64,000 bases of DNA from an uncultured archaeon (GTDB lineage Archaea; Altiarchaeota; Altiarchaeia; IMC4; QMZM01). Within the stretch, counting starts at the first letter, position 1; each line of letters starts with the position of its first letter. Location: positions 5,246 to 69,245 of the forward strand of contig CAZJVE010000002.1 in NCBI GenBank assembly GCA_964549685.1, given 5' to 3'. The position numbers and the translations under genes were made by a program. This document shows, piece by piece, positions 1 to 64,000 of the stretch. The notes beneath the pieces are model-generated. The model had not been told where the DNA came from. It worked only from the letters and a program-made list of their open reading frames with translations, and ran no database searches.

Positions 1-408
1 CTCCGCGCCGCCCATCCTGATACAGCCCCCCGCGTACTCGACCAGTACCCAGTGCCCGCCGGCAGAGGTCGGAATCTCGCCCTGTACGCAGGTCTCTGTC
101 CCCTCTATGAGGTCCTGAATCCTGCCTCCAAGGTCCAGCCTCATCTCGATGTAGTTATCCCCGCCCTCAATGGACTCGACGCCCTGTGGAATGGTAACGA
201 AAATCTTTGTCTTGGCCCCCTCGCCCTGCGAATAGACAAAATCAGCCGCATCAGCGAACTCCCTCAGCGCAGTCTTCCCCTGCACCGTCTTCAGGTTCCT
301 CTCATACGCGCTGTAATTCTCCTGAATAACGACGAAAAGAATTCCGAAGATGACCAGAACGACAGCAAGAATCACAATCATCTCGACAGATGCCTGGGCC
401 TTTTTCAT
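1..408 (-). CDS. archaeal type IV pilin-like protein with class III signal peptide (C-terminus cut by window edge)
   Basis: Absent from the ORF track because it runs off the left edge. ATG at 408, and the minus-strand frame stays open to position 1 (136 codons). The N-terminus MKKAQASVEMIVILAVVLVIFGILFVVIQ matches the K-[GA]-Q-x-S-x-E prepilin-peptidase motif followed by a hydrophobic helix. It replaces the implausible + strand ORF 52..414. Confidence 0.7.
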   Translation of the reverse strand, partial: MKKAQASVEMIVILAVVLVIFGILFVVIQENYSAYERNLKTVQGKTALREFADAADFVYSQGEGAKTKIFVTIPQGVESIEGGDNYIEMRLDLGGRIQDLIEGTETCVQGEIPTSAGGHWVLVEYAGGCIRMGGAE

Positions 409-440
409 CAGTAAAGAATTTGTTTTTGGGGTAAAAAACC

Positions 441-866
441 TTAATGCATCGGATTGATTACCTTTATCCCTGGAAACTTTCTAAAATCCTTGACGTTCTC
501 TGTGTATATCTCATGTATCTGATTTTCCAGCATAGTCTGCGCTATTAAAGCATCCCAGAAATGTGCATTCTTGATTTTACTTGTCCGCAGGATGGCCCCC
601 TTTACAGTATCTGAATTATAATCTCTTTTGACCCAGTTGTCTGATTCCACTATCCCATCAACTATGGTTTTTGCGTCTTCAGCAGAAATCGGATTTTCTA
701 TTTTCTTTGTAAGTACGACAAACAGTTCGGCAAGTATCTGATTGGAAACCACTAGTTGACTTTCACCCTTGAACCCAGATTCTACCAAGATCTTACACTT
801 CGCCCTCTTCTTTTTCTCTGAGAGGTCATAGGCGTATACTATAATACTTGTGTCTATGAACCTCAT
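441..866 (-). CDS. vapC: PIN-domain ribonuclease toxin VapC
   Basis: The N-terminus MRFIDTSIIVYAYD carries the PIN acidic residue. Size is 141 aa. A 4-nt ATGA overlap links it to the upstream small antitoxin gene. Confidence 0.85.
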   Translation of the reverse strand: MRFIDTSIIVYAYDLSEKKKRAKCKILVESGFKGESQLVVSNQILAELFVVLTKKIENPISAEDAKTIVDGIVESDNWVKRDYNSDTVKGAILRTSKIKNAHFWDALIAQTMLENQIHEIYTENVKDFRKFPGIKVINPMH

Positions 867-1096
867 CTTTCATACAGCTCGTCTCTGTCAAATCTCAAAG
901 CACCCATCTCAAAGCCCTTTTCCAGGAGCGCTAGTGCCTTGGCATCTGCCCTCTTTTCATTCTTCTTCATCCAGCAAAGCAGCGCCTCGTCTATCGCCTT
1001 TCCAAGGTGGCCCTTTCCCTTACCGTAGACAAGGCCGGCAACCCTCCTGAATCTACCTTCTACCTCATCCTTTACATTAACTGTAATAGTACCCAT
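863..1096 (-). CDS. putative VapB-type antitoxin
   Basis: 77-aa ORF translationally coupled (863..866 overlap) to the PIN toxin gene. An AT-rich promoter with repeated TTAATATATT lies directly upstream. Confidence 0.6.
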   Translation of the reverse strand: MGTITVNVKDEVEGRFRRVAGLVYGKGKGHLGKAIDEALLCWMKKNEKRADAKALALLEKGFEMGALRFDRDELYER

Positions 1097-1097
1097 T

Positions 1098-1123
1098 TTA
1101 ATATATTAGTTTTTAATATATTT
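1098..1123 (-). promoter_or_regulatory. AT-rich promoter/operator candidate of the vapBC pair
   Basis: Two copies of TTAATATATT (1098..1107 and 1113..1122) lie 15 bp apart, and TAATATATTA is itself palindromic. They sit immediately upstream of the antitoxin start at 1096. TA antitoxins commonly autoregulate through such repeats. Confidence 0.3.
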
Positions 1124-1156
1124 AAATGTTTATGTTTATAAATAGATTAAATCAGC

Positions 1157-1927
1157 TCAAGCCCCAACGACCTTTATCCAGATGGTCGCATACTTCTCCT
1201 CCTCCGTAATGCTGATGGAGGTGATGCCTATCCTCATGTCATCGACGACAATGTAAGGCAAACCGAGCTCGTTGGTTATGAACCACTCCAGCCTGCTGTC
1301 GTCGGGCTTTATGATGTGCAGATATGCCCCTATTATCCTCGACTTCCTGGATATTATTTTGCCAAGCCGGAACTTGTAGTCGCCGTCGTGCTTGAATCTC
1401 ATATACTTGCTTGCATTTATGCCGTAAAGGTTCGCGTATGAGTGGGCAGCGGGGCCCTTGTACGTCCCTTCATCGCCAAGGAATTCAAAGAAGGGCTTGT
1501 CCTCGATGCACTGTTCATCCTTGCCTGCTGACAGGATTAATTCGACGTGCTCCTTACCGATACATTGAGCATCGGGAGTGCCCGGCCTCCTGCACGTAAA
1601 GGTCAGGTACTGCGTGTACATATCATTGTCCTTGCAGGTATAATTCCTCGTGACCTTGATGCCATCATCGCCGCAGTCCGTATTCAGTGTGCAGGCTATC
1701 ACCTCCTCGATGCTGGTTGTGGTCGTGCTGGAGGTGCTGCTGGTCGTTGAGGATGTGATGCCGATAGTGGTTGAGGAAGTAGATGTGCTGCTGGTTGTTG
1801 TCGAGGGTATGCTGCTGACTGTGCTGGGCACGGTCGTAGGAACAGAACTCGTGGTCTCCTCCGGAACCTCATCCAGACAACCAGGAATCAATGCAATCAG
1901 AACCAACGCAAGGATTAATCTCTTCAT
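1157..1927 (-). CDS. secreted/lipobox protein with Ser/Thr-rich linker, function unknown
   Basis: The N-terminus MKRLILALVLIALIPGC is a signal peptide ending in Cys. It is followed by a ~55-aa S/T tract and then a Cys-containing globular domain. Confidence 0.6.
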   Translation of the reverse strand: MKRLILALVLIALIPGCLDEVPEETTSSVPTTVPSTVSSIPSTTTSSTSTSSTTIGITSSTTSSTSSTTTTSIEEVIACTLNTDCGDDGIKVTRNYTCKDNDMYTQYLTFTCRRPGTPDAQCIGKEHVELILSAGKDEQCIEDKPFFEFLGDEGTYKGPAAHSYANLYGINASKYMRFKHDGDYKFRLGKIISRKSRIIGAYLHIIKPDDSRLEWFITNELGLPYIVVDDMRIGITSISITEEEKYATIWIKVVGA

Positions 1928-1957
1928 AATTATCCTTAAATTTTCGAGAATAAATAC

Positions 1958-2518
1958 TCAGCCCAGGACCAGCTCAAAGGTAATGAACGCCTCGATGAAG
2001 GCGGCCAGAAGCAGCAGCGGAACAACGACAGTGAGGAAGATGAATATCCCCTCCTTAGTCCTTTTGATGAGTTCGTCCTTCCTCTCTCCCTTCGCAACAA
2101 CCACCCCAATTCCAATCCTCATCCCCAGAATCGCTGCAAGGAAAAAGGCAGGCAGCTCAAAGATAGCATGCGGAACCGTCGCCTTCAGAAACTCGAACCA
2201 GTCCAGCCCCTGAATCTCCATCATCCTCAGGATGAACCCGAACAGATAGCCGTTGGAGAAGACTATCAGCAGCGGGAGGATTACGGTAACGCCAAGAACC
2301 AGGAACATAACTGTTGCAGTCAGGTTGTTCATGAATATGTTGAAGGCGGTCTCAGACTTCGACTCTGCAAGAAGCCGCCTCACCATGTCCTTCAGGACGG
2401 GGACTATCTCCTCCTTGCTCTGGTCATAACTGGCATAGCCCGAGAGAATTCCCAGGAGGAAAGTCATGAGCACTATGAGAATTAATATCTTTTCCCCCTT
2501 TAGAATTTCAGTTATCAT
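1958..2518 (-). CDS. SpoIIM/DUF95-family integral membrane protein
   Basis: Multi-pass membrane protein containing the family-typical motif PHAIFELPAFFLAA. Confidence 0.6.
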   Translation of the reverse strand: MITEILKGEKILILIVLMTFLLGILSGYASYDQSKEEIVPVLKDMVRRLLAESKSETAFNIFMNNLTATVMFLVLGVTVILPLLIVFSNGYLFGFILRMMEIQGLDWFEFLKATVPHAIFELPAFFLAAILGMRIGIGVVVAKGERKDELIKRTKEGIFIFLTVVVPLLLLAAFIEAFITFELVLG

Positions 2519-3042
2519 AGGGCCCCACCGCAGAATTTGCAGTTCGATGCATCATCAGGATTACCTGTCCCGCATTTGGGACAGACGACCAGTATCTCCG
2601 GCGCCTCGATACTATCCTTCTCAGCTCTATTCTCCCCCGGCCCAGACTCGCTTCCCCCACGCGAACCGAATATCCTTCCTCTCCCTGAACCGAACCGGTA
2701 CGAGAACGCCGGCCCTCTCCTGGCTGCGGAGCCCATCGAGCCACCCAGGCCGGCAAGAACTACTCCGACAAAATTCCATAGCAACATTATCCACATCAGG
2801 AAGAAATTCCCGGATATCCCCCACCTGGGGAAGACGAAGAAGAGCAGAAATGCAAAGCCGAGGATTCCCGAGAAGAATCCGACCAGGAATCCCCTTGCCC
2901 TGGCAATTCTTCCCGCCGTAAGTCCCACCATAAAGGGTCCGAGCAGCGGAATCCAGTTCAGAACCACGTAGAGCGACGAGCCAACCAGAATTCCAGCAAC
3001 TGCCCTGAGAGTCCTATCCATTATATGTAAAAAAGCAACCAC
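2515..3042 (-). CDS. membrane protein with C-terminal zinc-ribbon
   Basis: Four hydrophobic helices and a Gly-rich linker precede the C-terminal CPKCGTGNPDDASNCKFCG (CxxC..CxxC). A 4-nt overlap joins it to the downstream gene. Confidence 0.55.
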   Translation of the reverse strand: MVAFLHIMDRTLRAVAGILVGSSLYVVLNWIPLLGPFMVGLTAGRIARARGFLVGFFSGILGFAFLLFFVFPRWGISGNFFLMWIMLLWNFVGVVLAGLGGSMGSAARRGPAFSYRFGSGRGRIFGSRGGSESGPGENRAEKDSIEAPEILVVCPKCGTGNPDDASNCKFCGGAL

Positions 3043-3063
3043 CCCATGAGTGGTTGCATTAAT

Positions 3064-3219
3064 TCAGTATTCTTCGTCTTCGTCCCCTGCGCCCCAGTTG
3101 TCCAGTTCCTCGTTTCCGAGGGTGCAGTCTCCCTCACCGAAGTAGTCACACTCTTCGCAGCACTGGGCCTTCATTGCGCATTCGCCGTAGTTCCAGCAGT
3201 TTTCGCAACACTTCGTCAC
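3064..3219 (-). CDS. 51-aa cysteine-rich acidic small protein (not in ORF track)
   Basis: Minus-strand sequence reads AGGTGG-ttcaa-GTG, i.e. an SD 5 nt upstream of a GTG start at 3219. The product is VTKCCENCWNYGECAMKAQCCEECDYFGEGDCTLGNEELDNWGAGDEDEEY, with TGA at 3064..3066. It has 8 Cys in the first 32 residues. It lies between the thermosome oligo-T terminator and the next gene, and a TTTAAAG TATA-like element is ~38 nt upstream. Confidence 0.5.
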   Translation of the reverse strand: MTKCCENCWNYGECAMKAQCCEECDYFGEGDCTLGNEELDNWGAGDEDEEY

Positions 3220-3257
3220 TTGAACCACCTACTAAAAATTAATTTGTTTAATGCTTT

Positions 3258-3283
3258 AAAAATGAAAATAAAAAAGAAAAAGA
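3258..3283 (-). terminator. oligo-T terminator downstream of the thermosome gene
   Basis: Minus strand reads CTTTTTCTTTTTTATTTTCATTTTT immediately after the thermosome stop codon. Archaeal terminators are oligo-T runs. Confidence 0.4.
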
Positions 3284-3292
3284 GAAAGGGGA

Positions 3293-4930
3293 TTACATCA
3301 TCCCCGGCATTCCGCCCATTCCGCCTTCAGGCATCGGGGGCATTCCTCCGCCCTTCTTCGTGGATGCAATCACATCGTCAATTCGCAAAATCATCACCGT
3401 AGCCTCTGAAGCAGATTTTACAGCCTGCGTCTTTATCTTCAGCGGCTCAATGACGTTCGCCTTCCACATATCGCCTGTCTTAGCGTCCTGCACCATTATT
3501 CCGACATCCGTTTTGCCCTTGTCGTGCTCGGACTTCAGCTTAACCAGTGTGTCAATTGCGTCCATTCCCGCACTTTCAGCCAAAGTCCTTGGAATTATCT
3601 CAACAGCATCGGCAAAACCGCCTATTGCAAGCTGTTCTCTCCCTCCAACTGACTCGGCGTACTCCCGCAGCTTTCTTGCAAGCTCAACCTCTGGAGCTCC
3701 TCCCCCAGCGACTACCTTGCCTATCTCTATTGCTGCTGCGACTCCGCCCAGCGCATCATTGACTGCTCTCTCTACCTCATCTACGACGTGCTCTGTCCCG
3801 CCTCTAACGAGGAAGCTGACCGCCTTCGGATTCTTGCAGCCTGACACAAAGACCATCTCGTCGCCGGATATCTTCCTCTCCTCAACGTCCTTGGCATAAC
3901 CAAGGTCCTTTGAACTGAGGTCCTTCAGGTTTGTCACTATTGATGCTCCGGTTGCCTTTGCAAGCTTCTCCATGTCGGACTTCTTTGCCCTCCTTACAGC
4001 AAAGATTCCCTTCTTGGAGATGAAGTGCTGTGCCAAATCATCTATGCCCTTCTGGCAGAAAACCACAGTGGCTCCGCTTGAAACGATGCTGTCGACCATC
4101 TCCTTCAGCATGTTCTCCTCCTGGGCAACAAACTTCTGTAGCTGCTCGGGGTCGGTAATCTGTATCTTTGCGTCTGTTTCGGTCTCCTTAATCTCAATCG
4201 CAGCGTCAAGCAGGGCAATCTTCGCATTGGAAACCTTCTTCGGCATTCCTGCATGCACTCTCTCTTTGTCTATTATTATCCCCTGAATCAGCTCTGAGTC
4301 GTTAACGCTGCCGCCTTCCTTCTTCTCGACCTTTACATTGTCCAGGTCGACGGTAAGCTTACCATCATCTTTCTCGGCAATCTGCGTTATTGCCTTTACT
4401 GAAAGGTCTGCCAGCATGTCCTTGGAAATCTCAGCGCCCTTTCCAGTCATTGCCGTAATCGCTATCTCCCTCAGAAGCTTTTCATCGTCTATGCCTACAT
4501 CCTTTCCTATCTCATTCAGAATGTCGTCCGCCTTCTTGGCAGCCATCCTGTAGCCCCTTGCGATTACTGTTGGATGTATGCTCTTGTCGAGAAGCCTCTC
4601 AGCAGCGCTAAGGAGCTCGCCTGTAATGACAACAGCAGTAGTCGTACCATCTCCAACTTCATCATCTTGCGTCTTCGCTACCTCAACCACCATCTTGGCG
4701 GCTGGATGCTCAACATTCATCTCATCAACTATCGTCGCTCCGTCGTTGGTGATTACTATATCACCAAGGTCATCCACCAACATCTTATCCATACCTCTCG
4801 GTCCAAGGGTTGTCCTAACGCTCTCGGCAACCGCCCTGCCAGCCATTATGTTCTGGCGCTGGGCGTCTCTCCCGCTGGTCCTCAAAGCACCTTCAGGTAG
4901 AATAAATATTGGTTGTCCTCCATTTGCCAT
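3293..4930 (-). CDS. ths: thermosome subunit (group II chaperonin)
   Basis: 545 aa. Motifs include GPRGMDKML and [10 protein letters not shown], and the C-terminal tail [10 protein letters not shown] is typical. Confidence 0.97.
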
Positions 4931-4963
4931 TTTTACATTTCACCTCTTTTTGTTTAGTTTAGT

Positions 4964-5539
4964 CTAATCAACGTTTACCTTGACCCCGCTACTCTTAACC
5001 CTCCTTAATTTCACCTCAAGGACGCCGTTCTTGTAGCTGGCCTTTGTGGTGTCGGGCTTCACCCTTGCCGGAAGCCTGAGCTCTTTGTGGTACTTCCTGT
5101 CAGGAGTATCGACCCTAATCTGCAGGCTATCCTCGGTAGCAGACAAATCTATGTCCTTCTTCTCTATTCCTGGCAACTCTGCAATAATGGAAATCTCCTT
5201 TTCACCCTCGATAACATCGGTCAGGGGCTCCCTGTCTGTTGAAATCTCTGTCCCTTCCCCGCCGGAAACATTTCCAAACTCCTCGACATGCGGCTTTCCG
5301 TCAGGGCCCACTCTCATGGAAAAGCCATATACGTACGGGCCTTCCTCTCCCAGCCCTTCAATCGAGGCCTTCCTCATCTCCTCAAACATCTTGCCCATGT
5401 TCTTCTCCATCTCCTCAAATTCCCGGTCAAGCTCGTCAAAGATATCATCCCTGAACGGCCATCTCTTCTTTGGTGGGGACATTTTATTGCTTGTGATTTT
5501 TAATGGGTTTGGCTGTTTATCGCAAGTAAAAATATTCAC
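4964..5539 (-). CDS. Hsp20/alpha-crystallin small heat-shock protein
   Basis: The alpha-crystallin domain spans [17 protein letters not shown]...[10 protein letters not shown]. The true start is probably the internal ATG at 5482 ([10 protein letters not shown]...). Confidence 0.9.
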
Positions 5540-5591
5540 ATGAGCCTTTAAAAAGCATCTATTTTATCCTCTGCAAACAATAATATTTAGT

Positions 5592-6800
5592 ATGGAACCG
5601 GTATTCGCCCTTACTATCTTCGGCGCCGTAATCCTGATGGGCTTCATAGGACAGTTCATATTCGAAAAGACCCATATTCCCGACATAATCTGGCTTCTCA
5701 TGTTCGGCATAATACTTGGTTCTGGGTTTCAGATTCTCTCCCCGACACAGCTATCGACTGCTGCTCCCGTACTCGCCTCCCTGGCCCTTGCCATAATCCT
5801 GTTCGACAGCGGCCTGAACATGAATTTCTACAAGGTCCTGAGGGAATTCCCGAGAGCAACAATAATGTCCGTCCTGAGCGTGGTCTTTTCCATGCTGTTC
5901 ATAGCGGCCATTGCAGTATCCGCCATGAACTGGTCCCTGCTGGAAGGACTCCTACTGGGAGCAATCGTAGGGGGCTCAAGCTCGGCCATAGTAATCCCCA
6001 TCGTCAGGGGCATAGACCTCAGGGACAGGATTACTATGATGCTCTCCCTCGAATCCACACTCACGGACACCCTCTGCATAGTCTTCGGCATAGCAATACT
6101 GGAGGTAATGAAGCAGGGCGAATTCAATATCTCCACTACGGCCCACGACATTCTATCTGCATTCTCAATTGCCGCTGTTATTGGTGTAATTGTGGGAATC
6201 ATATGGCTGTTCATCTACGACAAGCTAAAGGACCTGGATTATTCGCACAGGCTGAACCTCGCGGCCATCCTCATACTCTTTGCCTTCATAGAGTCTGTCA
6301 GGGGGAGTGGGGCCATAGGCGTCCTCTTCTTCGGCATAGTCATCAGCAACGGCAAGTACATGTCGGAAATTTTCAGGTTCAAGAAGACGCTCGAAATAGA
6401 CCGTGGAACCAAGACCTTCCAGTCCGACGTGACGTTCTTCGTAAAGACCTTCTTCTTCGTCTTCCTGGGCATGATTGTGACAATAAGCGACCTGAACACC
6501 ATACTCCTGGGGGTCGCCATGAGCGTCATTCTCCTGATTGCAAGAATCCCCGCCGTTCTCCTGAGCACCATGAAGTGCAAATTCGCGGGGTGGGAGAGGG
6601 CACTCATGCTGTTCATGTTCCCCCGGGGCCTTGCGGCAGCAGTACTTGCCCAATTACCTCTAATCTATGGCCTTGAGAACTACGCGGAATTCTCCAACCT
6701 CGCCTTCATAATAATAATCAGCACCATAGTAATCTGCATCATCGGCGTTTCGACGATAAGGCCGCCGGAAGAAGAGAAGAAGAAAGAGCCTAAGACCTAG
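5592..6800 (+). CDS. cation:proton antiporter (Na+/H+ exchanger family)
   Basis: About 11 TM helices. The N-terminus FGAVILMGFIGQFIFEKTHIPDIIWLLMFGIILG is typical of the CPA1 family. Confidence 0.85.
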   Translation: MEPVFALTIFGAVILMGFIGQFIFEKTHIPDIIWLLMFGIILGSGFQILSPTQLSTAAPVLASLALAIILFDSGLNMNFYKVLREFPRATIMSVLSVVFSMLFIAAIAVSAMNWSLLEGLLLGAIVGGSSSAIVIPIVRGIDLRDRITMMLSLESTLTDTLCIVFGIAILEVMKQGEFNISTTAHDILSAFSIAAVIGVIVGIIWLFIYDKLKDLDYSHRLNLAAILILFAFIESVRGSGAIGVLFFGIVISNGKYMSEIFRFKKTLEIDRGTKTFQSDVTFFVKTFFFVFLGMIVTISDLNTILLGVAMSVILLIARIPAVLLSTMKCKFAGWERALMLFMFPRGLAAAVLAQLPLIYGLENYAEFSNLAFIIIISTIVICIIGVSTIRPPEEEKKKEPKT

Positions 6801-7704
6801 CCAGAATCCTGACGAATTCCTCGACGTCCTTTATCTCGGCCAGCTCATCGGGCTTCATGATAAGGATGTCCGCGTCCTGCCTCCTGTTGCTGATGCATAC
6901 CTTATAGCCCCCAATAATCTCCGAGGCCTCGGTGAGCATCTCGACCTTCATCCCTATCCTCCTGCCGTCGTCGCTTACGATGCTGAGAATTCTCTTTTCG
7001 TGTGAATTCTCAAGCGACAGGATATCGAACGGGGCGTTGGTGGCCTGGCTCGAGAGACCAAAGTTCCGGAACTCCCTCAGCACGGTCTTCTTGAGCGAGG
7101 TGAGGTTCCTCTCCAGAATCCCTCCCGCAACCGGGTGAATCTCCTCCTCAGCAATGCTCCCCGGAACCCGTATCTCCTCGTGAAGGAAGTCCATCAGCCT
7201 GTTCGCAATATCCAGTGAAATTCTGCCTGAGTTCTCATACCTGTGGATACTCTGCTTTGAGACGCCCAGTTCTGTCGCCAGCTCCTCCTGCGTAAGGTCC
7301 AGCCCCCTCCTAAGCCTGCCCAGCAGCTCCGAGTCTATTCTGACACAATAGTTCCCCCTCACCGAATGGATGAACGGCATCCGGTCCCTCAGGATGTCCC
7401 CGAGAGTCTCGGCGTTTATCACATGGACGTCGTATCTTGAGTATATCACTCCTGTCGACAGTCCTGCCGACTTCATCCTCTCCCCTATGACGAGCGGCAC
7501 TGCATTGAGAAGCTCCGCAAGGTTTGCCAACTCCATGGCATTAATCCTCGAGAAGGCCTCTATATTGCCAAGAACCTTTATCAAAAGAAGTCCCCTCTTC
7601 TTTGCCAGTATGTCAAAACAGCTTCTCGTGCCGCTGCAGTCAGAGGTCCTGAAACCGGAATCGTGAAGGATTCCCAGCGCCCTTGAGACGAGTTCTGCTT
7701 TCAT
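6790..7704 (-). CDS. archaeal HTH (XRE/cro-C1 type) transcriptional regulator, COG1395 family
   Basis: About 300 aa with a central HTH, LTQEELATELGVSKQSIHRYENSG. The architecture matches the conserved archaeal 'putative HTH-type transcriptional regulatory protein' family. Confidence 0.8.
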   Translation of the reverse strand: MKAELVSRALGILHDSGFRTSDCSGTRSCFDILAKKRGLLLIKVLGNIEAFSRINAMELANLAELLNAVPLVIGERMKSAGLSTGVIYSRYDVHVINAETLGDILRDRMPFIHSVRGNYCVRIDSELLGRLRRGLDLTQEELATELGVSKQSIHRYENSGRISLDIANRLMDFLHEEIRVPGSIAEEEIHPVAGGILERNLTSLKKTVLREFRNFGLSSQATNAPFDILSLENSHEKRILSIVSDDGRRIGMKVEMLTEASEIIGGYKVCISNRRQDADILIMKPDELAEIKDVEEFVRILARS

Positions 7705-9092
7705 CCTTTTATGAATTTCTTATGCAGGGCCCTGACTACCCTGTCGCCGTCCTTCTCCTCGACTATGAACGAAATATTTACCTCAGAGGAACCCTGCGCT
7801 ATCATTATTATGTTGACGTCCTCGTCACTGACGGCCTGGAATACCCTGGCTGCAATCCCCTTCGCTCCATGCATCCCCACTCCGACGATTGTGATAATAC
7901 AAACATCCTCCATGAGGTCGATGTTCCTTACTCCGTTGCCAAGGAACCGCTCGTTCAGCCTCTCCACGGCCTTTGGAACGTCCTTCCTATCTATAACGAA
8001 CGAAAGGTTGGACTCCGAGGAGCCGGATATCATTATTATGTTGATATTCTCATCCCCAAGCAGCGTGAACACCTTCCCTGCAATATTCGGGGTCTCGGCC
8101 ATCCCTATCCCCTTGAGATTGACAATATCCACGTTCCTGTGGACGGCAACCGCCTTTATCACCGTCTCAATCTTCTTTTGCTCCCTCACTATGAGCGTGC
8201 CTTCCGACTCCGGGTTGAAGGTATTCTTAATCCTGACCGGGATGTCCGCATCCATGGCTGGGGCTATCATCTTCGAGTGTATCACCTTGGCTCCAAAGTA
8301 CGCCAAATCCATGGCCTCTACATAGGACAGGGTCTTGATGAGCATCGCCTCGGGCACTATCTTCGGGTCTGTGCTAAGAATGCCGTCAACATCAGTCCAA
8401 ATCTGGACCTCCTCTGCACTGAGGCATCTCCCAAGAAGCGAGGCAGTGTAATCCGAACCGCCCCTCCCCATGGTCGTTGTGTTGGCATCCTTGTCAGCAG
8501 CAATAAAGCCGGCTACGACCGGAACGATTCCATCCTCCACGACAGGACCGACCCTCTCCTTTACCGAGCTCTCCATCGTGCTATGCAACGGCCTTGCGCA
8601 GCCGAAATTCGAGTCCGTCACAATCCCTGCCTCTTGGCCAGTCAGCGCCCTTGCCTTGACTCCAGAGGCATTCAACGCCCCCGAAACGAGCAGAATCGAG
8701 AGCCTCTCGCCGAAGGAAACTACGTAGTCAAGCGACTTCGGGGACAGCTCCTCCAGGTAGCCGACTCCGAGCAAAGCCACCTTCAGCTCCTCCGCGGTCT
8801 TCTCTATCTCCTCCTTGACATCAGCAAGAACCTTCTTATCAGCAATGACCTCCTCTGCCGTTGAGATGTGCTTCTCCAGAATCTCCTTGTGAAAACTGTT
8901 GACCTCATTCTCTACAACGTTTGATGGTAGCTCTATAACCTTGTTAGCAGCAGCAAGAAGGCTGTTGGTCACCCCCGACATTGCCGAGACTACGACCACC
9001 TTCTCTCCGTCTCCTTTCGAGACCAATTCCACTACCCTCTTTATCTCCTTTGGCGAACCGACAGAGGTCCCGCCGAACTTCATCACTATCAT
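7701..9092 (-). CDS. lysC: aspartate kinase
   Basis: The N-terminus is MKFGGTSVG. It has an amino-acid kinase fold followed by two C-terminal ACT-like repeats. Confidence 0.95.
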   Translation of the reverse strand: MIVMKFGGTSVGSPKEIKRVVELVSKGDGEKVVVVSAMSGVTNSLLAAANKVIELPSNVVENEVNSFHKEILEKHISTAEEVIADKKVLADVKEEIEKTAEELKVALLGVGYLEELSPKSLDYVVSFGERLSILLVSGALNASGVKARALTGQEAGIVTDSNFGCARPLHSTMESSVKERVGPVVEDGIVPVVAGFIAADKDANTTTMGRGGSDYTASLLGRCLSAEEVQIWTDVDGILSTDPKIVPEAMLIKTLSYVEAMDLAYFGAKVIHSKMIAPAMDADIPVRIKNTFNPESEGTLIVREQKKIETVIKAVAVHRNVDIVNLKGIGMAETPNIAGKVFTLLGDENINIIMISGSSESNLSFVIDRKDVPKAVERLNERFLGNGVRNIDLMEDVCIITIVGVGMHGAKGIAARVFQAVSDEDVNIIMIAQGSSEVNISFIVEEKDGDRVVRALHKKFIKG

Positions 9093-9133
9093 CTTAACAA
9101 TTTAATTATTAGGGGATTACACGTCTATATATT

Positions 9134-11863
9134 ATGAAAGAGGTGGTTGAAGTGCCGCAGACACATAAAAATCTCATTCCGGTTCTGGCCCTGCTATTAC
9201 CTCTTCTATTTGTAGGATTCGCCGATGCCGCAGTTTACAATTGCAGCAGTTGTGCAGACTGCACCGGAAAGATACAGAATGCGTCTGCAGGAGATACCGT
9301 GTATCTTGTGGCGAATCTCACTAATTACTCTGGAAGCTGCATTGAATTTGGAGCCACTAATATAGAATTTGACTGCCAAGGGTACTTGATTGAGGGCTAT
9401 TCTGATTACTCTGGAATCCAAATAGGTGTGAAATATATGAGTGGGACAACCAACAACACCGTTAAAAACTGCATCATCGTGGGTTTTGGGCGTGGAATCT
9501 ACATATGGCAATCCCCTTACAACACCCTAATTAATAATACAGTCACAAGCAATGGCTACGGTTATGGAATCGACCTATGGTATTCCTCTTACAATAACCT
9601 CACCAACAACAACGCCTCAAACAACTATGCTGGAATTTATCTTGGTCACTCTGACTACAATATCCTAACTAATAACATTGCAAACCTAAACAATGGAGGG
9701 GTAGGACTCGGTTCTTCATCCAACAATACTCTAAATTCAAACCAGGTTTGCCATAATACAGACTCTGATTTTTATTTTTATATTTATGGTGGCCTAGACA
9801 ATTCTGGCGATGAAAACACCTGCGACAACCCGGGTGACTGGAACGACGCCACAACGACCGGATGTACTTATTCCTGCATCGCAACCACAACGACCACTAT
9901 CCTAGTGGAAGAATGCTCTCTGGTAGGCGACACCCCGCCCTGCGGCGAGGTCACTATGGGGGAAGTAATCGACCTCATAATCCTATGGTCCAACGAACAA
10001 GCAGAACTTGGGGATGTGCTGGACCTTATTGATGTATGGGCGAATCCCACCACGACGACTTCGACAACCACCACCTCAACCTCGACATCATCGACGACAA
10101 CAACCTGTCTAGGGGAGGGGGAACAGATTATGTTTGAGCCTTATCAAGTTTATGAAGTATGTTGTCCGGGTCTTACTTTGATTCGAGATGGTTATCCCTC
10201 GGAACGAATAGGTAGAGATGACTATTGCATATATGCTAGCTGTTCTTGTTATATCTGCACCAAATGCGGCAATGGAATTTGCGAGAATGATACGGGAGAA
10301 AACTGGTGCAGCTGTCCCGGGGATTGTCCAGAACCGGAGGAGGTTCCATGCACGACAGATGATGAGTGTGGAACGGATAGGTGTTGGATGGATGACAACA
10401 TATGTTATGAAATGGTATTTCAGTGTTATGAAAACGGCCAATGCTCAGCTATAACAACTACTGGTAGTTTTGTTAACTATTCGTGTGTAGGTATTTCGTG
10501 TGTTCCTCCAACAACATCAACCTCAACGACAACTACAACATCAACCAGCACAACCACGACAACCACAACGAGCACCACCACAACCTCGACGACCAGCACC
10601 ACCCTGATACCTGCAATGTTCCTGGACAATGCAACGCTGATGGTAAACGACACAAACAAAATCGCAGAATCGAACCCGTCTAGCCTGATAGTCATAAACA
10701 ATACGGGAGTGAACCTGACCTTCGCAGCAACCACGCCCCTGAATATAAGCATCTACGAGGACAGTCCGACGGGGACTTTACTCAACGAATTTGCCTGCAG
10801 CACGGTTCCATGCGGCGTTTGCAGCGTTCTCCTAACAGAGGGGAACGTAACGGAAATATTCGGTTTGGACGGGCTTGATGCGGAAAGACTCTACCTGGAG
10901 GCAGCGGCGGGCGCCTCCTCATGGAACCTGCTGAACATAACGCTGGGCGAAGCAAACATAACAAAGAGCAAAGACGCGGCACAGCTTAATGTCAGTACCT
11001 CCGTGCAAGTAAATGTAACTGCATACGACCAGCCGGTTCCCGGAGTAACCATTGCGGTCAGGAATTCCACTAATTCCACCATGAATTCCGGCGTAACAGA
11101 CAGCAACGGTTCCGTCGAGATACTGCTGGCCCCCACAGAGTCGGACACTCTCGGAATCTGGCTAAATGATGTGCCGTCTTCAGACCACACCATCAGCGCC
11201 ACCAATACTCTGTCCGTTGCCTACACACCCGAAGACCCAATATTGGGTCAGCCCATACTCCTTTATGTCCGGCCGTATGGTTCCACAACAGACCTGGTTG
11301 AAGACTCTTATGTTAACCTAAGGTCGCCGGGCGAGTCCGGATATACTCTATATGCGGCAGCAAACGGGACATATACTATCCAAACCCCAATAGTGGGCAC
11401 GTATGCAATATACGCGGTTAAGGATGGCTGGATTGATAGTGGCATTGCCTATATAATTTTTGGTGCATCATGCAACATAATGACATCGTGTATAACTACC
11501 ACATCAACGACCTCGACGACAACGACGATTCCCCAGTTGGCAGTGACCCACACTCCGTCAGTACCGAACATACTTGAATCGTTGATATTTTATGTAAGGC
11601 CATATGGCAACACCACAGCAATAGTTGAAAACTCCCATCTCTATCTAAGGGCGCCGGCTGAAGCAGCATATTGTCTATATGCTGCACCTGACGGAACCTA
11701 TACCATAATCTCGCCTGAAGCGGGTGACGAATATGCAGCATATGCAACCAAGGAGGGGTGGACAGATAGCGATGTTGTGTATACAGTAATCGCCGCTTCA
11801 TGTGACTGGGAGGGCTGGATAGACAGCGATGTTGCGTATACACTCGGTGCATATGACTGCTGA
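9134..11863 (+). CDS. large secreted surface protein: right-handed beta-helix (NosD/PbH1-like) repeats, poly-Thr linkers, Cys-rich module, tandem C-terminal beta-domains
   Basis: A signal/TM segment is followed by repeats of N-x-[LI]-x-N-N (NTLINNTVTSN, NNLTNNNASNN, NILTNNIANLN). Several TTTTSTSTT linkers are present. A ~85-aa unit is duplicated at the C-terminus. Confidence 0.8.
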   Translation: MKEVVEVPQTHKNLIPVLALLLPLLFVGFADAAVYNCSSCADCTGKIQNASAGDTVYLVANLTNYSGSCIEFGATNIEFDCQGYLIEGYSDYSGIQIGVKYMSGTTNNTVKNCIIVGFGRGIYIWQSPYNTLINNTVTSNGYGYGIDLWYSSYNNLTNNNASNNYAGIYLGHSDYNILTNNIANLNNGGVGLGSSSNNTLNSNQVCHNTDSDFYFYIYGGLDNSGDENTCDNPGDWNDATTTGCTYSCIATTTTTILVEECSLVGDTPPCGEVTMGEVIDLIILWSNEQAELGDVLDLIDVWANPTTTTSTTTTSTSTSSTTTTCLGEGEQIMFEPYQVYEVCCPGLTLIRDGYPSERIGRDDYCIYASCSCYICTKCGNGICENDTGENWCSCPGDCPEPEEVPCTTDDECGTDRCWMDDNICYEMVFQCYENGQCSAITTTGSFVNYSCVGISCVPPTTSTSTTTTTSTSTTTTTTTSTTTTSTTSTTLIPAMFLDNATLMVNDTNKIAESNPSSLIVINNTGVNLTFAATTPLNISIYEDSPTGTLLNEFACSTVPCGVCSVLLTEGNVTEIFGLDGLDAERLYLEAAAGASSWNLLNITLGEANITKSKDAAQLNVSTSVQVNVTAYDQPVPGVTIAVRNSTNSTMNSGVTDSNGSVEILLAPTESDTLGIWLNDVPSSDHTISATNTLSVAYTPEDPILGQPILLYVRPYGSTTDLVEDSYVNLRSPGESGYTLYAAANGTYTIQTPIVGTYAIYAVKDGWIDSGIAYIIFGASCNIMTSCITTTSTTSTTTTIPQLAVTHTPSVPNILESLIFYVRPYGNTTAIVENSHLYLRAPAEAAYCLYAAPDGTYTIISPEAGDEYAAYATKEGWTDSDVVYTVIAASCDWEGWIDSDVAYTLGAYDC

Positions 11864-11882
11864 TAGAAACATGTTCATGCCC

Positions 11883-11895
11883 GGCAGTGACCATA
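11883..11895. repeat. direct repeat GGCAGTGACCATA, left copy flanking the MNT/HEPN cassette
   Basis: Identical 13-mer at 11883..11895 and 12621..12633. The right copy is the P1 3' strand of the RNase P RNA gene. Confidence 0.7.
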
Positions 11896-11935
11896 ATCGC
11901 ACATTTTTAACCTCAAAACAAATATCCTTATCGAG

Positions 11936-12247
11936 ATGGACAAACGGAAGATAGCGGAGGATTTCGCATCGTCGGTCAAGAAGAAGAACCCGCAGATAAG
12001 GAAGATTATCCTCTTTGGCTCCGTGGCGAGGAAAGAGGATAAGAAGGGCTCTGACATAGACCTGATGCTAATCTCAGAGGGTGACAGCAGGGAGGTAAAG
12101 AAGAGCGTGATGAACGACGTAGTGGAAACCCTGCTGGACAAGTCCGTCTATGTCTCCGCAAAGGTCGTTTCGCAGAACGAATACGACAGGATCAAAAACA
12201 CTCACTTCATCTCCGAGATAGAGAACTCAGGTGTTCCGATTGGATGA
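11936..12247 (+). CDS. minimal nucleotidyltransferase (MNT-type antitoxin)
   Basis: Carries the motif GSVARKEDKKGSDIDLMLI (GS..D.D). It is 103 aa and overlaps the downstream HEPN gene. Confidence 0.85.
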   Translation: MDKRKIAEDFASSVKKKNPQIRKIILFGSVARKEDKKGSDIDLMLISEGDSREVKKSVMNDVVETLLDKSVYVSAKVVSQNEYDRIKNTHFISEIENSGVPIG

Positions 12248-12611
12248 AAAAGACCTGCTGATGGAGAAGGCAAAGGAAAAGCTTGAAGTGGCGAAGGATT
12301 TGCTTGAGGAAAAGCATTATTCCGATGCCGTAAGCAGGGCCTACTACTCGATGTTCTTCGCTGCGAGGGCTCTCCTTTCCATGAAAGACATGTACCCAAA
12401 AACGCACAGGGGTGTCATCTCCAAGGTCGCTGAAGAATTTGTGAAAGATAAGAAGCTAAGCCAGGATGTCTTCAGAGATTTCGCGGCGACGCAGGAGGAG
12501 CGAGAAAAGGCAGATTACGGAATAATATCCGATATTTCTAAAGATGATGCAAAAGATGCAGTAATGGCGGCCGAAAGATTCATTGGGGCGGCCAAAGAAC
12601 TTCTTGAATGA
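12231..12611 (+). CDS. HEPN-domain protein (toxin partner of MNT)
   Basis: 126-aa helical protein with AVSRAYYSMFFAARALL and KTHRGV, characteristic of the HEPN family. It overlaps the MNT gene by 17 nt. Confidence 0.8.
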   Translation: MFRLDEKDLLMEKAKEKLEVAKDLLEEKHYSDAVSRAYYSMFFAARALLSMKDMYPKTHRGVISKVAEEFVKDKKLSQDVFRDFAATQEEREKADYGIISDISKDDAKDAVMAAERFIGAAKELLE

Positions 12612-12615
12612 ACAG

Positions 12616-12896
12616 TATCAGGCAGTGACCATAGTCCATCTTCTGTGGGCTTTTAGAGCGCCTGCGCGAGCAGACTGTAGCCCTGGGGCATTCGTCTGAG
12701 CGGCCCGTAGGCCTTTCACCCAAAAGAGCATTCGTTTCACAATCCTGCTGATGTCTTCCCCCGGAGGGTCATAATTAACCATCAACAGGAATCTCGTCTC
12801 TGTGATGCTCCGCTGATTCTCACCAGCCGTTAGCAAGGGGTGGATGGAACTTCCTCACAGCCCGAAGCTGCGGAGCCCCACGGCCACTACCTGACA
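12616..12896 (-). ncRNA. rnpB: RNase P RNA (archaeal)
   Basis: Read on the minus strand. P1 is a 13-bp terminal helix, UCAGGUAGUGGCC/GGUCACUGCCUGA, whose two G-U pairs would be A-C mismatches on the other strand. P2 is GUGGG(G)CU/AGCCCAC and P3 is the hairpin GCAGC-UUCGG-GCUGU. A CR-I-like GAGGAAGUUCCAUCC pairs with a CR-IV/V-like ACAGAAGAUGGACUAU to form P4 with the conserved bulged U. A GGGUGAAAGG element is also present. A TATA box sits ~27 nt upstream. Confidence 0.8.
12621..12633. repeat. direct repeat GGCAGTGACCATA, right copy (inside the RNase P RNA 3' end)
   Basis: See the left copy. This copy lies 10 nt after the HEPN stop codon. Confidence 0.7.
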
Positions 12897-12917
12897 TAGA
12901 TATAAGGGCAGGAAAGG

Positions 12918-12926
12918 TTTAAATAA
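12918..12926 (-). promoter_or_regulatory. TATA box of the RNase P RNA gene
   Basis: Minus strand reads TTATTTAAA, 22 nt upstream of the first base of the P1 helix. It overlaps the stop codon of the upstream TIGR00725 gene. Confidence 0.45.
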
Positions 12927-13392
12927 GGCTCAGGGCGGCTTTTACCGCCTCTTTAGGCTTCGCCCGGTGGATTCCCTCCGCAACCCTGTCAACAGAATCA
13001 GAAATTCCCCCGCTGCCCTCAACGACAACAACGGGCTTCCCGTGGTTCAGCGCCAGCGCAACCTCCGACAGCGTGCCCACCCCGCCAGAGACTGCGATGA
13101 CCGCATCGGCACATGAGACGACGATGGAGTTCCTGGCATAGCCCATCCCCGTTGTTATTATAACATCAATATAAGAATTTGCATCCTCCTTGTCCAGCCC
13201 CGGCAGGATTCCCACCGTGGTTCCGCCCGCCTCCTTCGCGCCCCTGCACGCGGCCTCCATCACTCCCCCGCGGCCGCCGCAGATTAGAACACAGCCCTCC
13301 TTCGCAACGTCCCTGCCGATTCCCGCTGCAATATCTCTAACAGTCTCAGATAACTCGCTGTCACTACCCACCACTGCTATCTGCCTCATCAT
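12919..13392 (-). CDS. TIGR00725/SLOG (LOG-like Rossmann) family protein
   Basis: Contains IAVVGS...ICGGRGGVMEAACRGAKEAGGTTVGILPG...AVSGGVGTLSE. Confidence 0.8.
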   Translation of the reverse strand: MMRQIAVVGSDSELSETVRDIAAGIGRDVAKEGCVLICGGRGGVMEAACRGAKEAGGTTVGILPGLDKEDANSYIDVIITTGMGYARNSIVVSCADAVIAVSGGVGTLSEVALALNHGKPVVVVEGSGGISDSVDRVAEGIHRAKPKEAVKAALSLI

Positions 13393-16300
13393 AGCCCTCC
13401 ATGCTTGACAGCTTCTCCTCCAGAATGGACTCCAGGCTGAAGCCCTGCCTCATCATCGAGGCTATCTTATCTGCCAGTGATTTCCTCTTTAAGTTGATTT
13501 CATCAAGCTTCCTCTTCAGTTTATTGTCTTCATCCATGAGCTTACTCTTCTTTTCATGGAGCCTGGCCTCGCTTTCCTCCAGCGCCCTGACACTCACCCC
13601 CCTGCTCGTTCTAACCTTGTTCAATTCACCCTCAAGCCTCCGAAGTTCTGTGCTGATTTCATTGAACTTGACATTCATGGCTTCACTCTCCCCGACAATA
13701 ACCTCTATCCGGTTATCTATCCCCGTCATCTCCTTCTCCAGAGCGGGGCCGGTCTTCATCATCTCCTCTATAGACTTGGAGAGTTCCGTTTTCTTCCTTG
13801 TCATTATCTCCTGCCTGCTCTTGAGTCTCGCCTGCCTCTCAAGTATTTCTGCCCTCTTGTGCTTGATGGTCGTCCTCTGGGCCTGGATGCTCTTAAGCTC
13901 CTGGCTCTTGGAGACCTTCTCCCTCTCGACATCCTTCTCCTTGACATTAAGTTCGTTGATGCTGTTCCTTATCCCGCCGACTTTCTCCTTGAGAGCGGAT
14001 AACTCCCGCTCCATGGCCTGCGATTTATCATCCATGTCCTTCATCTCCTTCTCCAGAGCGGGGCCGGTCTTCATCATCTCCTCGATGGGCTTGGAGAGTT
14101 CTGCTTTCTTCTTCGTCATTATCTCCAGCATGCTCTTGATTTTTGCCTGCTTCTCAAGGAAGCCGATTCTTACCTTCTGAACCTCGGTCCTCTGGGCCTG
14201 AACCGCACCAAATTCACCCTCGCTCTTATCCCTTTCCTGCCCGATGGAATCCCTTCTTGAATCCAGATTCTTGATGTCCTGCACAGCAACCCTGATTTTC
14301 TTTGCCAGGGCCGGTAGTTCATGTTTCATGGCGACGGATTCGGTTTCAAGCGCACGAATCTCGGTCTCCAGACGGGATATCTCCTCCGAAACCGTTTTCT
14401 CCTCGGCAGAGGTGCTGTTTTTCTTGGCCTCGAGCCTCTGCATCTCCCCCTCAACGTCGGACTTCCGACCGACAAGCACACTCTTTTCGGTCATGATATC
14501 GGCCTTCTGCTCCCTCACGCCCGCAATCTCGTTCTCTCTCTGGACCTTCTCCTGCTCGATGCCCTTCTCCCTTGCATCAAGCTCCACAATCTGCTGCTCC
14601 ATCTCCTGAAGCCTAACGTCCAGTGCCGAAGAATCCTGATTGACGGACTGAATCGCCTCATCTACCTTCTCAAGCTCGGACTCCATAACGGAGCAGCTCT
14701 TCATAAGGTCTGTAAAACCGGCCTTTATCGTCCCTTTCTTATCCTCAAGCTCCCCAAGCTTTTTATTTATGTTCAGCCTCATGCCCGTGGCCTCGCTTTT
14801 CCGTTTCAGAACATTCTCCCTCTTTTCCTTGATATCAGAGAGACTCTTCTCTGCCCTGAATTTCTCCCCCTCGATGCTCTTCTCATTGGAACTAAGCTCC
14901 AAAACCTGCTGCCCTATCTCCTGCAGCCTGGTGTCCAGTGCCGAAAACTCCTTATCGACGGACTGAATGCTATTCTCAATCCCTTCAAGCTCAGACCCCA
15001 GCTCTGAGCGGCTCTTCATAAGCCCTGCGAATTCTTTTTTAAGGACCTTCTTCCTGTCACCAAGCCCCGCAAGCCTTTCCTTTATCTCCGTCTCCCTGGA
15101 AAGGAATTCCTGCTTCTCCTTCTCTATCTTCTCCTTACTCAGCTTAATCTCTCCAATCTCGTTCTCCTTATTGACCTTCTCCTGCTCGATGCCTTTTTCC
15201 GTGTTCTCAAGTTCCACAATCTGCTGCTCAAGGCCATTTATATTATCCTCCAGCGGATGCAACCCATCCTCGTTCGCCTTTAGTTTCTTCTCTATCTTTT
15301 CAAGAGCCTCCACAAAGACCTGCTCCTTGGCGACTATCGCTTTCTTTTCAGCTTCCTCTTCCAGTGCAGTTTCTTCCCCTCCGACCCCCTTAATCTTCTC
15401 ATTCAACCCGGTTTTCTTGACTTCAAGCTCCCGTATGTCCTCCTCTATCTCCGACTTCCTCTCAAGGAGTGCGTCCCTCTCGCTCAGAATCTTGGCCTTC
15501 TGCTCCCTCACGCCCGCAATCTCGTTCTCTCTCTGGACCTTCTCCTGCTCGATGCCTTTCTCCCTTGCATCAAGCTCTACAATCTGCTGCTCCATCTCCT
15601 GCAGCCTAACGCCAAGGTTAGAGAATTCCTGGTTAATCGACCGGATGTTGCCGTCAGCATTCTTGAGTTCAGACTCCAGGACAGAGCGCTTCTTCTTAAG
15701 CTCGGCAAACCCGGCTTTGATATCCCTTCTCTTATCTGCAAGCACCCCGAGCCTTTCCTTTATGCCCTGCATCAGGGCCGTAGCCTCCTCCCTTTTGCTT
15801 ACAATCTCCGCCTTTCTCTGCTTGATTTCAGAGAGTTCCGTTTCTCTGCGAACCCTATCCCTGTCAATGCTCTCCCCCTTGATATCAAGCCTGTCAATCT
15901 GTTGCCCGAGTTCCTCTATCTCTTCGTTCAGGGACGAGAACTCCTGATTCAGTGACCTAATCTCTTCATCGACGCCGTTTAATTCGGACTCTATATTGGA
16001 AATCTCTTCCGATACGGTCTTGTTTCTCATGAGCAGGCCCTTCTTGTTGGTCTCGAGCCCCTTCATATCCTCCTCTATCTCCGACTTCCGTTTCTGAAGG
16101 GCGCCCCTATTGCTCAGAATCTTGGCCTTCTGCCCCCTCACACCCGCAATCTCGTTCTCCTTATTGACCTTCTCCTGCTCGATGCCCTCCTCCCTGCTCT
16201 CAAGCCCCCGGATTTTTTCATTTACTTCCTCAACCTCTTTCTCCAGCGATGAAACCTTATCCTGAATGCCCTTCAACTCCTTTTCGATTTTGCTGAGCCC

Positions 16301-18379
16301 GGTTTTCACCTCAACCTGTTTTGTGTTCAGGCCGTCAAGCTCGTTCCTCAGGGTGTTCTTCCTGTCACCAAGCCCCGCAAACCTTTCCTTCATCTCCGTC
16401 TCCCTGGAAAGGAAGTCATGCTTCTTCTTTACAACCCCCTCCCTACTCTGCCTAATCTCGGAGAGCACCTTTTCCTTCTGGACCCTTTCCTGCTCGATGC
16501 CCTTCTCCCTGGATTTAAGCTCCTCGACCTGCTGCCCTATCTTCTGCAGCTTATCATCTAGCAAAGAAAACTCCCGATTGACGGACTGGCTCTCCTTATC
16601 AACTCCATCAAGCTCGGACTCCAGGGCAGAGCGGTTCTTCATGAGGTTTGAGAATTCCTTCCTCAGCACCCCTCTCCGGTCACCAAACCCCGCAAGTTTT
16701 TCCTTTATCTCTGTCTCATCGGCAATGAAGTCCTGCTTCTTCTTTATAGTCTCCTCCCTACTATATTCAATCTCGGAGAGCGCCTTTTCCTTCTGGACCC
16801 TTTCCTGCTCGATGCCCTTCTCCCTGGATTTAAGCTCCTCGACCTGCTGCCCTATCTTCTGCAGCTTATCATCTAGCAAAGAAAACTCCCGATTGACGGA
16901 CTGGCTCTCCTTATCAACTCCATCAAGCTCGGACTCCAGGGCAGAGCGGTTCTTCATGAGGTCTGAGAATTCCTTCCTCAGCACCCTCTTCCTGTCACCA
17001 AGCCCCGCAAGCCTTTCCTTTATCTCCGTCTCCCTGGAAAGAAATTCCTGCTTCTTCTTTACAGTCTCCTCCCTGCCCTGCTTAATCTCGGAGAGCGCCT
17101 TTTCCTTCTGGGTTCTTTCCTGTGTTGTGTTTGCCTCATTCGCCTCAAGCACCTGTATCTCCTTTTTCAGATTGCCTGTTTTTTCTTCCAGCGATGAAAC
17201 CTCCCCCCTGGTTTTTTTGGAGGACTCCTTTATCCTCTTGAGTTGTGATTCTAATTCCGCTATTGACTTATCCTCCTGGGATATCTCCTTCAGCAGCTCG
17301 ACCTCCCTGAATAGTTTAATCTTTCTCTCATGTTCTTCTTTTATTTCCTCAGGGGTCTTTTTTAATTCCTCCGCCTCCCTTTTCCTTTCCTCCTCTTCCT
17401 TACGCTTTATATCCGCTAACTCATCATCCCTCTTTTTTAGCTCCTCCTCTATTTTCTTGAACCTGTCCTCGGTTTCCTTTCTCTTCAGCCCCTCCTCCTC
17501 TCTAATCCTCTTCAGCTCCGCCTCCCTTTTCCTTGCCTCTTCCTCTAACTTTTTCCTCCTAAGCCCCTCCTCCTCTCTAATCCTCTTCAACTCCTCCTCT
17601 TTTTCCCTTGCCTCTTCCTCTAACTTTTTCCTCCTAAGCTCCTCTTCCTCTCTGATTCGCTTCAACTCCTGCTCCTTCTTCCTCACTTCCTCCTCAGCCT
17701 TCCTCTTTGCTTCGCCCTCTAATTTTTTCCTCCTCAACTCTTCCTCCCTTCTCCTCAGCTCCGATTCCCTTCTCCTCAACTCTCCATCTGCCTTCTCTCT
17801 GGCCAGTCCATCGTCCCTTTTTATCTTGTCCAGCTCCTCACCCTTTTCCTTCAGAACAGCCCCGACGGGTTCCTCCTTCAATTCGCCCCCCTTCAGCCTC
17901 TCTTCTACCCTGGCCTTCTGGCGTCTCTCCTCCTCTGCCTTTTTGAGCGCCTCCAGCTGCTTCTTTCTCGTCTCATCAACCGGATATTTATGTGTCGGCG
18001 CAACCTGCGTGGTTTCTATAACCCCTTCGCGTCTTTTCTTGGCAATCTTCTTCTTCATGACGCCCAGAAGCCTATCCACTCTCTCGGCCTCCTCAACCTC
18101 CTCGGCCGTTTTCTTCTTCAGGGTTTCATCCACGTGCTTGATAGCCTGTTCCGGAGAAATAGCCTCCCTCAGCTTCTTACCCTTCTTGAGAATCTTATCC
18201 CCTACAATGGAGTAGTGAATCTCTATAATCTCGTGTTCCACCAGAATCTTTGCCAGTTCTTCAGTAGTCTTTTCATCCAACCCAAGAATCTTTCCAGCAT
18301 CAGCTAACTTAATCTCTCCCCTTTTGCTCACAAGCGCTACAAGCTTGTCAAGACCGGTCTTTATCTTACTCTTTGGCAT
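13364..18379 (-). CDS. giant (1671 aa) helical-repeat protein: N-terminal winged-helix-like domain, E/R/K-rich 25-aa repeats, and about twelve 105-aa repeats
   Basis: A single uninterrupted ORF. The 105-aa units are punctuated by REKGIEQE(K/R)V. It overlaps purC upstream by 14 nt and the TIGR00725 gene downstream by 29 nt. The long antisense ORFs are low-complexity shadows of this gene. Confidence 0.85.
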   Translation of the reverse strand: MPKSKIKTGLDKLVALVSKRGEIKLADAGKILGLDEKTTEELAKILVEHEIIEIHYSIVGDKILKKGKKLREAISPEQAIKHVDETLKKKTAEEVEEAERVDRLLGVMKKKIAKKRREGVIETTQVAPTHKYPVDETRKKQLEALKKAEEERRQKARVEERLKGGELKEEPVGAVLKEKGEELDKIKRDDGLAREKADGELRRRESELRRREEELRRKKLEGEAKRKAEEEVRKKEQELKRIREEEELRRKKLEEEAREKEEELKRIREEEGLRRKKLEEEARKREAELKRIREEEGLKRKETEDRFKKIEEELKKRDDELADIKRKEEEERKREAEELKKTPEEIKEEHERKIKLFREVELLKEISQEDKSIAELESQLKRIKESSKKTRGEVSSLEEKTGNLKKEIQVLEANEANTTQERTQKEKALSEIKQGREETVKKKQEFLSRETEIKERLAGLGDRKRVLRKEFSDLMKNRSALESELDGVDKESQSVNREFSLLDDKLQKIGQQVEELKSREKGIEQERVQKEKALSEIEYSREETIKKKQDFIADETEIKEKLAGFGDRRGVLRKEFSNLMKNRSALESELDGVDKESQSVNREFSLLDDKLQKIGQQVEELKSREKGIEQERVQKEKVLSEIRQSREGVVKKKHDFLSRETEMKERFAGLGDRKNTLRNELDGLNTKQVEVKTGLSKIEKELKGIQDKVSSLEKEVEEVNEKIRGLESREEGIEQEKVNKENEIAGVRGQKAKILSNRGALQKRKSEIEEDMKGLETNKKGLLMRNKTVSEEISNIESELNGVDEEIRSLNQEFSSLNEEIEELGQQIDRLDIKGESIDRDRVRRETELSEIKQRKAEIVSKREEATALMQGIKERLGVLADKRRDIKAGFAELKKKRSVLESELKNADGNIRSINQEFSNLGVRLQEMEQQIVELDAREKGIEQEKVQRENEIAGVREQKAKILSERDALLERKSEIEEDIRELEVKKTGLNEKIKGVGGEETALEEEAEKKAIVAKEQVFVEALEKIEKKLKANEDGLHPLEDNINGLEQQIVELENTEKGIEQEKVNKENEIGEIKLSKEKIEKEKQEFLSRETEIKERLAGLGDRKKVLKKEFAGLMKSRSELGSELEGIENSIQSVDKEFSALDTRLQEIGQQVLELSSNEKSIEGEKFRAEKSLSDIKEKRENVLKRKSEATGMRLNINKKLGELEDKKGTIKAGFTDLMKSCSVMESELEKVDEAIQSVNQDSSALDVRLQEMEQQIVELDAREKGIEQEKVQRENEIAGVREQKADIMTEKSVLVGRKSDVEGEMQRLEAKKNSTSAEEKTVSEEISRLETEIRALETESVAMKHELPALAKKIRVAVQDIKNLDSRRDSIGQERDKSEGEFGAVQAQRTEVQKVRIGFLEKQAKIKSMLEIMTKKKAELSKPIEEMMKTGPALEKEMKDMDDKSQAMERELSALKEKVGGIRNSINELNVKEKDVEREKVSKSQELKSIQAQRTTIKHKRAEILERQARLKSRQEIMTRKKTELSKSIEEMMKTGPALEKEMTGIDNRIEVIVGESEAMNVKFNEISTELRRLEGELNKVRTSRGVSVRALEESEARLHEKKSKLMDEDNKLKRKLDEINLKRKSLADKIASMMRQGFSLESILEEKLSSMEGYDEADSSGG
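16454..16670 (-). repeat. in-frame coding repeat, copy A (one 105-aa unit)
   Basis: About 217 nt matching 16769..16985 with only 2 mismatches. The offset is exactly 315 nt, or 105 codons. Confidence 0.9.
16769..16985 (-). repeat. in-frame coding repeat, copy B
   Basis: See copy A. A second near-identical pair (~117 nt, 3 mismatches) lies at 14501..14617 and 15494..15610, offset 993 nt, which is a 3-unit super-repeat. Confidence 0.9.
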
Positions 18380-19274
18380 CTTTTAGATCATTCCCGGTTA
18401 TCAGCCTATAGACCTCCAGGTACTTGTCCCTGGTCTTCATCACGATATCCTCGGGAAGTTCCGGTGCAGGGGGCTCCTTGTCCCAGTTGATTCCAAGGAG
18501 ATAGTCCCTCACGAACTGCTTGTCAAAGCTCTTCTGTGCTCTCCCTGGGCAATAATCGTCCATGGGCCAAAACCTCGACGAATCAGGGGTTAGAATCTCG
18601 TCAATCAGGATTAATTCCCCGTTCAGCAGACCGAATTCGAATTTCGTATCCGCTATCATAACTCCTTTTGATTCCGCATAGGTCGTTGCCTGACTGTAAA
18701 TCCCAAGAGTCGTCTTCCTGAGCCTGCCTCCTAGCTCATTCCCGATAATCTCATTCATCCTCTCCTCGCTGATGTTCTCATCATGGCCTGAAGATGCCTT
18801 TATTGCGGGAGTGAATATGGGTTCCGGCAGCTTTTCAGACTCGGTCAGCCCGGAGGGCAGCTCTATGCCACAAACGCTGCCCGTTTTCTGATACTCGGCC
18901 CACGCCGAACCGGAGAGATAGCCCCTGGCAACGCATTCTATGTCTATCCTCTCCGCCTTCTTAACCAGCATGCTCCTGCCCTCGAGAATTCCTTTGCTAT
19001 CTTCTGAAACGCTGGGGAATTCATCGACATCGGCACTAATGAGATGGTTACCTACAAAGCCCTTCGTATAATCGAACCAGAAAACGGACAATGCCGTAAG
19101 AACCGCCCCCTTCATCGGGATTCCCGTCGGCAAAACAGAATCAAAGGCAGAAATCCTATCAGTAGCAATAATCAGCAGTTTGTCCCCTAGGTCATAGATA
19201 TCCCTAACCTTGCCCCTCTGGGAGAGCTTCAGCTCCTGAATCTCGGTGTTGAGAATGATACCATCCATCATCAA
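18366..19274 (-). CDS. purC: phosphoribosylaminoimidazole-succinocarboxamide (SAICAR) synthase
   Basis: 302 aa. Contains GKVRDIYD, ATDRISAFD and ADTKFEFG. Confidence 0.95.
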   Translation of the reverse strand: MMMDGIILNTEIQELKLSQRGKVRDIYDLGDKLLIIATDRISAFDSVLPTGIPMKGAVLTALSVFWFDYTKGFVGNHLISADVDEFPSVSEDSKGILEGRSMLVKKAERIDIECVARGYLSGSAWAEYQKTGSVCGIELPSGLTESEKLPEPIFTPAIKASSGHDENISEERMNEIIGNELGGRLRKTTLGIYSQATTYAESKGVMIADTKFEFGLLNGELILIDEILTPDSSRFWPMDDYCPGRAQKSFDKQFVRDYLLGINWDKEPPAPELPEDIVMKTRDKYLEVYRLITGNDLKDAKE

Positions 19275-19329
19275 TAATGATTTAGTGTAAACTACTATAT
19301 CTCTATACTCTTGCCCCCCTGATAAACTC

Positions 19330-20613
19330 CTATACCTCTATATCCGCGCCGTTCGTAAGGACGTGGAGATTCTTGTTAATCTTATAGCCCTCCTCCACCG
19401 CGAGCTCTGCGTAACTGCTGCGCATGTCCATGTCCCCGTGGCATGGAATGATGTGCTCCGGTTTCAATAACTCCAGCATCCTCCTGTGGTCCTCCCTTGC
19501 AGCATGGCCGGAGACATGAACGTTGTCGAATATGCTGACGCCCTGGGACTTCAGCTTAGTCTCCAGGACGTACCTGCTGGCCGCGTTCAGCGGCCCCGGT
19601 ATCGTCCTCGCGCAGAAGATAACCGAATCGTTATGCTCAAACCGAAATGGGAATTTGCCGTCGACCATCCTCGACAGTATTGACCTGTCCTCTCCCTGAT
19701 GTCCCGTAACGATGAGGAGATAGTCCTCCTTATTGTTCCCTATATCGCTAAGGAACCCTGCTATCGCCTTTGCCTTCGAGAACACGTTGGTGCCCTGTGG
19801 TAAATCCAGGATGTCGAATTTCTGCGCCAGCTTGGACTGCTTCCCCAAAGAACGGCCAAGAATGACGGGAGTTCTCCCGCTCTTCTCCGCCTGGTCGACT
19901 ATGGACTGAACCCTTTCGATATGGGTCGAGAACGTCGTAGTCACAATCAAACCCTTGTCGATAAACTCCAGCACGTCCTTCAGCATCGTCCTTACGACAT
20001 CCTCAGAAGGGGTCTTGCCCTCCTTTCTGACTCTGGTGGATTCCACTATCAATGCCTTTACGTTGCCGTTGCCAAGCTCTCTGAGCCGCTTGTAGTTCGT
20101 CCTCGCCAGCTGCGAATGGTCGTCAAATCTGAAATCCCCCGTATAGACAACATCCCCCTCCTTGGTATGCAGAACAACAACCGACGCATAGGGAATGGAG
20201 TGCGTAATCTCCACCAATTCTACCGTGATATCGTTCGACACCTCGTAGTCCTGCCCGTATTCGATGCCGTAGAAATCCCCCTGCTTGTACTCGGACCTTG
20301 CCATTTCCGTTACATAGGGGGTTGCAACTATCGGAACCCTCGGCTTATTCATGGGCAGTGCCCCGATATGGTCAAGATGCCCGTGGGAGAGAACCTGACA
20401 AGCCACGTTCTTCAGCCTGTCGGCATCCGGAATTATATCCATCCTCACAAGCTCTTCTTCGCTGCATCTTCTCACCATGTCAGAATCATCGTCATAAATC
20501 TGCAGCGTATCCAGCCGTATGCCGTTGTCTATGGCAATGGTCTTCTTATCCAGCGAAACCCCTGTCATGTTCCGTCCAACGGCCTTGTAGCCTCCCACGG
20601 CGGTAATCTTCAT
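19330..20613 (-). CDS. rnj: archaeal RNase J (metallo-beta-lactamase/beta-CASP)
   Basis: Carries the HGHLDHIG motif, is ~430 aa as typical for archaeal RNase J, and has C-terminal beta-CASP motifs (SGHA...). Confidence 0.9.
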   Translation of the reverse strand: MKITAVGGYKAVGRNMTGVSLDKKTIAIDNGIRLDTLQIYDDDSDMVRRCSEEELVRMDIIPDADRLKNVACQVLSHGHLDHIGALPMNKPRVPIVATPYVTEMARSEYKQGDFYGIEYGQDYEVSNDITVELVEITHSIPYASVVVLHTKEGDVVYTGDFRFDDHSQLARTNYKRLRELGNGNVKALIVESTRVRKEGKTPSEDVVRTMLKDVLEFIDKGLIVTTTFSTHIERVQSIVDQAEKSGRTPVILGRSLGKQSKLAQKFDILDLPQGTNVFSKAKAIAGFLSDIGNNKEDYLLIVTGHQGEDRSILSRMVDGKFPFRFEHNDSVIFCARTIPGPLNAASRYVLETKLKSQGVSIFDNVHVSGHAAREDHRRMLELLKPEHIIPCHGDMDMRSSYAELAVEEGYKINKNLHVLTNGADIEV

Positions 20614-20668
20614 TTCACTTCCCCCTCTTGTTTTTTGTTATTTAGTTTAAAGTAGAATAAATACGTAA

Positions 20669-21832
20669 ATGGAGGACAGGACCGACCCCATCTGTGGCAT
20701 GCAGGGCACCATAGAGAAACACGGCCACTGGTTCTGCAGCCAGATTTGCATTGAAAAGTGGGAAAAGGAGCAGGGAATCGAGCCAGAGAAGGAAGATAAG
20801 GAATTTTGTCCTAGCTGTGAAATTAAAGCCACCCCCTGGTACAAAGAAAAACTTTATGTTTTCTCCGGAATCTTCGTTCTGCTGCTCATCATCAGCGCCA
20901 ACGTAGACTTCCTCAACCCTCTATTCAGCGCCATGGCCGATTACATGGCCCTGATATGGTGGGCCATCCTGCTCGGTCTTCTCATTGGCGGCGTTATAGA
21001 CTACTACGTCCCTCGCAGCTACATTTCCCGGTACCTCTCAAGGCCGGCGAAGCGGACAATCCTCTATTCCGTAATCTTCGGCTTCCTGATGAGCGCATGC
21101 TCCCACGGAATCCTGGCCATAGCAATCCAGCTCTACAAGAAGGGCGCGTCCATTCCGGCAGTCATCGCCTTCCTGCTCGCCTCTCCATGGGCCAACCTCC
21201 CCGTAACGTTCCTGCTCTTCGGCTTCTTCGGGGTCAACAGGGCCCTAATGCTCGTCATCTCAGCAATAGCAATCGCCATAATAACCGGCTTCGTCTACCA
21301 GTTCCTCGACAACAGAAACATGATAGAGAAGAACATGAACTCCGAAAAGATAGATGAAGAATTCTCCATCCTCGACGACGTGGCAAAGAGAATGAGCGGC
21401 TACGAATTCACAAAGAGCAACATTAGCAGCGCCCTTGCAGGAATCCTCTCCGGCTCATTCGCACTGGCAAAGATGGTCCTCTGGTGGATTCTCATCGGCA
21501 TGATTCTCGCCTCCATTGCAAGGGCATTCGTTCCTACTCACCTTTTCATGACCTACATGGGCCCCACCATCCTGGGGCTTGGAGTAACTCTCTTCTTCGC
21601 AACAATCATAGAAATCTGCTCTGAAGGCTCTTCGCCCCTTGCATTCGAAATCTTCCAGCAGACCGGGGCATTCGGGAACAGCTTCACCTTTCTCATGGCG
21701 GGAGTTGCAACGGACTACACCGAGGTCGGCCTGCTCTGGAGCAACATCGGGAAGAAGACGGCCATCATGCTGCCCCTGATAACGGTGCCCCAGATACTGG
21801 TGCTGGGGTATCTCTTCAACACAATTATTTAA
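20669..21832 (+). CDS. predicted permease (ArsP/DUF318-type) with N-terminal YHS/TRASH-like Cys motif
   Basis: The N-terminus DPICGMQGTIEKHGHWFCSQIC is YHS-like metal binding. It is followed by ~9 TM helices of the permease family. Confidence 0.75.
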   Translation: MEDRTDPICGMQGTIEKHGHWFCSQICIEKWEKEQGIEPEKEDKEFCPSCEIKATPWYKEKLYVFSGIFVLLLIISANVDFLNPLFSAMADYMALIWWAILLGLLIGGVIDYYVPRSYISRYLSRPAKRTILYSVIFGFLMSACSHGILAIAIQLYKKGASIPAVIAFLLASPWANLPVTFLLFGFFGVNRALMLVISAIAIAIITGFVYQFLDNRNMIEKNMNSEKIDEEFSILDDVAKRMSGYEFTKSNISSALAGILSGSFALAKMVLWWILIGMILASIARAFVPTHLFMTYMGPTILGLGVTLFFATIIEICSEGSSPLAFEIFQQTGAFGNSFTFLMAGVATDYTEVGLLWSNIGKKTAIMLPLITVPQILVLGYLFNTII

Positions 21833-21904
21833 GCAAAGCGACAACTATTTAAGCAACAAATGTCAAAGATAAAGTAGACAATATCGGGTGGCCTAACAAT
21901 TAAC

Positions 21905-22342
21905 ATGAACAAAAAAGCTCTTTTCTATATCTCGGGCAAGAACGTGCAGCATGTGGGCTGCAGGCTTAAAGTCACCTCGAAATTAATCCACGATGGGTTC
22001 AAGAAGGGAGGGGCATTTAACATGCCTGACGGCAGAGTGGAGGTTGTTCTTGAGGGCGATGAAGGAGACATAGAAAGAGCGCACAAGGATATATCAGAGA
22101 ACCTGGTTGACTGGCTCATAAATGACGCAGATGATGTTGACAAAGTAGTTGAGAAGATAGGCAACCCCGGCATTAAGGTTTCTGATCTGGAATATAATGA
22201 CGACATTCTTGTTCTTGATATAGGGTTATTCAGCCATTCCCTTACCTTCGACCAGATTTACAAGGGGGTCGATGTGTACAAAGGAGTGAATGAAGCCATC
22301 AAGGATCTAAGAGAAACCCTGAAAGAAATGAGAGAGGAATAA
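21905..22342 (+). CDS. acylphosphatase-like domain protein
   Basis: GKNVQHVGCRLKVTSKLIHDGFKKGGAFNMPDGRVEVVLEG resembles the acylphosphatase V-Q-G-V-G-F-R...DG-VE pattern. A C-terminal extension of unknown function follows. Confidence 0.5.
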   Translation: MNKKALFYISGKNVQHVGCRLKVTSKLIHDGFKKGGAFNMPDGRVEVVLEGDEGDIERAHKDISENLVDWLINDADDVDKVVEKIGNPGIKVSDLEYNDDILVLDIGLFSHSLTFDQIYKGVDVYKGVNEAIKDLRETLKEMREE

Positions 22343-23641
22343 TCACTCCATAACATTCATAACCAATCCCGTTAGGGGCTTCGGGAAGAAATAGGTGGAC
22401 TTCTGCGGCATCCTTGCCCTGGTCTTTGCAACCTCGCTGACCTGGCTCATTTTCGTGGGATTCAGGAACAGGGCAACTTCGTATTCCTTTTCATAGACGG
22501 CCTGTATCGCGGTCTCCCTGCTCTTGATGAACTTGATGCTCTCCTCGTACTTCACGCTGCCGTCGTCCTTTACGCCGAATATCCCGTCTATTATGAGCGA
22601 ATGAAGAATCACGGCATCCAATTCCTTCCATGCCCTTGGATTGCTACCGTCTATCCGGTCTATTATGGAGTCGTCCTTCAGCGTAAGGAGGTAATACTTG
22701 TTGGTTCCGGCATACAGCCCGAACGCACGCCCCTCACTCTTCTCCCACATGTGCTCGAACATCTTTCTTCTCTGGCTCAGTTCATCGCCATCGAACCTGA
22801 ATACCTCCAGGTCGAAGTTCTCCAGCAGGCTGCTTTCAAGCTCCTGCTCATCCATCTTCCGGACGTTCCTCAGCAGCCTGTGCGCCGGCAGGATTGATAT
22901 TCCGCCCTCGTTCATGTCAACGAGGAGCATCATCACGTGCTTGTTCTTTCCGTCTCCCTCTTTGCTGTATTTCAATGCAGTCTCATAGCGGTGATGTCCA
23001 TCAGCAATAAACAGGTCGAGCTCCTTCATCTCGGAAACCATGGCCTCAATTATTTTGTCGTCCTGAACCACCCAGAGGCCGTGGGTGATTCCCTCGTCAT
23101 CGGCAAATCTGAGAACCGGCTCCCTCTTTACCTCCGTCTTCAGGATGGAATTTATCCGGTTGTGCCTGTCGGAATAGACTGAGATGATGGGGCTTATGTT
23201 CGCCCTCACCGCCTTTATCAGCATGAACCGGTCCTCGCTGGGCTTCGGCAGCGTCCTCTCGTGAGGATATATGTGTCCCGACTCCAGGTCCTCAAGCCCA
23301 ACAAGGCAGATGAAGCCCCTCATTATCTTCCTCTCCCCTGTAGGGAGAGAATACTCCTGCTCGTAGATGTAGAGGGAATTTTTTTCATCCCTTTTCAGAA
23401 CCCCTTTACTCATCCATTCGTCAAGGAATTTCTTGGCTCTTGTATATTTGTTATTCTCATCGCTGTCGCCTTCCTCCTCCTTACCCAGCGACAGCTTGAT
23501 TACGTTGTGCTCGGAATTGCTGTAATAGACTTCTCTCTCTTCATCCGAAATAACGTCATATGGCGGGGTCACTACCAGGCTCATATTACCCCTAACATCC
23601 TCGCCGTACCTGACACCCCTGAACGGAATGACTTCGACCAT
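22343..23641 (-). CDS. DUF1015 family protein
   Basis: N-terminus VIPFRGVRYGED...VTPPYDVISDEER. At 432 aa it has the typical family length. Confidence 0.85.
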   Translation of the reverse strand: MVEVIPFRGVRYGEDVRGNMSLVVTPPYDVISDEEREVYYSNSEHNVIKLSLGKEEEGDSDENNKYTRAKKFLDEWMSKGVLKRDEKNSLYIYEQEYSLPTGERKIMRGFICLVGLEDLESGHIYPHERTLPKPSEDRFMLIKAVRANISPIISVYSDRHNRINSILKTEVKREPVLRFADDEGITHGLWVVQDDKIIEAMVSEMKELDLFIADGHHRYETALKYSKEGDGKNKHVMMLLVDMNEGGISILPAHRLLRNVRKMDEQELESSLLENFDLEVFRFDGDELSQRRKMFEHMWEKSEGRAFGLYAGTNKYYLLTLKDDSIIDRIDGSNPRAWKELDAVILHSLIIDGIFGVKDDGSVKYEESIKFIKSRETAIQAVYEKEYEVALFLNPTKMSQVSEVAKTRARMPQKSTYFFPKPLTGLVMNVME

Positions 23642-23676
23642 AACTCAAATAATAGAATGAGGCATTAATAATTGCC

Positions 23677-24060
23677 TCAGGACTTCCACAGCCCATGCAC
23701 GCTGCAGTATTCCCTGGCCGTAACCTGCTCCGCCCTAATCTCGAATTCTGCCTCCGGCTGTTCGCCCGGCTTCAGAAATCTCCTGCACGACTTCCCGTCC
23801 GCTATTACCTCCACCCATTCTATGTAATGGGCGTCCTCCATCGGATGTGCAACTGAGCCGACCTTGACCTTTACTCCAGTCTCTGTCCTCTCTATTACGG
23901 GGACGTGCTTCTCCTTCCCCTCATCATCCGTCTTCTCCTCAAGCAATTGCATCGCCTGCCCGCAGCAGAAAAGCGCCCCGGCTCCGGCATGCAGGACCTC
24001 GACGATATTCGCACACAGGTCGCATTTATAGATTTGTTTTAACTCCGTCATTTTACTCAA
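23677..24060 (-). CDS. dfx: desulfoferrodoxin (2Fe superoxide reductase)
   Basis: An N-terminal desulforedoxin-type domain ([12 protein letters not shown]...CCG) is followed by an SOR domain ([18 protein letters not shown]). Confidence 0.9.
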
Positions 24061-24562
24061 CCCTCCTGAATTGATTCTTCGGAAACCCGCAGACGGGACA
24101 GCCTTCAGGAGCCTCGCCCTCGGCTATGTAGCCGCAGTTCTCACAGAGATTATACTCGGCCGCCTTCAAATCATCTCCCGCATCCACCGCATCAAGGGCC
24201 CTCTTGTAAATCTCCGCATGAATCTTCTCCACATCATTGGCCCACCTGAAACTATCCACGGCCTCTGTATTATTCTCGCCCCTTGCCTCCTCTATAAAGC
24301 CCGGATACATCTCGGTAAACTCGTAGGTTTCTCCCTTGATTGCATCGCTAAGATTCCTCTTCGTATCCCCGACGCCAAGAATCTTCAGATGGTTCAGCGC
24401 ATGGATTGTTTCTGACTCTGCCGCTGCCTTGAAAAGCTTCGCGACCTGCTCGAAGCCCTCCTCTTTGGCCTTCTTAGAAAAAGCAAGGTACTTCCTGTTC
24501 GCCTGGCTCTCGCCCGCAAAGGCATCCTTAAGATTGGATTCAGTAGACATTTTATTCACCAC
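24053..24562 (-). CDS. rbr: rubrerythrin
   Basis: Has the ferritin-like diiron motifs [12 protein letters not shown] and ESETIHA plus a C-terminal rubredoxin-type CENCGY...CPVCG. The likely true start is the ATG at 24550 (MSTESNLK). Confidence 0.92.
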
Positions 24563-24577
24563 TATACCTTAGGTATA
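24563..24577. promoter_or_regulatory. perfect 7-1-7 palindrome TATACCT-T-AGGTATA between TATA element and rubrerythrin start
   Basis: It lies 13-27 nt upstream of the ATG at 24550. A TTAATATAC TATA-like element at ~24580..24590 is just upstream on the minus strand. That is the classical position of an archaeal repressor site. Confidence 0.3.
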
Positions 24578-24593
24578 CAAAGTATATTAACTA

Positions 24594-25499
24594 CTACTTA
24601 CGCCTTACAAGATAACTGTAGGCTGAAAGAGCGGCCTTCGATCCCTCCCCCGCCGCTATGATAATCTGCTTCTCCAGGACGTCTGTACAATCTCCTGCAG
24701 CGAATATTCCAGGAACGGAGGTCTCGTTCCTGTTGCTGACCTTAATCTCGTTCGACTCGTTAAGCTCAACAATCCCCTGCAGGAATTCAACCACCGGAAC
24801 AGAGCCAATCTCAACAAAGATTCCCTGGACCGGAATCTCCCGGCTCTTATCGCTTTCCTTCACCACTATAGCACTGACAAACTTCTCACCCTTAATCTCA
24901 ATGGTTTCACTATTATTTAGAATTTCAACCCTATCGGAACTCTTTACTTTTTCTCTTGTAACCTCATCCCCTCCCAGCACCGGGTCAGTATTTATTAGAT
25001 ATACCCTGTTCGCAATCTTCGTCAGCTGGAAGGTCGCATCAAGCGCGGCGTTCCCGCCGCCGACCACGGCTACGTCCTTGCCCTTGAACAGCGGGGCATC
25101 ACAAGTAGCACAGTAGGCAACGCCTCTCCCCGCAAACTCTTTCTCGCCCGGGACGTTCAGCCTCTTTGGCGTCTTTCCGGATGCGACTATCACGGCCCTT
25201 CCCTGAAATTTTTCCTCGCCAGCAGAAACCTCAAAGCCGGAATCCACCGGCCTCAGGGATGTAACCTCCTTTCCTTCCTTAAAATCAACCCCGAATTTCT
25301 CAACGTGCTCCCTGAACTTCTTAACTAATTCAGCGCCGGAAACCAGGTTATAGCCCAGATAATTCTCAACCTCCCAGGAGAGGGCCGCCTGCCCCCCAAC
25401 GTCTTTTGCAAGAACCAGAGTATTCAGTTTCTTCCTTGCCGCATATATTGCGGCAGTCAGCCCTGCCGGGCCGGCACCAATAATTATTAAATCATGCAT
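24594..25499 (-). CDS. trxB: thioredoxin-disulfide reductase
   Basis: Has the FAD motif IIGAGPAGLTAA, the redox-active CATCD, and the NAD(P) motif VVGGGNAA. Confidence 0.92.
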   Translation of the reverse strand: MHDLIIIGAGPAGLTAAIYAARKKLNTLVLAKDVGGQAALSWEVENYLGYNLVSGAELVKKFREHVEKFGVDFKEGKEVTSLRPVDSGFEVSAGEEKFQGRAVIVASGKTPKRLNVPGEKEFAGRGVAYCATCDAPLFKGKDVAVVGGGNAALDATFQLTKIANRVYLINTDPVLGGDEVTREKVKSSDRVEILNNSETIEIKGEKFVSAIVVKESDKSREIPVQGIFVEIGSVPVVEFLQGIVELNESNEIKVSNRNETSVPGIFAAGDCTDVLEKQIIIAAGEGSKAALSAYSYLVRRK

Positions 25500-25734
25500 T
25501 TCCCTGCTGACTTAATGCCTTCTCAATCTCCTCCTTGTTGAAGCCGACGATAATCTTTCCATCTATATCTATCACGGGAACGCCCATCTGCCCGCTCTTC
25601 TCAATCATCTCCTCGGCCGCCTTCTGGTCCGCGGCAACGTCGATGTACTCGAATTCAACGCCCTTTTCCTTCAGATACTCCTGTGCCATCTTGCAGTAGG
25701 GGCACGTCGGAGTAGAATATACCTTAACTGCCAT
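25492..25734 (-). CDS. glutaredoxin-like small redox protein
   Basis: 80 aa with a CPYC active site in VKVYSTPTCPYCKMAQEYL. It overlaps the trxB start. Confidence 0.85.
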   Translation of the reverse strand: MAVKVYSTPTCPYCKMAQEYLKEKGVEFEYIDVAADQKAAEEMIEKSGQMGVPVIDIDGKIIVGFNKEEIEKALSQQGNA

Positions 25735-25772
25735 TTTAATTCTCTATTGATTTGGGTTCAGGGATTTATATA

Positions 25773-27002
25773 CTATATAAGGGACATGGAAGCCAGCCCC
25801 GCGAGGATGACTATCCCAAAGATAGTCGCAATCCACGTCCCGAATTTTTTGCCTCCTAGGAACCACCCATAGAAGGCCTTCACAGCAGTATTCGTAATAG
25901 CGGCGATGGTTATGGCCTTGACGGCCACGTTTGCGGGAATCTGTATGGTACTCATCGCAAGCACTATGGCGTCCACATCAACCAGGCCCGATATTACGCT
26001 TGTCATATAAACTCCAGACTCGCCGAGATACATGTTCGAAATCTTCGACAGGAAGAGGATGCATACAAAGAGAAAGCCGAACTTCAGGGCAGGGCCCAGC
26101 GTAAGCGGGGCCTCGAGCTTCGTTCCCTTCTTTATCTTCTTCCTGGGCCATAATAGCAGAGATATCAGTATCCCTGTAACTGCCATGGAAACCATCGGAA
26201 CGAGCAGCGCTTCAAAGATGGCGTAGTTTATTATGAAGACCACGATAAGGACGCGAAGGAACATGACCGAATTTGCGAGAACCGTGGCAAAAACCCCCGG
26301 CCTGAGAATCCTGCTGTTGGCTTTTACCTCACTGGCCATCGTCGCAGTAACGGCAGTGCTGGACACAAGGCCGCCGAGCAGACCAGTAACTCCTATTCCC
26401 TTCTCAGGGCCCAGGACCTTCACCATGATATAGCCCAGGTAGCTCAGTGCCGATATAAGCACTACCAGGAGCCAGGCCTGGTGCGGGTTGAATACCCCCA
26501 GCGGGTCTATGGTCGTGTCGGGCAGCAACGGCAGAATCACAAATGCAATTATACCGAACTTCAGGGTATCACTCATTTCCTGCTCATCTATCCCCCTGAC
26601 GAAGCGGTGCATCCTCTTCTTGAACTTCAGCAGGACCGTGAGCACTATTGCGAGTATTACTGCAATGTTCCTCATCTCGTCGAAGTAGCACATGAAGCCC
26701 AGCATGAACGTAACAAGTGCGGAGAACTCAGTGGTGACTCCCCAGTCCTTGGTCACCTTGGCTGTGAAGAAGTACTCCATGGCGACTATAACTAGCAGGC
26801 CGAGAAACGCAACGAAAACGAAATACTCAAAATAAAGAAAACTTATCATGGCGCTGAGAGTTCCGAAGAGCGAGATGATTATGAAGGTCCTTATCCCGGC
26901 GCCCCCTATACCTCTGTGCCTTTTGCGCTCTCTCTCCATGCCAATGAGCGCACCAATCAGCATCGCAACGAAAAAGCCGTAGAGGATGTTGTAGTCCATC
27001 AT
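25773..27002 (-). CDS. MgtC/SapB-DUF4010 family membrane protein
   Basis: An N-terminal MgtC-like motif (LIGALIGMERERK...GIRTF) is followed by a multi-TM DUF4010-like region. Confidence 0.8.
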   Translation of the reverse strand: MMDYNILYGFFVAMLIGALIGMERERKRHRGIGGAGIRTFIIISLFGTLSAMISFLYFEYFVFVAFLGLLVIVAMEYFFTAKVTKDWGVTTEFSALVTFMLGFMCYFDEMRNIAVILAIVLTVLLKFKKRMHRFVRGIDEQEMSDTLKFGIIAFVILPLLPDTTIDPLGVFNPHQAWLLVVLISALSYLGYIMVKVLGPEKGIGVTGLLGGLVSSTAVTATMASEVKANSRILRPGVFATVLANSVMFLRVLIVVFIINYAIFEALLVPMVSMAVTGILISLLLWPRKKIKKGTKLEAPLTLGPALKFGFLFVCILFLSKISNMYLGESGVYMTSVISGLVDVDAIVLAMSTIQIPANVAVKAITIAAITNTAVKAFYGWFLGGKKFGTWIATIFGIVILAGLASMSLI

Positions 27003-27148
27003 TACTTATTCGTTCAAGAGGTTTTTATACCTATCTGTTCAGTAGACGGGAAGACGACAGCCGGAATTCCTCCGCATTCCACCGGGGAATTCAAGGTGCA
27101 CTCGGCCCGCAGGCCGACGTGCGCCAAATGATCAAACTTTTTTAAGTT

Positions 27149-27231
27149 TGCGGGGGACGAGGTTCGAACTCGCGTAGACCTGCGCCACTAGGTCCTAAGC
27201 CTAGCCCCTTTGACCACTCGGGCACCCCCGC
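27149..27231 (-). tRNA. tRNA-Leu (anticodon UAG)
   Basis: A cloverleaf can be drawn by hand. The acceptor stem is GCGGGGG/CCCCCGC, the anticodon stem-loop is CUAGG-CUUAGGA-CCUAG, there is a long class II variable arm, and the T-loop is GUUCGAAC. No CCA is encoded. A TATA-like CTATATAG lies ~27-33 nt upstream. Confidence 0.95.
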
Positions 27232-27293
27232 AAATGAAAGGGATGAACTATTAGGTACTATATAGGATGGCTACAGAAATAAATGCGCCCTCA

Positions 27294-27623
27294 TCAGGCC
27301 TTCTTCTCCAGTTTCTCCAATCTGTGCTCCAGGTCCCTGATTCTCCAGCCGCTGACCTCCTTACCCTTTCCTCTCCTGAGGCTCTTTATCTCCTCATCGC
27401 CCTTCTTGAGCAGCTCCTGGTCAATCCCAAGAACCCTCTCAATATCGTCTAGCTCCCCCCTGTATCTAAACAGAACGCCGCATATCATCATGACGCATGA
27501 AAGCACGAGCAGGACGGCGCTGAAGCTGCTAATTCCCGTGTAAAAGACGTCCTTCAGCGACATTATTGCAAGAACTATCCCACTGCCTACAAAGACAATG
27601 GCAATGAAGAGGTTTGTTTTCAT
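27294..27623 (-). CDS. small two-TM protein with charged C-terminal helix
   Basis: 109 aa with two hydrophobic helices, then ELLKKGDEEIKSLRRGKGK...LEHRLEKLEKKA. A 4-nt ATGA overlap joins it to the upstream coiled-coil gene. Confidence 0.5.
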   Translation of the reverse strand: MKTNLFIAIVFVGSGIVLAIMSLKDVFYTGISSFSAVLLVLSCVMMICGVLFRYRGELDDIERVLGIDQELLKKGDEEIKSLRRGKGKEVSGWRIRDLEHRLEKLEKKA

Positions 27624-28864
27624 TCTATACGTGTTTGCTCTCCTCCACCCTTTTGTTTAGGCTCCTCCGCCTTCCTATCCTCCTGATGGGGTTTCTCTAC
27701 TACTCTATCCTCCTGCTTAGGCTCCTCCGCCTTCCTATCTTCATGACCTGGTTCCTCTACCGTCTTCTCTTCCTGCTTAGGTTCCTCACCCTTCTCATCA
27801 TCCTGTTTGGCTTCCTCCACCACTCTACTCTCCTGCTTAGGTTCCTCAGCCCTCCCATCCCCCTGACTAGGGCCCTCCACTTTCTCGATAACGCTATTGT
27901 AAAGGTCCTCCAGCTCCTTGTCGAACCTATCCGCTGTTATGAACCTGCCCCCTCCGACACCATCCAGCTTCTCCTGCATGGATTCCAGGCTGGACAGCGA
28001 GCTGTTCGCATTGCTAATCATGGAATCGAGTTCTTTCTTCTTCCCCTCCATCTCCGATGCAATGTTCTTGATGGAGGTCACACTTGCTTCAAACTCGCCC
28101 TTTATCTTGCTTATATCGTCTTTGGTTACGAGCTCGTCGAAATGCACCTTCATCTTGCTCGCGTCCTTCATGAATACGTTGAATGATTTCTCGAGGGACT
28201 CGAATTTCTCGGACATCTTCAGGAACTCGTTGAATCTCTTCTGCATGTTGACATAGAGCTCCTCGACCTTGTCTGCGTGCTTCTCCACACTCAATTCAAC
28301 CCTTTTGATATTCGCAAGCTCCTCTTTAATCTCCTCATTCAACTGTATGACTGCTTCCGTGCCCCGGAACGCGGCCGTTTCCGCCTTCAGGGTCTTTATC
28401 TCGTCCGCTATATGGCCCATCAACTCCTCATCGGCCTTCAGCTTTGCCTCAAGCTTTGTGACCTTGGCATCCTCCTTTTCCAGGTCCATCCTCAGCTTTT
28501 CTGGCTGCACCGAGCCTACCAAGTCAACTGCCCTGCTGGATTCCATCCTCATCCTGTTCATCCCCTTTTCCATCTCGACGCCGCTCCTGCGCAAGTCGCC
28601 AATCTCCTCGCTCATCCTCTGGAACCTCTGCTCGTTCAGCTGCCTTATCTCCCTGAACGACTGCACCTCGGCCTTCAGCTTATCGATGTCCATACCTATC
28701 TTTTTCGTGACATCGTCGGGGTCTCTCGGGATTATCTCCCTCTGGACCGGTTCTGCTGCCTCCGGCTCCTTGCTGCCGCGCACGTTCTCTTCGATGATTT
28801 TGTCTATGTCTGCCTGCTCATCAGCACCTTTGCCTCTTTTCAATATGTTGGGTAATCCTACCAT
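27620..28864 (-). CDS. 414-aa coiled-coil protein with C-terminal EEPKQE tandem repeats
   Basis: Heptad-rich E/K/L sequence runs throughout. The C-terminal ~80 aa contain five or more degenerate 13-14-aa units ((D)RKAEEPKQE(D)RVVE), visible as ~40-nt DNA repeats at 27630..27870. Confidence 0.6.
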   Translation of the reverse strand: MVGLPNILKRGKGADEQADIDKIIEENVRGSKEPEAAEPVQREIIPRDPDDVTKKIGMDIDKLKAEVQSFREIRQLNEQRFQRMSEEIGDLRRSGVEMEKGMNRMRMESSRAVDLVGSVQPEKLRMDLEKEDAKVTKLEAKLKADEELMGHIADEIKTLKAETAAFRGTEAVIQLNEEIKEELANIKRVELSVEKHADKVEELYVNMQKRFNEFLKMSEKFESLEKSFNVFMKDASKMKVHFDELVTKDDISKIKGEFEASVTSIKNIASEMEGKKKELDSMISNANSSLSSLESMQEKLDGVGGGRFITADRFDKELEDLYNSVIEKVEGPSQGDGRAEEPKQESRVVEEAKQDDEKGEEPKQEEKTVEEPGHEDRKAEEPKQEDRVVEKPHQEDRKAEEPKQKGGGEQTRIE

Positions 28865-28901
28865 CTTCGGTTAGATATTTTATTTAGTAGTTATTATACA
28901 T

Positions 28902-29627
28902 CTAGTAATAGGGAGTCGGTATCCCCAGGAACAGCGTGCTCAGGACAAGCAGGAGCATTCCTGCAATGGCTGCCGTGAGCATCAGTGCAAGGAAGACGTA
29001 CATCGCCCTGCTGAACCCGAATATTATCTTTATCCCGAGGTACAGGACATATATCGAATATGCAAGTGCTATGTAGTGTATAATCGTGCTCTCGAGAAAC
29101 AGCCTGAATATGCCTGTAATGAGGGCAGGCACCATGAAGTACAATGTAAGCGACGTTGCCTCCTCGTTTGTTACAGCCTTGCCGACAAGACGCTCCCCCT
29201 TGAAACGAAGCACAATCGCTGTCGCTATTGTAACAAAGACGTATGACATCCAGTAGACATACCCCAGCTTTATCGACGTGATTACCGCATGCACCGGGTA
29301 TGAGAAGAATATGAAGTGCAGCGTATACCCAAGGAAAACGGACAAACCAAGGAGCAGCAGCAGCCTGACCGTATAGTTGCCATACCAGAGCGCAATGAGA
29401 AGAGCGACAGAGAGCGCAACCAATAATATCATCCAGTCGGATATGAAAACGCAGGACATCAGCGACAGCAGGGCCCAGAGGAACATGACGTAGATGTTCA
29501 TGCCCTCCCTCTTCCCTAACCCTCTAAAGAAGTCCCCCGCAGCATACGGGTTCATCAGCTTGGCCAGGTCTTTCAGGGTCCACCCAATGGCATCATGGAT
29601 ATCGGGAATATCAAGTCTGAATCCCAT
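28902..29627 (-). CDS. multi-pass membrane protein, function unknown
   Basis: About 6 TM helices. The start is set at the ATG at 29627 (MGFRLDIPDIHD...), because the longer track ORF (to 29801) overlaps the thiI start and encodes a non-membrane, Pro/Leu-rich extension. Confidence 0.55.
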   Translation of the reverse strand: MGFRLDIPDIHDAIGWTLKDLAKLMNPYAAGDFFRGLGKREGMNIYVMFLWALLSLMSCVFISDWMILLVALSVALLIALWYGNYTVRLLLLLGLSVFLGYTLHFIFFSYPVHAVITSIKLGYVYWMSYVFVTIATAIVLRFKGERLVGKAVTNEEATSLTLYFMVPALITGIFRLFLESTIIHYIALAYSIYVLYLGIKIIFGFSRAMYVFLALMLTAAIAGMLLLVLSTLFLGIPTPYY

Positions 29628-29660
29628 TTTAATTACTAATTGGTATAACCTCCAATAAAA

Positions 29661-30752
29661 ATGTATAATATGGTCATTGTTCGCTATGGGGAGATATTCC
29701 TCAAGAGCGAGCCGGTCAGGAAGCGGTTCGAGGACAGGCTCCTGGAGGACATAAGGCGCAGGCTGAAGGGCGCCGAGTTCAAGATAAAGAGGAAGAGGCA
29801 CAGAATCTATGTTGTAACCAAGGAGCCGGAAAAGGTTGCAGCGCTCCTTACCAGGGTGTTTGGGATTGTCTCTGTGAGTCCCGCGGTCGAGGCCTCCTCT
29901 GACATGGACGAGATAGTCGAGACGGCGCTTGCATTAGCAAAGGACGCAATCCTTCCTAACGAAACCTTCGCAGTCCGTGCAGAGCGCACAGGCAACCACG
30001 AATTCAGCAGCAAGGATGTGGAAGAAAAGGCCGGCAGGGAAATTCTGAATTCCCTTGATACTAAAGTAAATCTCAGCAACCCCGACAAGACCATATACGT
30101 TGAGGTCCGTGACGAGGTCGCATTCGTCTTCGATCGGAAAATAAAGGGCCCCGGGGGACTGCCCTCCGGAACGCAGGGCAAGCTAATCTCCCTCCTCTCC
30201 GCAGGAATCGACTCCCCAGTAGCTACATGGATGATGATGAAGCGCGGCTGCAGGATAATTGCCCTCCATGCCGGGAACGAGAAGGAGGTCGAGGGAATTC
30301 TGGAGAGATTGAGGGAATATGGTAGTGACATTGAATTAAAATGTTTTGACATTTCCGGCATCCAGAAAGAAGCCAACAGAGTCGCCGGGAAATTCACCTG
30401 TCTAATCTGCAAGAGAACCATGTATAAAATTGCAGGAATTCTTGCAGAGAGGGAACACGCCCTTGGAATCTGCACCGGCGAGAGCCTTGGACAGGTCGCG
30501 AGCCAGACCATCGACAACCTGGAGATTCTGGACAACGCAGCCAGCCTGCCGGTCTACAGGCCATTAATCGGCATGGACAAGGAGGAGACCATAGCCATCG
30601 CAAAGAGGATTGGGACCTTCGAGCACGCCTCAAACAAGGGCTGCGACTTCGTCCCGAAAAAGCCGGCCACCAGGGCAGACCTCACCGAGATAGAGAAGCT
30701 CGAGGAAAAGCTCGGCATCAATGAACTGATTGAAAAATGTCTGAGCCAGTAG
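29661..30752 (+). CDS. thiI: tRNA sulfurtransferase ThiI-like (THUMP + PP-loop ATPase)
   Basis: The N-terminus is VRYGEIFLKS, typical of ThiI. The PP-loop is SAGIDSPVA. Confidence 0.85.
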   Translation: MYNMVIVRYGEIFLKSEPVRKRFEDRLLEDIRRRLKGAEFKIKRKRHRIYVVTKEPEKVAALLTRVFGIVSVSPAVEASSDMDEIVETALALAKDAILPNETFAVRAERTGNHEFSSKDVEEKAGREILNSLDTKVNLSNPDKTIYVEVRDEVAFVFDRKIKGPGGLPSGTQGKLISLLSAGIDSPVATWMMMKRGCRIIALHAGNEKEVEGILERLREYGSDIELKCFDISGIQKEANRVAGKFTCLICKRTMYKIAGILAEREHALGICTGESLGQVASQTIDNLEILDNAASLPVYRPLIGMDKEETIAIAKRIGTFEHASNKGCDFVPKKPATRADLTEIEKLEEKLGINELIEKCLSQ

Positions 30753-31456
30753 TCTTGTTCTCTGCCAAGGATTTGGCAGGAAGGAACATCGTAAGCCGGT
30801 TGGGGAAGGCCACCAAGCTCTCTGACTCTGCCCTCTACATGGAAGGGCTCGACCTCGACCCCTCCGTCGCCATCGTCGCATCGCGCCACTCCTCAAAGTC
30901 AGGCACCCCGACTCTAACTTGCCACTCCCCCGGGAACTTCGGCAAGGCCGAGGCAGGAGGAAACCCAAGGCAGCTGGGAATCGCCCCGGCGCTCTATCTG
31001 AGGGAGGCTCTCCTCAATCTTAAAGAGAATTCCCCGGCGGGCTACGAGGTATCGTTCGAGGTCACCCACCACGGTCCCACAGCATTGAAATTCCCAATAA
31101 TGTTTGTGGAAGTGGGAAGTACAGAGAAGGAATGGGGGGACATGCAGGCGTGCAGCTTCGTTGCAGGAGTAATAGAAAAATTATTGAATTCACCCCCCGC
31201 GGAAATTCCTCCCGCTATTGGTTTTGGTGGTGGCCATTATTGTAGAAAATTCTCAAAAATATCCGAATTTGCCCTTGGGCATATCTGCCCAAAGTACAGC
31301 ATCCCCCACCTGGACGCAGAGATGCTGGAGCAGATGATAACCAGAACCGTCCCTGAACCAAAAGCAGCGCTGGTCGAGAAGAAGGGATTGGGGCCGGATA
31401 AGAGGAGGGTTTTGGCTCTCATAGAAGAAACTGAGCTTGAGGTTGTGGTGGTGTGA
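30737..31456 (+). CDS. dtdA: D-aminoacyl-tRNA deacylase, archaeal DTD2 type
   Basis: ASRHSSKSGTPTLTCHSPGNFG and VSFEVTHHGPT are typical of DtdA. Confidence 0.85.
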   Translation: MSEPVVLFSAKDLAGRNIVSRLGKATKLSDSALYMEGLDLDPSVAIVASRHSSKSGTPTLTCHSPGNFGKAEAGGNPRQLGIAPALYLREALLNLKENSPAGYEVSFEVTHHGPTALKFPIMFVEVGSTEKEWGDMQACSFVAGVIEKLLNSPPAEIPPAIGFGGGHYCRKFSKISEFALGHICPKYSIPHLDAEMLEQMITRTVPEPKAALVEKKGLGPDKRRVLALIEETELEVVVV

Positions 31457-31508
31457 GTGGGGTGACTCTCGAGGTTCTGAAATTTATGGAGATGGCGAGT
31501 GGGTTGAA

Positions 31509-31522
31509 GAGTTAGGCACTAC
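31509..31522. repeat. direct repeat GAGTTAGGCACTAC, copy 1
   Basis: Identical 14-mer at 31509..31522 (36 nt before the start of gene 31558..33054) and at 33063..33076 (8 nt after its stop). Confidence 0.7.
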
Positions 31523-31557
31523 GCTATTACCTTTTCTTTTGGGAAATCTAATCCTAC

Positions 31558-33054
31558 ATGATGAAGAGATATGTTATTCTTGTTCTGGTCTTGGTAGTTG
31601 TGATGAGTGGATGTGTTGAAAAACAGATTCCAGCAACTACAACTACGGTCGTAAGCACCACCACAATTCAGCCTAAGGAAGTGATTGTCCTTACGGATAA
31701 GTCTGAGTACGTGCAGGGAGAAGTAGTAGATGTTGCAGTTACAAATTACTTAGATGAGAGCGTATGGTATCGGAAATGGTGTGGGATGTTGTCATTTTGG
31801 TTTTTAGAAAAAGATGTAGGTGGTGAGTGGGAAGGAGTTCAGATAAGAGGGCCTTGCTTGTCTGCAACATCTCCACTATTTATAGAATTGGAGTCGGGGG
31901 GCAGCATTAGCAGTAGTTGGGATATGTACTGGTACGTGGGAGGATGGAACTACAGCAAGCCTGTTGAGAACCTTGGTCTAGCTGAACCAGGCACATACAG
32001 ATTTGGTTTTGTCTATCATCCCAACTGCAGTAAAGTGCAAGATTATTATGACTGTAAGTATCCGCTGAATCCAATAACGGTTTACTCGAATGAATTTACT
32101 GTCAAAGAGGGTCAGAATATAACCACAACCAGCACAACCACGACTGTAATCACCTATCCACGGGGAGTTGAGTTTGAGGCATTATCCCAGAGCCTCAGAT
32201 GCAATAGAGCTAGAGGGTCATCAAGAGATGTGATAAAAACTGAAGAGGAACTAAAAGAGATGTGGGATTCTGATTTAGGTGAACTTCCAAAGGTAAATTT
32301 TTCCGATGAGATGGTGCTTGCGGTGTTTTACGGCAGTACAAGCGGAAAGGGTATTGAAATAACTGAAATTCTGGAGATGGAGGACAAGATCGTAGTGATT
32401 TTTGATATAAGATACTGGATTGATAATACGAGACGTCGTTCGAACCCGTGCTACATTGTAAGCATAGGTAGAACGGATAAACCAATCGTGTTCGTTGAGA
32501 ATAGGAAATACTGCACAGGGGATGGGGATTGCGTACTGGGCCCAAGAGAATCGGCTTCGCTCTACTTCTATGAGTGGTGCGATCAAAGCGAGTGCATCAA
32601 CAACGAAGGATACGGGGAGGAAAAAACAAAATATGCTAACAAGACGGACTGCAAGGTCCAGCATGCACCCGTATCCTGCACATGTGTCGATAGCACATGC
32701 ACTGCAATATCTGAGGACGAAATCTCGGAGTATCTGGTCAAAAAATACGAACCATATCCCTGGCACGGCATGCCGCAGGTTTTTTCTGATGAGATTGTTA
32801 ACGAGACGTTGAGTCAGAATCAGGAGCTGGTGAACTTTATAATCGATAGATTTAACACCACAAATGATTTTGATATATTTGAAAAAATAAGTCAGTTTAA
32901 GAGTATTACACTAACAAAAACTGATTTCGGTTATAATTTCACTTTTAGTAGCGGGGGCTGCGTCGTTACCACATACGAAGGAAAGATAAGGATTGACGCA
33001 GGTCAGATAATTGATGAGGTAACGAGTGAGGTTGATAGATCTATTCCTTGCTGA
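31558..33054 (+). CDS. secreted lipobox protein, Cys-rich, with PrcB-C-like segment; function unknown
   Basis: Begins MMKRYVILVLVLVVVMSGC followed by a Thr-rich linker. The central segment FSDEMVLAVFYGSTSGKGIEITEI resembles PrcB C-terminal domains. Codon usage is visibly more AT-rich than in the neighbouring genes. Confidence 0.6.
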   Translation: MMKRYVILVLVLVVVMSGCVEKQIPATTTTVVSTTTIQPKEVIVLTDKSEYVQGEVVDVAVTNYLDESVWYRKWCGMLSFWFLEKDVGGEWEGVQIRGPCLSATSPLFIELESGGSISSSWDMYWYVGGWNYSKPVENLGLAEPGTYRFGFVYHPNCSKVQDYYDCKYPLNPITVYSNEFTVKEGQNITTTSTTTTVITYPRGVEFEALSQSLRCNRARGSSRDVIKTEEELKEMWDSDLGELPKVNFSDEMVLAVFYGSTSGKGIEITEILEMEDKIVVIFDIRYWIDNTRRRSNPCYIVSIGRTDKPIVFVENRKYCTGDGDCVLGPRESASLYFYEWCDQSECINNEGYGEEKTKYANKTDCKVQHAPVSCTCVDSTCTAISEDEISEYLVKKYEPYPWHGMPQVFSDEIVNETLSQNQELVNFIIDRFNTTNDFDIFEKISQFKSITLTKTDFGYNFTFSSGGCVVTTYEGKIRIDAGQIIDEVTSEVDRSIPC

Positions 33055-33062
33055 GGTAGAGT

Positions 33063-33076
33063 GAGTTAGGCACTAC
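33063..33076. repeat. direct repeat GAGTTAGGCACTAC, copy 2
   Basis: See copy 1. Confidence 0.7.
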
Positions 33077-33110
33077 ATCTGTGTGCTATCAGTTACTCCT
33101 GCAAAACTTG

Positions 33111-33137
33111 GATTGCGACGAGGTTCTTTAAATCAGG
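33111..33137. repeat. 27-nt direct repeat GATTGCGACGAGGTTCTnnAAATCAGG, copy 1
   Basis: 25 of 27 positions are identical to 33885..33911. This copy overlaps the stop codon of the Met-rich gene. A weaker third match, CGAGGTTCTGAAAT, is at 31470..31483. Confidence 0.7.
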
Positions 33138-33666
33138 CCTTAATCTTTTTAGCTATTTCAGCTCTGAGCTCTTCTTTTTCTTCTTTCGATATTCCAGCAC
33201 ATCCCTCTTTGCTGACTAATGAATCTACCATGTTAACTGCAAAATCAATTCGTTTTTCTTTTGGCATGTAAGGAAACATAGCATCAAGGCAATGCGGCAT
33301 CATCTTCATCATCATATTTGGCATCAGCATACCTCCATCAACATTATCCTTACCCATCATTTTCATCATTGCCGGCATCATTTTTTCCATGAATTTCGGC
33401 AGTGCATCCATTAGTTTAGGAATTGCTTCACTTAGTGAAGTAACTCCCTTCAATATTTCAGGAAACAATTTTTTAAGAATATTAAACACATCATCTAAAC
33501 TGATGTTTTTCATCATCCCACTCATCATCTGTGGCATAACCTCTGCCATATCGACGCCTTCCATCATCTTTGGCATCATCTTAAGCATCATATCCTCTTT
33601 CTCCTCTTTACTCATTCTAGAAATCATCATATCCATCATCTTATCCATTATCCCCATTTTACCCAC
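33133..33666 (-). CDS. extremely methionine-rich protein (38 Met in 177 aa)
   Basis: The sequence contains MGKMGIMDKMMDMMISRM...MMPKMM...MPQMMSGMM...KMMPAMMKMMG...MLMPNMMMKMMPHC. A strong SD (GGAGGTG) lies 7 nt upstream of the ATG. It has its own TATA-like element and a tandem 9-mer, CTATCTTAA x2, at 33686..33703. Confidence 0.65.
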   Translation of the reverse strand: MGKMGIMDKMMDMMISRMSKEEKEDMMLKMMPKMMEGVDMAEVMPQMMSGMMKNISLDDVFNILKKLFPEILKGVTSLSEAIPKLMDALPKFMEKMMPAMMKMMGKDNVDGGMLMPNMMMKMMPHCLDAMFPYMPKEKRIDFAVNMVDSLVSKEGCAGISKEEKEELRAEIAKKIKA

Positions 33667-33731
33667 CTCCTCAAAATTATCTATCCTATCTTAACTATCT
33701 TAACGATACTATATTAATCATTTTTCTGACG

Positions 33732-34706
33732 TTAACCCTCTCTCCTTTCCCTGTGTCTGGGCTCGAGTTCGTTCTCCTTGGCGAACTGGTCCAGTATTCC
33801 TCCCACCTTCACTTTCCTTGTGAGGTAGTCGGCAATCCTGACGGGGTACAGCTGCGGGTGGAGGAGGTCGTCCTCCCTAGCCCAGATTGCGACGAGGTTC
33901 TCCAAATCAGGGACGAAATCGGGGTATGCGAACTCCCACTTTACTGTGAGGGGGCTGCTCTTTCTGGAGGGAACATAGCTCAGCGCCTTCGAGGGCAGTT
34001 TCACATAGCAAATATTGACGCCGTCCTGCTCCTGCACCACGAACTCGTTCTCCTCGAGGGCGAGGTCGAACACCGCGATGTCCGTCAGCTTGGTTCCAAG
34101 GGACCTGGCGATTCCTACTGATGCAGAGTCCTCGACCATGCCGACGAGCCTTCCGGAATCCCTCAGCTTGTTGTAGAGGTTCATCAGCGTTTCACTGCCC
34201 TTGATTCTCTTGAGAACGGTGGAGATGCTGCCGTCGAGGAGGAGGTAGTCTGCATTGGAATCCATCTCCTTGAAGGAGTCCAACAATGATTTGTATTCAT
34301 ATGCGACTCTAATAATATTTGAATTCTCCTCAATTCCATCATGGTTTTCAAATTTTCCGATGTCGAGAGTTGAGTTGTACTGCAGGTCCCTGTAAAGTAT
34401 CTTCCTGCCGCCGACCAGCGGGTCTTCATGCATCGAGTTGTCGAAGATTCCGAAAAGGCTCACGGCATGAATCGCCCAGAGGGCTGCGAACCTCATCTCC
34501 TTGGACACAATGGATGAGTCGACTGCCAGAATCCTGGTCTCCCCTTCCTGAGCCCCGGGGTTCAGCTTCTTTATCGCGAACTGCGCCGATACTGCATCCC
34601 TCAGCTCTGCAGAATCAACATCTATGTGAATGGACTCTTTCAGTTTCAGAAACTTGTCCTCCAGAATCTCAGCATTAAAATCAAAATCAGGTGTTAGTTC
34701 CTTCAT
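33732..34706 (-). CDS. NurA-like nuclease
   Basis: The motifs RILAVDSS (N-terminal catalytic Asp) and YLLLDGSI are typical of the NurA domain. It is 324 aa and overlaps the upstream HerA-type ATPase gene by 20 nt. Confidence 0.65.
   Translation of the reverse strand: MKELTPDFDFNAEILEDKFLKLKESIHIDVDSAELRDAVSAQFAIKKLNPGAQEGETRILAVDSSIVSKEMRFAALWAIHAVSLFGIFDNSMHEDPLVGGRKILYRDLQYNSTLDIGKFENHDGIEENSNIIRVAYEYKSLLDSFKEMDSNADYLLLDGSISTVLKRIKGSETLMNLYNKLRDSGRLVGMVEDSASVGIARSLGTKLTDIAVFDLALEENEFVVQEQDGVNICYVKLPSKALSYVPSRKSSPLTVKWEFAYPDFVPDLENLVAIWAREDDLLHPQLYPVRIADYLTRKVKVGGILDQFAKENELEPRHRERREG
33885..33911. repeat. 27-nt direct repeat, copy 2 (inside the NurA-like coding region)
   Basis: On the minus strand it encodes PDLENLVAIW of the NurA-like protein. 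See copy 1 at 33111..33137. Confidence 0.7.
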
Positions 34707-37700
34707 TCTTTCCGCTCTCAGCCTCCTTCAGCTCCTTGTCTATCGCCTCTCTCCTGGCCCTCAGATCGTCCATCTTCTTCCACTCTTCTTCCATCTGCGT
34801 GAAGATCTCCCAGCCCTCGCCCTTACCTTCCAGCTCGCCGATTTTCTTCTTCTCCGCCTCTATCTCCTGCTCTACCCTCTGTTTTTTCATTCTCAACTCC
34901 TCTATATTCGCTGCAGGGACCTCAACTCCCTCTGGCTTGGCCTCTTCTGGTTTCGGTGCAGTGCTAGGAGCGGCCTCTTTAACCGGAGCTGCCGTGGTTG
35001 TCGATGGCGCAGACACCTCTGACTCCAGACCAGATCTGATTTTTGCCAGCTCCTTCTCCAGGGCCTCCCTCTCTGCCCTCATATCGTCCATCATCTTCCA
35101 CTCCTGCTCCATCTTCTGGAAGTCATCCCAGCCGACGTCTCCCTTCTTCGGTTTCTTATCCCCCAACTCCTCTTTCTTCCCCTCGAGCTCCGTTATCTTC
35201 ACCTCCCGCTCGATTATGCCCTTCCACTTGTCCTTCATTTCCTTCAGCTCGTCATGGAGCTTATCCTTATCCTCTACGAGACCCTTTCTCTCCTCCCTCA
35301 CCTTGATCTTACTTTGCTTCCTCTCGGCATCGAGCCTCTTCTGCAGCTCTTCGTCGCTCTTCTTCAGGCCCTCCCTCTTGGTGGCGTCTTCTTCCAGTGC
35401 AACCTGGCCAAGAATATCCTTCCTCTTCGCGATTCCGCTCTGGATTTCACCGACCATCTTCTGCGCTACCTTCTCCTCCTTGGCGCCTATCTCCTTGTCC
35501 ATCTGAAGAATCATCTCCTTGTCCCTGCTTATCATCTCTCTGCGCTCTCCAATCATCTTCTCCGCCTTCTTCAGGGCGTCCTCCTTTTTCTGTGCATCTT
35601 CCTTTAACCTCTGCTCCTCCTCCACCTGCTTCTTCTTCTCCTGTTCAATCTCTGTCGTCTTCATATCGCTGAGTTCCTTCAGCTTCTCCTCCCCGATTCT
35701 CAGCTTCTCCTTCTCCTTGAGGGCAACCTCCTCCCTGAGTATCTTTATCTTCTTGTGCTTCTTCAGGAGCTCCAGAACCTGGGCCCTGCTCTTGAGCTTT
35801 ATCTCCTCGGCCTCGAGCTCACCTATTATCTTCTCTTCGTCCTCCCTCAGTTTCCTCTTCTCCTCCTCTATCTTCCTCATGGTCTCTTCCTGCTTCTGCC
35901 TGAGACTCGTCTCCCTATCACCTATCCTCTTCTCCTCTTTGTCCAGGATTGCAGAGAGTTCCCTCTCGTACGCCTTTATCTCTTCATCCCTCTTTGCGTC
36001 CCACTCGGATTTTATGGCCCGCTCCTCCTCGGAAATCTTGCCTGTCTTCAGCCTCTCAACATAATCCTCTATCCTCTCTGCGAGAGAATCGATGTAGAGG
36101 TCGACAATGCCGAACGAGCCGCCCTTTATGTTGTCTATGGCAAGCTTCATCTCCAACTCTATGTCGAAGATGTCCAGCTCCGCCTTCCTGAGGGTTTCGA
36201 GCTTAGGCATGAATCCATCAATCTTTTCGTTATACTTCGCATACTGTCCAAGCTTTTCGTTGGACATGCTGTTCGCGTTGTGAAGGGCCGGCCTGAAGCT
36301 TACAAAGTAGGGGTTGCCCTTGTTGTATTCAGGATTCTGCAGCATGCCCTCCCCGACATTGGCCTTGACCACTGACTGGTAGATGTAGCCTCCATACTTC
36401 AGGTTTATCCTGTCCAGATCCTCCTTGTACCGGGTCTGCATCTGAATCTCCGTCCCTATGTTTGCCTTTATCTGGCCTATGAAGTCCTTTAGAACTTGTG
36501 ATATGAGAATCACGCCGATTCCGAAGCGCCTGAATTCCCTCACGGCCTTCTCTATCTGGACGAAGCCCTTGCCGACCCCGCCGAACTTCGGCAGAATCCT
36601 GTGAATCTCGTCAAACACCAGGATTACCTTGAGCTTTGGGCTGTCACCGAACTTTGCGCTGAATATGTCCTCTATAGCATTCGATATGAACACCTCCATG
36701 TCGGGATTGTTCAGCTCCCTCATGTAGAAGACGCTTATCTCTCCGGGATGTATGTGGTGCTTCAGGTCTATCCTCTGGTTGGCGTCTTTTATCGCATAAA
36801 CGTTGCCCTTGAAGGCCTTCGCGTCTGCATTCTTCATCTTGTAGTTGCCATACCTCTTGAACATCTCATCATCCTTGTTTGGCTCCAGGAAGCCGGTCCA
36901 CTGGGCGGTGGGGTCGAACACTATAACGGAGACGTCGCTCTTCATCAGCGCCTCCTCGACGAGCACCTGGGCAGAGTGGGTCTTTCCGCAGCCAGTTGTT
37001 CCTGCCATTAGGGTATGTGATGCAAGCGAATCCAGATAGAGATAAGCGTCGGCGTTCATCTCCGCTATCTTCCCCATGTATCCTGATTTCGGACCCTTGT
37101 GCGGAAGCGCGTCAAATTTGATTGACTCCAGATACCTCTTCCTCCTTTCACGCCCCTTTTTGTACCTCCCGTAAAAGGACATGAGGATTCCAAGCGCGAT
37201 GAGCAGGAAGAACCCCAGTACTATCCTGGCGCCCGTAATCTCTGCGATAATCGGGTCAAGCCTGTCAATAAGTGACCTTCTGATAGTAAGCTTCTCGACG
37301 TCGCTCGCCTTCGCTGTTTTGTTCCCCTCCCCCGTATAATAGAGAACCCCAGTAATCTCATATTCCGTGTCCACAACCTCCCAGGGGATTATCAGTTCAG
37401 TGCTTGTTTCAAGCACGACGTTCTCCGGCAGTATGATTCCGCTTTCCTTCTTGACCACAATGGTGCCCATTGCTGGGTCCTTCATTATCACTTCCAGGAG
37501 GGTTTCCGTCCTTCTCTGGACCAGGTTGGATATCTTGGACCTGACGACGACGGTGCCCCCTGGTTTGTTCTCAATACTGTCCAGCCCTATATCCAGGTCC
37601 AGGGAGACCTCCGTCACAACCTCGAGGACCTCGAGTTTTAGCGGTATCGTCCTTACCTTTCCGTTAACGTTTATGAGTACGTCTCCCTCATAGAGCCCTG

Positions 37701-38016
37701 GGTTGGAATTCTTGTTTATGTAGCCCCTTACTCTCAGATATCCCGTCTCATTGGGTGCTATCCTGACGTAACCCTTCTCTATCTCAGGGACTATATTCTT
37801 AATCCCCTGGCTTATGGAAGAAACCTCGACAAGTATCCCTTCATCGTCGTTGTTCGTTATGGTCAGCAGACTGTCGACAAAATCCCCCGCATATTCCCTT
37901 ACAGATATATTGCTGGGCGTTATCTCCACCGACTGCCCGGATACAGAGGCAATACTAACCAGAAGTAGGAGCGCAACCAAAAATCCTGTGTTTAATCTGT
38001 TATTGTGAATATGCAT
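34687..38016 (-). CDS. membrane-anchored HerA/FtsK-superfamily (DUF87-type) ATPase with extracytoplasmic N-domain and ~470-aa C-terminal coiled coil
   Basis: A signal peptide (LVALLLLVSIASVSG) leads into a ~260-aa beta-rich ectodomain and then a TM helix (IVLGFFLLIALGILMSF). Walker A is MAGTTGCGKTHSAQ and Walker B is KVILVFDEIHR. A long E/K-rich coiled coil follows, ending in a duplicated W..F..ME.EWK.MDD.RA.REA motif. Confidence 0.8.
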   Translation of the reverse strand: MHIHNNRLNTGFLVALLLLVSIASVSGQSVEITPSNISVREYAGDFVDSLLTITNNDDEGILVEVSSISQGIKNIVPEIEKGYVRIAPNETGYLRVRGYINKNSNPGLYEGDVLINVNGKVRTIPLKLEVLEVVTEVSLDLDIGLDSIENKPGGTVVVRSKISNLVQRRTETLLEVIMKDPAMGTIVVKKESGIILPENVVLETSTELIIPWEVVDTEYEITGVLYYTGEGNKTAKASDVEKLTIRRSLIDRLDPIIAEITGARIVLGFFLLIALGILMSFYGRYKKGRERRKRYLESIKFDALPHKGPKSGYMGKIAEMNADAYLYLDSLASHTLMAGTTGCGKTHSAQVLVEEALMKSDVSVIVFDPTAQWTGFLEPNKDDEMFKRYGNYKMKNADAKAFKGNVYAIKDANQRIDLKHHIHPGEISVFYMRELNNPDMEVFISNAIEDIFSAKFGDSPKLKVILVFDEIHRILPKFGGVGKGFVQIEKAVREFRRFGIGVILISQVLKDFIGQIKANIGTEIQMQTRYKEDLDRINLKYGGYIYQSVVKANVGEGMLQNPEYNKGNPYFVSFRPALHNANSMSNEKLGQYAKYNEKIDGFMPKLETLRKAELDIFDIELEMKLAIDNIKGGSFGIVDLYIDSLAERIEDYVERLKTGKISEEERAIKSEWDAKRDEEIKAYERELSAILDKEEKRIGDRETSLRQKQEETMRKIEEEKRKLREDEEKIIGELEAEEIKLKSRAQVLELLKKHKKIKILREEVALKEKEKLRIGEEKLKELSDMKTTEIEQEKKKQVEEEQRLKEDAQKKEDALKKAEKMIGERREMISRDKEMILQMDKEIGAKEEKVAQKMVGEIQSGIAKRKDILGQVALEEDATKREGLKKSDEELQKRLDAERKQSKIKVREERKGLVEDKDKLHDELKEMKDKWKGIIEREVKITELEGKKEELGDKKPKKGDVGWDDFQKMEQEWKMMDDMRAEREALEKELAKIRSGLESEVSAPSTTTAAPVKEAAPSTAPKPEEAKPEGVEVPAANIEELRMKKQRVEQEIEAEKKKIGELEGKGEGWEIFTQMEEEWKKMDDLRARREAIDKELKEAESGKNEGTNT

Positions 38017-38056
38017 TGTAGCCTGATTGGTTGAATTCCGCCACGGAAGTCATGCG

Positions 38057-38782
38057 TTATTCCTTTGCACCATCTTCCTTCAATAGAGTGAATGGAACCT
38101 CTTTCGAGGATATCGAAACTCCCTCAGATGTGATGGTGACCGGCCTTATGTCCGAAACTATCTTCGTACCCCGTATTTTCACAACCCAGATACATCGCTC
38201 ATTATTGGCTCTATATCTCGACCAGAACATTATTATGAGGCCATCGGATAGAAAGTGCTCTGCCCCGTATCTCAGCTTCAGAAAGCTCTCCGAGAGCTCC
38301 GCGGTCATTAAAGTCGTGCACTTGTTCTTCCTCATCATCTCAAGGAATCTCAGCATATGGATTCTCCTGGAGGCTTCCTCCTTGAAGAGGTAGTTGAAGA
38401 GAGTTACTGAATCGAGGACCATCCTGCTGGCCTGGGTCTCCTTTATTACGTCTCTTAGAATTCCAAAGTCCATGCCCAGGTCCATATCGGTTCCTTCAAA
38501 AATCTCTCTCCCGAGAATGGCTATCTTCCCGGCATCCTCGTACTCCCTTACGTTCCACCCAAATCCTGCCGCATAGTTTTCCACGTCCTCTACGGTATCC
38601 TCTACCGTTATGTAAACGCCTGGGTCATCATACTTGGCAACTCCGTTGTAGATGTACTGCATTGCAAGATTACTCTTTCCTATCCCTGGAGGCCCAGAAA
38701 TAACGGTAGTGCTGCCCTTGGGCAGACCCCCGTCCATCATATCGTCGAGCCCGGGAATTCCGGTCTTTAGCTTTTCTACCAT
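38057..38782 (-). CDS. KaiC/RadA-like single-domain RecA-superfamily ATPase
   Basis: Starts KTGIPGLDDMMDGGLPKGSTTVISGPPGIGKS (Walker A). It is 241 aa, typical of archaeal KaiC-like ATPases. Confidence 0.85.
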   Translation of the reverse strand: MVEKLKTGIPGLDDMMDGGLPKGSTTVISGPPGIGKSNLAMQYIYNGVAKYDDPGVYITVEDTVEDVENYAAGFGWNVREYEDAGKIAILGREIFEGTDMDLGMDFGILRDVIKETQASRMVLDSVTLFNYLFKEEASRRIHMLRFLEMMRKNKCTTLMTAELSESFLKLRYGAEHFLSDGLIIMFWSRYRANNERCIWVVKIRGTKIVSDIRPVTITSEGVSISSKEVPFTLLKEDGAKE

Positions 38783-38820
38783 TTTAACACCGTATTATTT
38801 TATTAACAGGATACTTTATA

Positions 38821-39702
38821 TCATATCTCCGTCCTGAGGACGTTCATCTCTCTCTTCAGGAGATGGAGTTGCTGGGTATCTATCGTTGAAGGGTCCAGGG
38901 GGACTATGAGCCTTGAATTGCTCATGGAGATGCTGTCCTTCAGGGACTGGACGAACTGCAGAATCTCCTTGTAGCCGTTCTGGACTATTAAATATTCAAG
39001 GCCGTCGAGCATTATAACGCTTTCACCGACCTCCTTCATGAATTCCTTCATCGTGTGGCTCAATTCCAGCAGGTCCGTTGGCTCGATGTTCTTCTCCTCC
39101 GTCTTCTCCCTTGTCAGCCAGATTATCGGCGTTCTCTCGAGCTCGTACACCTGCCTTATCTGCGCCGGGTTCTGTCTCGTTATGTAAAGGCCGCTGATTC
39201 CGTGGGTTACTAAATCGACAAAAATTTCATTGCTCTTGATTGGCTTTTCCTCATTGACCATGTAGGTCTTGCCCTCGTCCAGCCTGTGCCTCATCTTCGC
39301 ATAGCTTCTCCTCTCCGCTACTGCCTTTATGGGCGCGAACTCATACTTCTTCCCCTCCTCCATCGGCGAGTAGAGGAGATAGGCCCCCACGGTCATCGAA
39401 ATGGCCACAATGGTCCTGCCGACCACGCTCATAAGCTGGATTACGGGGTCGCTGCTGAAAATCAGATAGATGCTCGATATGTTAAACAGCAGGATTCCAA
39501 GCACTCCAATAAAGAGCCAGGTCCATGCCCTGGATCCCTTCGCGCCCTTGGTGTACAGCTTCCTGTAGAGCTTAATCCAGATAACGACGGCAAGAAGCGA
39601 GATTACCACTGCGAATATGTTAGTCAGAAATTCCGTGGTGGGGAAGACCTCCCCCATAACAGATATCACCTTCCCTAAAACAGGCATCGTTGTCCCATCC
39701 AT
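38821..39702 (-). CDS. membrane protein with C-terminal DUF835 domain
   Basis: Four N-terminal TM helices. The C-terminal domain has GLYITRQNP...IIWLT...VIMLDGLEYLIVQNGYKEILQFVQSLKD...LIVPLDP, which matches the DUF835 pattern. Confidence 0.75.
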   Translation of the reverse strand: MDGTTMPVLGKVISVMGEVFPTTEFLTNIFAVVISLLAVVIWIKLYRKLYTKGAKGSRAWTWLFIGVLGILLFNISSIYLIFSSDPVIQLMSVVGRTIVAISMTVGAYLLYSPMEEGKKYEFAPIKAVAERRSYAKMRHRLDEGKTYMVNEEKPIKSNEIFVDLVTHGISGLYITRQNPAQIRQVYELERTPIIWLTREKTEEKNIEPTDLLELSHTMKEFMKEVGESVIMLDGLEYLIVQNGYKEILQFVQSLKDSISMSNSRLIVPLDPSTIDTQQLHLLKREMNVLRTEI

Positions 39703-39759
39703 GGGGCACCTCTTTATTAAGCTTAATAGTAAGTAATATTACATCAGACCCCTATAAAA

Positions 39760-40995
39760 ATGTGCCTATCGATAGCGGAAGAGCAACTTATCGAGCTCGC
39801 TAAACGGTTTGGAACTCCCCTTTACGTCTATAGCGAAAGCAGAATCAGGGAGAATTTCCGGGAATTCAAGGCCGCCTTTCCTAATGCAAAGGTATGCTAC
39901 GCCTACAAGGCAAACACATCTCTTGCCATATGCAACATCCTGCGCCAAGAAGGGGCATCTGCCGATGTGGTATCAACAGGCGAGCTCAGGACGGCCCTCA
40001 AGGCCGGCGTAAAGCCCGAGGACATAATTTTTACGAATAATGCAAAGACAAGAGAGGAACTGGAATTTGCAATTGATTATGGAGCCATCATCGATGTGGA
40101 TTCACTGGATGAGTTGAATTCCATTGCCGAGATTGGCAAGCCTGCAAAAATCTCCTTCCGCGTGAATCCCGCAGTCGACCCGAAGACTCACCCGAAGATA
40201 GCCACTGGCATGAAGGGTTCGAAGTTTGGATTGCATCTGGAGAAGGACATCGCGCTGGAGGCATGTAAGAAAGCCAGCCAGCTCGACAACATAACAATCG
40301 TTGGAGTGCAGATGCACATCGGCTCTCAGATAACGGACATGACTGCCTTTGAGGATGCTACCAAAAAGCTCATGGACTTCGTGCTGCAGCTGAAGGAGTT
40401 GGACATAACCCTAAAGTTCATCGACATCGGCGGAGGGCTCGGAATCTCCTACAAGGGAGAAGAAACCCCGAAGCCAAAGGACCTTGCAGACAAAGTCCTC
40501 CATATAATAAAAGAATATAATAATAAGCTTGGTTATGAGCCGGAGCTCTGGCTCGAGCCCGGCCGCTACCTTGTTGCTAATGCAGGGGTCCTCCTCTGCC
40601 AGGTGCAATCAGTCAAGAAGACCCCCTACAGGAATTTCGTTAATGTAGACTGCGGCTTCAACACCCTTGCAAGGCCGGCGATGTACGACTCCTTCCACCG
40701 CATCAAGGCCCTCGGCAAAACAGGAGCAGAAGAAACCTACGACATAGCCGGAAACATCTGCGAGTCAGGGGACATCCTTGGAAAGGACAGGCAGCTCCCT
40801 GCCCTGGAGCATGGAGACATTCTCGCAGTCCTGGACGCAGGGGCATACGGATTCTCCATGGCGAGCAGGTACAACGCAAGGCCCCGCCCGGCGGAAATCC
40901 TGGTCAGGGAGAATTCGACTGAAATCATCCGCGAGCGCGAGACCTGGGACGACCTCTGGAGAGGCGAGAAGGTCCCTGATGATTTGAATAGATAG
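39760..40995 (+). CDS. lysA: diaminopimelate decarboxylase
   Basis: A FGTPLYVY N-terminus, the YAYKAN PLP-lysine region, and CESGD near the C-terminus. Confidence 0.95.
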   Translation: MCLSIAEEQLIELAKRFGTPLYVYSESRIRENFREFKAAFPNAKVCYAYKANTSLAICNILRQEGASADVVSTGELRTALKAGVKPEDIIFTNNAKTREELEFAIDYGAIIDVDSLDELNSIAEIGKPAKISFRVNPAVDPKTHPKIATGMKGSKFGLHLEKDIALEACKKASQLDNITIVGVQMHIGSQITDMTAFEDATKKLMDFVLQLKELDITLKFIDIGGGLGISYKGEETPKPKDLADKVLHIIKEYNNKLGYEPELWLEPGRYLVANAGVLLCQVQSVKKTPYRNFVNVDCGFNTLARPAMYDSFHRIKALGKTGAEETYDIAGNICESGDILGKDRQLPALEHGDILAVLDAGAYGFSMASRYNARPRPAEILVRENSTEIIRERETWDDLWRGEKVPDDLNR

Positions 40996-41095
40996 TAGAG
41001 AATTATCTAGTTCTAGCTGGGGAATTCACGTGTCGTCGAGCCTATCATACGACCTGGGCGAAGACGGCACCCGGGTGTGAACTGACCGTGACAGT

Positions 41096-41148
41096 TCAGC
41101 GCTCATAAGTTTCATCATAGCCGAAGCTCAGCTGCGCGTTGTCATCAC
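41096..41148 (-). ncRNA. C/D box sRNA (2'-O-methylation guide)
   Basis: Minus strand reads GUGAUGA (C) - CAACGCGCAG - CUGA (D') - GCUUCGGCU - AUGAUGA (C') - AACUUAUGAGCG - CUGA (D). A TTATATATT TATA-like element is ~23 nt upstream. It lies in a 190-nt intergenic gap. The 10-nt first spacer is shorter than the canonical 12 nt. Confidence 0.6.
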
Positions 41149-41185
41149 TGTATGATATATAACAGCGATTGAATATATAATCGCG

Positions 41186-43237
41186 ATGAGTTCTATCGGG
41201 CCAAAAATTCTCTGGATATCGGTTCTGCTGATTCTGACCGCCTCTGCCACTACAGCCGAATGCGTAACCGACGGCGTTAACGACAACTGTCTCGCCGTTC
41301 TGGAATACGGGGACGGGAGCCTTGAGATAGACCCCGACAACCCTGAGAGCATATACAAAGCCCTGAATCTCGTGAGCCCGGACTCACGCTCGCTGGACGA
41401 ATTCCTCGGCACCGAGGAAGGCGAAGAGATAATAGCCCTGCTATTCGACCAGCCCCGCGGCCCCTGGAAGTACGGGAACTTTCTCCTGGACCCGAGGGGC
41501 GCAGACCTCGACCTCTATGCCGAGAAACTCTCTGGACTCATAAGCGAAGAGAACAAAGAGAAGTTCGAGGAATCGCCCTACGGCTACATCGTGAAGCTTC
41601 GGGAGGAACCGCTGAGTTCGTACGGAAAAATATCGACAGCTGAATTGAATTCTCACAGGGATAATATTCTCGATTCCCACAAAATTGCACTGAATTACAT
41701 AAATAATAATTTCCCCGACTCACGGGTAAGGCGTGAATTCACCAATGTCTTCAACGGCATCTCCCTGGAAATCTCCGCCGATGAGGCGAAGCAGCTGAAG
41801 GGCCTCGACGTAGTCGAGGAAATCTATCCGATAAAGAGGATTCAAATCTCTCTGACCGAGAGCGTTTCCATGATTAATGCGGATGATGCATGGGGCCTCC
41901 TTGATGACCTTGGAAAGAACGTTACCGGCAAGGGCATCCTCATAGCAATAGTCGACACGGGGGTCGATTACACCCATACCGATTTCGGCGGCTGCCCCGC
42001 CGACTCCTACCTCTCTTGGGACTCCTGCCCCAAGGTCGCGGGGGGCTACGACTTCGTGAGTGATTTTGCCGACCCCATGGATGATGCAGGCCATGGAACG
42101 CACTGCGCCGGGATAGCGCTCTCCAACGGCTCCCTGAAAGGCGTTGCCCCGGATGCAAGGCTGCTGGCCTACAAGGTCCTTGACTCCGGAGGTGGAGGAT
42201 ATGACGACGACATCATAGCGGGAATAGAGCGGGCGGTCAATGAATCGGCCGATGTGATAAGCCTCAGTCTCGGGGGGAGCGGAAACCCCGACGATGCCCT
42301 GTCACAGGCCGTTGATAATGCTGCCAATGCCGGAGCGGTCGTAGTCGTTGCGGCGGGCAACAGCGGCCCGGATGCCAGAACCGTCGCATCTCCAGCCTGT
42401 GCCAGGAAGGCAATAACAATCGGGGCGACCTACAAGGAGAGCGATAATACCTCAACATCCGAGCTGTACCTCTTGAACGGCACTGCAGCCGAGGAGATAG
42501 ACTCACAACCGCTCGAAGAATCCGCACTAACGCCCGAGGGCGGGATAATGGCGGAGCTCCTCTTCGCATCCCTCGGCTATGCAGGAAATTTCACCGGCCA
42601 GAATTTCACGGGAAAGATTGCGCTGATTGGAAGAGGCGAATTCACCTTCCAGGCTAAGGTTCAGAATGCCTATGATGCCGGAGCCATCGGAACAATAATC
42701 TACAATAACGAACTCGGGAATTTCCTCGGAACCCTCGTAAACCAGTCGGAGATTCCGGCGGTCTCCATATCCCTGAGCGATGGCGCGCGCCTTCTGGGCC
42801 TTGTAAATAGCAGCACAGTGACCGTGAACCTGAGCGTTCTCAGCTACGAGGAATTAATAGCAGATTTCAGCTCGAGAGGCCCTGCATACATCTACAACAA
42901 GCCCGACCTGGTGGCTCCGGGAGCACTCATCTGCGCCTCGCAGTGGGACGACGTCTATTCGGACAGCCCCTGCTACGATTCAGAGCATGCCGCAATCTCG
43001 GGCACCTCCATGGCGACACCGCACGTTGCAGGAGCAGCAGCACTAATCCTGCAGAAGCATACTGGCTGGAGCCCTGACCATGTCAAGTACGCACTGCTGA
43101 CTACTGCCAGGGACTATGGCTATGATGTCAATGCGCAGGGGGCGGGCCTCATCGACGCCTACAAGGCGGTCAACCTCACAAACAAACCACCCATTGCAAT
43201 CATCTCGAACATCACAGGACTCGAATACAGGACCTAG
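41186..43237 (+). CDS. secreted subtilisin-like serine protease (S8) with PA domain
   Basis: The catalytic triad contexts are VAIVDTGVDYTH (Asp), HGTHCAGI (His) and SGTSMATPHVAGAAAL (Ser). There is an N-terminal signal peptide and an inserted PA-like domain (GKIALIGRGEFTF). Confidence 0.93.
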   Translation: MSSIGPKILWISVLLILTASATTAECVTDGVNDNCLAVLEYGDGSLEIDPDNPESIYKALNLVSPDSRSLDEFLGTEEGEEIIALLFDQPRGPWKYGNFLLDPRGADLDLYAEKLSGLISEENKEKFEESPYGYIVKLREEPLSSYGKISTAELNSHRDNILDSHKIALNYINNNFPDSRVRREFTNVFNGISLEISADEAKQLKGLDVVEEIYPIKRIQISLTESVSMINADDAWGLLDDLGKNVTGKGILIAIVDTGVDYTHTDFGGCPADSYLSWDSCPKVAGGYDFVSDFADPMDDAGHGTHCAGIALSNGSLKGVAPDARLLAYKVLDSGGGGYDDDIIAGIERAVNESADVISLSLGGSGNPDDALSQAVDNAANAGAVVVVAAGNSGPDARTVASPACARKAITIGATYKESDNTSTSELYLLNGTAAEEIDSQPLEESALTPEGGIMAELLFASLGYAGNFTGQNFTGKIALIGRGEFTFQAKVQNAYDAGAIGTIIYNNELGNFLGTLVNQSEIPAVSISLSDGARLLGLVNSSTVTVNLSVLSYEELIADFSSRGPAYIYNKPDLVAPGALICASQWDDVYSDSPCYDSEHAAISGTSMATPHVAGAAALILQKHTGWSPDHVKYALLTTARDYGYDVNAQGAGLIDAYKAVNLTNKPPIAIISNITGLEYRT

Positions 43238-43238
43238 A

Positions 43239-45647
43239 ATGAATAGGACAATAATCTACATGATGCTGGCAGCCATGGTATTCTTTTCCGGCTGCGTTGT
43301 AGAAGTGGAGCAGAACGGCTACATCAATGGAACCATCGAGATAACCGGCTATGCACTTGGCTCGAACCTGTCCAGCTACACGGTCGAGATTGGAGAGAGC
43401 TTTAATGCCACCCAGTGGTCCACGACCGGGGTGGAATTAATCAGCAGCGGCACCTCAGAGATAGCCAATGGTACTCTGGCAAGATGGGACACCACTGCCG
43501 TGAGGGACGGGCAGTACACCATAAGGCTGACGGTCACGGACACGAACAACGTCAGCAGCCAGGACCTGGTCTATGTTAATGTTGACAACGTCTTCATAGA
43601 CTCGCCGGAGAACGGCTCCCCCGTCAGCAACGCAGACCTCATTGATATTAAGGGCAAGGCCGTCGGCCTGACTTTTACCAGCTACTCAATCGACTATAGC
43701 CCCGACAACGAAAATTGGTCCGCTGCCGGAATATCCCTCGCAAATAACGGGACAGAAAAGGTGGATAACGACACCCTTGCCACGTGGAATACATCTTACG
43801 CAGAAAATTCCGGCAGGCATACCCTGCGGCTCAATGTATACGGCCCCGGAGGTTTGATAAACTCCGACAACAGTACCGTAATACTGGCAAACTATCAGGC
43901 GGGCTGGCCGCAGGCAACGGGCGGGAACATATACTCCTCCCCTGCAGTCGGGGACCTGGACAACGACGGCGACCTGGAGATTGTTGTTGGCTCCCTTGAT
44001 GGCTATGTCTATGCCTGGCACCACAACGGCACCATGGTGGCTGGATGGTATCAGATAACTCAGAACTATGTCCGGTCCTCCCCGACACTCTCGGACCTGG
44101 ACAACGACGGCGATTTAGAGGTCGTTGTTGGTTCTTATGACGACGAGGTCTATGCATGGCACCACGACGCCAACCCGGTCCAGGGCTGGTCAAACGATAT
44201 TAGTGATTACTCGGATATGAAAACCTCCCCTGCAATATCTGACCTTGACGGCGACGGAGCCAAGGAGATTGTCGTAGGGGCAGGCACCACCGTATACGCC
44301 TGGCACTCCAACGGCTCGGTAGTCGAAAGCGAAGTAGTGGGGGACACGCATGAATATTCCCTCGAATCCCAGCACCCCTACGATAATTATCTGGACAAGA
44401 CATGGACCATAACCATGCCCGGCTTCACCTCAATAGCTGTTCACTTCACTAAGATAGACGTCGAGCAGGGCTTCGATTATCTATATGTCAAGGACGCGTC
44501 AGGAAAAACAGTCAATACATACACAGGATTATATGAGGACGTCTGGAGCACCTCGGTTGATGGAGATACGATAAACATAACTCTGTATTCGGACTACATG
44601 ATAACCGACTGGGGCTTTGAGATTGACAGAGTTCTGAACGGCTCGGTGGGCGGTTGGCCCCGGGAGGTGGGGTACGATATCTTTTCTTCCCCGGCGCTGG
44701 GCGACCTGGATGGCGACGGAACCCTTGAAGTAGTGGTTGGCTCATATGAAGGGAGGCTCCATGCGTGGCACCACGACGGAACCCTGGTTGATGGATGGCC
44801 CTTGGAGCTCGGGGACCAGTATTCATATATAGAAGGTTCCCCTGCACTCGCAGACATTGACATGGACGGTGACCTCGAGATAATAGTGGGCCTGAATTCC
44901 TATACCAATGAAATTCACGCTCTCCATCATTCCGGCCTGGCCGTTGACGGATGGCCGCAGAATATTTCATACTACTTCGGCTCCTCCCCTGCGGTCGGGG
45001 ACCTGAATGGAGACGGAACCCCTGAAATAGCCATCGGCTCAGGTACAGGGGTGGCAATATTCCGGAACAACGGCTCCCTGCTGGCCGGCTGGCCCCAGGA
45101 CACCGGGGATTACATCTACTCCTCCCCGGCAATAGCAGACCTGGACTGCGACGGCGACCTTGAGATACTCATTGGCTCCATTGACGGCAGTCTCCATGCC
45201 TGGCACCACAACGGCTCCCTGGTGGATGGATGGCCGAAGGAGACAGGGGATTACATCTACTCCTCTCCAGCAGTGGCAGACCTCGACGGAGATGGCGACC
45301 TCGAGGTCATAGTCGGCTCCTATGACGACAAGATTCATATCTGGGACGAATCAGGGAGCTGCTCTCCTTATCAGATAGAATGGGACAAGTTCAGTTACAA
45401 CGAGATGAATACCGGCTGGTATGAGGGAGATGTTACCAATACGACAGCGACGACTTCCACAACAAGCACAACCACCACCTCTACCAGCACAACCCTACCC
45501 AGCTGCGAGACAACCGGTGACATATATCCCTGCGACGGGGAGGTGACTCTCGCAGAGGTTCTGGATACGATAAATAGCTGGTATAATGGCCTGACAGACA
45601 TTGGCGATGTAATAATGGCGATTAATAATTGGGCGAATTCAGGGTAA
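43239..45647 (+). CDS. FG-GAP/VCBS-repeat beta-propeller surface protein with inserted CUB-like domain and C-terminal Thr linker plus conserved module
   Basis: The start is set at the ATG at 43239 (MNRTIIYMMLAAMVFFSGC, lipobox), 1 nt after the protease stop. It has 10 or more repeats of SSPA.GDLD.DGDLE..VGS.DG..YAWHHNG. The insert HPYDNYLDKTWTITMPGF..IAVHF...GFDYLYVKD is CUB-like. Confidence 0.85.
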   Translation: MNRTIIYMMLAAMVFFSGCVVEVEQNGYINGTIEITGYALGSNLSSYTVEIGESFNATQWSTTGVELISSGTSEIANGTLARWDTTAVRDGQYTIRLTVTDTNNVSSQDLVYVNVDNVFIDSPENGSPVSNADLIDIKGKAVGLTFTSYSIDYSPDNENWSAAGISLANNGTEKVDNDTLATWNTSYAENSGRHTLRLNVYGPGGLINSDNSTVILANYQAGWPQATGGNIYSSPAVGDLDNDGDLEIVVGSLDGYVYAWHHNGTMVAGWYQITQNYVRSSPTLSDLDNDGDLEVVVGSYDDEVYAWHHDANPVQGWSNDISDYSDMKTSPAISDLDGDGAKEIVVGAGTTVYAWHSNGSVVESEVVGDTHEYSLESQHPYDNYLDKTWTITMPGFTSIAVHFTKIDVEQGFDYLYVKDASGKTVNTYTGLYEDVWSTSVDGDTINITLYSDYMITDWGFEIDRVLNGSVGGWPREVGYDIFSSPALGDLDGDGTLEVVVGSYEGRLHAWHHDGTLVDGWPLELGDQYSYIEGSPALADIDMDGDLEIIVGLNSYTNEIHALHHSGLAVDGWPQNISYYFGSSPAVGDLNGDGTPEIAIGSGTGVAIFRNNGSLLAGWPQDTGDYIYSSPAIADLDCDGDLEILIGSIDGSLHAWHHNGSLVDGWPKETGDYIYSSPAVADLDGDGDLEVIVGSYDDKIHIWDESGSCSPYQIEWDKFSYNEMNTGWYEGDVTNTTATTSTTSTTTTSTSTTLPSCETTGDIYPCDGEVTLAEVLDTINSWYNGLTDIGDVIMAINNWANSG

Positions 45648-47000
45648 ATTGTCCTTAACGCACTCGAACTCCCTCAGCTCATCCAGAATCAGCTCCCTTA
45701 TCTCGTCCAGCTTCTCCTCGGTCTTTGCCTCGAATCTGAGAATCAGCGCCGGCTCCGTATTGGAAGCCCGGACCAGGCCCCAGCCGTGCCTGGTCTGCAC
45801 CCTGGCTCCATCGACCGTAACGACGTCGTACTTGTCCTGAAACTTCTTCTTGACGTCCTCGACGATTTCGAACTTCTTCTCCTCAGGGCATGGCACCCTT
45901 ATCTCCGGGGTCGAATGGTATTCGGGCATATTCGCAATGGTCTCAGAGAGTTTTTCCTTGCTCTTCGACAGCAGCTCCGCCATTCTGGCAGAGGCAAAGA
46001 TTCCATCATCGTAGCCGTAGTAGTTATCGGCAAAGAAGAAATGCCCTGACATCTCTCCCGCCAGGAGGGCGCCCTCCTCACGCATCTTCTTCTTTATGAA
46101 TGAGTGCCCGGTCCTGTACATTATGGGTGTTCCGCCCTTCTCCCGAATATCCTCAGCCAATGCCATGGAGCACTTGACCTCGAAGATGATTTTGGCATGG
46201 TTCTCTTTCAGGACGTCCCTTGCAAACAGCATCAGAATCTGGTCGCCTCTCACTATGTTGCCCTTGTCATCAACTATTCCAAGCCGGTCCGCATCTCCGT
46301 CATAGGCAATCCCGAAGTCGGCCCGTTCTATCTTGACTCTCCTTATCAGCTCCTTGAGAAATTCATCCACTGTTGGATCTGGGTGGTGGCTGGGAAAATT
46401 CCCGTCCGGCCTCCAGTTCAGCTTCGTGACCCTGCAGCCCAGCTCCTCGAAGAGCTTCCCGGAAATCTCTCCTGCCGTGCCATTGCCGGAGTCTATGACT
46501 ACTGCAATCTTCTTCTTGAGATGAATCCTGTCCTTGACGAATTTTATGTAGTCATCGATTACATTCTCCTCGGTGACCTTCCCCTCCCCGGTTACAAAAG
46601 CCCCGGCCTCGACCATGTTCTTCAGCTTCTGAATATCCTCGCCATAGAGGGTCTTCTCCCCCTTACATAGCTTGAAGCCGTTGTATTCCGGCGCATTGTG
46701 AGAGCCGGTAATCATAATGCCGCCGTCCTTTCCGTAGTGGCTGATGGCGAAATAGAGAACAGGGGTCGGGACCATTCCTATGTCCGTTACATTGCAGCCG
46801 GAATCTATCAGCCCCTTAATCAGGGAATCCCTCAGTGCGGGAGAACTTAGCCTGCAGTCTCTTCCAACGACGATATCGCCCCCCTCGACATAGGTTCCAA
46901 AGGCCTTTCCGATATTCTTTGCAATATCCTCGGTCAAATCCTTGCCGGCTATTCCCCTGATGTCATAGGCTCGAAAGATGCTCATTCTATATCCTTCCAC
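45639..47000 (-). CDS. phosphoglucomutase/phosphomannomutase family (phosphohexomutase)
   Basis: Starts FRAYDIRGI. The active-site loop is TGSHNAPEYNGFK and the Mg site is DGDADR. Confidence 0.92.
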   Translation of the reverse strand: MEGYRMSIFRAYDIRGIAGKDLTEDIAKNIGKAFGTYVEGGDIVVGRDCRLSSPALRDSLIKGLIDSGCNVTDIGMVPTPVLYFAISHYGKDGGIMITGSHNAPEYNGFKLCKGEKTLYGEDIQKLKNMVEAGAFVTGEGKVTEENVIDDYIKFVKDRIHLKKKIAVVIDSGNGTAGEISGKLFEELGCRVTKLNWRPDGNFPSHHPDPTVDEFLKELIRRVKIERADFGIAYDGDADRLGIVDDKGNIVRGDQILMLFARDVLKENHAKIIFEVKCSMALAEDIREKGGTPIMYRTGHSFIKKKMREEGALLAGEMSGHFFFADNYYGYDDGIFASARMAELLSKSKEKLSETIANMPEYHSTPEIRVPCPEEKKFEIVEDVKKKFQDKYDVVTVDGARVQTRHGWGLVRASNTEPALILRFEAKTEEKLDEIRELILDELREFECVKDNLP

Positions 47001-47815
47001 CCCTTTATCGCCTTTTCATAGGCCTCGTGCGTTCCCGTATCGAACCACTGCCCCTTGAACCTGTAGCCGCAGAGCTGACCCTCCCTCGCAAGCCTTGGAA
47101 AAACACCCTTCTCCATCATCGAGCGCCCCTCGGGGACGTAGTCGATGACCTTGGGCTCCAGGAGATAGACCCCTGCGTTTATGAACTTCGAGGGCTCCTT
47201 ACCTTTTTCCGGCTTTTCTATGAACTCAAGAATCTTATCGCCCTCAAGCTTCGCGACCCCGAACCTGGATGGCTCATCCACCGCCGTCAGAGCAATCGTG
47301 GCAAGGCACTTGTTCTTCCTGTGAAAGTGAATCATCTCATGGAGGTCTATGTTTGCAAGCACATCACCATTAAACATGAAGAAGGACCTGTCCGGCCTCT
47401 CCTCCAGGAGGTTGAGCGAACCGGCTGTTCCAAGCTCTTCCTCCTCGACAATGTATCTTATATTCACACCGAGATTTGTGCCGTTGCCTAGTCCAGACTG
47501 TATCCTGTCGCCCATGTAGCCGATGGACATGACAATGTTCGTTATGTGGTGCTTCCTCAGCAGTTCGATTGTGTGCTGAACGAGGGGCTTTTCATGCACC
47601 GGAATCAGTGGCTTGGGAATCTCATAGGTGAAGGGCCGCATCCTTGTCCCTTTGCCTCCGGCAAGAATCAGTGCCATGTCCACTCTGCTGGAAGCCAGCG
47701 CCTTGGAAAGCAGGAAATTCACGGCATCGGAGCGATTCTTTATCCTGTCATCATCGATGAATTCGTCAACGTCCTCCAGAATCTCTTCATCTATGCTTAT
47801 AGACTTCTCACCCAT
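46982..47815 (-). CDS. sugar-1-phosphate nucleotidyltransferase fused to an N-terminal ribbon-helix-helix (CopG-like) domain
   Basis: The N-terminus KSISIDEEILEDVDEFIDDDRIKNRSDAVNFLLSKAL follows the RHH pattern. It is followed by LILAGGKGTRMRPFTYEIPKPLIPV, the NTP-transferase signature. Confidence 0.85.
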   Translation of the reverse strand: MGEKSISIDEEILEDVDEFIDDDRIKNRSDAVNFLLSKALASSRVDMALILAGGKGTRMRPFTYEIPKPLIPVHEKPLVQHTIELLRKHHITNIVMSIGYMGDRIQSGLGNGTNLGVNIRYIVEEEELGTAGSLNLLEERPDRSFFMFNGDVLANIDLHEMIHFHRKNKCLATIALTAVDEPSRFGVAKLEGDKILEFIEKPEKGKEPSKFINAGVYLLEPKVIDYVPEGRSMMEKGVFPRLAREGQLCGYRFKGQWFDTGTHEAYEKAIKGWKDIE

Positions 47816-47865
47816 TTTGAATATATTGGTTGGAATATTTATATCTACTTTTATAATTAAGTTAC

Positions 47866-50262
47866 ATGGTCAAGATTCGATTTTTTGTCTTGCTTTTGGT
47901 GCTGATTCTTGCCCCGCTGGCAAGTTCATCGGAGCCTTCGATGGGTCTCAAGTGGGAGGAGGAGCTGAAGAACCCGGTAACTGCAGTCGAGATTGCCGAC
48001 GTTAATGGAGACGGTAAAAAGGAGATTGTTGCTGCCGTGTCTGAAACTCGATTTATCGGCGGAACGCTGGCTGGCTCCGGTAAGATATACCTTCTGGACC
48101 AGGATGGCGATATAATAAACGAGAGCTCTACACTCATCGGGCCGCCTTCCGACATACTTGTTGTTGATGACCTTGATGGAGATGGTAAATCAGAGATTGT
48201 ATTGGGTATATATTCCCATTCCCACGTCCTGGACTTCAGCTGCAAACCACTGTTCAAGCCATACGTCGGCAATGGCCGCATAATCGAAAGCATCAAGACT
48301 GCCGACCTCGACAACGACGGACCGAAGGAGATAGTGATAACTGCCGTTTCAGATAACCAGAACCAGAACGGTGTTTATGTCTTCGACAATACCGGAAAAA
48401 GAAAGTGGACCAGGGGTACAAAGGGAAGGTCTTATTCCTTTGCCATAGAGGACATCAACAATGACGGCATGTCCGAGGTCGTTGTCGGCACGACGTGGGG
48501 GAACGGCCCCATAGCATCATCTACCGGATACGTCAGCGTCTTCAATTCATCGGGCGGTGAAGTATTCAACCACCGGATAGAGAGGGGCGGCATAGTGTCG
48601 GTGGCAGTAGCCGACCTCGACAACGACGGCACGGGCGAGATTCTGGCCGGCTCTTGGCCGGATTTACGCGTTTTCGACCATGAAGGCAATTCCGAATGGA
48701 ACTATACTACCGGAGGCAGAATCAACGCGCTTATGGCGGATGATATCAACGGCGGCGGAAACAAGGAGATAGTAATCGCATCAAACGACGTCTATGTTCT
48801 GGACGACGAAGGAAATGAGATATGCAAAAATTCCGCGGGCAGCGAGGTCTACGCGCTGGAAATAAAGGACCTCGATGGAGACGGCAGGGCGGAGATACTG
48901 GCCGGCTCCGACAGGTTTTATGTCCTTGACAGCGAATGCAACGAGGTCTGGAACTACAGGACTGACCTGTCCGTAAAGGGCATCTCGGTCGACGACTTGG
49001 ACAACGACGGCTATTACGAGGTTGCAGTCGGTTCACTGGACAGGACGCTTTACGTCTTCGGCTCAAAGGAGCACGTGATGGGCAGTTCAGCTGATGATTC
49101 CTACTCCGAGGCCCAGAAGCTCTACCTGGCAGGAAACAATGAGCTGGCCCTGAACTATTCAAGGAACGCAAAGGAACTATACCAGGAACTCAACGACAGC
49201 AAGGGCGTTTCCAGGGCGGAGCGGCTGACAGACCAGATAGAGGGTGCGATAGCGGACCAGGGCAACGAGCTGGAGACCGCGAACCGCTATTACAGCCTGG
49301 CCGAGAACCTTTCAAATCAGCAGGATTATCTGAATGCGAGCAGATACTTGAAGACAGCCATAGCCAAGTACTCTGCCCTCAGTGAAGTAGAGCTGCTTTC
49401 GAAGGCGGATTCATTGCTCGAGAAGACCGACAGCATGGTCGCATTAATGGCTGATTCAATCTACAATGAAGGGAGCCAGAAGCATTCGGAGAAGAAATAC
49501 ACGGAGGCCATCCCCCTGCTGGAAAATGCACGGGAACACTACTTCTGGGTCAAAGACCAGGAGGGCAGCAGGAACAGCGCCCGGCTCATAGCCGACTCCT
49601 ACCATGAGCTTGCGAAACAGCAGCTGAACACCGGCAACCTTAACGAGGCCAGCACATATTCCCAGAAGGCCAGGTCGCTCTACATCTGCCTGGACAACGA
49701 GGGGGCCACCTACTGCGATGCAAGGAACATCCAGATAAAGGGGGCCGATGAACTGCTGGCCGAGAACCGGAGCTATGACGACAGCGCATACAGGGAAGAG
49801 CTCGAGGGCATAGATTCCATTATTGGAAACGTCGCCTCCGGCAGAGGGGGCGCCGGGCCAATCCCTCCTGAATACATGGACTACCTCCTGGCAATACTCG
49901 GGGCTTCAATAGTAATCACGATAATAGCAATAGTCTTCGTCTCAAGGAAGAGGGGCAGAAAGCGAAGGCGGCCCAGGAAGAAGAAAAAGGAGAAGAAGGC
50001 AGAGCCCAAGAAAGAGAAGGGGGACGAGCCTGAGGAAGAGGATGAGGACGAACCTGAAGAAGAGGAAAAGGCCGACAAAAAGAAAGATGCCAAAAAGGAA
50101 AAGGAAATAAAGGAGACGGAGAAGAAGGTAGAGCACCTCATCGGGGTGGGCAGGCCCGAGCCCGTGGAGAAGCCAAAACGGAGACAGGAGATTAAGAAGA
50201 TAGAGAAGAGCACACGAAGGGGCGATGGCGCGTCCCTGAACCTATTGAGCGAAAATGAATAA
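47866..50262 (+). CDS. membrane-anchored FG-GAP propeller / TPR-like helical protein with K/E-rich cytoplasmic tail
   Basis: A signal peptide precedes about 8 D.(D/N).DG..E(I/V) blades. Next come a ~330-aa helical region with TPR-like Y/A/L periodicity and a TM helix (LLAILGASIVITIIAIVFV). The tail begins RKRGRKRRRPRKKKKEKK and is acidic/basic. Confidence 0.75.
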   Translation: MVKIRFFVLLLVLILAPLASSSEPSMGLKWEEELKNPVTAVEIADVNGDGKKEIVAAVSETRFIGGTLAGSGKIYLLDQDGDIINESSTLIGPPSDILVVDDLDGDGKSEIVLGIYSHSHVLDFSCKPLFKPYVGNGRIIESIKTADLDNDGPKEIVITAVSDNQNQNGVYVFDNTGKRKWTRGTKGRSYSFAIEDINNDGMSEVVVGTTWGNGPIASSTGYVSVFNSSGGEVFNHRIERGGIVSVAVADLDNDGTGEILAGSWPDLRVFDHEGNSEWNYTTGGRINALMADDINGGGNKEIVIASNDVYVLDDEGNEICKNSAGSEVYALEIKDLDGDGRAEILAGSDRFYVLDSECNEVWNYRTDLSVKGISVDDLDNDGYYEVAVGSLDRTLYVFGSKEHVMGSSADDSYSEAQKLYLAGNNELALNYSRNAKELYQELNDSKGVSRAERLTDQIEGAIADQGNELETANRYYSLAENLSNQQDYLNASRYLKTAIAKYSALSEVELLSKADSLLEKTDSMVALMADSIYNEGSQKHSEKKYTEAIPLLENAREHYFWVKDQEGSRNSARLIADSYHELAKQQLNTGNLNEASTYSQKARSLYICLDNEGATYCDARNIQIKGADELLAENRSYDDSAYREELEGIDSIIGNVASGRGGAGPIPPEYMDYLLAILGASIVITIIAIVFVSRKRGRKRRRPRKKKKEKKAEPKKEKGDEPEEEDEDEPEEEEKADKKKDAKKEKEIKETEKKVEHLIGVGRPEPVEKPKRRQEIKKIEKSTRRGDGASLNLLSENE

Positions 50263-51166
50263 GACACTACTACTCGTGCTGATTATCGCACTGGCCGGGA
50301 TTTCATCAGCAAGGTACATATCCATATCCACCACCTCGACAGCCGAAAGAATCACCGAGGGAGACAGTACAGTTATCGGCGCCAGGCTCGTCAACTCTGG
50401 AGACGAGGCAGCGCACGACGTAAGGGTATCCCTCATGCTGCCGGAGGGCTTCAGCGCGAACGAACTGAAGCCCGGACAGATGGAGCCAGATGAGCCCTAT
50501 GAAGGGGATTTTACCGTCAGCATAGATAGTGACGTTACCCCCGGGACCTACCTCGTCGCAATCCTTACCGACTACCGGGACGCGAACGCATACCCCTTCT
50601 CCTCGATAACCCAGAGTTTCATCAACCTCGGCGAGGAGACATTTTCCGACATATCCGGGACCCTGTCGAAAATCAGCATTAGCCCGGAAGGCTCCGCATC
50701 AACAACGCTCACGATAAGGAACAGAGGAGATGAAAAGCGCAGGCTGAGGGTCAGGCTGTTCCTCCCGAGGGAGCTTGAGGCAGACGTTGAAAGCTATGAG
50801 CTGGAACTGGGGCCGAGGGCTCAGGAAGAGCACCGATTCAAAATATCCTCCTTCGGAGCCCTTGCCGGAAGCACCTATATAATCTCTGCATCAATAGAAT
50901 ATGAGGAAGACAACCTCCACTACACCTCAACTGCGTCAGGGGTGGTGGAGATAGTAACCGAGGAGGAGGTACCTGTGGGAGAGGAGAGCGGGCCAGGCAT
51001 CTTCGACAGGCTGGACATGACGCTCTTGCTCCTGATAGGCAGCTTTATCCTGCTGCTCGTAATATTCGCAGCATTGTCGATGAAAAGCAAAAATGAAAAA
51101 CAAGGAAAAGATATCGGTGATAATCCCGACGCTGAACGAGGAGAAGAACCTCCCGAAGGTCCTTGA
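50255..51166 (+). CDS. secreted CARDB/COG1361-like beta-sandwich protein with C-terminal TM anchor
   Basis: Has a signal peptide and two beta-rich units of the type found in archaeal S-layer-domain proteins (FTVSIDSDVTPGTYLV, LTIRNRGDEKRRLRV). The C-terminal TM helix is LLLLIGSFILLLVIFAAL. Confidence 0.5.
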   Translation: MNKTLLLVLIIALAGISSARYISISTTSTAERITEGDSTVIGARLVNSGDEAAHDVRVSLMLPEGFSANELKPGQMEPDEPYEGDFTVSIDSDVTPGTYLVAILTDYRDANAYPFSSITQSFINLGEETFSDISGTLSKISISPEGSASTTLTIRNRGDEKRRLRVRLFLPRELEADVESYELELGPRAQEEHRFKISSFGALAGSTYIISASIEYEEDNLHYTSTASGVVEIVTEEEVPVGEESGPGIFDRLDMTLLLLIGSFILLLVIFAALSMKSKNEKQGKDIGDNPDAERGEEPPEGP

Positions 51167-51764
51167 GAAGCTCCCCGGCTACGTCGATGAGGTAGTCATA
51201 GTCGACGGGCATTCCAAGGACAAGACAGTAGCGGTTGCCAAGAAATTCGGAGCCAGGGTGGTCTACGACGATGTCGGCAAAGGCTCCGCGCTCCGCGTAG
51301 GGATGAAGGAGGTAACGGGCGACATAATCATAATGATGGACGCCGACTGTTCACATATCCCAAGCGAGATAGGCCTTCTCGTTGCCGGGATACAGTCCGG
51401 CTTTGACATCTGCATGGGCTCCAGGTTCCTACAGGGCGGGGGAACGGAGGACATGACCCTGCTCCGGAAATTCGGCAACAAGTTCTTCGTCTTCCTGGTG
51501 AACCGGCTCTGGGGCATGAACTACTCTGATTTATGCTACGGCTATCGCTCCCTGAGGAAGGACAGCATCGATAAACTGGAACTGGAATCCGACGGTTTCG
51601 GTGTTGAAACGGAACTATCCATAAAAGCGGCAAAGAAGAAACTTAGAGTCCTTGAAGTCCCGAGCTACGAAAAGGCAAGGGCATCCGGCGAAGGGAAACT
51701 CAGAACCTTCCACGACGGCCGGCTTATCCTGGGAAGAATCCTGACCGAGCTGTTAAGGAGATAG
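51093..51764 (+). CDS. family 2 glycosyltransferase, polyprenol/dolichol-phosphate sugar synthase-like (Dpm1/Ppm1 type)
   Basis: Contains ISVIIPTLNEEKNL...VVIVDGHSKDKT...MMDADCSH (the DxD region). It is a 223-aa soluble-type enzyme. Confidence 0.85.
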   Translation: MKNKEKISVIIPTLNEEKNLPKVLEKLPGYVDEVVIVDGHSKDKTVAVAKKFGARVVYDDVGKGSALRVGMKEVTGDIIIMMDADCSHIPSEIGLLVAGIQSGFDICMGSRFLQGGGTEDMTLLRKFGNKFFVFLVNRLWGMNYSDLCYGYRSLRKDSIDKLELESDGFGVETELSIKAAKKKLRVLEVPSYEKARASGEGKLRTFHDGRLILGRILTELLRR

Positions 51765-51765
51765 T

Positions 51766-52635
51766 CTATCTGCCCCTCACGACCAGGTCCGCGAGCAGGC
51801 CAAACAGCACAACCTGCACTGACGCCACCATCAGTATGACGGTAGTCACGTCCATGAACCTGTCCATGAAGATGCTGGAGTACAGGAACACGGATATCCC
51901 CGCAAGGAACAGCGCCAATCCAATGGGTAAAAAAATCTTCAGCGGGTTGAAGTACATGATGGTCCTGATAATCAGAACAATGAACCTGGACCCGTCCCGG
52001 AACGGCCTTATCTTGCTCTTCCCCTTCCTCTTGTGATAGTCTATCGGGACATACTTCACTGTATAATTGTTGCTTATATATGCAAGGGTTATCGTGGTCG
52101 TGAACGAGAACCCGGAGGAAATCAGGTTGAACAGCCCCATGACCTCTTTCTTTCTGAAAACCCTCAGCCCGGAATTCAAATCCGGAATTTTCACCCCTGA
52201 CAGATAGTTCGCCAGCCCGGACAGGAACCACTTTGCGGGCTTTCTGTACGCCTGTATCTTTACGTCCTTCCCAGTCCTTGCGCCCACCACCATGTCATAC
52301 TCATCGATGTGCTTCAGGAGCTTGGGAATGTCCCCAGCGGGATACGTGCCATCGGCATCGGCAATCAGAACCCACTCGCCACTGGCATGCTTTATCCCAT
52401 TCTTCAAAGAGGCCCCGTATCCCTGGTTGAAGGAATGGACGACCACCTCTATGCCGTCTATCCCCCTTAAGACCTCCAGGCTTTTGTCATCGCTTCCGTC
52501 GTCTATGGCTATTATCTCATAGCCATGCCCGGACTTGTCCATGACCCCTTTAATATCCTTGATAGTCGAGCGCACCAGGTCCTCTTCATTAAAGACCGGA
52601 ATCAGTATGGATATATCCACGCTATTCTTTTTCAT
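51766..52635 (-). CDS. family 2 glycosyltransferase with two C-terminal TM helices (GtrB/ArnC/DPM1-like polyprenol-phosphate glycosyltransferase)
   Basis: Contains ISILIPVFNEE...IIAIDDGSDD...IADADGTYP. The two TM helices at the C-terminus match the GtrB/ArnC family architecture. Confidence 0.85.
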   Translation of the reverse strand: MKKNSVDISILIPVFNEEDLVRSTIKDIKGVMDKSGHGYEIIAIDDGSDDKSLEVLRGIDGIEVVVHSFNQGYGASLKNGIKHASGEWVLIADADGTYPAGDIPKLLKHIDEYDMVVGARTGKDVKIQAYRKPAKWFLSGLANYLSGVKIPDLNSGLRVFRKKEVMGLFNLISSGFSFTTTITLAYISNNYTVKYVPIDYHKRKGKSKIRPFRDGSRFIVLIIRTIMYFNPLKIFLPIGLALFLAGISVFLYSSIFMDRFMDVTTVILMVASVQVVLFGLLADLVVRGR

Positions 52636-52638
52636 TGC

Positions 52639-53331
52639 CTATAGCCTCCTTAGACTCGCCACAATCCTGTGTTTCAGGACCGGCGGAACGCGTTTTACCT
52701 CAATGACATCAAAGTACCCCTTACTAATCCGTTCCAGGAAAGGAACGCTCCCCTCGTGGAGGTGCCACTCGTAGTCTTCCTGTTTCCTGGCGGCATGGAG
52801 GATTCTTGAAAGCCCGATCTTTTTGATTATGGACATTATCTTCTTAATCCTCAGTTCGTCGGGTATGCTCACCACAAGTAAGCCCTTGGGATTCAGCAAC
52901 GAATAGACGTTTTTCATGACCTTTTCAGGCTTGGGCACGTGCTCCAGCATCTCCGAGCACAGAATCTTGTCGAACTTTTCGTCCATCTTCAGGTTCTGGG
53001 CGTCACCGAACTGCACCCTGGCATCAATACCGCGTTCATCAATAAGCTCCTTCGCCCTCTTTAAAGCTACTCTGGATATGTCGACGCCGACTATCTTTTT
53101 GGCCTTGGGAAGCATGGTAAGGCAATAGCCCTCGCCGCAGCCGAGGTCAAGGACCGAATCATCCTCTGAAATTTTCGCCATGTTCACGATAGTTTTCAAT
53201 CGCAACAGCTCAACCAATCTCAGCAGAAAATTCTTGCTCTCAAACAACGTCCCTTCTCCATGATATTTCCTGACCATGTCATCGTTCCATTGAGACAGTT
53301 CATCCGTGGATGATTCCTTGGAAATTACCAT
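52639..53331 (-). CDS. class I SAM-dependent methyltransferase
   Basis: Motif I is VLDLGCGEGY. The post-I acidic residue is VGVDIS, and the motif II region is ILCSEMLEH. Confidence 0.85.
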   Translation of the reverse strand: MVISKESSTDELSQWNDDMVRKYHGEGTLFESKNFLLRLVELLRLKTIVNMAKISEDDSVLDLGCGEGYCLTMLPKAKKIVGVDISRVALKRAKELIDERGIDARVQFGDAQNLKMDEKFDKILCSEMLEHVPKPEKVMKNVYSLLNPKGLLVVSIPDELRIKKIMSIIKKIGLSRILHAARKQEDYEWHLHEGSVPFLERISKGYFDVIEVKRVPPVLKHRIVASLRRL

Positions 53332-54734
53332 TTCAAGTGCTCAATTGCAAGGTTAATTAGGTGGGCAAAGTCATTAACGTTCTTTACCTCCCTCAGGACG
53401 TTTACTGATGCCTTGGGCCTCAGGTAGAACGAGAGATAGGCACTCCTTACCCCTGCCATAATCTCCCTTGAAGACAGCTGCGGATAGCTCACCGCCGAGG
53501 TCCCGCCCTGGTTTATGCACTCCCACCGCTCTGCCGACAGCCAGCCGTTTTTTACGCACTGCTCATAGAATTTGGTGCCGGGATACGGCGAGGCCACGTG
53601 GAATATGGCAAAGGTAATGGGCAGCTTCTTTGCAAAATCAATCGTCTCCTTCATCGTTTCCTTCGTCTCTCCCTTAAGCCCGAGGATGAAATAGCCATAG
53701 ACCTTTATCTTTGCCTCCTTAGCCCACCTCACAGCATCGACCGCCTGCTCAAGAGTGGCCTCCTTCTCACAGTCCTTGAGAATCTTTGCAGAGCCGCTTT
53801 CGATGCCGTAGGCAATCATCCAGCACCCCGCCTTTTTCATCCACCCGAGCATCTCCTCATCCACGGTATCGACGCGGGAGTTGCAGCCCCAGGACATGCC
53901 CAGCTTCTGCTCTATCATGAGCTTGCAGAGCCTGATGACCCAGTCCTTGTGAACGGTAAACGTGTCCGAGTGGAATATGAAACTGTTAACGCCCATCCCC
54001 TTCAGCATAACCAGCTCCTTCATGACATTCTCGGGAGAGCGCATCCTTACCTTCTTCTGCCACATTATCGGCTGCCTGCAATAGGTGCAGGAATACGGGC
54101 AACCTCTGCTTGACACCACGAACGTAAACCTGGAGGCGATGAACGGAAACACGTACTTGTCTATCGGCAGGAGGTCCTGCCTTGCGATGGGCAGCTCGTC
54201 AAGGTTGTCCAGAAACGGCCTTGGCTTATTGATTACTGTCTTCTTGCCATCCCTGTACGCCAGGCCCTTTATCTTCGAAAGCTCCTTTTTATCCTCCAGG
54301 GCATGAATCAGCTCCTTGAATGTAAGCTCCGGCTCACCTATCATGATATAGTCCAGCTCCGGACAATCCTTGAAGGACTCCTCTACCAGCTCCGTCACGT
54401 GAGGGCCCATGCAAATCGTCTTGGTCCCGGTGATTCTCTTTGCCTCCGTGAACGCCCTGAAGTCGTTCGTAGACACAGATGTAATCACATGCGAGGCCAT
54501 GTACCTCGGCCTTTCCTTCTCCAGAACCCCTATAAAATCCTCCCAGTCGAATTTCTCGGCAATGCAGTCAACAATCTTTACGCTCATATCCTCTGGAAGC
54601 ATCGCGGCCATATAAGCCAGATTCGTCTGCGGCCATATAATCTTCTCCTTACTCGTTCTCCCGGACCTGTTAAAGTCCCGGATGATTATGGACTTGTCCG
54701 GCGAGGGGGGATTCACTAACAGAACGTCAACCAT
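53325..54734 (-). CDS. B12-binding-domain radical SAM enzyme (class B)
   Basis: An N-terminal cobalamin-binding-like Rossmann segment is followed by SSRGCPYSCTYC (CxxxCxxC). Confidence 0.88.
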   Translation of the reverse strand: MVDVLLVNPPSPDKSIIIRDFNRSGRTSKEKIIWPQTNLAYMAAMLPEDMSVKIVDCIAEKFDWEDFIGVLEKERPRYMASHVITSVSTNDFRAFTEAKRITGTKTICMGPHVTELVEESFKDCPELDYIMIGEPELTFKELIHALEDKKELSKIKGLAYRDGKKTVINKPRPFLDNLDELPIARQDLLPIDKYVFPFIASRFTFVVSSRGCPYSCTYCRQPIMWQKKVRMRSPENVMKELVMLKGMGVNSFIFHSDTFTVHKDWVIRLCKLMIEQKLGMSWGCNSRVDTVDEEMLGWMKKAGCWMIAYGIESGSAKILKDCEKEATLEQAVDAVRWAKEAKIKVYGYFILGLKGETKETMKETIDFAKKLPITFAIFHVASPYPGTKFYEQCVKNGWLSAERWECINQGGTSAVSYPQLSSREIMAGVRSAYLSFYLRPKASVNVLREVKNVNDFAHLINLAIEHLKW

Positions 54735-54792
54735 CTTTAGAATATTTATTATCTACTGAGAGTTAAAATAAAAGGCCAGCCTCTTAATATCT

Positions 54793-56490
54793 TTGATAAT
54801 GAAAAAACCGTACAGGCTTCTTGGAGTGAGGGCCGAGGTCTGGCTCATTCTCATCCTCTTTTTCGCCCTGTTCATCAGGATGTATTTCTTTGTGGGATTT
54901 GTCAACAACGACCCGCAGGATGACGGCATCTACATAAGCAAGGCAAAAGAGCTTGCTCTTGGCGGAGAATTCTCGGATTTCAAATGGGCTGCTGACCTGG
55001 TATCAAGGGAGGATACAATCAACCCTGCTCATCAGTTCCTTTTCAGGTGGATGATGATATTCCCCGTTATGGCGTCCTTTATGCTCTTTGGATTCAGCGA
55101 TTTTAGCGCAGTCCTCTTCCCCCTGCTATGCTCCCTTGGCAGCGTTGTGCTCATATTCTACATGGGGAAAAACCTGTTCAATGAAAAGGCGGGTCTCATC
55201 GCCGCGTTTCTCCTTTCCTTCTTTCCGCTGAACGTCATCTATTCCACCCGGATAACGCCGGAGATACCGCTCGCGTTCTTCATGGCCCTGTCCGTTTTCA
55301 TGTTCCTTCTTGGCGAGCAAAGAAAAGGAGACCGGGTATTTCTCAATCTAAAGAACCTGTACTTTCTGCTGTCGGGCGTTTTTCTTGGCGTCGGATATCT
55401 CGTAAAGGAGTCCGCAATAATACTCCTGCCATTCTTCATCGCCTATGTCCTGTACCGGAGAGGAATCCGCAAGGAGTACCTGCTCATCTTTATTGGCTTC
55501 CTTGCAATCTTTTCCATCGAGGGCCTCTATTACTATGACAATACCGGGGATTTCTTCCTGCGCCCCCATCTGAATTCAAAGGTCGCGGCCTTCAAGTACG
55601 AGGTGGAGCTTGAGAGGCTACTCAAATCCGAAAATGTCTATGGCATGGTAGAGGTAATCTACGTGTCCAACCCCGACCTGTACCCAAAGCTATTGCTGAA
55701 CCAGAAGCCCCACTGGAGGTCAAAGATAAACGAAAGCTTTGGGTACTTCTACTACTTCGTTTTACTGTCCCTGGCCGCCCTCACCTGGTACCGGTTCCGG
55801 GGCAAGTGCCCCAAAAAGGCGCACATACCGGTACTCTGGGCGCTGTCCCTGTTCCTGTTCCTCGAATTCGGGCCGATGGGGTTTAAACTCAATTCCGCCA
55901 ACGCATGGCTTGAATACCGCGTAATAGTCAAGAGCCTTAGGTACCTGACGATGCTGACTATTCCCTCTTTGCTCATCATCGCATCGTTTCTCAGCATCGA
56001 CACCAAGAAAATCAAATTCCTTATCCTGCCTCTCACCCTTATAATCCTGCTTGCAAGCTCGATTCCCATAATGGGAACCGTTCACACAGACTTCGTATCT
56101 CGCATAGAGGGCATCAGGGAGGCATCCGACTTCCTCAAGGCCCACCCCGGGGTAAGAGTATATTCCGACTTCCTTGGCGTCGGGTTTATGAGATACTACA
56201 CCGGCTATACCGGAAACTATACGTTTAAAGGCTTTGGTTACCCTAAATACTCTCCATCCTTCACCATAGACAAGATTAAAAACGACTCGTTCGTCGTGGT
56301 CGGGGGCTCCAGGGGCTCCGTGGGGTGCAAGGGCGTAGTTAGACGCATGTCTCCCCCCTTCGCCTCTGACCCGCCCGAAAGCTGGGTTCTCATGAGGGAT
56401 ATCCCAAGCAGGGTCGAATTATGCCGTAAAAATAAATGGAATCTAAAGATATACTACGTACCATCACAAGATGAAACTGATACTGCTTAA
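54793..56490 (+). CDS. GT-C fold glycosyltransferase, PMT_2/ArnT (GT39/GT83-like) family
   Basis: About 12 TM helices. The first extracytoplasmic loop carries the acidic motif NNDPQDDGIYISKAKE, as in PMT/ArnT (DE/DD motif). A soluble C-terminal domain follows. Confidence 0.75.
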   Translation: MIMKKPYRLLGVRAEVWLILILFFALFIRMYFFVGFVNNDPQDDGIYISKAKELALGGEFSDFKWAADLVSREDTINPAHQFLFRWMMIFPVMASFMLFGFSDFSAVLFPLLCSLGSVVLIFYMGKNLFNEKAGLIAAFLLSFFPLNVIYSTRITPEIPLAFFMALSVFMFLLGEQRKGDRVFLNLKNLYFLLSGVFLGVGYLVKESAIILLPFFIAYVLYRRGIRKEYLLIFIGFLAIFSIEGLYYYDNTGDFFLRPHLNSKVAAFKYEVELERLLKSENVYGMVEVIYVSNPDLYPKLLLNQKPHWRSKINESFGYFYYFVLLSLAALTWYRFRGKCPKKAHIPVLWALSLFLFLEFGPMGFKLNSANAWLEYRVIVKSLRYLTMLTIPSLLIIASFLSIDTKKIKFLILPLTLIILLASSIPIMGTVHTDFVSRIEGIREASDFLKAHPGVRVYSDFLGVGFMRYYTGYTGNYTFKGFGYPKYSPSFTIDKIKNDSFVVVGGSRGSVGCKGVVRRMSPPFASDPPESWVLMRDIPSRVELCRKNKWNLKIYYVPSQDETDTA

Positions 56491-57832
56491 CCCTCCCGCG
56501 AAGGAGAAGTACGTGAAGGAATCGAGATGTCAGCACAGGGCAGCCGTATTCCAGTCAGTCTATCCCCCCATGACTCTGGCGTACATAGCATCCCTGACAA
56601 GAAACGAGAACGACGTCCTCCTCATCGACGCAATCGGTGACGGAATCTCCGAGAGGGACGTAATCCACACGGTCCAGGAATTCGACCCCGATTTGATTAT
56701 TGTTAACACGACAACCCCCACCATAAACAATGACCTTGAGGTGATTCGCAGACTGAAGAAGGTCTCCCGATTCAAGTCCGCGATGTTCGGAGTCCATGCG
56801 ACCCACTTCGCAAAGGAACTCATCAAAATGCCGCAGCTCGATATAGTGATCCGGGGCGAGCCCGAAATCACCTCCTATGAGCTTACAAGGAAAGACCTCA
56901 AGGACGTTGAGGGAATAATCTACAAGGAAGGCAACAAGGTCAGAGAGAACCACGGCCGCAAGCCCCTGGACGTCAATGCCCTGTCCTTCCCGGCCTGGGA
57001 CCTCGTCAACCTGGGCAACTACAGGATGCCCATTATCGCCGAGAGCTACGTACTCCTGGCTACGGGAAGGGGCTGCCCCTACGACTGCTCCTTCTGCGTC
57101 TCGACCTCCTACTACGGCAAGAAGTTCAGGTGCAGGGAGGTGGACTCAGTTATAAAAGAAATTCACTATGCCAAGTCCATGGGAATTAAAAATTTTTTCT
57201 TCTTTGTTGAAACCTTCACATTAAATAAAAAATTCGTCCTCGAGCTCTGTGACAGAATCATCGATGAAAAGCTGGACATCCGCTGGGTCTGCAACTCAAG
57301 AGTCGATACGGTAACCCAGGAGATGTTCGACAGCATGAGGAGGGCGGGCTGCTGGCTCATCTCCTTCGGCATAGAGAGCAGCAGCCAGAAGGTCCTCGAC
57401 AACGTCAAGAAGGGAATAAAGCCCGAGCAGTCCAAAAAGGCGGTAAAGATGGCCCACCGCGCAGGCATCGCAACAATCGGCCATTTCGTCTTTGGCCTGC
57501 CCGGCGAGACGGAAGACTCGATAAAAAAGACCATAAGATTCGCCCGGGGAATTCCCCTGAACTTCGCCGAATTTTATATTGCGACTCCGTTCCCCGGCTC
57601 CGACCTCTTCAGCGAAATGGATGGCAGGAATTATGCCGAAATCAATTGGGATGAATTCGAATATTCTCATCAGAATCTATGCAAGGAACTGAATCTCGAG
57701 AAATACAGAAAGAAGGCATACATGCAGTTCTACCTCAGGCCGTGGCTAATCCTCCGGGACTTGCGAATCTTCGGCCTGAGCAACCTGCCGAAGCTCATCA
57801 TCGGCGGCATCAGGTTCCTGACGACCATCTGA
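56471..57832 (+). CDS. B12-binding-domain radical SAM enzyme (class B), paralog of 53325..54734
   Basis: Carries TGRGCPYDCSFC and has the same architecture and length as its paralog. Confidence 0.88.
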   Translation: MKLILLNPPAKEKYVKESRCQHRAAVFQSVYPPMTLAYIASLTRNENDVLLIDAIGDGISERDVIHTVQEFDPDLIIVNTTTPTINNDLEVIRRLKKVSRFKSAMFGVHATHFAKELIKMPQLDIVIRGEPEITSYELTRKDLKDVEGIIYKEGNKVRENHGRKPLDVNALSFPAWDLVNLGNYRMPIIAESYVLLATGRGCPYDCSFCVSTSYYGKKFRCREVDSVIKEIHYAKSMGIKNFFFFVETFTLNKKFVLELCDRIIDEKLDIRWVCNSRVDTVTQEMFDSMRRAGCWLISFGIESSSQKVLDNVKKGIKPEQSKKAVKMAHRAGIATIGHFVFGLPGETEDSIKKTIRFARGIPLNFAEFYIATPFPGSDLFSEMDGRNYAEINWDEFEYSHQNLCKELNLEKYRKKAYMQFYLRPWLILRDLRIFGLSNLPKLIIGGIRFLTTI

Positions 57833-57836
57833 CAAA

Positions 57837-58067
57837 ATGAGAAAATCAGAATCCATTAAAGGCCTGCAGAGCCTGTGCAACATAGGCCCCAAAACGGCAG
57901 AGAGGCTTTACTCACTCGGCATCAAAACGCCCGAGCAGATGAGGAAATCAGACCCTGAGAAGCTGTACGAAAGACTAAGAAACAAAGAGGGTGGCAGGCT
58001 GGACCGGTGCGTCCTCTATCAGTTCCAGGGAGCAGTCCGTGATGTCCCCTGGTGGGAATGCAAGTGA
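57837..58067 (+). CDS. small helix-hairpin-helix protein (Cdd1/McrB-like HhH)
   Basis: LQSLCNIGPKTAERLYSLGIKTPEQM is an HhH motif. Size is 76 aa. Confidence 0.5.
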   Translation: MRKSESIKGLQSLCNIGPKTAERLYSLGIKTPEQMRKSDPEKLYERLRNKEGGRLDRCVLYQFQGAVRDVPWWECK

Positions 58068-58074
58068 TATAAAT

Positions 58075-59307
58075 TCAACCCCTGATTATCTTAACGCTCT
58101 TTATCCCCTGGGGAGTAACCCTGTCAACCTCGATTGTAACCTTCCCCAGCTTTATCTTTTCTCCCTCCTCCGGAATTCTCTGGAGCCGGTGCTCGATAAA
58201 GCCCGCAAGCGTATTGAAGTGCTCTCCCTTGAGCCCCAGGTGAAGCACCCTGTTAATCTCCTCGATCGACACCCTCGCATCCACCCTGATTAGGTTGTCG
58301 CTTACCTTTTTGATGTGGACGCTCTCCCTCCTGCTCTTGTCGAAGATGTCCCCGACTATCTCCTCAAGCACGTCCTCAATCGTTACCAGTCCGGAGACGT
58401 CGCCGTATTCGTTAACAACAATGGCCATCGGGACATCCCTACCCTCGAACTCTGAAAGAAGGTCATCAATCCTCTTGGACTCCGGGACGAAATATACCTC
58501 CCTCACAATACCCTTTATCTTAACATTCACCTTGTCGTCCTTGACGTGTTTCAGGACATCGTCAACATCAAGCACGCCAATTATCTTGTCCTCGTTTCCT
58601 TCATAAACTGGATACCTGGAATAGGGCATCTTAACAATGAAATCGATGACGTCCTTCAGTTTTGCCTCGGAGTCAATCGTTTTCATCTTCGTCTTCGGCG
58701 TCATAATCTGTGTAACCCTCGTATCCTCGAACTCCAGTAGATTGCGCATCATCTCGGCCGCCTCCCGGTTCAGTATCCCCTCCTTGACGCCCATCGTAAC
58801 CATAATTTCCAGCTCCTCTTCCGAGAGTTGCTTTTGTTCCCTTGAGCCAAGCAGCCTCGAGGTGCCCTTGGATATCGCCTCAAAGGACCTGACAATCGGT
58901 GACAGGATATACGACAACAATTCGATGGGCCATGCAACCAGCAGAGATATACTCTCGGCATTCTGGCTTGCAAACGTCTTCGGCGTTATTTCACCAAAAA
59001 TCAGGATTAAAAAGGCCATAACCCCCGTCGCAATCCCCAAACCGCTTGAGCCGAACAAGCCGGTAAAGATTACTGTCGCAAGCGATGCCGCTGCGACATT
59101 GGCCAGGGTATTCCCTATAAGTATTGTTATTATAAGCCTGTGAGGGTTCTGCTTAAGTCGATAAAGGGAATCGGAGCCCCACTTTTCCTGCTTGACCAGG
59201 GACTTGACCTTTATCATACTGACCGATATCACGGCAATCTCGACCCCCGAAAAAAACGCGGACAGCCCAATCAAGAAGAACAGGGCCAGTATCTGAATCT
59301 CCAGCAT
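58075..59307 (-). CDS. CNNM/DUF21-CBS-CorC_HlyC family transporter-associated protein (hemolysin-family)
   Basis: Four N-terminal TM helices (DUF21), a CBS pair, and a C-terminal CorC/HlyC domain (LAGFIEHRLQRIPEEGEKI). Confidence 0.9.
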   Translation of the reverse strand: MLEIQILALFFLIGLSAFFSGVEIAVISVSMIKVKSLVKQEKWGSDSLYRLKQNPHRLIITILIGNTLANVAAASLATVIFTGLFGSSGLGIATGVMAFLILIFGEITPKTFASQNAESISLLVAWPIELLSYILSPIVRSFEAISKGTSRLLGSREQKQLSEEELEIMVTMGVKEGILNREAAEMMRNLLEFEDTRVTQIMTPKTKMKTIDSEAKLKDVIDFIVKMPYSRYPVYEGNEDKIIGVLDVDDVLKHVKDDKVNVKIKGIVREVYFVPESKRIDDLLSEFEGRDVPMAIVVNEYGDVSGLVTIEDVLEEIVGDIFDKSRRESVHIKKVSDNLIRVDARVSIEEINRVLHLGLKGEHFNTLAGFIEHRLQRIPEEGEKIKLGKVTIEVDRVTPQGIKSVKIIRG

Positions 59308-59385
59308 TTGAATACCTCGTACCTATTAACTATATCACCTCCATATAATAAAATTTAAACCCCCAATCGCAATCCTTACTCTAAA

Positions 59386-61083
59386 ATGTACGTTCTCGGC
59401 ATATGGGACGGTCACGACGCCGGCGCTGCGATAGTCAAGGACAACAAGATTCTCGTGGCAGTCAATGAAGAGAGGTTCACGAAGAAGAAGCTGGACATCG
59501 GCTTCCCTGAGAATTCCGTGAAGGAGTGCCTGAGATTCACGAACCTGAAGCCCACTCACATCCAGAAAATAGCCGTCACAACCACTGATTTTGCAAAGAC
59601 CCTAACCCGGCTAGTTCCGGGCATGAAGGAGAAGTACTACCTCTTCCGGAGGAGGAAGGTCTCCAAGCCGTCCCTGGACGAATCCAGGAGGCACTTCAAA
59701 TACACAACAACGGAGATAAAGGAGCTCCCCCTCTGCAGGAAGCTGAGCAACATCTACTTCAAGGGCCACCTGAACAGCATTGGCTTCAAGGACTATGAGA
59801 TTCACTGGGTGGACCACCACGCTGCCCATGCGGCAGCTGCCTCCATCTGCAGCGGCTTCGACAAGGCCCTCGCCATAACCCTGGACGGAGTAGGAGACGC
59901 CCTCTCAGGCACGGTGAACATCTTTGAGGAGGGCGAGATAAAGAGAATATCATCCATCCCCGCGAGGGACTCCTTTGGAATCTTCTACGAGCAGATAACC
60001 ACCCTTCTTGGCATGAGAGAGCTTGAAGATGAAGGAAAGGTCATGGCCCTCGCGGACTTCGCCTATAAAGTACCCGACGAAGAAAACAAGCTCATAGACT
60101 TCTTCGAGGTCGACGGCCTCCAGGTAAAATGCAAATACTCGACCATAGGGAAATACTCCCGGCTTAAGAAGATTCTCTGGAACACCCCCCGCGAGGAGCT
60201 GGCCTTCATGGCCCAGCGGACTATAGAAAAGCACATAACCCAGCTCTTCACAAACGCAATCGAGGAAACAGGGATAAAGAACGTCTGCTGGTCTGGGGGA
60301 ATAGCCTCCAACATCAAGGTCAATCTCAAGGTAAGGCAGGAATCAGGGATGAAGGACTGGTTCGTCTTCCCGCACATGGGCGACGGCGGCCTTGCCGCTG
60401 GCGCTGCCCTCTACCTTTCATTGCAGGAGACCGGGAAGCCCGCCAGGAGGCTCGAGAACGCCTACCTCGGCAACGAATTCTCCAATGAACAGATAGAGGA
60501 ATCCCTCAGGAAATACAAGGATAAGATAAGATTCGAATACAGGGAGGACATAGCAAAATACTCCGGCGAATACCTTGCTGACGGAAATTTCATGCTATGG
60601 TACCAGGGCAGAATGGAGTTCGGCCCAAGAGCCCTGGGCAACCGCTCCATAATCGCCCCCGCATCTCCCATAGAAATCAAGGACAAGCTGAACCTCCAGA
60701 TAAAGAAACGCTCCTGGTTCCAGCCTTTCTGTCCCTCTCTCCTGGAGGAGCATGCCAAGAAGATATTCTCCGACGCAGATTCATACGACCGTCTCATGAC
60801 CATGGGCTACTGGACAAGGCCCGAAATAAGGGACAAGGTCATCTCCGTAATCAACGTTGATGGCTCTGCAAGGCCGCAGATGCTGGGCGACGAGAACCCC
60901 CGGTTCAGACAGCTCCTGAAAACCGTAGCCAAGAAGACCGGCCTCGGTGTCATCCTGAACACCAGCTTCAACCTGCACGGCTATCCGATAGTGTGCACTC
61001 CTGAAGATGCCGTTGACATGATGCTGAATTCAAAGGCCCCTACAATGGCCGTCGGCAACTTCCTGATAGAGCTTAAGAAGTAA
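59386..61083 (+). CDS. carbamoyltransferase (NodU/CmcH family)
   Basis: The N-terminus MYVLGIWDGHDAGAAIVKDNKILVAVNEERFTKKK is typical of the family. Also present are NTSFNLHGYPIV and a length of 565 aa. Confidence 0.9.
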   Translation: MYVLGIWDGHDAGAAIVKDNKILVAVNEERFTKKKLDIGFPENSVKECLRFTNLKPTHIQKIAVTTTDFAKTLTRLVPGMKEKYYLFRRRKVSKPSLDESRRHFKYTTTEIKELPLCRKLSNIYFKGHLNSIGFKDYEIHWVDHHAAHAAAASICSGFDKALAITLDGVGDALSGTVNIFEEGEIKRISSIPARDSFGIFYEQITTLLGMRELEDEGKVMALADFAYKVPDEENKLIDFFEVDGLQVKCKYSTIGKYSRLKKILWNTPREELAFMAQRTIEKHITQLFTNAIEETGIKNVCWSGGIASNIKVNLKVRQESGMKDWFVFPHMGDGGLAAGAALYLSLQETGKPARRLENAYLGNEFSNEQIEESLRKYKDKIRFEYREDIAKYSGEYLADGNFMLWYQGRMEFGPRALGNRSIIAPASPIEIKDKLNLQIKKRSWFQPFCPSLLEEHAKKIFSDADSYDRLMTMGYWTRPEIRDKVISVINVDGSARPQMLGDENPRFRQLLKTVAKKTGLGVILNTSFNLHGYPIVCTPEDAVDMMLNSKAPTMAVGNFLIELKK

Positions 61084-61084
61084 A

Positions 61085-62920
61085 ATGCGTTTTAAACCAG
61101 GCAAAATCCTGACGGGAATCCTGCCCCCGATAATAGCCGTAAACGTCTTCGCAATCATCGCATACCTGGTTCTAAACTATAAAGACATCGGCATAACCTC
61201 TGCCAAACTCATGGAAATCCTGCCCTGCTTCTTCCTGGTGAATTTCATACTCATCCTGCTTCTCCTTGCGCTAAACGCCGGGAGATTCAGCCAGGAATTC
61301 AAGGGCATTAGCAACAGGACCTGGTTCCTGCTGATAGCTATAGTAATCCTGGGGTTCTTCCTTAGAGAGTTCGTCGTTGACCACACGCACAGGATATTCT
61401 TCGACGAGGACCTCTACTCTGGCATAGGGAACTCCATGGCCCGGGAATTCAGGGCCATAATGTGCAACTACGGAACGCCGACAGAATGCAGGGAGGGAAT
61501 CCTCAACAAGGACCCCTCCGGATGGCCGTTCCTCCTTACGGTATTCTACTGGCTCCTCGGCTCCGCAGAAAAGATTGCCTTCGTCATCTCCGTACTTATC
61601 GCAACCATCTCCATAGCCCTTGTCTTCCTGGTAGTCTACATGCTCAGCAGGAACGAGACTGCAGGGCTCTATGCCTCGCTCCTATTCGCCCTTACCCCCG
61701 CCCATCTCATATGGTCCGGTTCTATTGCTACTGAGGTCCCGTTCGCATTCTTCTCCCTCCTGACAATCCTCGTATATCTCCTCTATTTCGAGAGCCACTC
61801 CCTGAAAGCCCACCTTCTCGGAGCAGTACTCCTTGCATATACTGTGCAAATAAGGCCCGAGGGCCTGATATTCATAGGCGCCATTGCCCTGATGTTCCTG
61901 CTCTTCGAGAGTAAACCCCTCAAAAAACTGTCCAGCTGGAGATTCTGGCTCCCCTGGATTTTACTCTTTGTCCTTCTCACCCCCCACCTCATGCAGATGT
62001 ACTCGAACCGGGGAGGCAGCTGGGGCGCCCCCTCAGGAGAGAAGCTGGGCTGGAAATACGTCGACGGAAACCTCACAAAGAACACGCTCTTCTGGTACAG
62101 CGGCGAGATGCATCCCCTGTTCTTCACGTTCCTTGCCATTCTTGGAGCAGTCTACCTCCTCAGGGAGAAGAAGAACCTCCTGTTCAACCTCGTCTGGTTC
62201 TCCATCTTCTTTGTCCTGTTCGTATTCTTCTATGCTGGCAGTGTAGACAACGGCGGCATTGGCTTCAGGTTCGTCAACCTCTACTGTGCCCCTGTTGCAA
62301 TCCTCGGCGGCTACGGCGCATTCATGCTGCACAAAATCCTTTCAAAGGGCCTTAGGTCCAAGAAGATAGCCACCGTCCTAATCATAGCCCTCATCTCAGT
62401 CTCATTCCTCTTCCTGTCCAATTTCCCGTACAAAAGCCTCGTCGATATGCTCGGCGACCCAAAGCCGGGAGTCAGGCACTTCCTTACGAATGAGAATCAA
62501 TATCCTCCCGTAAAAGGCCCGATGAATCTGACCTACTCGAGAGTAGTCTCCTTCATCCTTACCCCCGACAAGCAGGCCCAGTACGCAAGGGACATGCACG
62601 ACATCCTCGTCATGCCCAACATGAACAAAATCGGCGACGACTGCTGGGTGATGACTCATAACCCCAGCATTTTCCTGGTTGAGGGTAAGAATTCCATGCA
62701 GGCCTGGTTCGGAACAAATGACAAGGTAATGAACCGGCTCTTCAACGAAACCAACTGCGTCATGTGGCTCGAGGGCGCATGGTGCGTCGTCTCGAAGCAG
62801 CACAGGGAAGGCACGTGCAAGAATATGCACAACAGATATAACCTCACGGTCATCGACAGCTATACACGGCCCGAAAACACAAAGCAGGTCTTCAATCTGT
62901 ACATGGTGAACAGAAAGTAG
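61085..62920 (+). CDS. GT-C fold glycosyltransferase, PMT_2/ArnT-like, second copy
   Basis: Multi-TM protein whose first-loop acidic motif is RIFFDEDLYSG. A soluble C-terminal domain follows. Its start is 1 nt after the carbamoyltransferase stop. Confidence 0.7.
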   Translation: MRFKPGKILTGILPPIIAVNVFAIIAYLVLNYKDIGITSAKLMEILPCFFLVNFILILLLLALNAGRFSQEFKGISNRTWFLLIAIVILGFFLREFVVDHTHRIFFDEDLYSGIGNSMAREFRAIMCNYGTPTECREGILNKDPSGWPFLLTVFYWLLGSAEKIAFVISVLIATISIALVFLVVYMLSRNETAGLYASLLFALTPAHLIWSGSIATEVPFAFFSLLTILVYLLYFESHSLKAHLLGAVLLAYTVQIRPEGLIFIGAIALMFLLFESKPLKKLSSWRFWLPWILLFVLLTPHLMQMYSNRGGSWGAPSGEKLGWKYVDGNLTKNTLFWYSGEMHPLFFTFLAILGAVYLLREKKNLLFNLVWFSIFFVLFVFFYAGSVDNGGIGFRFVNLYCAPVAILGGYGAFMLHKILSKGLRSKKIATVLIIALISVSFLFLSNFPYKSLVDMLGDPKPGVRHFLTNENQYPPVKGPMNLTYSRVVSFILTPDKQAQYARDMHDILVMPNMNKIGDDCWVMTHNPSIFLVEGKNSMQAWFGTNDKVMNRLFNETNCVMWLEGAWCVVSKQHREGTCKNMHNRYNLTVIDSYTRPENTKQVFNLYMVNRK

Positions 62921-64000
62921 ACAGGACGTGTCCTGCCCTCTTCTCCAGCATATCTATGACCTCCTCATTACTCTCTCCTTCTGCAAATATGCTACATACC
63001 GGCTCATGGGCCCGGATTACCGAACCGTCGGGAGGAATATCCGCAACATCCGTCGCATTGGAAAGATTTACCCTGACCCTCCCCCCCGCAAAAACAATCC
63101 CCTTCCCGAAGCACTTATCAGAAGCGAATTCTATTCTTTCTAAATTTCCATTAATCGCATTGATGTGCTTTTCCACCAGATTAATATTCCTGTACCTCTC
63201 GACGCACTCCATGGTGTCCTGAAGCCTCGGGTTTACCTCCATGAAGTACAGTCTATCGCCTGACATGATATAATCTATCCCATTGGAACCAACCAGCCCC
63301 GCCCTCGATATTATCCTCTCCGAAACCCTGGCAATCTCATCATTCATCCCCGAATCCAATGGCACAAGATTCCCGCAGTATGTAAATTCCTTCATCACGT
63401 TGAATTCCTTCACTCCAATAAGCTGCCTGTTCACCGATATAGCCCGGGAATTCTCCCCGTCGCAGAGAACGGACGAGCTCACCGGTATCCCCGCCACATA
63501 TTCCTGCAGCAGCAGCTCCACCCCCTTCTCAAAGGCCCACGACATCCTCTCAACATCCTCTCCCCCTCTGAGAAGATGCTGCCCCACTCCACCCCCTTCG
63601 TAGGGCGACTTCAGGACAGCGGGAAAACCAATCCTCTCCACGGCCCTCTCCAGCTCATCAACCGAACCAACGACAACAGTCTCGGGGAATTCCGCCTCAC
63701 TCTTGGACAGTATCCTCTCCAGGCTCCCCCACCCCTTGACCCTCTCAACAGCCTTAGAACCATTCCCCAGAATCTCAAACTCCCTCTCCAGCTTTCTGAG
63801 AAGGTGTGCATTGCACCCCATTGCCGATGTCGGAATCACCGAATCCACCAGCCCTGAGAGCTTCTCAATGGCAAAATCAACCAGCGCCCCGGCGGAATAC
63901 TCCCCTCCCAAATCAGGCTTCAGGGGATTCCGCTGCATGGAGAATACCCTCCCTCCCAGGTCAGTATCCGGGTAATAGCCCGCAAGACAGACCTCAAGCC
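62892..64000 (-). CDS. ATP-grasp family ligase (COG2232-like carboligase); N-terminus probably beyond window edge
   Basis: ATP-grasp motifs VLKSPYEGGGVGQ, LLQEYVAG and YFMEVNPRLQD are present. The minus-strand frame stays open upstream of the ATG at 63938 through position 64000, so the true start may lie outside the window. Confidence 0.65.
   Translation of the reverse strand, partial: LEVCLAGYYPDTDLGGRVFSMQRNPLKPDLGGEYSAGALVDFAIEKLSGLVDSVIPTSAMGCNAHLLRKLEREFEILGNGSKAVERVKGWGSLERILSKSEAEFPETVVVGSVDELERAVERIGFPAVLKSPYEGGGVGQHLLRGGEDVERMSWAFEKGVELLLQEYVAGIPVSSSVLCDGENSRAISVNRQLIGVKEFNVMKEFTYCGNLVPLDSGMNDEIARVSERIISRAGLVGSNGIDYIMSGDRLYFMEVNPRLQDTMECVERYRNINLVEKHINAINGNLERIEFASDKCFGKGIVFAGGRVRVNLSNATDVADIPPDGSVIRAHEPVCSIFAEGESNEEVIDMLEKRAGHVLSTFCSPCTD

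Follow-up and report, generated by a model that had tools for sequence, protein, structure and literature searches.

The window, a stretch of 64,000 nucleotides from an uncultured archaeon of the Altiarchaeota, contains on its minus strand the 1671-codon open reading frame that was proposed in the initial annotation, and the coordinates of this gene, its parts and its neighbours are collected in Table 1. At its start the gene shares 14 nt with the end of purC, and at its 3' end 29 nt with the beginning of the SLOG gene, with the gene of the archaeal RNase P RNA adjacent, such that the core chromosomal context described earlier is also found. The gene order (RNase J-like gene, purC, rod gene, SLOG gene) is kept across loci, the orthologues start at MP.S(K/R)I(K/R)TGL, as does the protein of the window, and the 5-kb reading frame is intact. 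The gene is real and its product, referred to here as the rod protein, is cytoplasmic. A signal peptide or transmembrane segment is not found in this protein (the maximum 19-residue hydropathy is 0.89), which rules out a secreted or surface fibre. The composition includes a single cysteine and no tryptophan. The conserved neighbours purC and SLOG give no pointer to chromosome biology.

Table 1. Features of the rod gene and its neighbours (window coordinates; residue numbers refer to the rod protein)
Feature	Coordinates	Strand	Basis or remark
Whole gene, 1671 aa + stop codon	13364..18379	(-)	ORF call
purC (SAICAR synthetase), upstream neighbour, conserved	18366..19274	(-)	
N-terminal module, aa 1-117, conserved: winged-helix-like domain (aa 1-65) and two helices including basic RLLGVMKKKI	18029..18379	(-)	Orthologue alignment
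E/R/K-rich zone, aa about 140-343, 25-aa (75-bp) repeats	17351..17962	(-)	TRF, composition, heptad scan
Rod-start motif IKLFREVELLKEISQEDKSIAELESQL, aa 353-380, conserved	17240..17323	(-)	Common to 7/7 orthologues reaching that point
Degenerate unit ahead of N-arm, aa 310-416	17132..17452	(-)	
N-arm, five 105-aa (15-heptad) units, aa 417-941	15557..17131	(-)	HMM, unit alignment, heptad scan
Central 121-aa unit, aa 942-1062, sixth of eleven	15194..15556	(-)	Aligns with the divergent central unit of orthologues
Candidate apex/hinge: GVGG (aa 998-1001), then conserved central motif AEKKAIVAKEQVFVEA (aa 1010-1025)	15305..15388	(-)	
C-arm, five 105-aa units, aa 1063-1587	13619..15193	(-)	
Partial C-terminal unit and acidic tail, aa 1588-1671	13367..13618	(-)	
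SLOG / TIGR00725 family gene, downstream neighbour, conserved	12919..13392	(-)	
Archaeal RNase P RNA	12621..12891	(-)	

An HMM made from just two units finds 11 full-length, in-register copies that tile residues 417 to 1587 (per-domain E-values from 5e-50 to 5e-6), together with a weak copy at residues 310 to 415 and a partial C-terminal copy. The 105-residue repeat that had been claimed is therefore real, and it consists of 11 in-register units with a degenerate unit on the N-terminal side and a partial one on the C-terminal side. At the DNA level, TRF detects a period of 315 bp (2.4 copies) and, in the E/R/K-rich zone, a period of 75 bp (2.6 copies, at 17487..17683). The near-identical pairs of DNA segments pointed out earlier are confirmed, with 2 mismatches in 217 positions between 16454..16670 and 16769..16985, and 3 in 117 between 14501..14617 and 15494..15610. 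The units starting at residues 417 and 522 are 84-85% identical and represent the most recent duplication, which is confined to one arm of the rod; this one-sidedness counts against the fold-back reading that is discussed below. Most units are only 20-60% identical to each other, and the unit of residues 942 to 1062 has 121 residues instead of 105.

Three sequence motifs of the unit were initially taken to be conserved helix-breaking points. Each is indeed present in some units (LAG(L/F)GDR in three, ELDGVD in two and (R/T)EKGIEQE in five), but the motifs are not conserved, the unit alignment showing their glycines in only about half of the units, and they are not breakpoints. The unit of 105 residues is exactly 15 heptads. 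A single heptad frame extends over residues 436 to 1005 (570 residues) and another one over residues 1012 to 1599 (about 590 residues), crossing all three supposed breakpoints and the unit boundaries without a break. Of the 25 consensus columns that are strongly hydrophobic, 22 are at a or d positions of one frame, and in 10 units the d positions are 88% hydrophobic, the a positions are 50% hydrophobic and 32% Lys/Arg, and glycines and prolines are almost wholly limited to the b, c, e and f positions. The hydrophobic residues of the LAG(L/F)GDR, ELDGVD and REKGIEQE motifs are at a and d positions of this continuous frame, and the proposed breaker glycines are at surface b, c or e positions. 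In the AlphaFold2 (AF2) model of four units, calculated with an MSA built from the paralogous frames of the window protein itself, there are two helices of 223 and 201 residues (input residues 2-224 and 235-435, with pLDDT >90 in the paired parts), which are connected by one turn, do not fold back inside the units and continue across the boundaries between units (input positions 106 and 332). When this rod model is compared with the PDB by Foldseek, the arms of Rad50, MukB, Smc and Smc5/6 are found, and neither spectrin nor EzrA is among the matches. Likewise, there is no match to the Pfam families PF00435 (spectrin) and PF06160 (EzrA) even at E<=1, and a PDB sequence search with the unit profile has no spectrin or EzrA chain in the best 60 of 396 matches and no significant specific match.

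These data bear on the proposal that the rod is an array of spectrin- or EzrA-like domains, in which each 105-residue unit would be a three-helix bundle and the bundles would be linked by continuous helices. The likeness is in the length of the unit, which is near the 106 residues of the spectrin repeat, in its all alpha-helical character, and in the Gly-containing motifs, which have about the right spacing in some units. The register is, however, unbroken at every proposed loop, the glycines are not conserved, the predicted helices continue past the unit boundaries, and the searches with Foldseek, Pfam and the PDB sequences agree in finding no spectrin or EzrA. Helix A of the spectrin repeat has a conserved tryptophan, whereas the rod protein has none; it also has no membrane anchor, such as stands N-terminal to the spectrin-like repeats in EzrA, no loops and no predicted three-helix fold. 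Such an array is therefore extremely improbable, and the comparison that had been suggested for it, structure prediction of the units followed by Foldseek against spectrin and EzrA, gives long helices and SMC-type arms, the kind of outcome that was named in advance as refuting it. The rod is a very long unbroken coiled coil and not a string of spectrin-like bundles, and the sole fold-back that the evidence suggests is at the middle of the whole rod.

At the N-terminus, the alignment of the N-terminal module across orthologues has 28 invariant columns, and the basic helix RLLGVMKKKI is conserved. The winged-helix-like topology expected for this region is seen in the AF2 model (H-b-H-H-b-b, as in the H1-S1-H2-H3-S2-wing-S3 order of winged helices), at low confidence (mean pLDDT 53), and MarR-type and other winged-helix proteins make up nearly all of the top Foldseek matches of this model (best E 1.9e-3, TM about 0.4), with Sso10a-2 and STIV F93 also being found. 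Pfam and PDB sequence searches with the N-domain give sub-threshold matches only, none of which is significant. In the Sso10a- and MarR-type proteins, a winged helix is likewise followed by coiled-coil helices, but these proteins have about 100-150 residues, whereas here the domain heads a 1671-residue rod protein and shows no significant sequence similarity to them. From the modelled fold, this domain is a probable DNA-binding domain at the base of the rod. The E/R/K-rich zone that follows is highly charged (in residues 200 to 310, charged residues make up 74% and hydrophobic ones 16%, and 52% of i/i+4 pairs are of opposite charge) and its heptad frame shifts about every 25-35 residues. This composition fits that of ER/K single alpha-helices, and the zone is a candidate for a charged single alpha-helix or a weak coiled-coil tether.

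The only heptad discontinuity in the rod of the window (+2) is at the site of the central motif, which is preceded by a cluster of glycines and followed by Pro1042. In the alignment, the apparent 16-residue insertion of the central unit falls on AEKQALDAQQKIFLETLKEVE, the motif that is conserved at the centre of the orthologues; this supposed insertion is the conserved central motif, located midway between the rod-start motif and the C-terminus in the long as well as in the short forms. When measured from the rod-start motif, which was picked as reference point after the data were seen, the stretch up to the centre and the stretch that then remains to the C-terminus have 651/655 residues in the window protein, 335/342 in the orthologues L003 and L006, and 336/348 in L015, such that the arms are equal in four of four complete sequences. 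In L003 and L006, a heptad frame shift at about residue 790 coincides with the centre. The units of the short forms are positionally orthologous, and the units of the window protein are closest to each other. The comparison of the long arms (651/655) with the short ones (335/342 to 336/348) therefore implies that the window lineage has added three units per arm. This count would be affected if near-identical units had been collapsed or expanded in the assembly, the gene being real and its repeat number wrong. The lengths of the near-identical segments (217 bp with two and 117 bp with three mismatches) are poorly resolved by short reads, and among the 14 distinct related contigs there are 10 that break off within the rod gene. 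Nevertheless, an incorrect number is very unlikely, as most units, being only 20-60% identical, are unambiguous, the frame remains open over 5 kb, and the arms match within four residues, a match that a one-unit error in one arm would break.

So far, as judged from the sequences, the family is known only from the Altiarchaeota, with the synteny kept. Whole-protein and unit-profile searches of a 5.8-billion-protein index gave no match, the candidates being swamped by low-complexity words and the full-length proteins also being absent from this collection. When 1.84 billion representatives were searched exhaustively with the profile, 1524 matches were obtained, to generic coiled coils (such as trimeric autotransporters and surface proteins), of which only P0014 has two in-register units, and this search does not show the repeat outside the Altiarchaeota family. 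In the literature on Altiarchaeota that concerns coiled coils, DnaA or the cytoskeleton, no description of the rod protein was found. In L010, the winged-helix-like N-domain is fused to a CBS pair. In L004, known from one incomplete contig only, a complete DnaA AAA+ domain directly precedes the rod-start motif (Pfam 2.8e-66; TIGR00362 343.9 bits), with Walker A, Walker B, sensor I/II and box VII being intact by eye. This corresponds to a complete domain III of DnaA, but domains I and IV are absent, and the AAA+ domain sits between an E/K tether and the coiled-coil rod.

In the SMC/Rad50/ASRP superfamily, which includes the archaea-specific SMC-related proteins (ASRP) ClsN and Sph1/2, the ABC ATPase head is split, with Walker A being N-terminal and Walker B and the signature motif C-terminal (PMC9389158). 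The rod protein shares with SMC, Rad50, MukB and ASRP the very long heptad coiled coil with equal arms flanking a special central element, and the arm length of the short forms (335-348 residues, about 50 nm) matches that of SMC arms. NCBIfam and PADLOC matches are only to the arm regions of these proteins, and the NCBIfam scores are far below the family cut-offs (138 versus 567; for ASRP, 65.9 versus 300). Membership of a defence system is rejected, as PADLOC gives only JetC and LmuB arm segments at low scores. Unlike these proteins, the rod protein has no ABC ATPase head, in agreement with the initial annotation, the Walker A pattern GxxxxGK[ST] being absent from the whole protein. Its centre is a conserved helical motif of 16-20 residues and not a hinge domain or CxxC zinc hook, its base carries a winged-helix-like domain with an E/R/K-rich zone as candidate tether (in one orthologue a DnaA-type AAA+ domain), and its arms are tandem 15-heptad units of variable number. 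The bacterial coiled-coil-rich cytoskeletal proteins crescentin, Scy and FilP also have a long rod with internal sequence periodicity, but the head-rod-tail layout of intermediate filaments is not present here, and the score for the Pfam crescentin rod (PF19220) is 18.3 bits versus a cut-off of 100.

The reading that we prefer, with a probability of roughly 45%, is that of a fold-back, SMC-arm-like rod without an ABC ATPase head and with a winged helix on a charged tether, for which we infer the antiparallel fold-back, the DNA binding and the cellular role. The charge pairing speaks against an in-register parallel dimer and for a symmetric antiparallel register. For the parallel in-register arrangement, the g-e'(+5) pairs repel on balance (26 attractive versus 44 repulsive, a poorer result than in about 99% of shuffles), whereas the antiparallel g-g'/e-e' scan peaks at exactly the symmetric register (45-46 attractive versus 20-22 repulsive). 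In a permutation that keeps the unit structure, p=0.026 for that register and p=0.31, not significant, after correction for all registers, and for the orthologues the central registers are only within the top 2-5 of the antiparallel charge scan. The hairpin turn of the AF2 model (residues 1061 to 1070) was rejected as evidence for the apex, as it lies halfway along the supplied fragment, away from the central motif; in monomer AF2 models, any long amphipathic helix is often bent back at its middle.

Two other arrangements of the chains have to be considered. The rod could be a parallel in-register homodimer (or trimer) of the myosin/M-protein type, extended over about 195-225 nm, with both winged helices at one end and the central motif acting as a local hinge. 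With 15-heptad units, tandem duplication would lengthen such a rod with no matching change elsewhere; the latest duplication is one-sided; Lys/Arg at a positions, here 32%, are typical of two-stranded coiled coils, and the MarR-type winged-helix proteins, the top Foldseek matches of the N-domain, act as dimers. This arrangement has some chance of being correct, but it is rather unlikely, given the repulsive g-e' pairs and given that it leaves the midpoint motif and heptad break unexplained in both the 335/342 and the 651/655 forms. Alternatively, two chains could pair head-to-tail as an antiparallel intermolecular homodimer of about 195 nm, with winged helices at both ends, forming a bipolar strut that might keep two DNA sites at a set distance, and with the motif self-pairing on the dyad. 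The arm symmetry, central discontinuity and charge pairing fit this homodimer as well as the fold-back, and the heptad break would be tolerated only on the dyad. Nevertheless, the long antiparallel coiled coils that are known (SMC, Rad50, MukB) are mostly intramolecular, the glycines clustered ahead of the motif and Pro1042 behind it suit a turn better than a straight dyad, and an intramolecular hairpin is readily formed by AF2, which makes the homodimer decidedly unlikely.

A coiled coil of about 1300 residues made of 15-heptad units follows the winged-helix-like module (residues 1-117) and a candidate tether of about 200 E/R/K-rich residues. In the preferred fold-back arrangement, its two arms of about 650 residues would fold back at the central motif into one antiparallel coiled coil of about 97 nm, like the arms of SMC, Rad50 and MukB, bringing the winged helix and the C-terminus together at the base and placing the conserved motif at the tip. 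Since the unit is exactly 15 heptads, each added unit would lengthen the rod by 15.6 nm with the register undisturbed, and the addition of three units per arm would have doubled an ancestral rod of roughly 50 nm. By analogy, the winged helix at the base may bind DNA or a nucleoid partner, the tip may bind a partner or a second rod, and the rod may set a spacing, or act as a tether of fixed length, when the chromosome is organised or replicated. The modelled fold of the N-domain, its fusion to a CBS pair in L010 and the DnaA domain of L004 are what points to DNA. The initial idea of a nucleoid-tethering or ruler-like protein is a live possibility.

If the rod is merely a parallel one, it is still an undescribed, lineage-specific coiled-coil family of moderate interest. 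If it folds back, it would be a natural case of SMC-like arms whose length changes by exactly 15 heptads at a time, equally on both sides, with the head being, in related lineages, a winged helix or a DnaA-type AAA+ module instead of an ABC ATPase. This would widen the set of rod-shaped archaeal chromosome organisers and provide a compact system for questions of arm length and symmetry. The DnaA AAA+ domain is unusual in its own right inside an archaeal protein, because archaea start replication with Orc1/Cdc6. It is also conceivable, though unlikely, that the fold-back rods of the Altiarchaeota form an SMC-like class of their own that has so far escaped description. In place of the ABC ATPase head, exchangeable modules would then occupy the base (here a winged helix with its ER/K tether and, in one lineage, a complete bacterial-type DnaA AAA+ ATPase in addition), and the length would be tuned symmetrically in steps of 15 heptads (15.6 nm). 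In an archaeon with two membranes, such a protein would couple the replication or organisation of the chromosome to a rod of set length.

The reading frame of 1671 residues proposed in the initial annotation is present as described, and in its product Glu accounts for 19% of the residues, Lys for 14%, Leu for 10%, Arg for 8% and Pro for 0.7%; Trp is absent. A unit HMM trained on just two units (aa 522-731) finds 11 full-length, in-register copies, tiling aa 417-1587; aa 310-415 match weakly as a further copy, and the C-terminus matches in part, in agreement with the about 12 copies of a 105-residue repeat proposed previously. The unit length is exactly 105 residues in 10 of these 11 units, the sixth unit (aa 942-1062) having 121 residues. 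The TRF periods are 315 bp and, within the E/R/K-rich zone, 75 bp, and the near-identical DNA stretches noted earlier are recovered, the 217-bp pair with 2 mismatches and the 117-bp pair with 3. The long Ser/Leu/Phe-rich ORFs on the opposite strand are not genes; they arise mechanically from the purine richness of the coding strand.

It was initially suggested that each unit folds as a three-helix bundle, as in spectrin or EzrA, with conserved helix-breaking points between the helices. The 105 residues of the unit correspond to exactly 15 heptads, and of the 25 consensus columns that are strongly hydrophobic, 22 occupy two positions of one heptad frame. When ten units are considered, the d positions are 88% hydrophobic, the a positions are 50% hydrophobic and 32% Lys/Arg, the other positions are 3-15% hydrophobic, and Gly and Pro are almost confined to b, c, e and f. 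The proposed helix breakers LAG(L/F)GDR and ELDGVD occur in just three and two units, respectively, and their Leu, Ile and Val side chains are core residues of the continuous heptad frame. The AlphaFold2 model of four units (aa 837-1272), computed from an MSA made of paralogous frames of the window protein itself, has two helices (residues 2-224 and 235-435; mean pLDDT 78.5), unbroken across two of the three internal unit boundaries. Foldseek comparison of this model with the PDB finds hairpins of Rad50, MukB, Smc, Smc5/6 and chemoreceptors, none at E<=1e-3, and neither spectrin nor EzrA is among these matches. Neither is matched by the protein in Pfam, and the unit profile finds generic coiled coils only among PDB sequences. 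The continuous heptads, the long predicted helices and the Foldseek, Pfam and PDB sequence searches rule out spectrin/EzrA-like bundles; what is found is a continuous coiled coil without a fold-back in each unit, which the initial annotation had itself named as contrary to its proposal. The spectrin analogy is wrong. The protein forms, with perfect heptads, a two-armed coiled-coil rod that has a probable winged-helix domain at its base.

In a sliding-window scan the heptad frame stays the same from aa 436 to 1005; apart from one short blip, aa 1012-1599 are in another frame, offset by +2. This only register break of the rod is at a conserved central motif: the 16 residues by which the sixth unit exceeds the others, AEKKAIVAKEQVFVEA, align with AEKQALDAQQKIFLETLKEVE of the divergent central unit of the orthologues, and their interpretation as a private insertion is therefore rejected. 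AEKQALDAQQKIFLETLKEVE is present in every orthologue reaching the centre and is the best-conserved stretch of the rod; in the window protein GVGG (aa 998-1001) lies before the motif and Pro1042 after it. In two complete short-form orthologues (L003 and L006) the frame also shifts at the centre, near residue 790. A second conserved motif, (E)L(I/L)xEI(S/A)xEDK, marks the rod start after the E/R/K-rich zone in seven of the seven orthologues that reach it. The distances on either side of the centre are nearly equal (Table), so that it is the midpoint in both length classes, and comparison of the arm lengths with those of the short forms indicates that the window lineage gained three units (315 residues) per arm. 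That both arms are nearly equal is a further argument for the repeat number of the assembly being correct.

If two chains paired in parallel and in register, 26 of the g-e' pairs would be attractive and 44 repulsive, which is worse than approximately 99% of shuffles. In an antiparallel scan of the g-g'/e-e' balance the optimum (45-46 attractive versus 20-22 repulsive) is at S=2004, the exact register that pairs unit 1 with unit 11, unit 2 with unit 10, and so on. In a permutation that keeps the repeat structure, this register has p=0.026 when treated as hypothesised beforehand, and the maximum over all registers has p=0.31; the central registers of the orthologues rank among the top two to five, never first. 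Charge pairing and arm symmetry are thus suggestive of an antiparallel arrangement. By analogy with SMC, Rad50, MukB and the archaea-specific SMC-related proteins (ASRPs), an intramolecular fold-back seems most likely; structure predictions for the ASRPs show an antiparallel coiled coil that carries a zinc hook (PMC9389158). An antiparallel homodimer fits as well, being compatible with the same symmetry and charge-pairing data. The lengths of the unit and of the arms (Table) follow from a rise of 0.1485 nm per residue.

Table. Positions and sizes of the rod gene, its arms, neighbouring genes and related loci
Feature	Location	Size
Rod gene	window 13364-18379 (-)	1671 aa
Antisense long ORFs	window 13401-18307 (+), e.g. 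16266-18215	649 aa (example)
One unit		105 residues, 15.6 nm
Window arm		~650 residues, ~97 nm
Short-form arm		~335 residues, ~50 nm
Window, rod-start motif to centre; centre to C-terminus		651 aa; 655 aa
L003, same distances		335 aa; 342 aa
L006, same distances		335 aa; 342 aa
L015 (complete short form), same distances		336 aa; 348 aa
Secreted-type NosD-like protein	window 9134-11863 (+)	909 aa
Nucleotidyltransferase/HEPN pair	window 11936-12611 (+)	
NurA and HerA-like gene pair	window 33732-38016 (-)	
NurA	33732-34706	
HerA-like protein	34687-38016	1109 aa
KaiC/RadA-like ATPase	window 38057-38782 (-)	
DnaA domain III in orthologue	L004:7861-8565 (JAKFXM010000039.1, MAG)	
Two neighbouring units with identical stretches	L004:8584-9258	
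Split orthologue, three ORFs	L001/L007:3209-6661	229, 489, 456 aa
Stand-alone winged-helix paralogues	L001:1861-2217; L003:8651-9025; L006:3185-3559	118-125 aa
Winged helix after TIM-barrel-like domain and coiled coil	L008:8177-10210; L009:8420-10234	
Winged helix after CBS pair	L010:9533-10219	

Within the protein, conservation is highest in the N-terminal module (aa 1-117), where 28 columns are invariant among five sequences. The AlphaFold2 model of this module, of low confidence (pLDDT 53), has the order helix-strand-helix-helix-strand-strand expected of a winged helix, followed by two helices, and its Foldseek matches, among them Sso10a-2 and STIV F93, are nearly all winged-helix DNA binders of the MarR or another type (best E 1.9e-3). 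The earlier assignment as winged-helix-like is in agreement with this order and with these matches; at the sequence level the module has no significant match. Residues 200-310 are 74% charged, with dense i/i+4 pairs of opposite charge, and from its sequence the E/R/K-rich zone fits a candidate ER/K single helix or weak coiled coil of about 30 nm. The protein has neither a signal peptide nor a TM segment, and Walker A and CxxC motifs are likewise absent, the missing Walker A agreeing with the earlier statement that there is no SMC-type ATPase head.

The gene neighbourhood is also as initially described: purC overlaps the start of the gene and a SLOG/TIGR00725 gene its end, followed by the RNase P RNA gene, and an RNase J-like beta-CASP gene is located upstream of purC. 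The presence of purC and SLOG next to the gene is more suggestive of co-transcription than of a common pathway. The RNase P RNA gene is directly adjoined, on the other strand, by overlapping genes for a minimal nucleotidyltransferase and a HEPN protein, which have the layout of an MNT/HEPN toxin-antitoxin module. The NosD-like protein has a right-handed beta-helix, Cys-rich segments and several poly-Thr/Ser linkers, and is probably a cell-surface protein. Elsewhere in the window the NurA gene overlaps a gene whose product reads as a HerA/FtsK-like P-loop ATPase (Pfam) that follows a signal-like N-terminal segment, an ectodomain and a probable TM segment and precedes an E/K-rich tail of about 450 residues with internal repeats. 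It would be an unusual, putatively membrane-anchored HerA, and its gene accounts for the second peak of purine skew, at 34-36 kb. A single-domain KaiC/RadA-like ATPase (PF06745, 1.1e-56) adjoins it.

With the N-terminal 141 residues as query, three proteins are found in a large protein index, and pattern scans of genome and metagenome collections give 17 loci, the genome loci being mostly labelled Altiarchaeota, Altiarchaeia or Altiarchaeales. The gene order RNase J-like, purC, rod gene, SLOG is preserved across the family loci, and the neighbour genes in the window are 75-83% identical to those of WALD01000043. The complete orthologues (1144, 1142 and 1054 residues) have merely five to six units. 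Ten of the 14 distinct related contigs end inside the rod gene, which indicates that the repeats break assemblies. Each unit of a short form is closest to the unit at the same position in another genome, and units within a genome are only 25-30% identical; the nearest relative of every window unit is another window unit (44-85% identity), which makes the expansion to 11 units a peculiarity of the window lineage. Long identical protein stretches in two adjacent units of the L004 orthologue point to a recent unit duplication or gene conversion in that lineage too. One MAG has the orthologue split into three ORFs, likely by assembly frameshifts or as a pseudogene; its close relatives L006 and L003 have a single intact ORF of about 1143 residues.

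In its working the rod would be most like the arms of SMC and Rad50, but it falls outside these families: no Pfam or NCBIfam family reaches its cut-off for the window protein, and the NCBIfam matches are confined to SMC, Rad50 and ASRP arm regions (e.g. 138 bits against a cut-off of 567). When 1.84 billion representatives are searched exhaustively with the unit profile, the matches are generic coiled coils. P0014, a fragment of 368 residues from the representative library, is the only non-family protein with two tandem in-register 105-residue units, followed by an unrelated C-terminal domain. The rod protein belongs to an undescribed Altiarchaeota family.

In the L004 orthologue, which shares synteny, N-domain and rod motifs with the window protein and is known up to the contig end inside its gene, the E/K zone and the rod-start motif are separated by a complete DnaA AAA+ domain III of bacterial type (Pfam Bac_DnaA 2.8e-66; TIGR00362 343.9 bits). 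The catalytic motifs of this domain are intact on reading, and its GC content is that of the remaining contig. In three short-form genomes a stand-alone winged-helix paralogue is located just upstream of purC; none is found in the 64-kb window. Distant winged-helix copies also form the C-terminus of two proteins with a TIM-barrel-like domain and an E/K-rich coiled coil of about 350 residues (that of L008 has a weak NanE/ribulose-phosphate-binding match, that of L009 no Pfam match), and of a protein with a CBS pair. The cellular role of the window protein is one that we infer: judged by domain composition, the DnaA, CBS and TIM-barrel-like fusions point to putative nucleic-acid or regulatory roles.

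Follow-up and report, generated by a model that had tools for sequence, protein, structure and literature searches.

Gene organisation and genomic context

Four genes lie in the same orientation on the minus strand of the window (the whole 64,000-nt stretch of DNA analysed, from an uncultured Altiarchaeota archaeon). They encode, in order, a DUF835 protein (38821–39702; 293 aa; Pfam DUF835, E = 8e-41), a KaiC-like ATPase (38057–38782; 241 aa; Pfam KaiC PF06745, E = 1e-56), a 1109-aa ATPase matching DUF87 and HerA_C (34687–38016; E ~ 3e-9, both above the gathering score), for which the label mHerA was coined in this analysis, and a NurA-family nuclease (33732–34706; 324 aa; Pfam NurA, E = 3e-11, 43.7 bits against a cut-off of 21). 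The first three genes are separated by gaps of 38 and 40 nt, and the start of NurA lies on the stop codon of mHerA in a 20-nt overlap. This layout agreed exactly with that of the original prediction, whose identification of all four proteins was borne out by the Pfam matches and whose quoted motifs (GTTGCGKT, VFDEIH, RILAVDSS and YLLLDGSI) were all found. The divergent intergenic region of 57 nt upstream of the DUF835 gene (39703–39759) contains A/T-rich boxes and a GAGGTG Shine-Dalgarno-like site, as read from the sequence, and is probably the operon promoter.

The locus is chromosomal, syntenic DNA. Its relatives were not found in viral contigs or phage records, and the sole plasmid matches were DUF87 genes with 22%–29% identity on haloarchaeal megaplasmids. 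As predicted for Mre11-Rad50, the window ORFs examined (approximately 60 listed, 16 profile-scanned) included no recognisable Mre11, Rad50 or canonical HerA. The NurA side of the locus is variable, with a low-GC insert carrying a 27-nt repeat in the window and an SMC_N/AAA_23 gene adjoining NurA in the related locus L001.

Architecture of mHerA

All parts of mHerA are encoded on the minus strand. A signal peptide (aa 1–27; nt 37936–38016), recognised from an N-terminal hydrophobic segment (aa 7–32), is followed by two Ig-like ectodomains (aa 30–245; nt 37282–37929), which formed β-sandwiches at aa 30–131 and 139–245 in the AF2 model (pLDDT 85). A single hydrophobic TM helix (aa 262–285; nt 37162–37233; helix 262–298 in the model) is followed by the stretch RYKKGRERRKR. 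The HerA-fold ATPase (aa 311–580; nt 36277–37086; AF2 model, Foldseek and Pfam) carries the Walker A motif GTTGCGKT at aa 339–346 and the Walker B motif VFDEIH at aa 467–472, and is followed by a helical E/K-rich tail of approximately 520 aa (aa 586–1109; nt 34690–36261). The anticipated order of signal peptide, beta-rich ectodomain and one TM helix before the ATPase was thus recovered from the hydrophobic segments and the model, and the E/K richness of the tail from its composition (21% E and 17% K over aa 661–1109). mHerA is a type-I membrane protein, with the Ig-like domains outside and the tail in the cytoplasm. Since the ATPase core begins approximately 25 residues past the TM helix, the ring should sit at the inner membrane face.

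The best PDB matches of the model in Foldseek were HerA structures (4d2i, 3e-12; 9x1m; 8wiv; 8xau), all characterised structural relatives were DNA-acting, and the catalytic motifs were invariant in 34 homologues. Together with the syntenic chromosomal position, the precedence of HerA structures upheld the view that the ATPase is not of a conjugative VirB4/TrbE clade in an integrated plasmid; VirB4, TrwB and FtsK structures were absent among the top 50 matches. FtsK/SpoIIIE, Streptomyces TraB, the T4SS coupling proteins (TrwB/TraD) and the Ced ATPases resemble mHerA in placing a cytoplasmic P-loop pump, from the same superfamily, behind an N-terminal membrane anchor. However, none of them was among these top 50 structural matches, in place of a polytopic anchor mHerA shows one TM helix together with a folded ectodomain, and its locus is neither plasmid- nor virus-borne. 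Profile matches to TrwB_AAD_bind, TraD, TraB and CedD were weak and limited to the P-loop (approximately 27 bits against cut-offs of 366–800). mHerA is an ATPase of the DNA-pump type that is unusual in its membrane anchor and outside domain.

NurA-family nuclease and KaiC-family proteins

The AF2 model of the 324-aa protein (pLDDT 89) matched Sulfolobus solfataricus NurA (2ygk, 1e-10) best in Foldseek, followed by structures including 9x1n and 3tal, with TdpB (8wfd) at rank 16. Residues D63, E137, D158, E192, D193, H283 and D293 were invariant in 17 homologues, and clade members are annotated at NCBI as 'DNA double-strand break repair nuclease NurA'. The protein is thus, as modelled, a NurA-fold nuclease with its acidic active site kept, consistent with the original assignment.

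Canonical archaeal HerA-NurA (S. solfataricus 4d2i/2ygk, T. kodakarensis 9x1l-n) likewise has in one operon a RecA-like ATPase of the HerA fold, whose Walker B motif reads DE[AI]H, and a nuclease of the NurA fold with conserved acidic residues in its active site; sequence similarity to the solved HerA and NurA proteins was marginal. In contrast to the canonical ATPase, mHerA has no HAS barrel (the NurA docking domain) in the AF2 model, where the equivalent ring face points to the membrane; it carries a signal peptide, two Ig-like ectodomains and a TM helix before the ATPase, and a coiled-coil tail after it. In addition, no mre11-rad50 was recognised nearby, and KaiC/iKaiC genes lie upstream.

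The KaiC-like ATPase has an intact Walker A motif (GPPGIGKS, aa 30–37) and is a single-domain protein of the active type. NCBIfam KaiC_arch_3 and thermo_KaiC_1 matched it, but under their equivalog cut-offs, and profile matches to ArlH/FlaH, RadA, RadB and RecA were weak. The DUF835 protein has three TM helices by hydropathy (aa ~27–110; nt 39373–39624, minus strand) and a cytoplasmic domain (aa 153–286; nt 38845–39246, minus strand) that aligned collinearly with the neighbouring KaiC, with EEKPIKSN at the position of the P-loop GPPGIGKS. It is an inactivated KaiC (iKaiC) domain on a 3-TM anchor. Of the 'membrane sensor' originally proposed, the membrane protein was confirmed; the alignment points to an inactivated KaiC domain and does not demonstrate a sensor. 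DUF835 is counted as iKaiC in PMC5847659 (Makarova et al. 2017 cited there). As with the known iKaiC signalling domains, the P-loop is missing and an active KaiC is encoded alongside; in contrast to them, the domain here sits on a 3-TM anchor and is associated with both a HerA-type ATPase and a NurA nuclease, links that were not found in the literature searched. Of 78 orthologues of the DUF835 protein, few carry a source name, and those are from Altiarchaeota.

Recurrence of the gene set and the wider mHerA family

The co-localisation of the four genes in related genomes was confirmed in L001, L009 and L010 (mHerA identity 79%, 72% and 47%, respectively), and an expanded seven-gene variant occurs in L102 (36%), consisting of DUF835, CBS-DUF835, mHerA, three genes and NurA, with an iKaiC-like protein immediately upstream of NurA. 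Because it recurs in this way, the arrangement is not due to chance. The overlap between NurA and the mHerA stop codon is seen in four divergent genomes (4 nt in L001 and L010), and L102 keeps both genes in one operon. DUF835 is linked to both proteins: it is adjacent to or overlaps NurA in L094, L095, L097, L098 and L101 (approximately 350 nt apart in L100), and is fused to the C-terminus of mHerA in giant ORFs of L082 (E = 7e-22) and L026. A KaiC orthologue adjoins mHerA in L016, and one to three KaiC-like genes do so in 16 of 79 genome loci. In other genomes, the same chromosomal slots hold an incomplete set, including NurA without the rest (L087, L089 and L092), and mHerA, KaiC and NurA have each been lost in related genomes. 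This differential loss in two syntenic slots indicates that the system is dispensable, an accessory function rather than core repair.

mHerA belongs to a distinct family, mainly of DPANN-type archaeal MAGs, which comprises 342 clusters with ectodomains of up to approximately 5,600 aa. Within DPANN it occurs almost everywhere, and genomes often encode two paralogues; in Altiarchaeota, a ParA/MinD-like ATPase comes after a second paralogue. The partners that recur across the family are KaiC-like ATPases and a coiled-coil protein of approximately 370 aa. Giant PKD/CarboxypepD_reg surface proteins recur as neighbours in DPANN, and a CopG/RHH DNA-binding protein was found near mHerA in 21 loci. Certain DPANN loci adjoin DndB, AbiEii or toxin-antitoxin genes. 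NurA was nearby in only 4 of 86 mHerA-anchored loci and accompanies only Altiarchaeota-type members; it is a lineage-restricted add-on to a far wider module of mHerA, KaiC and coiled-coil protein.

Possible function

We tentatively propose that the operon encodes a KaiC/iKaiC-controlled, membrane-tethered variant of the HerA-NurA translocase-nuclease, a reading that we regard as the best of those considered, but as possible rather than established. The mHerA hexamer would thread DNA at the membrane, and NurA, recruited via the iKaiC protein or the mHerA tail instead of the missing HAS domain, would degrade or resect it. Regulation of membrane hexameric ATPases by members of the KaiC family is known or predicted (PMC4858521), and the KaiC/iKaiC pair might gate the motor much as ArlH acts on ArlI in the archaellum. 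ArlH (FlaH)-ArlI and the archaeal T4P regulators (PMC4858521) also place a single-domain KaiC-like gene beside a membrane-associated hexameric ATPase of the FtsK-HerA superfamily, although the partner here is of the HerA clade and not a VirB11/PilB-type secretion ATPase, and the operon has no pilin or ArlJ genes. The likeliest role would be to handle DNA at the cell envelope, either taking up and processing DNA from outside or from partner cells, or excluding it. The fold and motif evidence, the operon overlaps, the conservation of the set and the DUF835/KaiC links support the translocase-nuclease reading. It is weakened by the scarcity of NurA near mHerA and its solitary occurrence in the same slot, by the missing HAS barrel with the equivalent ring face toward the membrane, and by DPANN neighbours that would fit a motor for a surface structure or for protein secretion just as well. 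A channel for DNA is unlikely to arise from six single TM helices alone, and no channel protein was identified. The original prediction was partly supported as a whole, with its DNA import or defence role being purely inferential; the novelty it claimed for the four-gene arrangement stood, as no published description of the mHerA-NurA-KaiC-DUF835 combination was found in the literature.

Defence against viruses or plasmids is a rather unlikely explanation, in which the ectodomain or KaiC module would act as an infection sensor in the envelope, with the HerA-type ATPase assembling on or loading invading DNA and NurA serving as the effector nuclease, as in the HerA-effector systems Sir2-HerA (Nezha), DUF4297-HerA and TdpAB. 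These also pair a HerA-type hexameric ATPase with a nuclease or other effector, and the structural neighbours of mHerA include defence HerAs (8wiv, 8woc, 8xau and 8zit), as those of NurA include TdpB. The best PADLOC profile match of the ATPase core, mad8 (4.5e-17), the patchy occurrence of components in the same slots, as accessory genes would show, the variable NurA flank and the defence-type genes beside some DPANN loci point in the same direction. The known systems, however, are soluble two-gene modules without an anchor, ectodomain or KaiC partners. Beyond the partial mad8 match, no PADLOC system model was matched; NurA, KaiC and DUF835 had no match to any model, and no known defence architecture fits. 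Moreover, the chromosomal position is fixed across Altiarchaeota at 36%–100% identity, unlike typical defence islands, and the near-ubiquity of the family in DPANN, its paralogues and its ties to surface proteins also argue against defence.

Alternatively, mHerA might be a motor for a surface structure or protein translocation, like T7SS EssC/EccC or the KaiC-regulated archaellum/T4P ATPases, with KaiC and iKaiC as regulators and NurA as a separate KaiC-controlled effector or mere syntenic neighbour. The giant ectodomains of the wider family, its conserved surface-protein and coiled-coil neighbours, the absence of NurA from most mHerA loci and the missing docking domain are consistent with such a motor, as is the ParA/MinD-like ATPase, given the prediction that archaeal T4P systems are regulated by ATPases of the KaiC-like and MinD-like classes (PMC4858521). 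We nevertheless consider it improbable: the nearest folds are DNA-acting HerAs, NurA and mHerA remain coupled by overlap or operon across divergent genomes, DUF835 ties the two proteins together, and the CopG/RHH protein recurs. Housekeeping end resection for double-strand-break repair by a membrane-tethered HerA-NurA, with the KaiC-like protein as a RadA-paralogue (aRadC-like) recombination mediator, would accord with the canonical pairing, the NCBI naming, the weak RadA, RadB and RecA matches and the stable position, but is very unlikely given the repeated losses, the lack of Mre11/Rad50 among the window ORFs examined, the missing HAS domain, and an ectodomain and signal peptide that have no rationale in cytosolic repair.

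Coiled-coil protein and C-terminal motif

The coiled-coil family is the most conserved neighbour of mHerA (53 of 84 loci; immediately downstream of mHerA and in the same direction in 49 of the 53). Its homologue in the window is a 414-aa protein (27620–28864, minus strand; family HMM, E = 5e-88) with no informative Pfam or PDB homology, encoded 4.9 kb downstream of the operon on the same strand as a separate transcription unit; it is probably an associated component of the mHerA system. A regex search also identified two copies of the conserved motif G-W-x-x-F-x-x-M-E-x-E-W-K-x-M-D-[DE]-[LM]-R-A in the C-terminal part of mHerA (34717–35130, minus strand; starting at aa 963 and 1069), split by a P/A/E-rich linker. 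The same motif ends mHerA at the extreme C-terminus in L001, L008, L009 and L010, and also ends a separate 498-aa coiled-coil protein in L002/L011.

Gene organisation of the operon

Four co-directional genes on the minus strand form an operon in the window, in the order DUF835 membrane protein (38821-39702; 293 aa; Pfam DUF835, E=8e-41, 139.5 bits), KaiC-like ATPase (38057-38782; 241 aa; Pfam KaiC PF06745, E=1e-56 over 223 aa), a membrane-anchored HerA-type ATPase, hereafter mHerA (34687-38016; 1109 aa; Pfam DUF87 and HerA_C, E~3e-9), and NurA (33732-34706; 324 aa; Pfam NurA PF09376, E=3e-11). Gaps of 38 and 40 nt separate the first three genes, and the last two overlap by 20 nt. This layout agreed exactly with the original prediction, and every motif quoted there was found in the window proteins. 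Mre11 and Rad50 had been described as missing from the window; neither of them, nor a second HerA, was recognisable among the window ORFs examined (ca. 60 listed, 16 profile-scanned). Within these ORFs, nurA adjoins mHerA outside the mre11-rad50-nurA operon context of canonical HerA. The organism belongs to Candidatus Altiarchaeota, judging by the source names attached to close homologues.

Architecture and affiliation of mHerA

mHerA exceeded the Pfam gathering scores of both DUF87 (37.6 bits vs. 23.2) and HerA_C (36.7 vs. 22), with matches spanning mainly the Walker A region. Hydropathy analysis placed a signal-like N-terminal segment at residues 7-32 and a transmembrane (TM) segment at approximately residues 262-285, followed by RYKKGRERRKR, which agrees with the positive-inside rule. 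Residues 1-660, modelled with AF2 from 34 homologues (pLDDT 85), comprised two beta-sandwich domains (30-131 and 139-245), a long helix (262-298), a compact ATPase (311-580) and helices extending to residue 658. Hydropathy and the model thus supported the claimed topology of a signal peptide, an ectodomain and a single TM helix, and the signal peptide and TM helix distinguish mHerA from the soluble canonical HerA. The ectodomains matched RbmA and WxLIP-type Ig/FnIII tandems in the PDB structure comparison.

As to whether the ATPase groups with HerA, VirB4/CedB or FtsK, HerA structures topped the Foldseek list; the best PDB matches were S. solfataricus HerA (4d2i, 3e-12) and T. kodakarensis HerA in the HerA-NurA complex (9x1m). 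Across the 34 homologues, G339, G344, K345, E470, H472, R473, R493 and R496 were invariant and D469 nearly so, as were Walker A and the Walker B motif DE[VI]H, and mHerA accordingly has a RecA-like ATPase core with Walker A/B motifs and the HerA fold. The HAS barrel (ca. 100 aa), the N-terminal beta-barrel that docks NurA on canonical HerA, was absent from the mHerA model, in which the TM helix is separated from the P-loop strand by no more than a pair of short strands (311-317 and 323-327). Residues 661-1109, which had no Pfam match, consist of 21% Glu and 17% Lys and terminate in two copies of the motif GWxxFxxMExEWKxMD[DE][LM]RA. The proteins of related loci end in the same conserved motif, also where the tail is encoded separately, as a 498-aa protein. 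The predicted layout is a catalytically intact HerA-fold ATPase directly below the membrane, the Ig-like domains lying outside the cell and the long helical tail in the cytoplasm.

Membership of mHerA in the VirB4/TrbE, VirD4/TrwB/TraD, CedB/CedD and FtsK groups was rejected on profile and structure comparison. Matches to conjugative/T4SS models covered only 44-58 residues around the P-loop, scoring 22-28 bits vs. cut-offs of 366-800, and no VirB4, TrwB or FtsK chain appeared among the top 50 structural matches of the ATPase. An integrated plasmid or virus was also rejected, as the flanks consist of the syntenic housekeeping genes for DAP decarboxylase, PGM, tRNA deacylase and ThiI. Relatives of the operon were found neither among 2.9 million viral contigs nor in phage records, and the sole plasmid matches were remote DUF87 genes (22-29% identical) on haloarchaeal megaplasmids. 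A conjugative VirB4/TrbE ATPase inside an integrated plasmid, which would have contradicted the earlier interpretation, is thus at odds with both the partial, sub-cut-off matches and the housekeeping flanks.

NurA, KaiC-like and DUF835 proteins

NurA scored 43.7 bits against a Pfam cut-off of 21, and its AF2 model (built on 17 homologues, pLDDT 89) matched S. solfataricus NurA in the PDB (2ygk; 9.6e-11, TM 0.57), with further Foldseek matches (9x1n, 3tal; T. kodakarensis NurA, P. furiosus NurA, TM1739 and TdpB). The 324-aa protein therefore combines a domain above the gathering score with an RNase-H-like NurA fold, bearing out its description as NurA-like. Residues D63, E137, D158, E192, D193, H283 and D293 were invariant among the 17 homologues (39-85% identity). 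The pattern expected of NurA is an Asp on beta-1, a Glu on helix A, an Asp after beta-4 and a His/Asp near the C-terminus; in the model, the invariant residues occupy the secondary-structure elements expected of an RNase-H-like putative active site. The acidic/His catalytic set (D63, E137, D158, H283 and D293) is thus conserved, as the original interpretation required. The clade is small and divergent, with only 30 homologues in a word-indexed search of 5.8 billion sequences. Neither a single-sequence nor a clade-profile search found NurA among PDB sequences, and its identity was detected by Pfam and fold comparison only. The last gene of the operon, overlapping mHerA for translation, hence encodes a predicted NurA-fold nuclease with a conserved active site.

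The 241-aa KaiC-like protein is a single-domain KaiC/RecA-like ATPase with an intact P-loop (GPPGIGKS). Because it has only one domain and scores below every NCBIfam equivalog cut-off, it is not a clock KaiC. In the 293-aa protein, three TM helices are combined with a DUF835 domain that is collinear with the neighbouring KaiC in alignment, with EEKPIKSN replacing the P-loop. This KaiC-like topology with loss of Walker A agrees with the published classification of DUF835 as iKaiC, an inactivated KaiC domain (PMC5847659). A predicted active KaiC and a predicted membrane-anchored inactive KaiC are therefore encoded upstream of mHerA.

Distribution of the gene set and its chromosomal slots

The four-gene set recurred in the related loci L001, L009 and L010 (mHerA identity to the window 79%, 72% and 47%), with an mHerA/NurA overlap of 4 nt in L001 and L010. 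Locus L008 (83-85%) carries DUF835-KaiC-mHerA on a contig that ends before any downstream gene. A seven-gene variant in locus L102 (36-40% identity) is a co-directional, overlapping operon in the order DUF835, CBS-DUF835, mHerA, a 201-aa protein, a 187-aa protein, a 310-aa protein and NurA; weak matches to DUF7504, DUF7090 and DUF835 suggest that the 310-aa protein is another iKaiC-like protein. The co-localisation on which the original prediction depended was thus found in three related loci and in this variant.

Two chromosomal slots in Altiarchaeota have alternative contents. The first, between DAP decarboxylase and tRNA deacylase/ThiI, contains all four genes, DUF835-KaiC-mHerA with a coiled-coil protein (L002, L003), NurA alone (L087, L089, L092) or DUF835 alone (L105). 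The second, beside a HAD hydrolase, contains DUF835 directly adjoining NurA (L098, L101), the seven-gene operon (L102) or DUF835 and NurA 1.7 kb apart (L103). The DUF835-NurA pair is also adjacent on the short contigs L094, L095 and L097, and ca. 350 nt apart in L100. Across these contents, the gene order invariably runs from DUF835 to NurA. Most simply, an ancestral DUF835-...-mHerA-...-NurA operon would have undergone repeated internal losses, a reading that implies that the system is dispensable.

The downstream proteins of L002 (498 aa) and L003 (446 aa) were considered as divergent NurA and rejected; they are split-off coiled-coil tails with the same C-terminal motif as mHerA. The 498-aa secreted protein of the window (31558-33054) proved on comparison to be unrelated to the L002 protein. 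In L003, an IS110-family transposase (6798-7817) lies between the KaiC and mHerA genes, and the DUF835-KaiC-mHerA locus is otherwise intact.

The region from NurA to tRNA deacylase in L001 (10454-16584) is variable between close relatives and contains a 656-aa SMC_N/AAA_23 ATPase and several small ORFs; its window counterpart holds the 498-aa secreted protein and a Met-rich gene. A 27-nt direct repeat (33111-33137 and 33885-33911; 25/27 identical) brackets the last 51 NurA codons and this Met-rich 177-aa gene (33133-33666), within a low-GC stretch (42% over 32001-34000). As the similarity is confined to the repeat itself, the NurA 3' end is not a duplicated gene end; the repeat may be the remnant of an insertion.

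The wider mHerA family and its neighbours

Proteins sharing the mHerA ATPase core form a tight family: 342 clusters at 50% identity reached E<=1e-30, and core identities were 42-58% among the 150 best-scoring members. Lengths range from 404 to 6253 aa, and in large members the ATPase is close to the C-terminus, preceded by ectodomains of up to ca. 5,600 aa. GTDB representative genomes yielded more than 548 matches, mostly labelled DPANN. The 79 retained loci were labelled mostly Woese-, Nano-, Pace-, Micr-, Nanohalo- and Altiarchaeota, together with ca. 10 'uncultured Methanosarcinales' and a few Methanobacteriota or Euryarchaeota. The mHerA ATPase family is large and so far uncharacterised.

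Recurrent partners were obtained by clustering the neighbours in 84 mHerA loci. The commonest was a coiled-coil protein of ca. 370 aa (53 of the 84 loci; directly downstream of mHerA in 49 of these 53), for which profile and Pfam searches gave generic coiled-coil matches only and no informative homology. Its window member (414 aa; 27620-28864(-); family HMM E=5e-88) lies 4.9 kb downstream of the operon on the same strand, likewise in L002 and L003; its 3' end overlaps a 109-aa membrane ORF (27294-27623(-)) by 4 nt. A CopG/RHH protein was encoded upstream of mHerA in 21 loci, KaiC-like ATPases were neighbours in 18, often as two to three copies after short-form mHerA, and giant PKD/CarboxypepD_reg surface proteins recurred beside it. 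In DPANN loci L005-L007 and 21 genome loci, the upstream genes were typically those for CopG/RHH, a ca. 90-aa protein and a PKD/CarboxypepD_reg surface protein of 1100-1200 aa; in six DPANN loci, a 197-aa protein with a weak ParB-like nuclease match was encoded downstream.

In two giant ORFs with a huge N-terminal region, a C-terminal DUF835 domain is fused directly after the mHerA core (L082: 527-12328, 3933 aa, E=7e-22; L026: 2-12871, at least 4289 aa, 1.5e-12). By the Rosetta-stone principle, these fusions link iKaiC with the motor. DUF835 adjoins NurA in many genomes, and a three-way genomic association network thus connects mHerA with KaiC, mHerA with DUF835 and DUF835 with NurA. The original prediction had coupled the ATPase to NurA; the four-gene set is real, but NurA is a lineage-restricted addition to a broader mHerA-KaiC-coiled-coil module.

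A second mHerA paralogue in Altiarchaeota (L004, 343-8709, and L013; 1459 aa) has a Glucodextran_B-like ectodomain; downstream of it, in place of KaiC/DUF835, come a ParA/MinD-like ATPase and a coiled-coil protein of 999 aa. Both paralogues occur in one MAG, WALD01.

Possible function and significance

HerA-NurA is regarded as a soluble module for end resection or defence. In its working, the window system resembles both HerA-NurA and HerA-effector defence modules, whereas mHerA differs from canonical HerA in missing the HAS domain, in its membrane anchoring and in having no mre11-rad50 context among the window ORFs examined, and is a member of none of VirB4, T4CP, FtsK or Ced. In the full-text literature searched, neither a membrane-anchored HerA with NurA and KaiC/DUF835 partners nor the giant-ectodomain HerA family was described, with an earlier mention in comparative genomics possible. 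The components of the proposed trans-envelope DNA import/processing or defence system and their conservation hold, the function itself being hypothetical.

Canonical HerA works as a hexamer translocating dsDNA and activating NurA. mHerA would hexamerise and thread DNA, on which NurA would act. KaiC/iKaiC might gate this motor as ArlH does ArlI; KaiC-like genes have been linked to archaeal T4P ATPases (PMC4858521). With no HAS domain present, and with the corresponding face of the ring directed towards the membrane, NurA would be unable to dock on mHerA canonically; recruitment via DUF835/iKaiC or via the tail motif would be more plausible. The role that we tentatively favour, with confidence somewhat short of even, is an accessory function in envelope-associated DNA handling (uptake/processing or exclusion).

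A dedicated defence system is unlikely: the defence HerAs 8wiv, 8woc, 8xau and 8zit were also among the best Foldseek matches of the ATPase in the PDB, and PADLOC returned a partial mad8 match (60.5 bits) and weak HerA matches for it, but PADLOC gave no match for NurA or DUF835 and recognised no defence system, that is, no ATPase with a cognate effector, at the locus. It is similarly improbable that mHerA is the motor of a surface structure or of protein translocation with NurA as a separate effector, the large ectodomains and neighbouring surface proteins of the wider family speaking for this and the coupling of the NurA gene to mHerA against it. Membrane-tethered housekeeping resection would retain the HerA-NurA pairing, but is very doubtful for a dispensable system.

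As a joint proposition, it is quite unlikely that the members of the mHerA family are single-polypeptide 'adhesin-translocases', mainly of DPANN-type archaea, forming part of a trans-envelope DNA conduit that feeds NurA in Altiarchaeota. The ectodomain (two Ig domains here, ca. 5,600 aa elsewhere) would contact the environment or a partner/host cell. The cytoplasmic HerA ring, rings of KaiC/iKaiC, which belong to the RecA/DnaB superfamily, and the three-TM DUF835 anchor would build a previously unknown conduit and thereby a machine for archaeal DNA uptake or exchange that has no relation to Ced, ComEC or T4SS.

A HerA-NurA pair bolted to the membrane, carrying an extracellular domain and having KaiC-type partners, would widen the known scope of HerA-NurA to envelope-associated DNA handling and would provide a concrete, testable output for the archaeal KaiC/iKaiC 'signalling hub' hypothesis. 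DPANN archaea are believed to rely on nucleotides from outside and on contact with a host. If the mHerA family moves DNA, it would be a candidate for their missing DNA-uptake/exchange machinery; if it moves protein, it would represent a new archaeal secretion or adhesion motor. The predicted architecture would surprise specialists and opens a testable route to DNA/protein trafficking in Altiarchaeota and DPANN.

Other features of the window

An E/K-rich coiled-coil ORF of 1671 aa (13364-18379(-)) showed strong GC and AT skew and a weak DUF1664 match only; a SLOG (LDcluster4) gene (12919-13392(-)) lies immediately downstream with a 29-nt overlap. Just past the divergent neighbour of the operon, a cluster of secreted/surface proteins (41186-50262(+)) comprises a PA-domain-containing S8 subtilase (41186-43237) together with FG-GAP/PKD/CUB proteins at 43116-45647 and 47866-50262. 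As the subtilase ORF runs into the first FG-GAP ORF in another frame, one of the two start calls is probably wrong.

Follow-up and report, generated by a model that had tools for sequence, protein, structure and literature searches.

An accessory, horizontally shared island for probable glycosylation from lipid-phosphate-linked sugars in an uncultivated Altiarchaeota archaeon

Comparison with described lipid-carrier glycosylation systems

In the Arn pathway, the lipid-linked sugar is edited between its loading and its GT-C transfer. In the AglD/AglR/AglS system of Haloferax volcanii, the terminal mannose of the N-linked pentasaccharide is added outside the cell from dolichyl-phosphate mannose. 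Editing of a lipid-linked sugar before GT-C transfer is also found in the bacterial three-component pentofuranose system, which consists of a polyprenyl-phosphoribose synthase, a MATE protein and a GT136 enzyme, with an auxiliary epimerase (PMC11127046). In streptococci, a GtrB together with a GT-C enzyme (PgtC2) glycosylates Ser/Thr-rich disordered regions (PMC12041528), and the Pgf system comprises PgfS, PgfE, PgfM1 and PgfM2 (PMC5856776); the proteins modified are membrane-associated or secreted, the Ser/Thr-rich stretches that receive the sugar lie outside the cytoplasm, and the target genes can adjoin the cluster (PMC12041528, PMC5856776). The archaeal O-glycosylation pathway has been termed "still elusive" (PMC8241124) and the archaeal O-glycosyl transferase "currently elusive" (PMC11607397), in agreement with the original prediction that these enzymes had not been identified.

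The island described here lies in a 64,000-nucleotide stretch of DNA (the window) from an uncultivated Altiarchaeota archaeon. Pfam and NCBIfam profile searches found every gene that had been predicted in it: two Dpm1/ArnC/GtrB-type GT2 enzymes, two GT-C (PMT_2) enzymes with first-loop acidic motifs and, as tailoring enzymes, two B12-type radical SAM paralogs, a SAM methyltransferase, a TobZ/NodU-type carbamoyltransferase and an ATP-grasp protein. The predicted logic, in which a GT2 polyprenyl-phosphate-sugar synthase is combined with a GT-C transferase and tailoring enzymes, holds, while the interpretation of the island as a general archaeal O-glycosylation machinery does not. The reading we favour, and consider fairly probable, is lipid-carrier glycosylation as in the ArnC/ArnT or Gtr systems, with tailoring of the sugar preceding its transfer.

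As in the three- or multi-component systems (GtrA/GtrB/GtrC; ArnC/ArnD/ArnE-F/ArnT; CsbB/GtcA/YfhO), where a GT2 or other synthase loads polyprenyl phosphate and a GT-C enzyme transfers the sugar outside, the island pairs the two enzyme types. Unlike these systems, it has no flippase gene, its host is an archaeon, its editors are B12-type (in relatives SPASM-type) radical SAM enzymes, a carbamoyltransferase and a methyltransferase, and its two GT-C enzymes belong to families distinct from ArnT, GtrC, YfhO and GT136. No description of radical SAM, carbamoyltransferase or methyltransferase editing in systems of the three-component type was found in the literature. The combination of a GtrB-type GT2 with one or two GT-C enzymes is shared with the streptococcal systems (PMC12041528, PMC5856776), the likeness to PgfS being at family level only (51-81 bits against a cut-off of 500); these systems lack a radical SAM enzyme and a carbamoyltransferase, and the Thr-rich link of the island, in contrast to theirs, is one of gene neighbourhood that fails as a genome-wide correlation in Altiarchaeales. 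The Haloferax Agl system is an archaeal precedent for a Dpm1-like GT2 with a PMT-like GT-C at the outer face, and AglJ is the top curated family of GT2a; however, the island enzymes score below the equivalog cut-offs, AglB is unlinked and the precedent has no tailoring enzymes. In hopanoid head group synthesis (HpnI/HpnJ/HpnK), a lipid-bound sugar is likewise edited by a class B radical SAM enzyme that is paired with a GT2, but the island lacks a deacetylase and hopanoids, and ring contraction would be incompatible with a later GT-C transfer. TobZ, NodU, NovN and GdmN have the same two-domain build as the carbamoyltransferase (CarbT) and carbamoylate hydroxyls, those of a sugar for three of the four enzymes, whereas CarbT is coupled to a GT-C membrane transferase instead of an antibiotic or Nod-factor pathway.

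Enzymes of the island and their predicted order of action

GT2a (51093..51764, + strand; Glycos_transf_2, 101 bits) is a soluble, Dpm1-like polyprenyl-phosphate hexose synthase of 223 aa, with a catalytic domain only and zero TM helices. Its closest solved relative is the Pyrococcus dolichol-P-mannose synthase PfDPMS (5mlz, E 1.7e-27); it scores 158 bits against the AglJ family (NCBIfam cut-off 325), and the other best curated family, dolichyl-phosphate hexose transferase, is also below its cut-off. GT2a being without a TM helix, it is the similarity to DPMS and ArnC that points to a lipid acceptor. GT2b (51766..52635, - strand), a GtrB/ArnC-type polyprenyl-phosphate glycosyltransferase of 289 aa, carries the two predicted C-terminal TM helices and matches ArnC and GtrB (sll0501) over its full length. 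Its orthologs (231-262 bits) adjoin rSAM1 orthologs in a Saccharibacteria (L066) and a Micrarchaeota (L078) locus; none was found at the cassette locus of G002, an Altiarchaeales genome of the same genus.

The class B (B12) radical SAM enzymes rSAM1 (53325..54734, - strand) and rSAM2 (56471..57832, + strand) both have the Pfam B12-binding and Radical_SAM domains and the CxxxCxxC motif and, being 33% identical, are paralogs as predicted. The class I SAM methyltransferase beside rSAM1 (52639..53331, - strand; Methyltransf_31/23/25/11) has counterparts next to rSAM1-clade genes in five loci (L066, L078, L057, L075, L073), and rSAM1 forms a clade with its L066 and L078 relatives with a support of 100. 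The rSAM2 gene shares 20 nt with GT-C1. Among solved structures, AprD4 (6fd2) and the MCR glutamine C-methyltransferase (9ccb, PMC12931638) come closest to rSAM2, and Aminicenantes, Omnitrophota and Aenigmatarchaeota have full-length orthologs that are 41-46% identical to it. HpnJ is the top NCBIfam family of both rSAM1 (272 bits) and rSAM2 (224 bits; cut-off 577.6), and ladderane-lipid and hopanoid-methylase families score still lower; both scores are less than half of the cut-off, and HpnJ membership of rSAM1 was rejected. For the radical SAM step we favour C-methylation or deoxygenation over an HpnJ-type ring contraction, because the latter would destroy the donor.

GT-C1 (54793..56490, + strand, the start probably being the ATG at 54799; PMT_2 71 bits, PMT 41 bits) has the motif NNDPQDDGIY at residues 38-47, about 11 TM helices and a C-terminal extracytoplasmic domain. 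The top fold match of its AF2 model (pLDDT 87, pTM 0.90) is ArnT (5ezm, TM 0.52), followed by ALG12, ALG9 and AglB, with the PMTs at 0.27-0.39. GT-C2 (61085..62920, + strand; PMT_2 35 bits) has the GT-C transferase fold and belongs to a family of its own, which numbers 810 clusters at 50% identity (E<=1e-30). It has the motif FFDEDLY at residues 105-111 (loop pattern R-x3-D-E-x2-Y), a Cys-containing C-terminal outside domain and residues R103, D107, E108, Y111, Q255, R257, E259 and C578 that are invariant in 17 orthologs; its model (pLDDT 82, pTM 0.86) matches AglB, STT3, PglB and ArnT (TM 0.42-0.50). Thus, of the predicted PMT/ArnT-like character, the PMT_2 matches and acidic motifs stand, while neither fold is closest to the PMTs, ArnT, ALG9/12, AglB and STT3 ranking higher.

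CarbT (59386..61083, + strand; Carbam_trans_N 134, Carbam_trans_C 180 bits) is an O-carbamoyltransferase of the TobZ/NodU/NovN/GdmN type with a Kae1-like and a YrdC-like half (PDB matches GdmN, NovN and TobZ, E 1e-64 to 1e-55). NodU equivalog status was rejected (122 bits against a family cut-off of 1000). CarbT adjoins the second GT-C as predicted, lying upstream of it with a 1-nt gap, and the same order, with CarbT directly before GT-C2, holds in 40 of 44 metagenome loci of an independent set. CarbT and GT-C2 are a near-obligate pair, hence GT-C2 most likely transfers a carbamoylated sugar.

A phosphohexomutase and a nucleotidyltransferase lie upstream of the island, as had been noted. The phosphoglucomutase/phosphomannomutase (45639..47000, - strand) has all four PGM_PMM domains and possibly supplies sugar precursor by converting hexose-6-P to hexose-1-P; its tie to the island is proximity only. 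The sugar-1-phosphate nucleotidyltransferase (46982..47815, - strand; NTP_transferase 163 bits at residues 48-271) has an N-terminal extension of about 45 aa, and its top NCBIfam families, mannose-1-P guanylyltransferase and archaeal GlmU-type, are both below cut-off. It is kept in G002, divergent from the operon (79% identity), and an NTP-transferase also flanks GT2b in the Micrarchaeota locus L078.

We propose that the phosphohexomutase and nucleotidyltransferase, judged by family, would supply an NDP-hexose, which GT2a, or GT2b in the inserted cassette, would move to dolichyl or polyprenyl phosphate at the inner face, as the family assignment of both enzymes suggests. The sugar would then be tailored in the cytoplasm, by rSAM2 and CarbT in the core cassette and by rSAM1 and the methyltransferase in the inserted one; the fixed gene order, the translational coupling and an rSAM-GT2 fusion suggest this step. 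The lipid-linked sugar would be flipped by a protein encoded outside the island, within which we found no flippase gene; candidate flippase genes (LPG_synthase_TM) adjoin comparable modules in three loci (L066, L105, L106) and other GT2/GT-C genes elsewhere in the genome of the studied archaeon. Finally, GT-C1 and GT-C2, which have the GT-C fold and an outward-facing acidic motif, would transfer the sugar to a putative acceptor at the outer face. We infer the donor sugar, the order of tailoring (on the nucleotide sugar or the lipid-linked sugar) and the acceptor.

Cassettes shared across domains

The core cassette consists of a NEW3-domain membrane protein, GT2a, GT-C1, rSAM2, CarbT and GT-C2, and this order is syntenic in six Altiarchaeales genomes (G002, G023, G024, G005, G006, G031). 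The second cassette, GT2b-methyltransferase-rSAM1, is an insertion and has orthologous counterparts in both Micrarchaeota and Saccharibacteria (support 100). Another gene, encoding a CNNM/CorC-type divalent-cation transporter (58075..59307, - strand; CNNM, CBS and CorC_HlyC domains), is an unrelated insertion interrupting the core cassette and is missing between rSAM2 and CarbT in G002, G023 and G024. The ATP-grasp protein (62892..64000, - strand, continuing past the window; ATP-grasp_3 88 bits) is 390 aa in full length, its end lying about 64 nt beyond the window, and its gene is convergent with GT-C2 with a 29-nt overlap. It had been counted as an island member, but it is not conserved with the cassette, no homolog being found in the G002 cassette contig or the remaining cassette loci, and its membership is doubtful.

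GT2-rSAM-CarbT-GT-C2 arrays with the same order and overlapping genes occur in Acidobacteriota, Thermodesulfobacteriota, Nitrospirota, Myxococcota-labelled MAGs and others, and GT-C1 family members occur in GT2-rSAM(SPASM)-GT-C1-CarbT-GT-C2 arrays of Saganbacteria and metagenomes. Among the 59 loci with enough flank, 9 are complete cassettes, and at 31 the rSAM has a GT2 of about 225 aa no more than 300 nt away; in a Pirellulaceae MAG (L081) B12-binding, Radical_SAM and GT2 domains form one 716-aa protein, followed by a PMT_2 gene. The implied archaeal specificity is therefore not borne out: the island is a mosaic pieced together from mobile cassettes that are shared across domains. Taken as a whole, the stretch is probably an accessory island, shared horizontally and made up of two or more cassettes, which would carry out extracytoplasmic glycosylation from lipid-phosphate-linked sugars by the steps proposed above.

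The carriers include diderm bacteria, monoderm CPR bacteria and DPANN archaea, so that no single lipid acceptor fits them. A membrane glycolipid or lipoglycan as acceptor (cf. ArnT, PimE), with the cassettes decorating the head groups of the glycosidic archaeols that predominate in Altiarchaeal membranes and the rSAMs perhaps acting on lipid, is quite improbable, even though ArnT is the top fold match of GT-C1, both rSAMs score highest against HpnJ, an editor of a lipid-bound sugar, and Altiarchaeum lipids are for the most part glycosidic archaeols with one to three glucose units according to the available text of PMC13003381. The same text does not mention carbamoylated or methylated hexose head groups, the HpnJ scores fall far below the cut-off with the lipid-modifying families lower still, and an HpnJ-type ring contraction of a phosphate-linked sugar would abolish its donor activity.

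Two membrane protein genes precede GT2a. The first (47866..50262, + strand; Pfam and TM prediction) encodes an FG-GAP propeller/TPR-like protein with a single TM helix and a charged tail, conserved only within the genus (G002, 57% identity). It opens the transcription unit that runs into GT2a and overlaps by 8 nt the gene of the NEW3/CARDB-type protein (50255..51166, + strand; NPCBM_assoc, E 2e-8), which has a signal peptide, two beta-sandwich domains and a C-terminal TM anchor and overlaps GT2a by 74 nt; since the genes overlap one into the next, the three are one transcription unit. NEW3 orthologs are directly upstream of GT2a in G002, G005, G006 and G031, and a family HMM placed further members beside bacterial and metagenomic cassettes (L063, L104, L105, L072, L061) and at 7 of 80 metagenome loci. 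The NEW3 protein is thus a recurrent cassette partner and a candidate acceptor or adaptor. Its overlap with GT2a, a position kept across Altiarchaeales, and its relatives beside cassettes in Saganbacteria, Desulfobacteraceae, Syntrophales and several metagenome loci would fit a dedicated acceptor whose folded beta-sandwich is glycosylated, as TMTC/TMEM260 do with animal cadherin/IPT domains; TMEM260 is described as a protein-specific O-mannosyltransferase in the available text of PMC10214176. The partner is, however, present at a minority of cassette loci only, could equally be an adaptor or glycan-binding subunit, and has no established conserved Ser/Thr site, which makes this alternative very unlikely.

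Candidate acceptors of the tailored sugar

Several observations would suit a glycan acceptor, the GT-C enzymes adding terminal tailored sugars to N-glycans (cf. AglD/AglS of Haloferax) or to a surface polysaccharide (cf. Gtr and other three-component systems). The top curated families of GT2a are AglJ and dolichyl-phosphate hexose transferase, although both are below cut-off, the GT-C folds are closer to ALG9, ALG12, AglB and ArnT than to PMT, AglB is encoded in the genome, and the domain family of the NEW3 partner occurs next to carbohydrate-binding modules. Related bacterial loci contain LPS-core GT9 genes and a Wzy_C/TPR protein, and in a Nanohalarchaeota MAG (L075) AglB and a GPT-type initiating enzyme are the immediate neighbours of a related GT2-rSAM-MT-PMT_2 module, a sign of N-glycan decoration in that organism. 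Nevertheless, we consider a glycan acceptor for the island unlikely: AglB sits on a different contig, the island has no Wzx, Wzy or ABC glycan export genes, and the enrichment of Thr-rich neighbours would be left unexplained.

The four Thr-rich secreted proteins predicted in the window (1157..1927, 9134..11863, 31558..33054 and 43239..45647) contain [ST] runs 8-31 residues long, and their N-termini are of the signal or lipobox type. Their presence had been taken as a pointer to O-glycosylation, but it is uninformative, because such proteins make up about 3% of the proteome (35 ORFs). Across loci the neighbourhood is enriched: Thr-rich neighbours were found at 6 of 14 cassette loci and 3 of 46 others in genomes (Fisher p=0.003), two of these three being cassettes cut by contig ends, and in metagenomes 10 Thr-rich ORFs lie within 3 kb and 1 farther away (binomial p=0.004; 0.015 after pruning), related loci not being phylogenetically independent and several Syntrophales loci sharing one neighbour family. 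No more than about 20-45% of cassette loci have such a neighbour; the proteins concerned are secreted and carry Thr-rich linkers or tails.

The original prediction had proposed a test for co-occurrence of the GT-C genes with Thr-rich proteins across genomes, and in Altiarchaeales its outcome was negative. Poly-Thr coding is present in 39 of 41 genomes and the cassette in 11 of 41, with no positive correlation; genomes that have the cassette show a lower poly-Thr density (median 52 vs 133 matches per Mb, Mann-Whitney p=0.01). G002 has the cassette with poly-Thr at noise level, and its 27.7-kb cassette contig has no Thr-rich ORF. It is therefore improbable that the island is the O-glycosylation machinery for the many poly-Thr/Ser linkers of the lineage, despite its GT2 and GT-C logic, the Thr-rich proteins flanking it on both sides (43239-45647, and a NosD-like protein 1.9 kb beyond GT-C2), the enrichment of bacterial cassettes beside Thr-rich proteins and the archaeal enzymes being still elusive (PMC8241124, PMC11607397). 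Co-location within the window is expected by chance, and five further PMT_2 genes of the genome, among them those of a contig C8 cluster with a GT2 and two GT-C enzymes beside Thr-rich proteins, would be equally able. What stands of the O-glycosylation idea is the enrichment of CarbT/GT-C2 beside Thr-rich secreted proteins in two independent sets of loci; genome-wide tracking does not. Given the lack of positive correlation and the near absence of poly-Thr in G002, the cassette is an accessory decoration, not a general archaeal O-glycosylation machinery, and Ser/Thr-rich linkers or tails of secreted proteins are our leading hypothesis for the acceptor of the CarbT/GT-C2 pair.

Apparently undescribed so far, the cassettes are common to many bacteria and this uncultivated archaeon. 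Their probable role is to charge a lipid carrier in the membrane with a sugar, which is chemically altered and then joined to an acceptor on the cell exterior; threonine-rich regions of surface proteins may be that acceptor. The modification at stake is the O-glycosylation of surface proteins, whose archaeal enzymes remain elusive (PMC8241124, PMC11607397); if the Ser/Thr-rich acceptor is correct, the island would provide a specialised, strain-variable decoration and not the general O-glycosylation machinery of the lineage.

The GT2 and GT-C enzymes of the island

The window spans positions 5246-69245 of contig C2. The source genome is 1.17 Mb in size and 85% complete, and the closest homologs of the window proteins in a similarity search carry the names Candidatus Altiarchaeales or Altiarchaeota. 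ORF listing together with Pfam and NCBIfam searches recovered all genes named in the original prediction, including the four Thr-rich secreted proteins as they had been described; the NCBIfam scan of the island proteins (~45.6-64 kb) gave an equivalog match for none of those scanned. The window also holds an archaeal RNase P RNA (12621-12891, minus strand, 91 bits) and a tRNA-Leu gene (27148-27232, minus strand).

GT2a (51093-51764, plus strand) is the third gene of a transcription unit in which the gene of an FG-GAP/TPR membrane protein is followed, with an 8-nt overlap, by that of the NEW3/CARDB membrane protein (NEW3, 50255-51166), which overlaps GT2a by 74 nt. Divergent from this operon lies a nucleotidyltransferase gene (46982-47815), whose product has an N-terminal extension of ~45 residues and an NTP_transferase domain from residue 48; it is kept, likewise divergent, in the same-genus relative G002. 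GT2a is a soluble glycosyltransferase family 2 protein of 223 amino acids, its best solved relative being the catalytic part of the Pyrococcus dolichol-phosphate mannose synthase (PfDPMS 5mlz, E 1.7e-27), followed by ArnC (E 1.5e-12). GT2b (51766-52635, minus strand) has two C-terminal TM helices and matches ArnC with an E value of 9.4e-17; both ArnC and GtrB (sll0501) align with it over the full length, including the two helices. These structure and family matches bear out the assignment of the pair as Dpm1/GtrB-type enzymes, the second with two C-terminal TM helices.

GT-C1 (54793/54799-56490) and GT-C2 (61085-62920) are membrane transferases, GT-C1 scoring over the Pfam cut-offs for both PMT_2 and PMT and GT-C2 for PMT_2 only (PF02366, PMT, cut-off 22.7 bits: 40.8 bits for GT-C1 and 16.2 bits, under the cut-off, for GT-C2). 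The listed start of GT-C1 is a TTG at 54793, with an ATG two codons on at 54799; since the database copy is 563 amino acids long, the ATG is the likelier start. The first-loop acidic motifs quoted in the original prediction were found in both proteins. In the alignments of the two families GT-C2 shows no variation at D107, E108 and Y111, nor does GT-C1 at Y47; D43 of GT-C1 is nearly invariant. TM prediction and AF2 models place the motif on the outward-facing side, given an N-terminus-in topology. It stands after TM1 in GT-C1; in GT-C2 the helix ahead of the catalytic loop is preceded by two additional N-terminal TM helices, which the bacterial orthologs share (61085-61390, residues 1-100), hence the motif of GT-C2 follows TM3 and not TM1. 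The GT-C2 family comprises 810 clusters at 50% identity (E<=1e-30).

A sequence search of GT-C1 and GT-C2 against PDB chains gave no match. The AF2 models are confident (pLDDT 87 and pTM 0.90 for GT-C1, pLDDT 82 and pTM 0.86 for GT-C2), and Foldseek relates them with probability 1.00 to the GT-C-A structures ArnT, AglB, STT3, PglB and ALG9/12. For both proteins Pmt1, Pmt2 and Pmt4 (TM 0.27-0.39) rank under ArnT, ALG9/12, AglB, STT3 and PglB (TM 0.42-0.55), so that PMTs are not the closest structural relatives of either protein in the fold ranking. GT-C1 reaches TM 0.52 with ArnT at 12% identity; the GT-C-A structures all lie at about TM 0.3-0.55 and 10-16% identity, and the fold search does not discriminate between acceptor classes. 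An ArnT/GT83 lipid A aminoarabinose transferase was rejected, as the island has no homologs of ArnA, ArnB and ArnD; archaea are not known to have lipid A.

The overall scheme is that of the known three-component systems (Gtr/Arn/CsbB-YfhO), AglD/AglS being the archaeal precedent. GT2a and GT2b correspond to the GT2 polyprenyl-phosphate glycosyltransferase of these systems, and GT-C1 and GT-C2 to their transferase of GT-C fold, in which an extracytoplasmic loop carries the acidic motif. A dedicated flippase gene of the kind that could be encoded with such a system (GtrA, ArnE/F, MATE or Wzx) was found neither at 45.6-64 kb nor in the following 5 kb. LPG_synthase_TM genes are located elsewhere in the source genome, next to other GT2/GT-C genes, and also adjoin related cassettes in three loci of other organisms (L066, L105 and L106). 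As judged from sequence, predicted structure and gene context, the parts of the island agree with sugar transfer from a lipid carrier as in ArnC/ArnD/ArnT, Gtr and similar three-component systems, and a lipid-linked donor is predicted. In systems of the three-component type the lipid-linked sugar is diversified by auxiliary enzymes (PMC11127046).

Tailoring enzymes and the proposed pathway

rSAM1 and rSAM2 are radical SAM paralogs with 33% mutual identity; each has the expected B12-binding and radical SAM domains, over the cut-offs for PF02310 and PF04055, and a CxxxCxxC motif (CPYSCTYC at residue 212 and CPYDCSFC at residue 202). They have thus the domains and the motif of class B enzymes and may bind cobalamin. 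The nearest solved structures are a peptide C-methyltransferase and AprD4, a sugar diol dehydratase without bound cobalamin (PMC12931638). Among curated families HpnJ (TIGR03471, cut-off 577.6 bits) scores best, with 272 bits for rSAM1 and 224 bits for rSAM2, under half of the cut-off; we rejected a ring contraction of the HpnJ type, which would be chemically incompatible with a subsequent glycosyl transfer. A core-lipid role (GDGT or ladderane type) was rejected on the low scores against curated lipid radical SAM families.

CarbT (59386-61083) lies, as anticipated, next to GT-C2, upstream of it and separated by a 1-nt gap. It scores over the cut-off for Carbam_trans_N (134 bits) and Carbam_trans_C (180 bits), having both halves of the TobZ/NodU architecture, and thus the two-domain build of TobZ/NodU-type O-carbamoyltransferases; it matches GdmN, NovN and TobZ with E values of 1e-64 to 1e-55. 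As a NodU equivalog it was rejected (122 bits against a cut-off of 1000).

Two further genes were considered as cassette members and rejected for want of conservation in the cassette loci of relatives. A CNNM/CorC-type transporter gene (58075-59307) breaks up the island between rSAM2 and CarbT and does not occur at the corresponding place in G002, G023 and G024. The ATP-grasp ligase, which had been counted among the tailoring set, has no counterpart in those loci; its gene extends past the window end and is followed (L011:2339-5554) by the genes of another, class I methyltransferase of 212 amino acids and of a NosD-like beta-helix, Thr-rich secreted protein of 838 amino acids with a 24-residue Thr/Ser run, and then by the housekeeping genes RibD_C and PolD.

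We propose that a GT2 would load a sugar onto polyprenyl phosphate and that the carried sugar may be edited on the lipid. The sugar made by GT2a would be tailored by rSAM2 and CarbT, and GT-C2 would transfer the carbamoylated product outside the cytoplasm, while GT-C1, encoded between GT2a and rSAM2, may take the untailored intermediate. The inserted cassette GT2b-MT-rSAM1, in which MT is a SAM methyltransferase (52639-53331), would lead to a second, methylated sugar.

A mosaic of mobile cassettes

The contigs of Altiarchaeales relatives were searched with the island proteins by tblastn. The full core order NEW3, GT2a, GT-C1, rSAM2, CarbT, GT-C2 is present in G002; in G023, from another family of the order Altiarchaeales, GT2a, GT-C1, rSAM2, CarbT and GT-C2 stand in island order; G024 (L024) has rSAM2, CarbT and GT-C2, likewise in island order, its GT-C1 gene being incomplete at a contig end; and G005, G006 and G031 have the core in part. 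As GT-C1 directly follows GT2a and CarbT directly follows rSAM2 in G002, GT2b-MT-rSAM1 and the CNNM gene are insertions in the source genome. Of 41 Altiarchaeales genomes, 11 have a CarbT ortholog (identity of 60% or more) and 10 have GT-C1. The island is an accessory mosaic of mobile cassettes.

Full-length orthologs of rSAM2 with 41-46% identity are found in Aminicenantes, Omnitrophota and Aenigmatarchaeota. An rSAM2 profile retrieved 80 genome loci, 59 of them with enough flank, and in 31 of these 59 no more than 300 nt separate the rSAM gene from a GT2 of ~225 amino acids. The succession GT2, rSAM, CarbT, GT-C2, frequently with gene overlaps, recurs in Acidobacteriota, Thermodesulfobacteriota, Nitrospirota (Magnetominusculus) and further groups. 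A Pirellulaceae MAG (L081:10001-12148, contig CAYUFW010000063.1) encodes a 716-amino-acid protein that joins B12-binding, Radical_SAM and GT2 domains, its gene being overlapped by the next one, a PMT_2 GT-C; the fusion links rSAM and GT2 to a single pathway. In some related loci of Omnitrophota, LCP-89, Planctomycetales and Woesearchaeota (L022, L045, L065, L088, L090 and L100) three to six class B rSAM paralogs follow one another beside GT2 and methyltransferase genes.

In a tree of 111 rSAM sequences (FastTree, SH-like support) rSAM2 falls in an Altiarchaeal clade (98) inside a clade of 13 rows (100) that includes Aminicenantes loci with GT2 and GT-C neighbors. rSAM1 clusters with Saccharibacteria and Micrarchaeota proteins (100), whose loci carry GT2b orthologs (231-262 bits) and a methyltransferase. 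Relatives of GT-C1 stand in arrays of GT2, SPASM-type rSAM, GT-C1, CarbT and GT-C2, in some cases with LPG_synthase_TM at the end (Saganbacteria and metagenomes).

Metagenome loci chosen by GT-C2 similarity gave a further, independent set of 80. Here CarbT is directly upstream of GT-C2 in 40/44 loci, while 13/25 have a class B rSAM in the vicinity and 18/25 a GT2; CarbT and GT-C2, paired this constantly while rSAM and GT2 are less constant, form the invariant core. A NEW3-type family (signal peptide, two beta-sandwich domains and a TM anchor) was also seen to recur next to archaeal and bacterial cassettes (window 50255-51166; L063, L104, L105, L072, L061, L115, L159 and L162), an HMM finding members in Desulfobacteraceae (a row of the training set), Saganbacteria, Syntrophales and several metagenome loci. 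The NEW3-type protein is a candidate acceptor, adaptor or glycan binder.

Acceptors and significance

The original prediction expected Thr-rich proteins to track the cassette. Across the Altiarchaeales genomes they do not: poly-Thr coding is found in 39/41 genomes against CarbT in 11/41, and its density is higher where the cassette is absent (median 133 vs 52 matches per Mb; Mann-Whitney p=0.01, 41 genomes). G002 has the full core cassette, yet its whole genome yields 9 poly-Thr matches vs 18 for a reversed-pattern control, and no Thr-rich ORF was found on its 27.7-kb cassette contig (C82). The source genome has 35 ORFs with poly-Thr/Ser runs, spread over many contigs, and five PMT_2 genes besides the two of the island. 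On another of its contigs (C8:45138-56003) the genes of a GT2 (47729-48439) and two PMT_2 GT-Cs are clustered, without rSAM and CarbT; their neighbors encode an FG-GAP protein that has a Ser/Thr run and another two secreted proteins rich in Thr. This cluster is an alternative O-glycosylation candidate.

The gene neighborhood of CarbT/GT-C2 gives indirect evidence for a link to Thr-rich proteins, which is countered by the missing genome-level co-occurrence in Altiarchaeales. With a Thr-rich neighbor defined by an [ST] run of 10 or more residues in an ORF inside the fetched flanks, 6/14 full-cassette bacterial genome loci have one vs 3/46 other loci (Fisher p=0.003, the loci being phylogenetically non-independent), and two of these three are cassettes cut by contig ends. 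In the metagenome set, whose loci are likewise non-independent, 10 Thr-rich ORFs are located no more than 3 kb from the cassette (244 kb of sequence) vs 1 beyond (264 kb), with a binomial p of 0.004, or 0.015 without one duplicate locus and the intra-cassette ORFs. The neighbors are secreted proteins, one group of which combines a FecR-like domain, a coiled coil and a Thr-rich tail, and in an Acidobacteriota MAG three tandem lipoproteins with Thr linkers immediately follow GT-C2; a Thr-rich neighbor accompanies only ~20-45% of cassettes.

Other loci suggest other acceptors. In a Nanohalarchaeota MAG (L075:3051-12125) AglB (STT3), a GPT-type Glycos_transf_4 and a PMT_2 GT-C stand in one row with an 8-TM protein, a GT2, a class B rSAM and a methyltransferase, so that the tailoring module is attached directly to N-glycosylation core genes; this points away from a Thr-rich acceptor. 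Relatives in Aminicenantes and Omnitrophota have LPS-core GT9 genes as neighbors. We conclude that the putative module for making the donor is general and that acceptors may vary among GT-C families; for the CarbT/GT-C2 pair Ser/Thr-rich regions are the leading candidate. It is possible, if somewhat doubtful, that CarbT/GT-C2 together with GT2 and an interchangeable rSAM make up an undescribed bacterial and archaeal protein O-glycosylation system, which would put a carbamoylated, radical-SAM-edited sugar on the Thr-rich linkers and tails of secreted proteins, with NEW3 as a substrate-presenting adaptor.

The nearest functional analogs of this idea are the streptococcal GtrB/PgtC2 and Pgf systems (PMC12041528). 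A linkage of GT2/GT-C genes to Ser/Thr-rich extracytoplasmic regions, looked for here by analogy, gave a divided picture: it is positive in the gene neighborhoods of bacterial and metagenome loci (p=0.003 and p=0.004, for non-independent loci) and negative at the genome level in Altiarchaeales. A literature search for a GT2/class B rSAM/CarbT/GT-C cassette found no paper describing such a combination, and the enzymes of archaeal O-glycosylation have been stated to be unknown or elusive (PMC8241124, 2021; PMC11607397, 2024).

If the proposed pathway holds, the lipid-carrier/GT-C scheme would gain a layer, radical SAM chemistry and carbamoylation of the carried sugar, through a tailoring cassette present in hundreds of lineages (810 clusters for the GT-C2 family alone). 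Ready-made surface-decoration modules would then be exchanged between bacteria and archaea, with a bearing on antigenic variation, virus evasion and the protease protection of disordered linkers. The island would provide a concrete, testable candidate for the O-glycosylation of Thr-rich linkers in archaea and, were the O-glycosylation system true, a first genetic point of entry to an O-glycosyltransferase of any archaeon. Should the acceptor be a glycan or a lipid instead, the tailoring chemistry would be new all the same. The main value of the island lies in a testable candidate pathway and in a widespread, undescribed tailoring chemistry.
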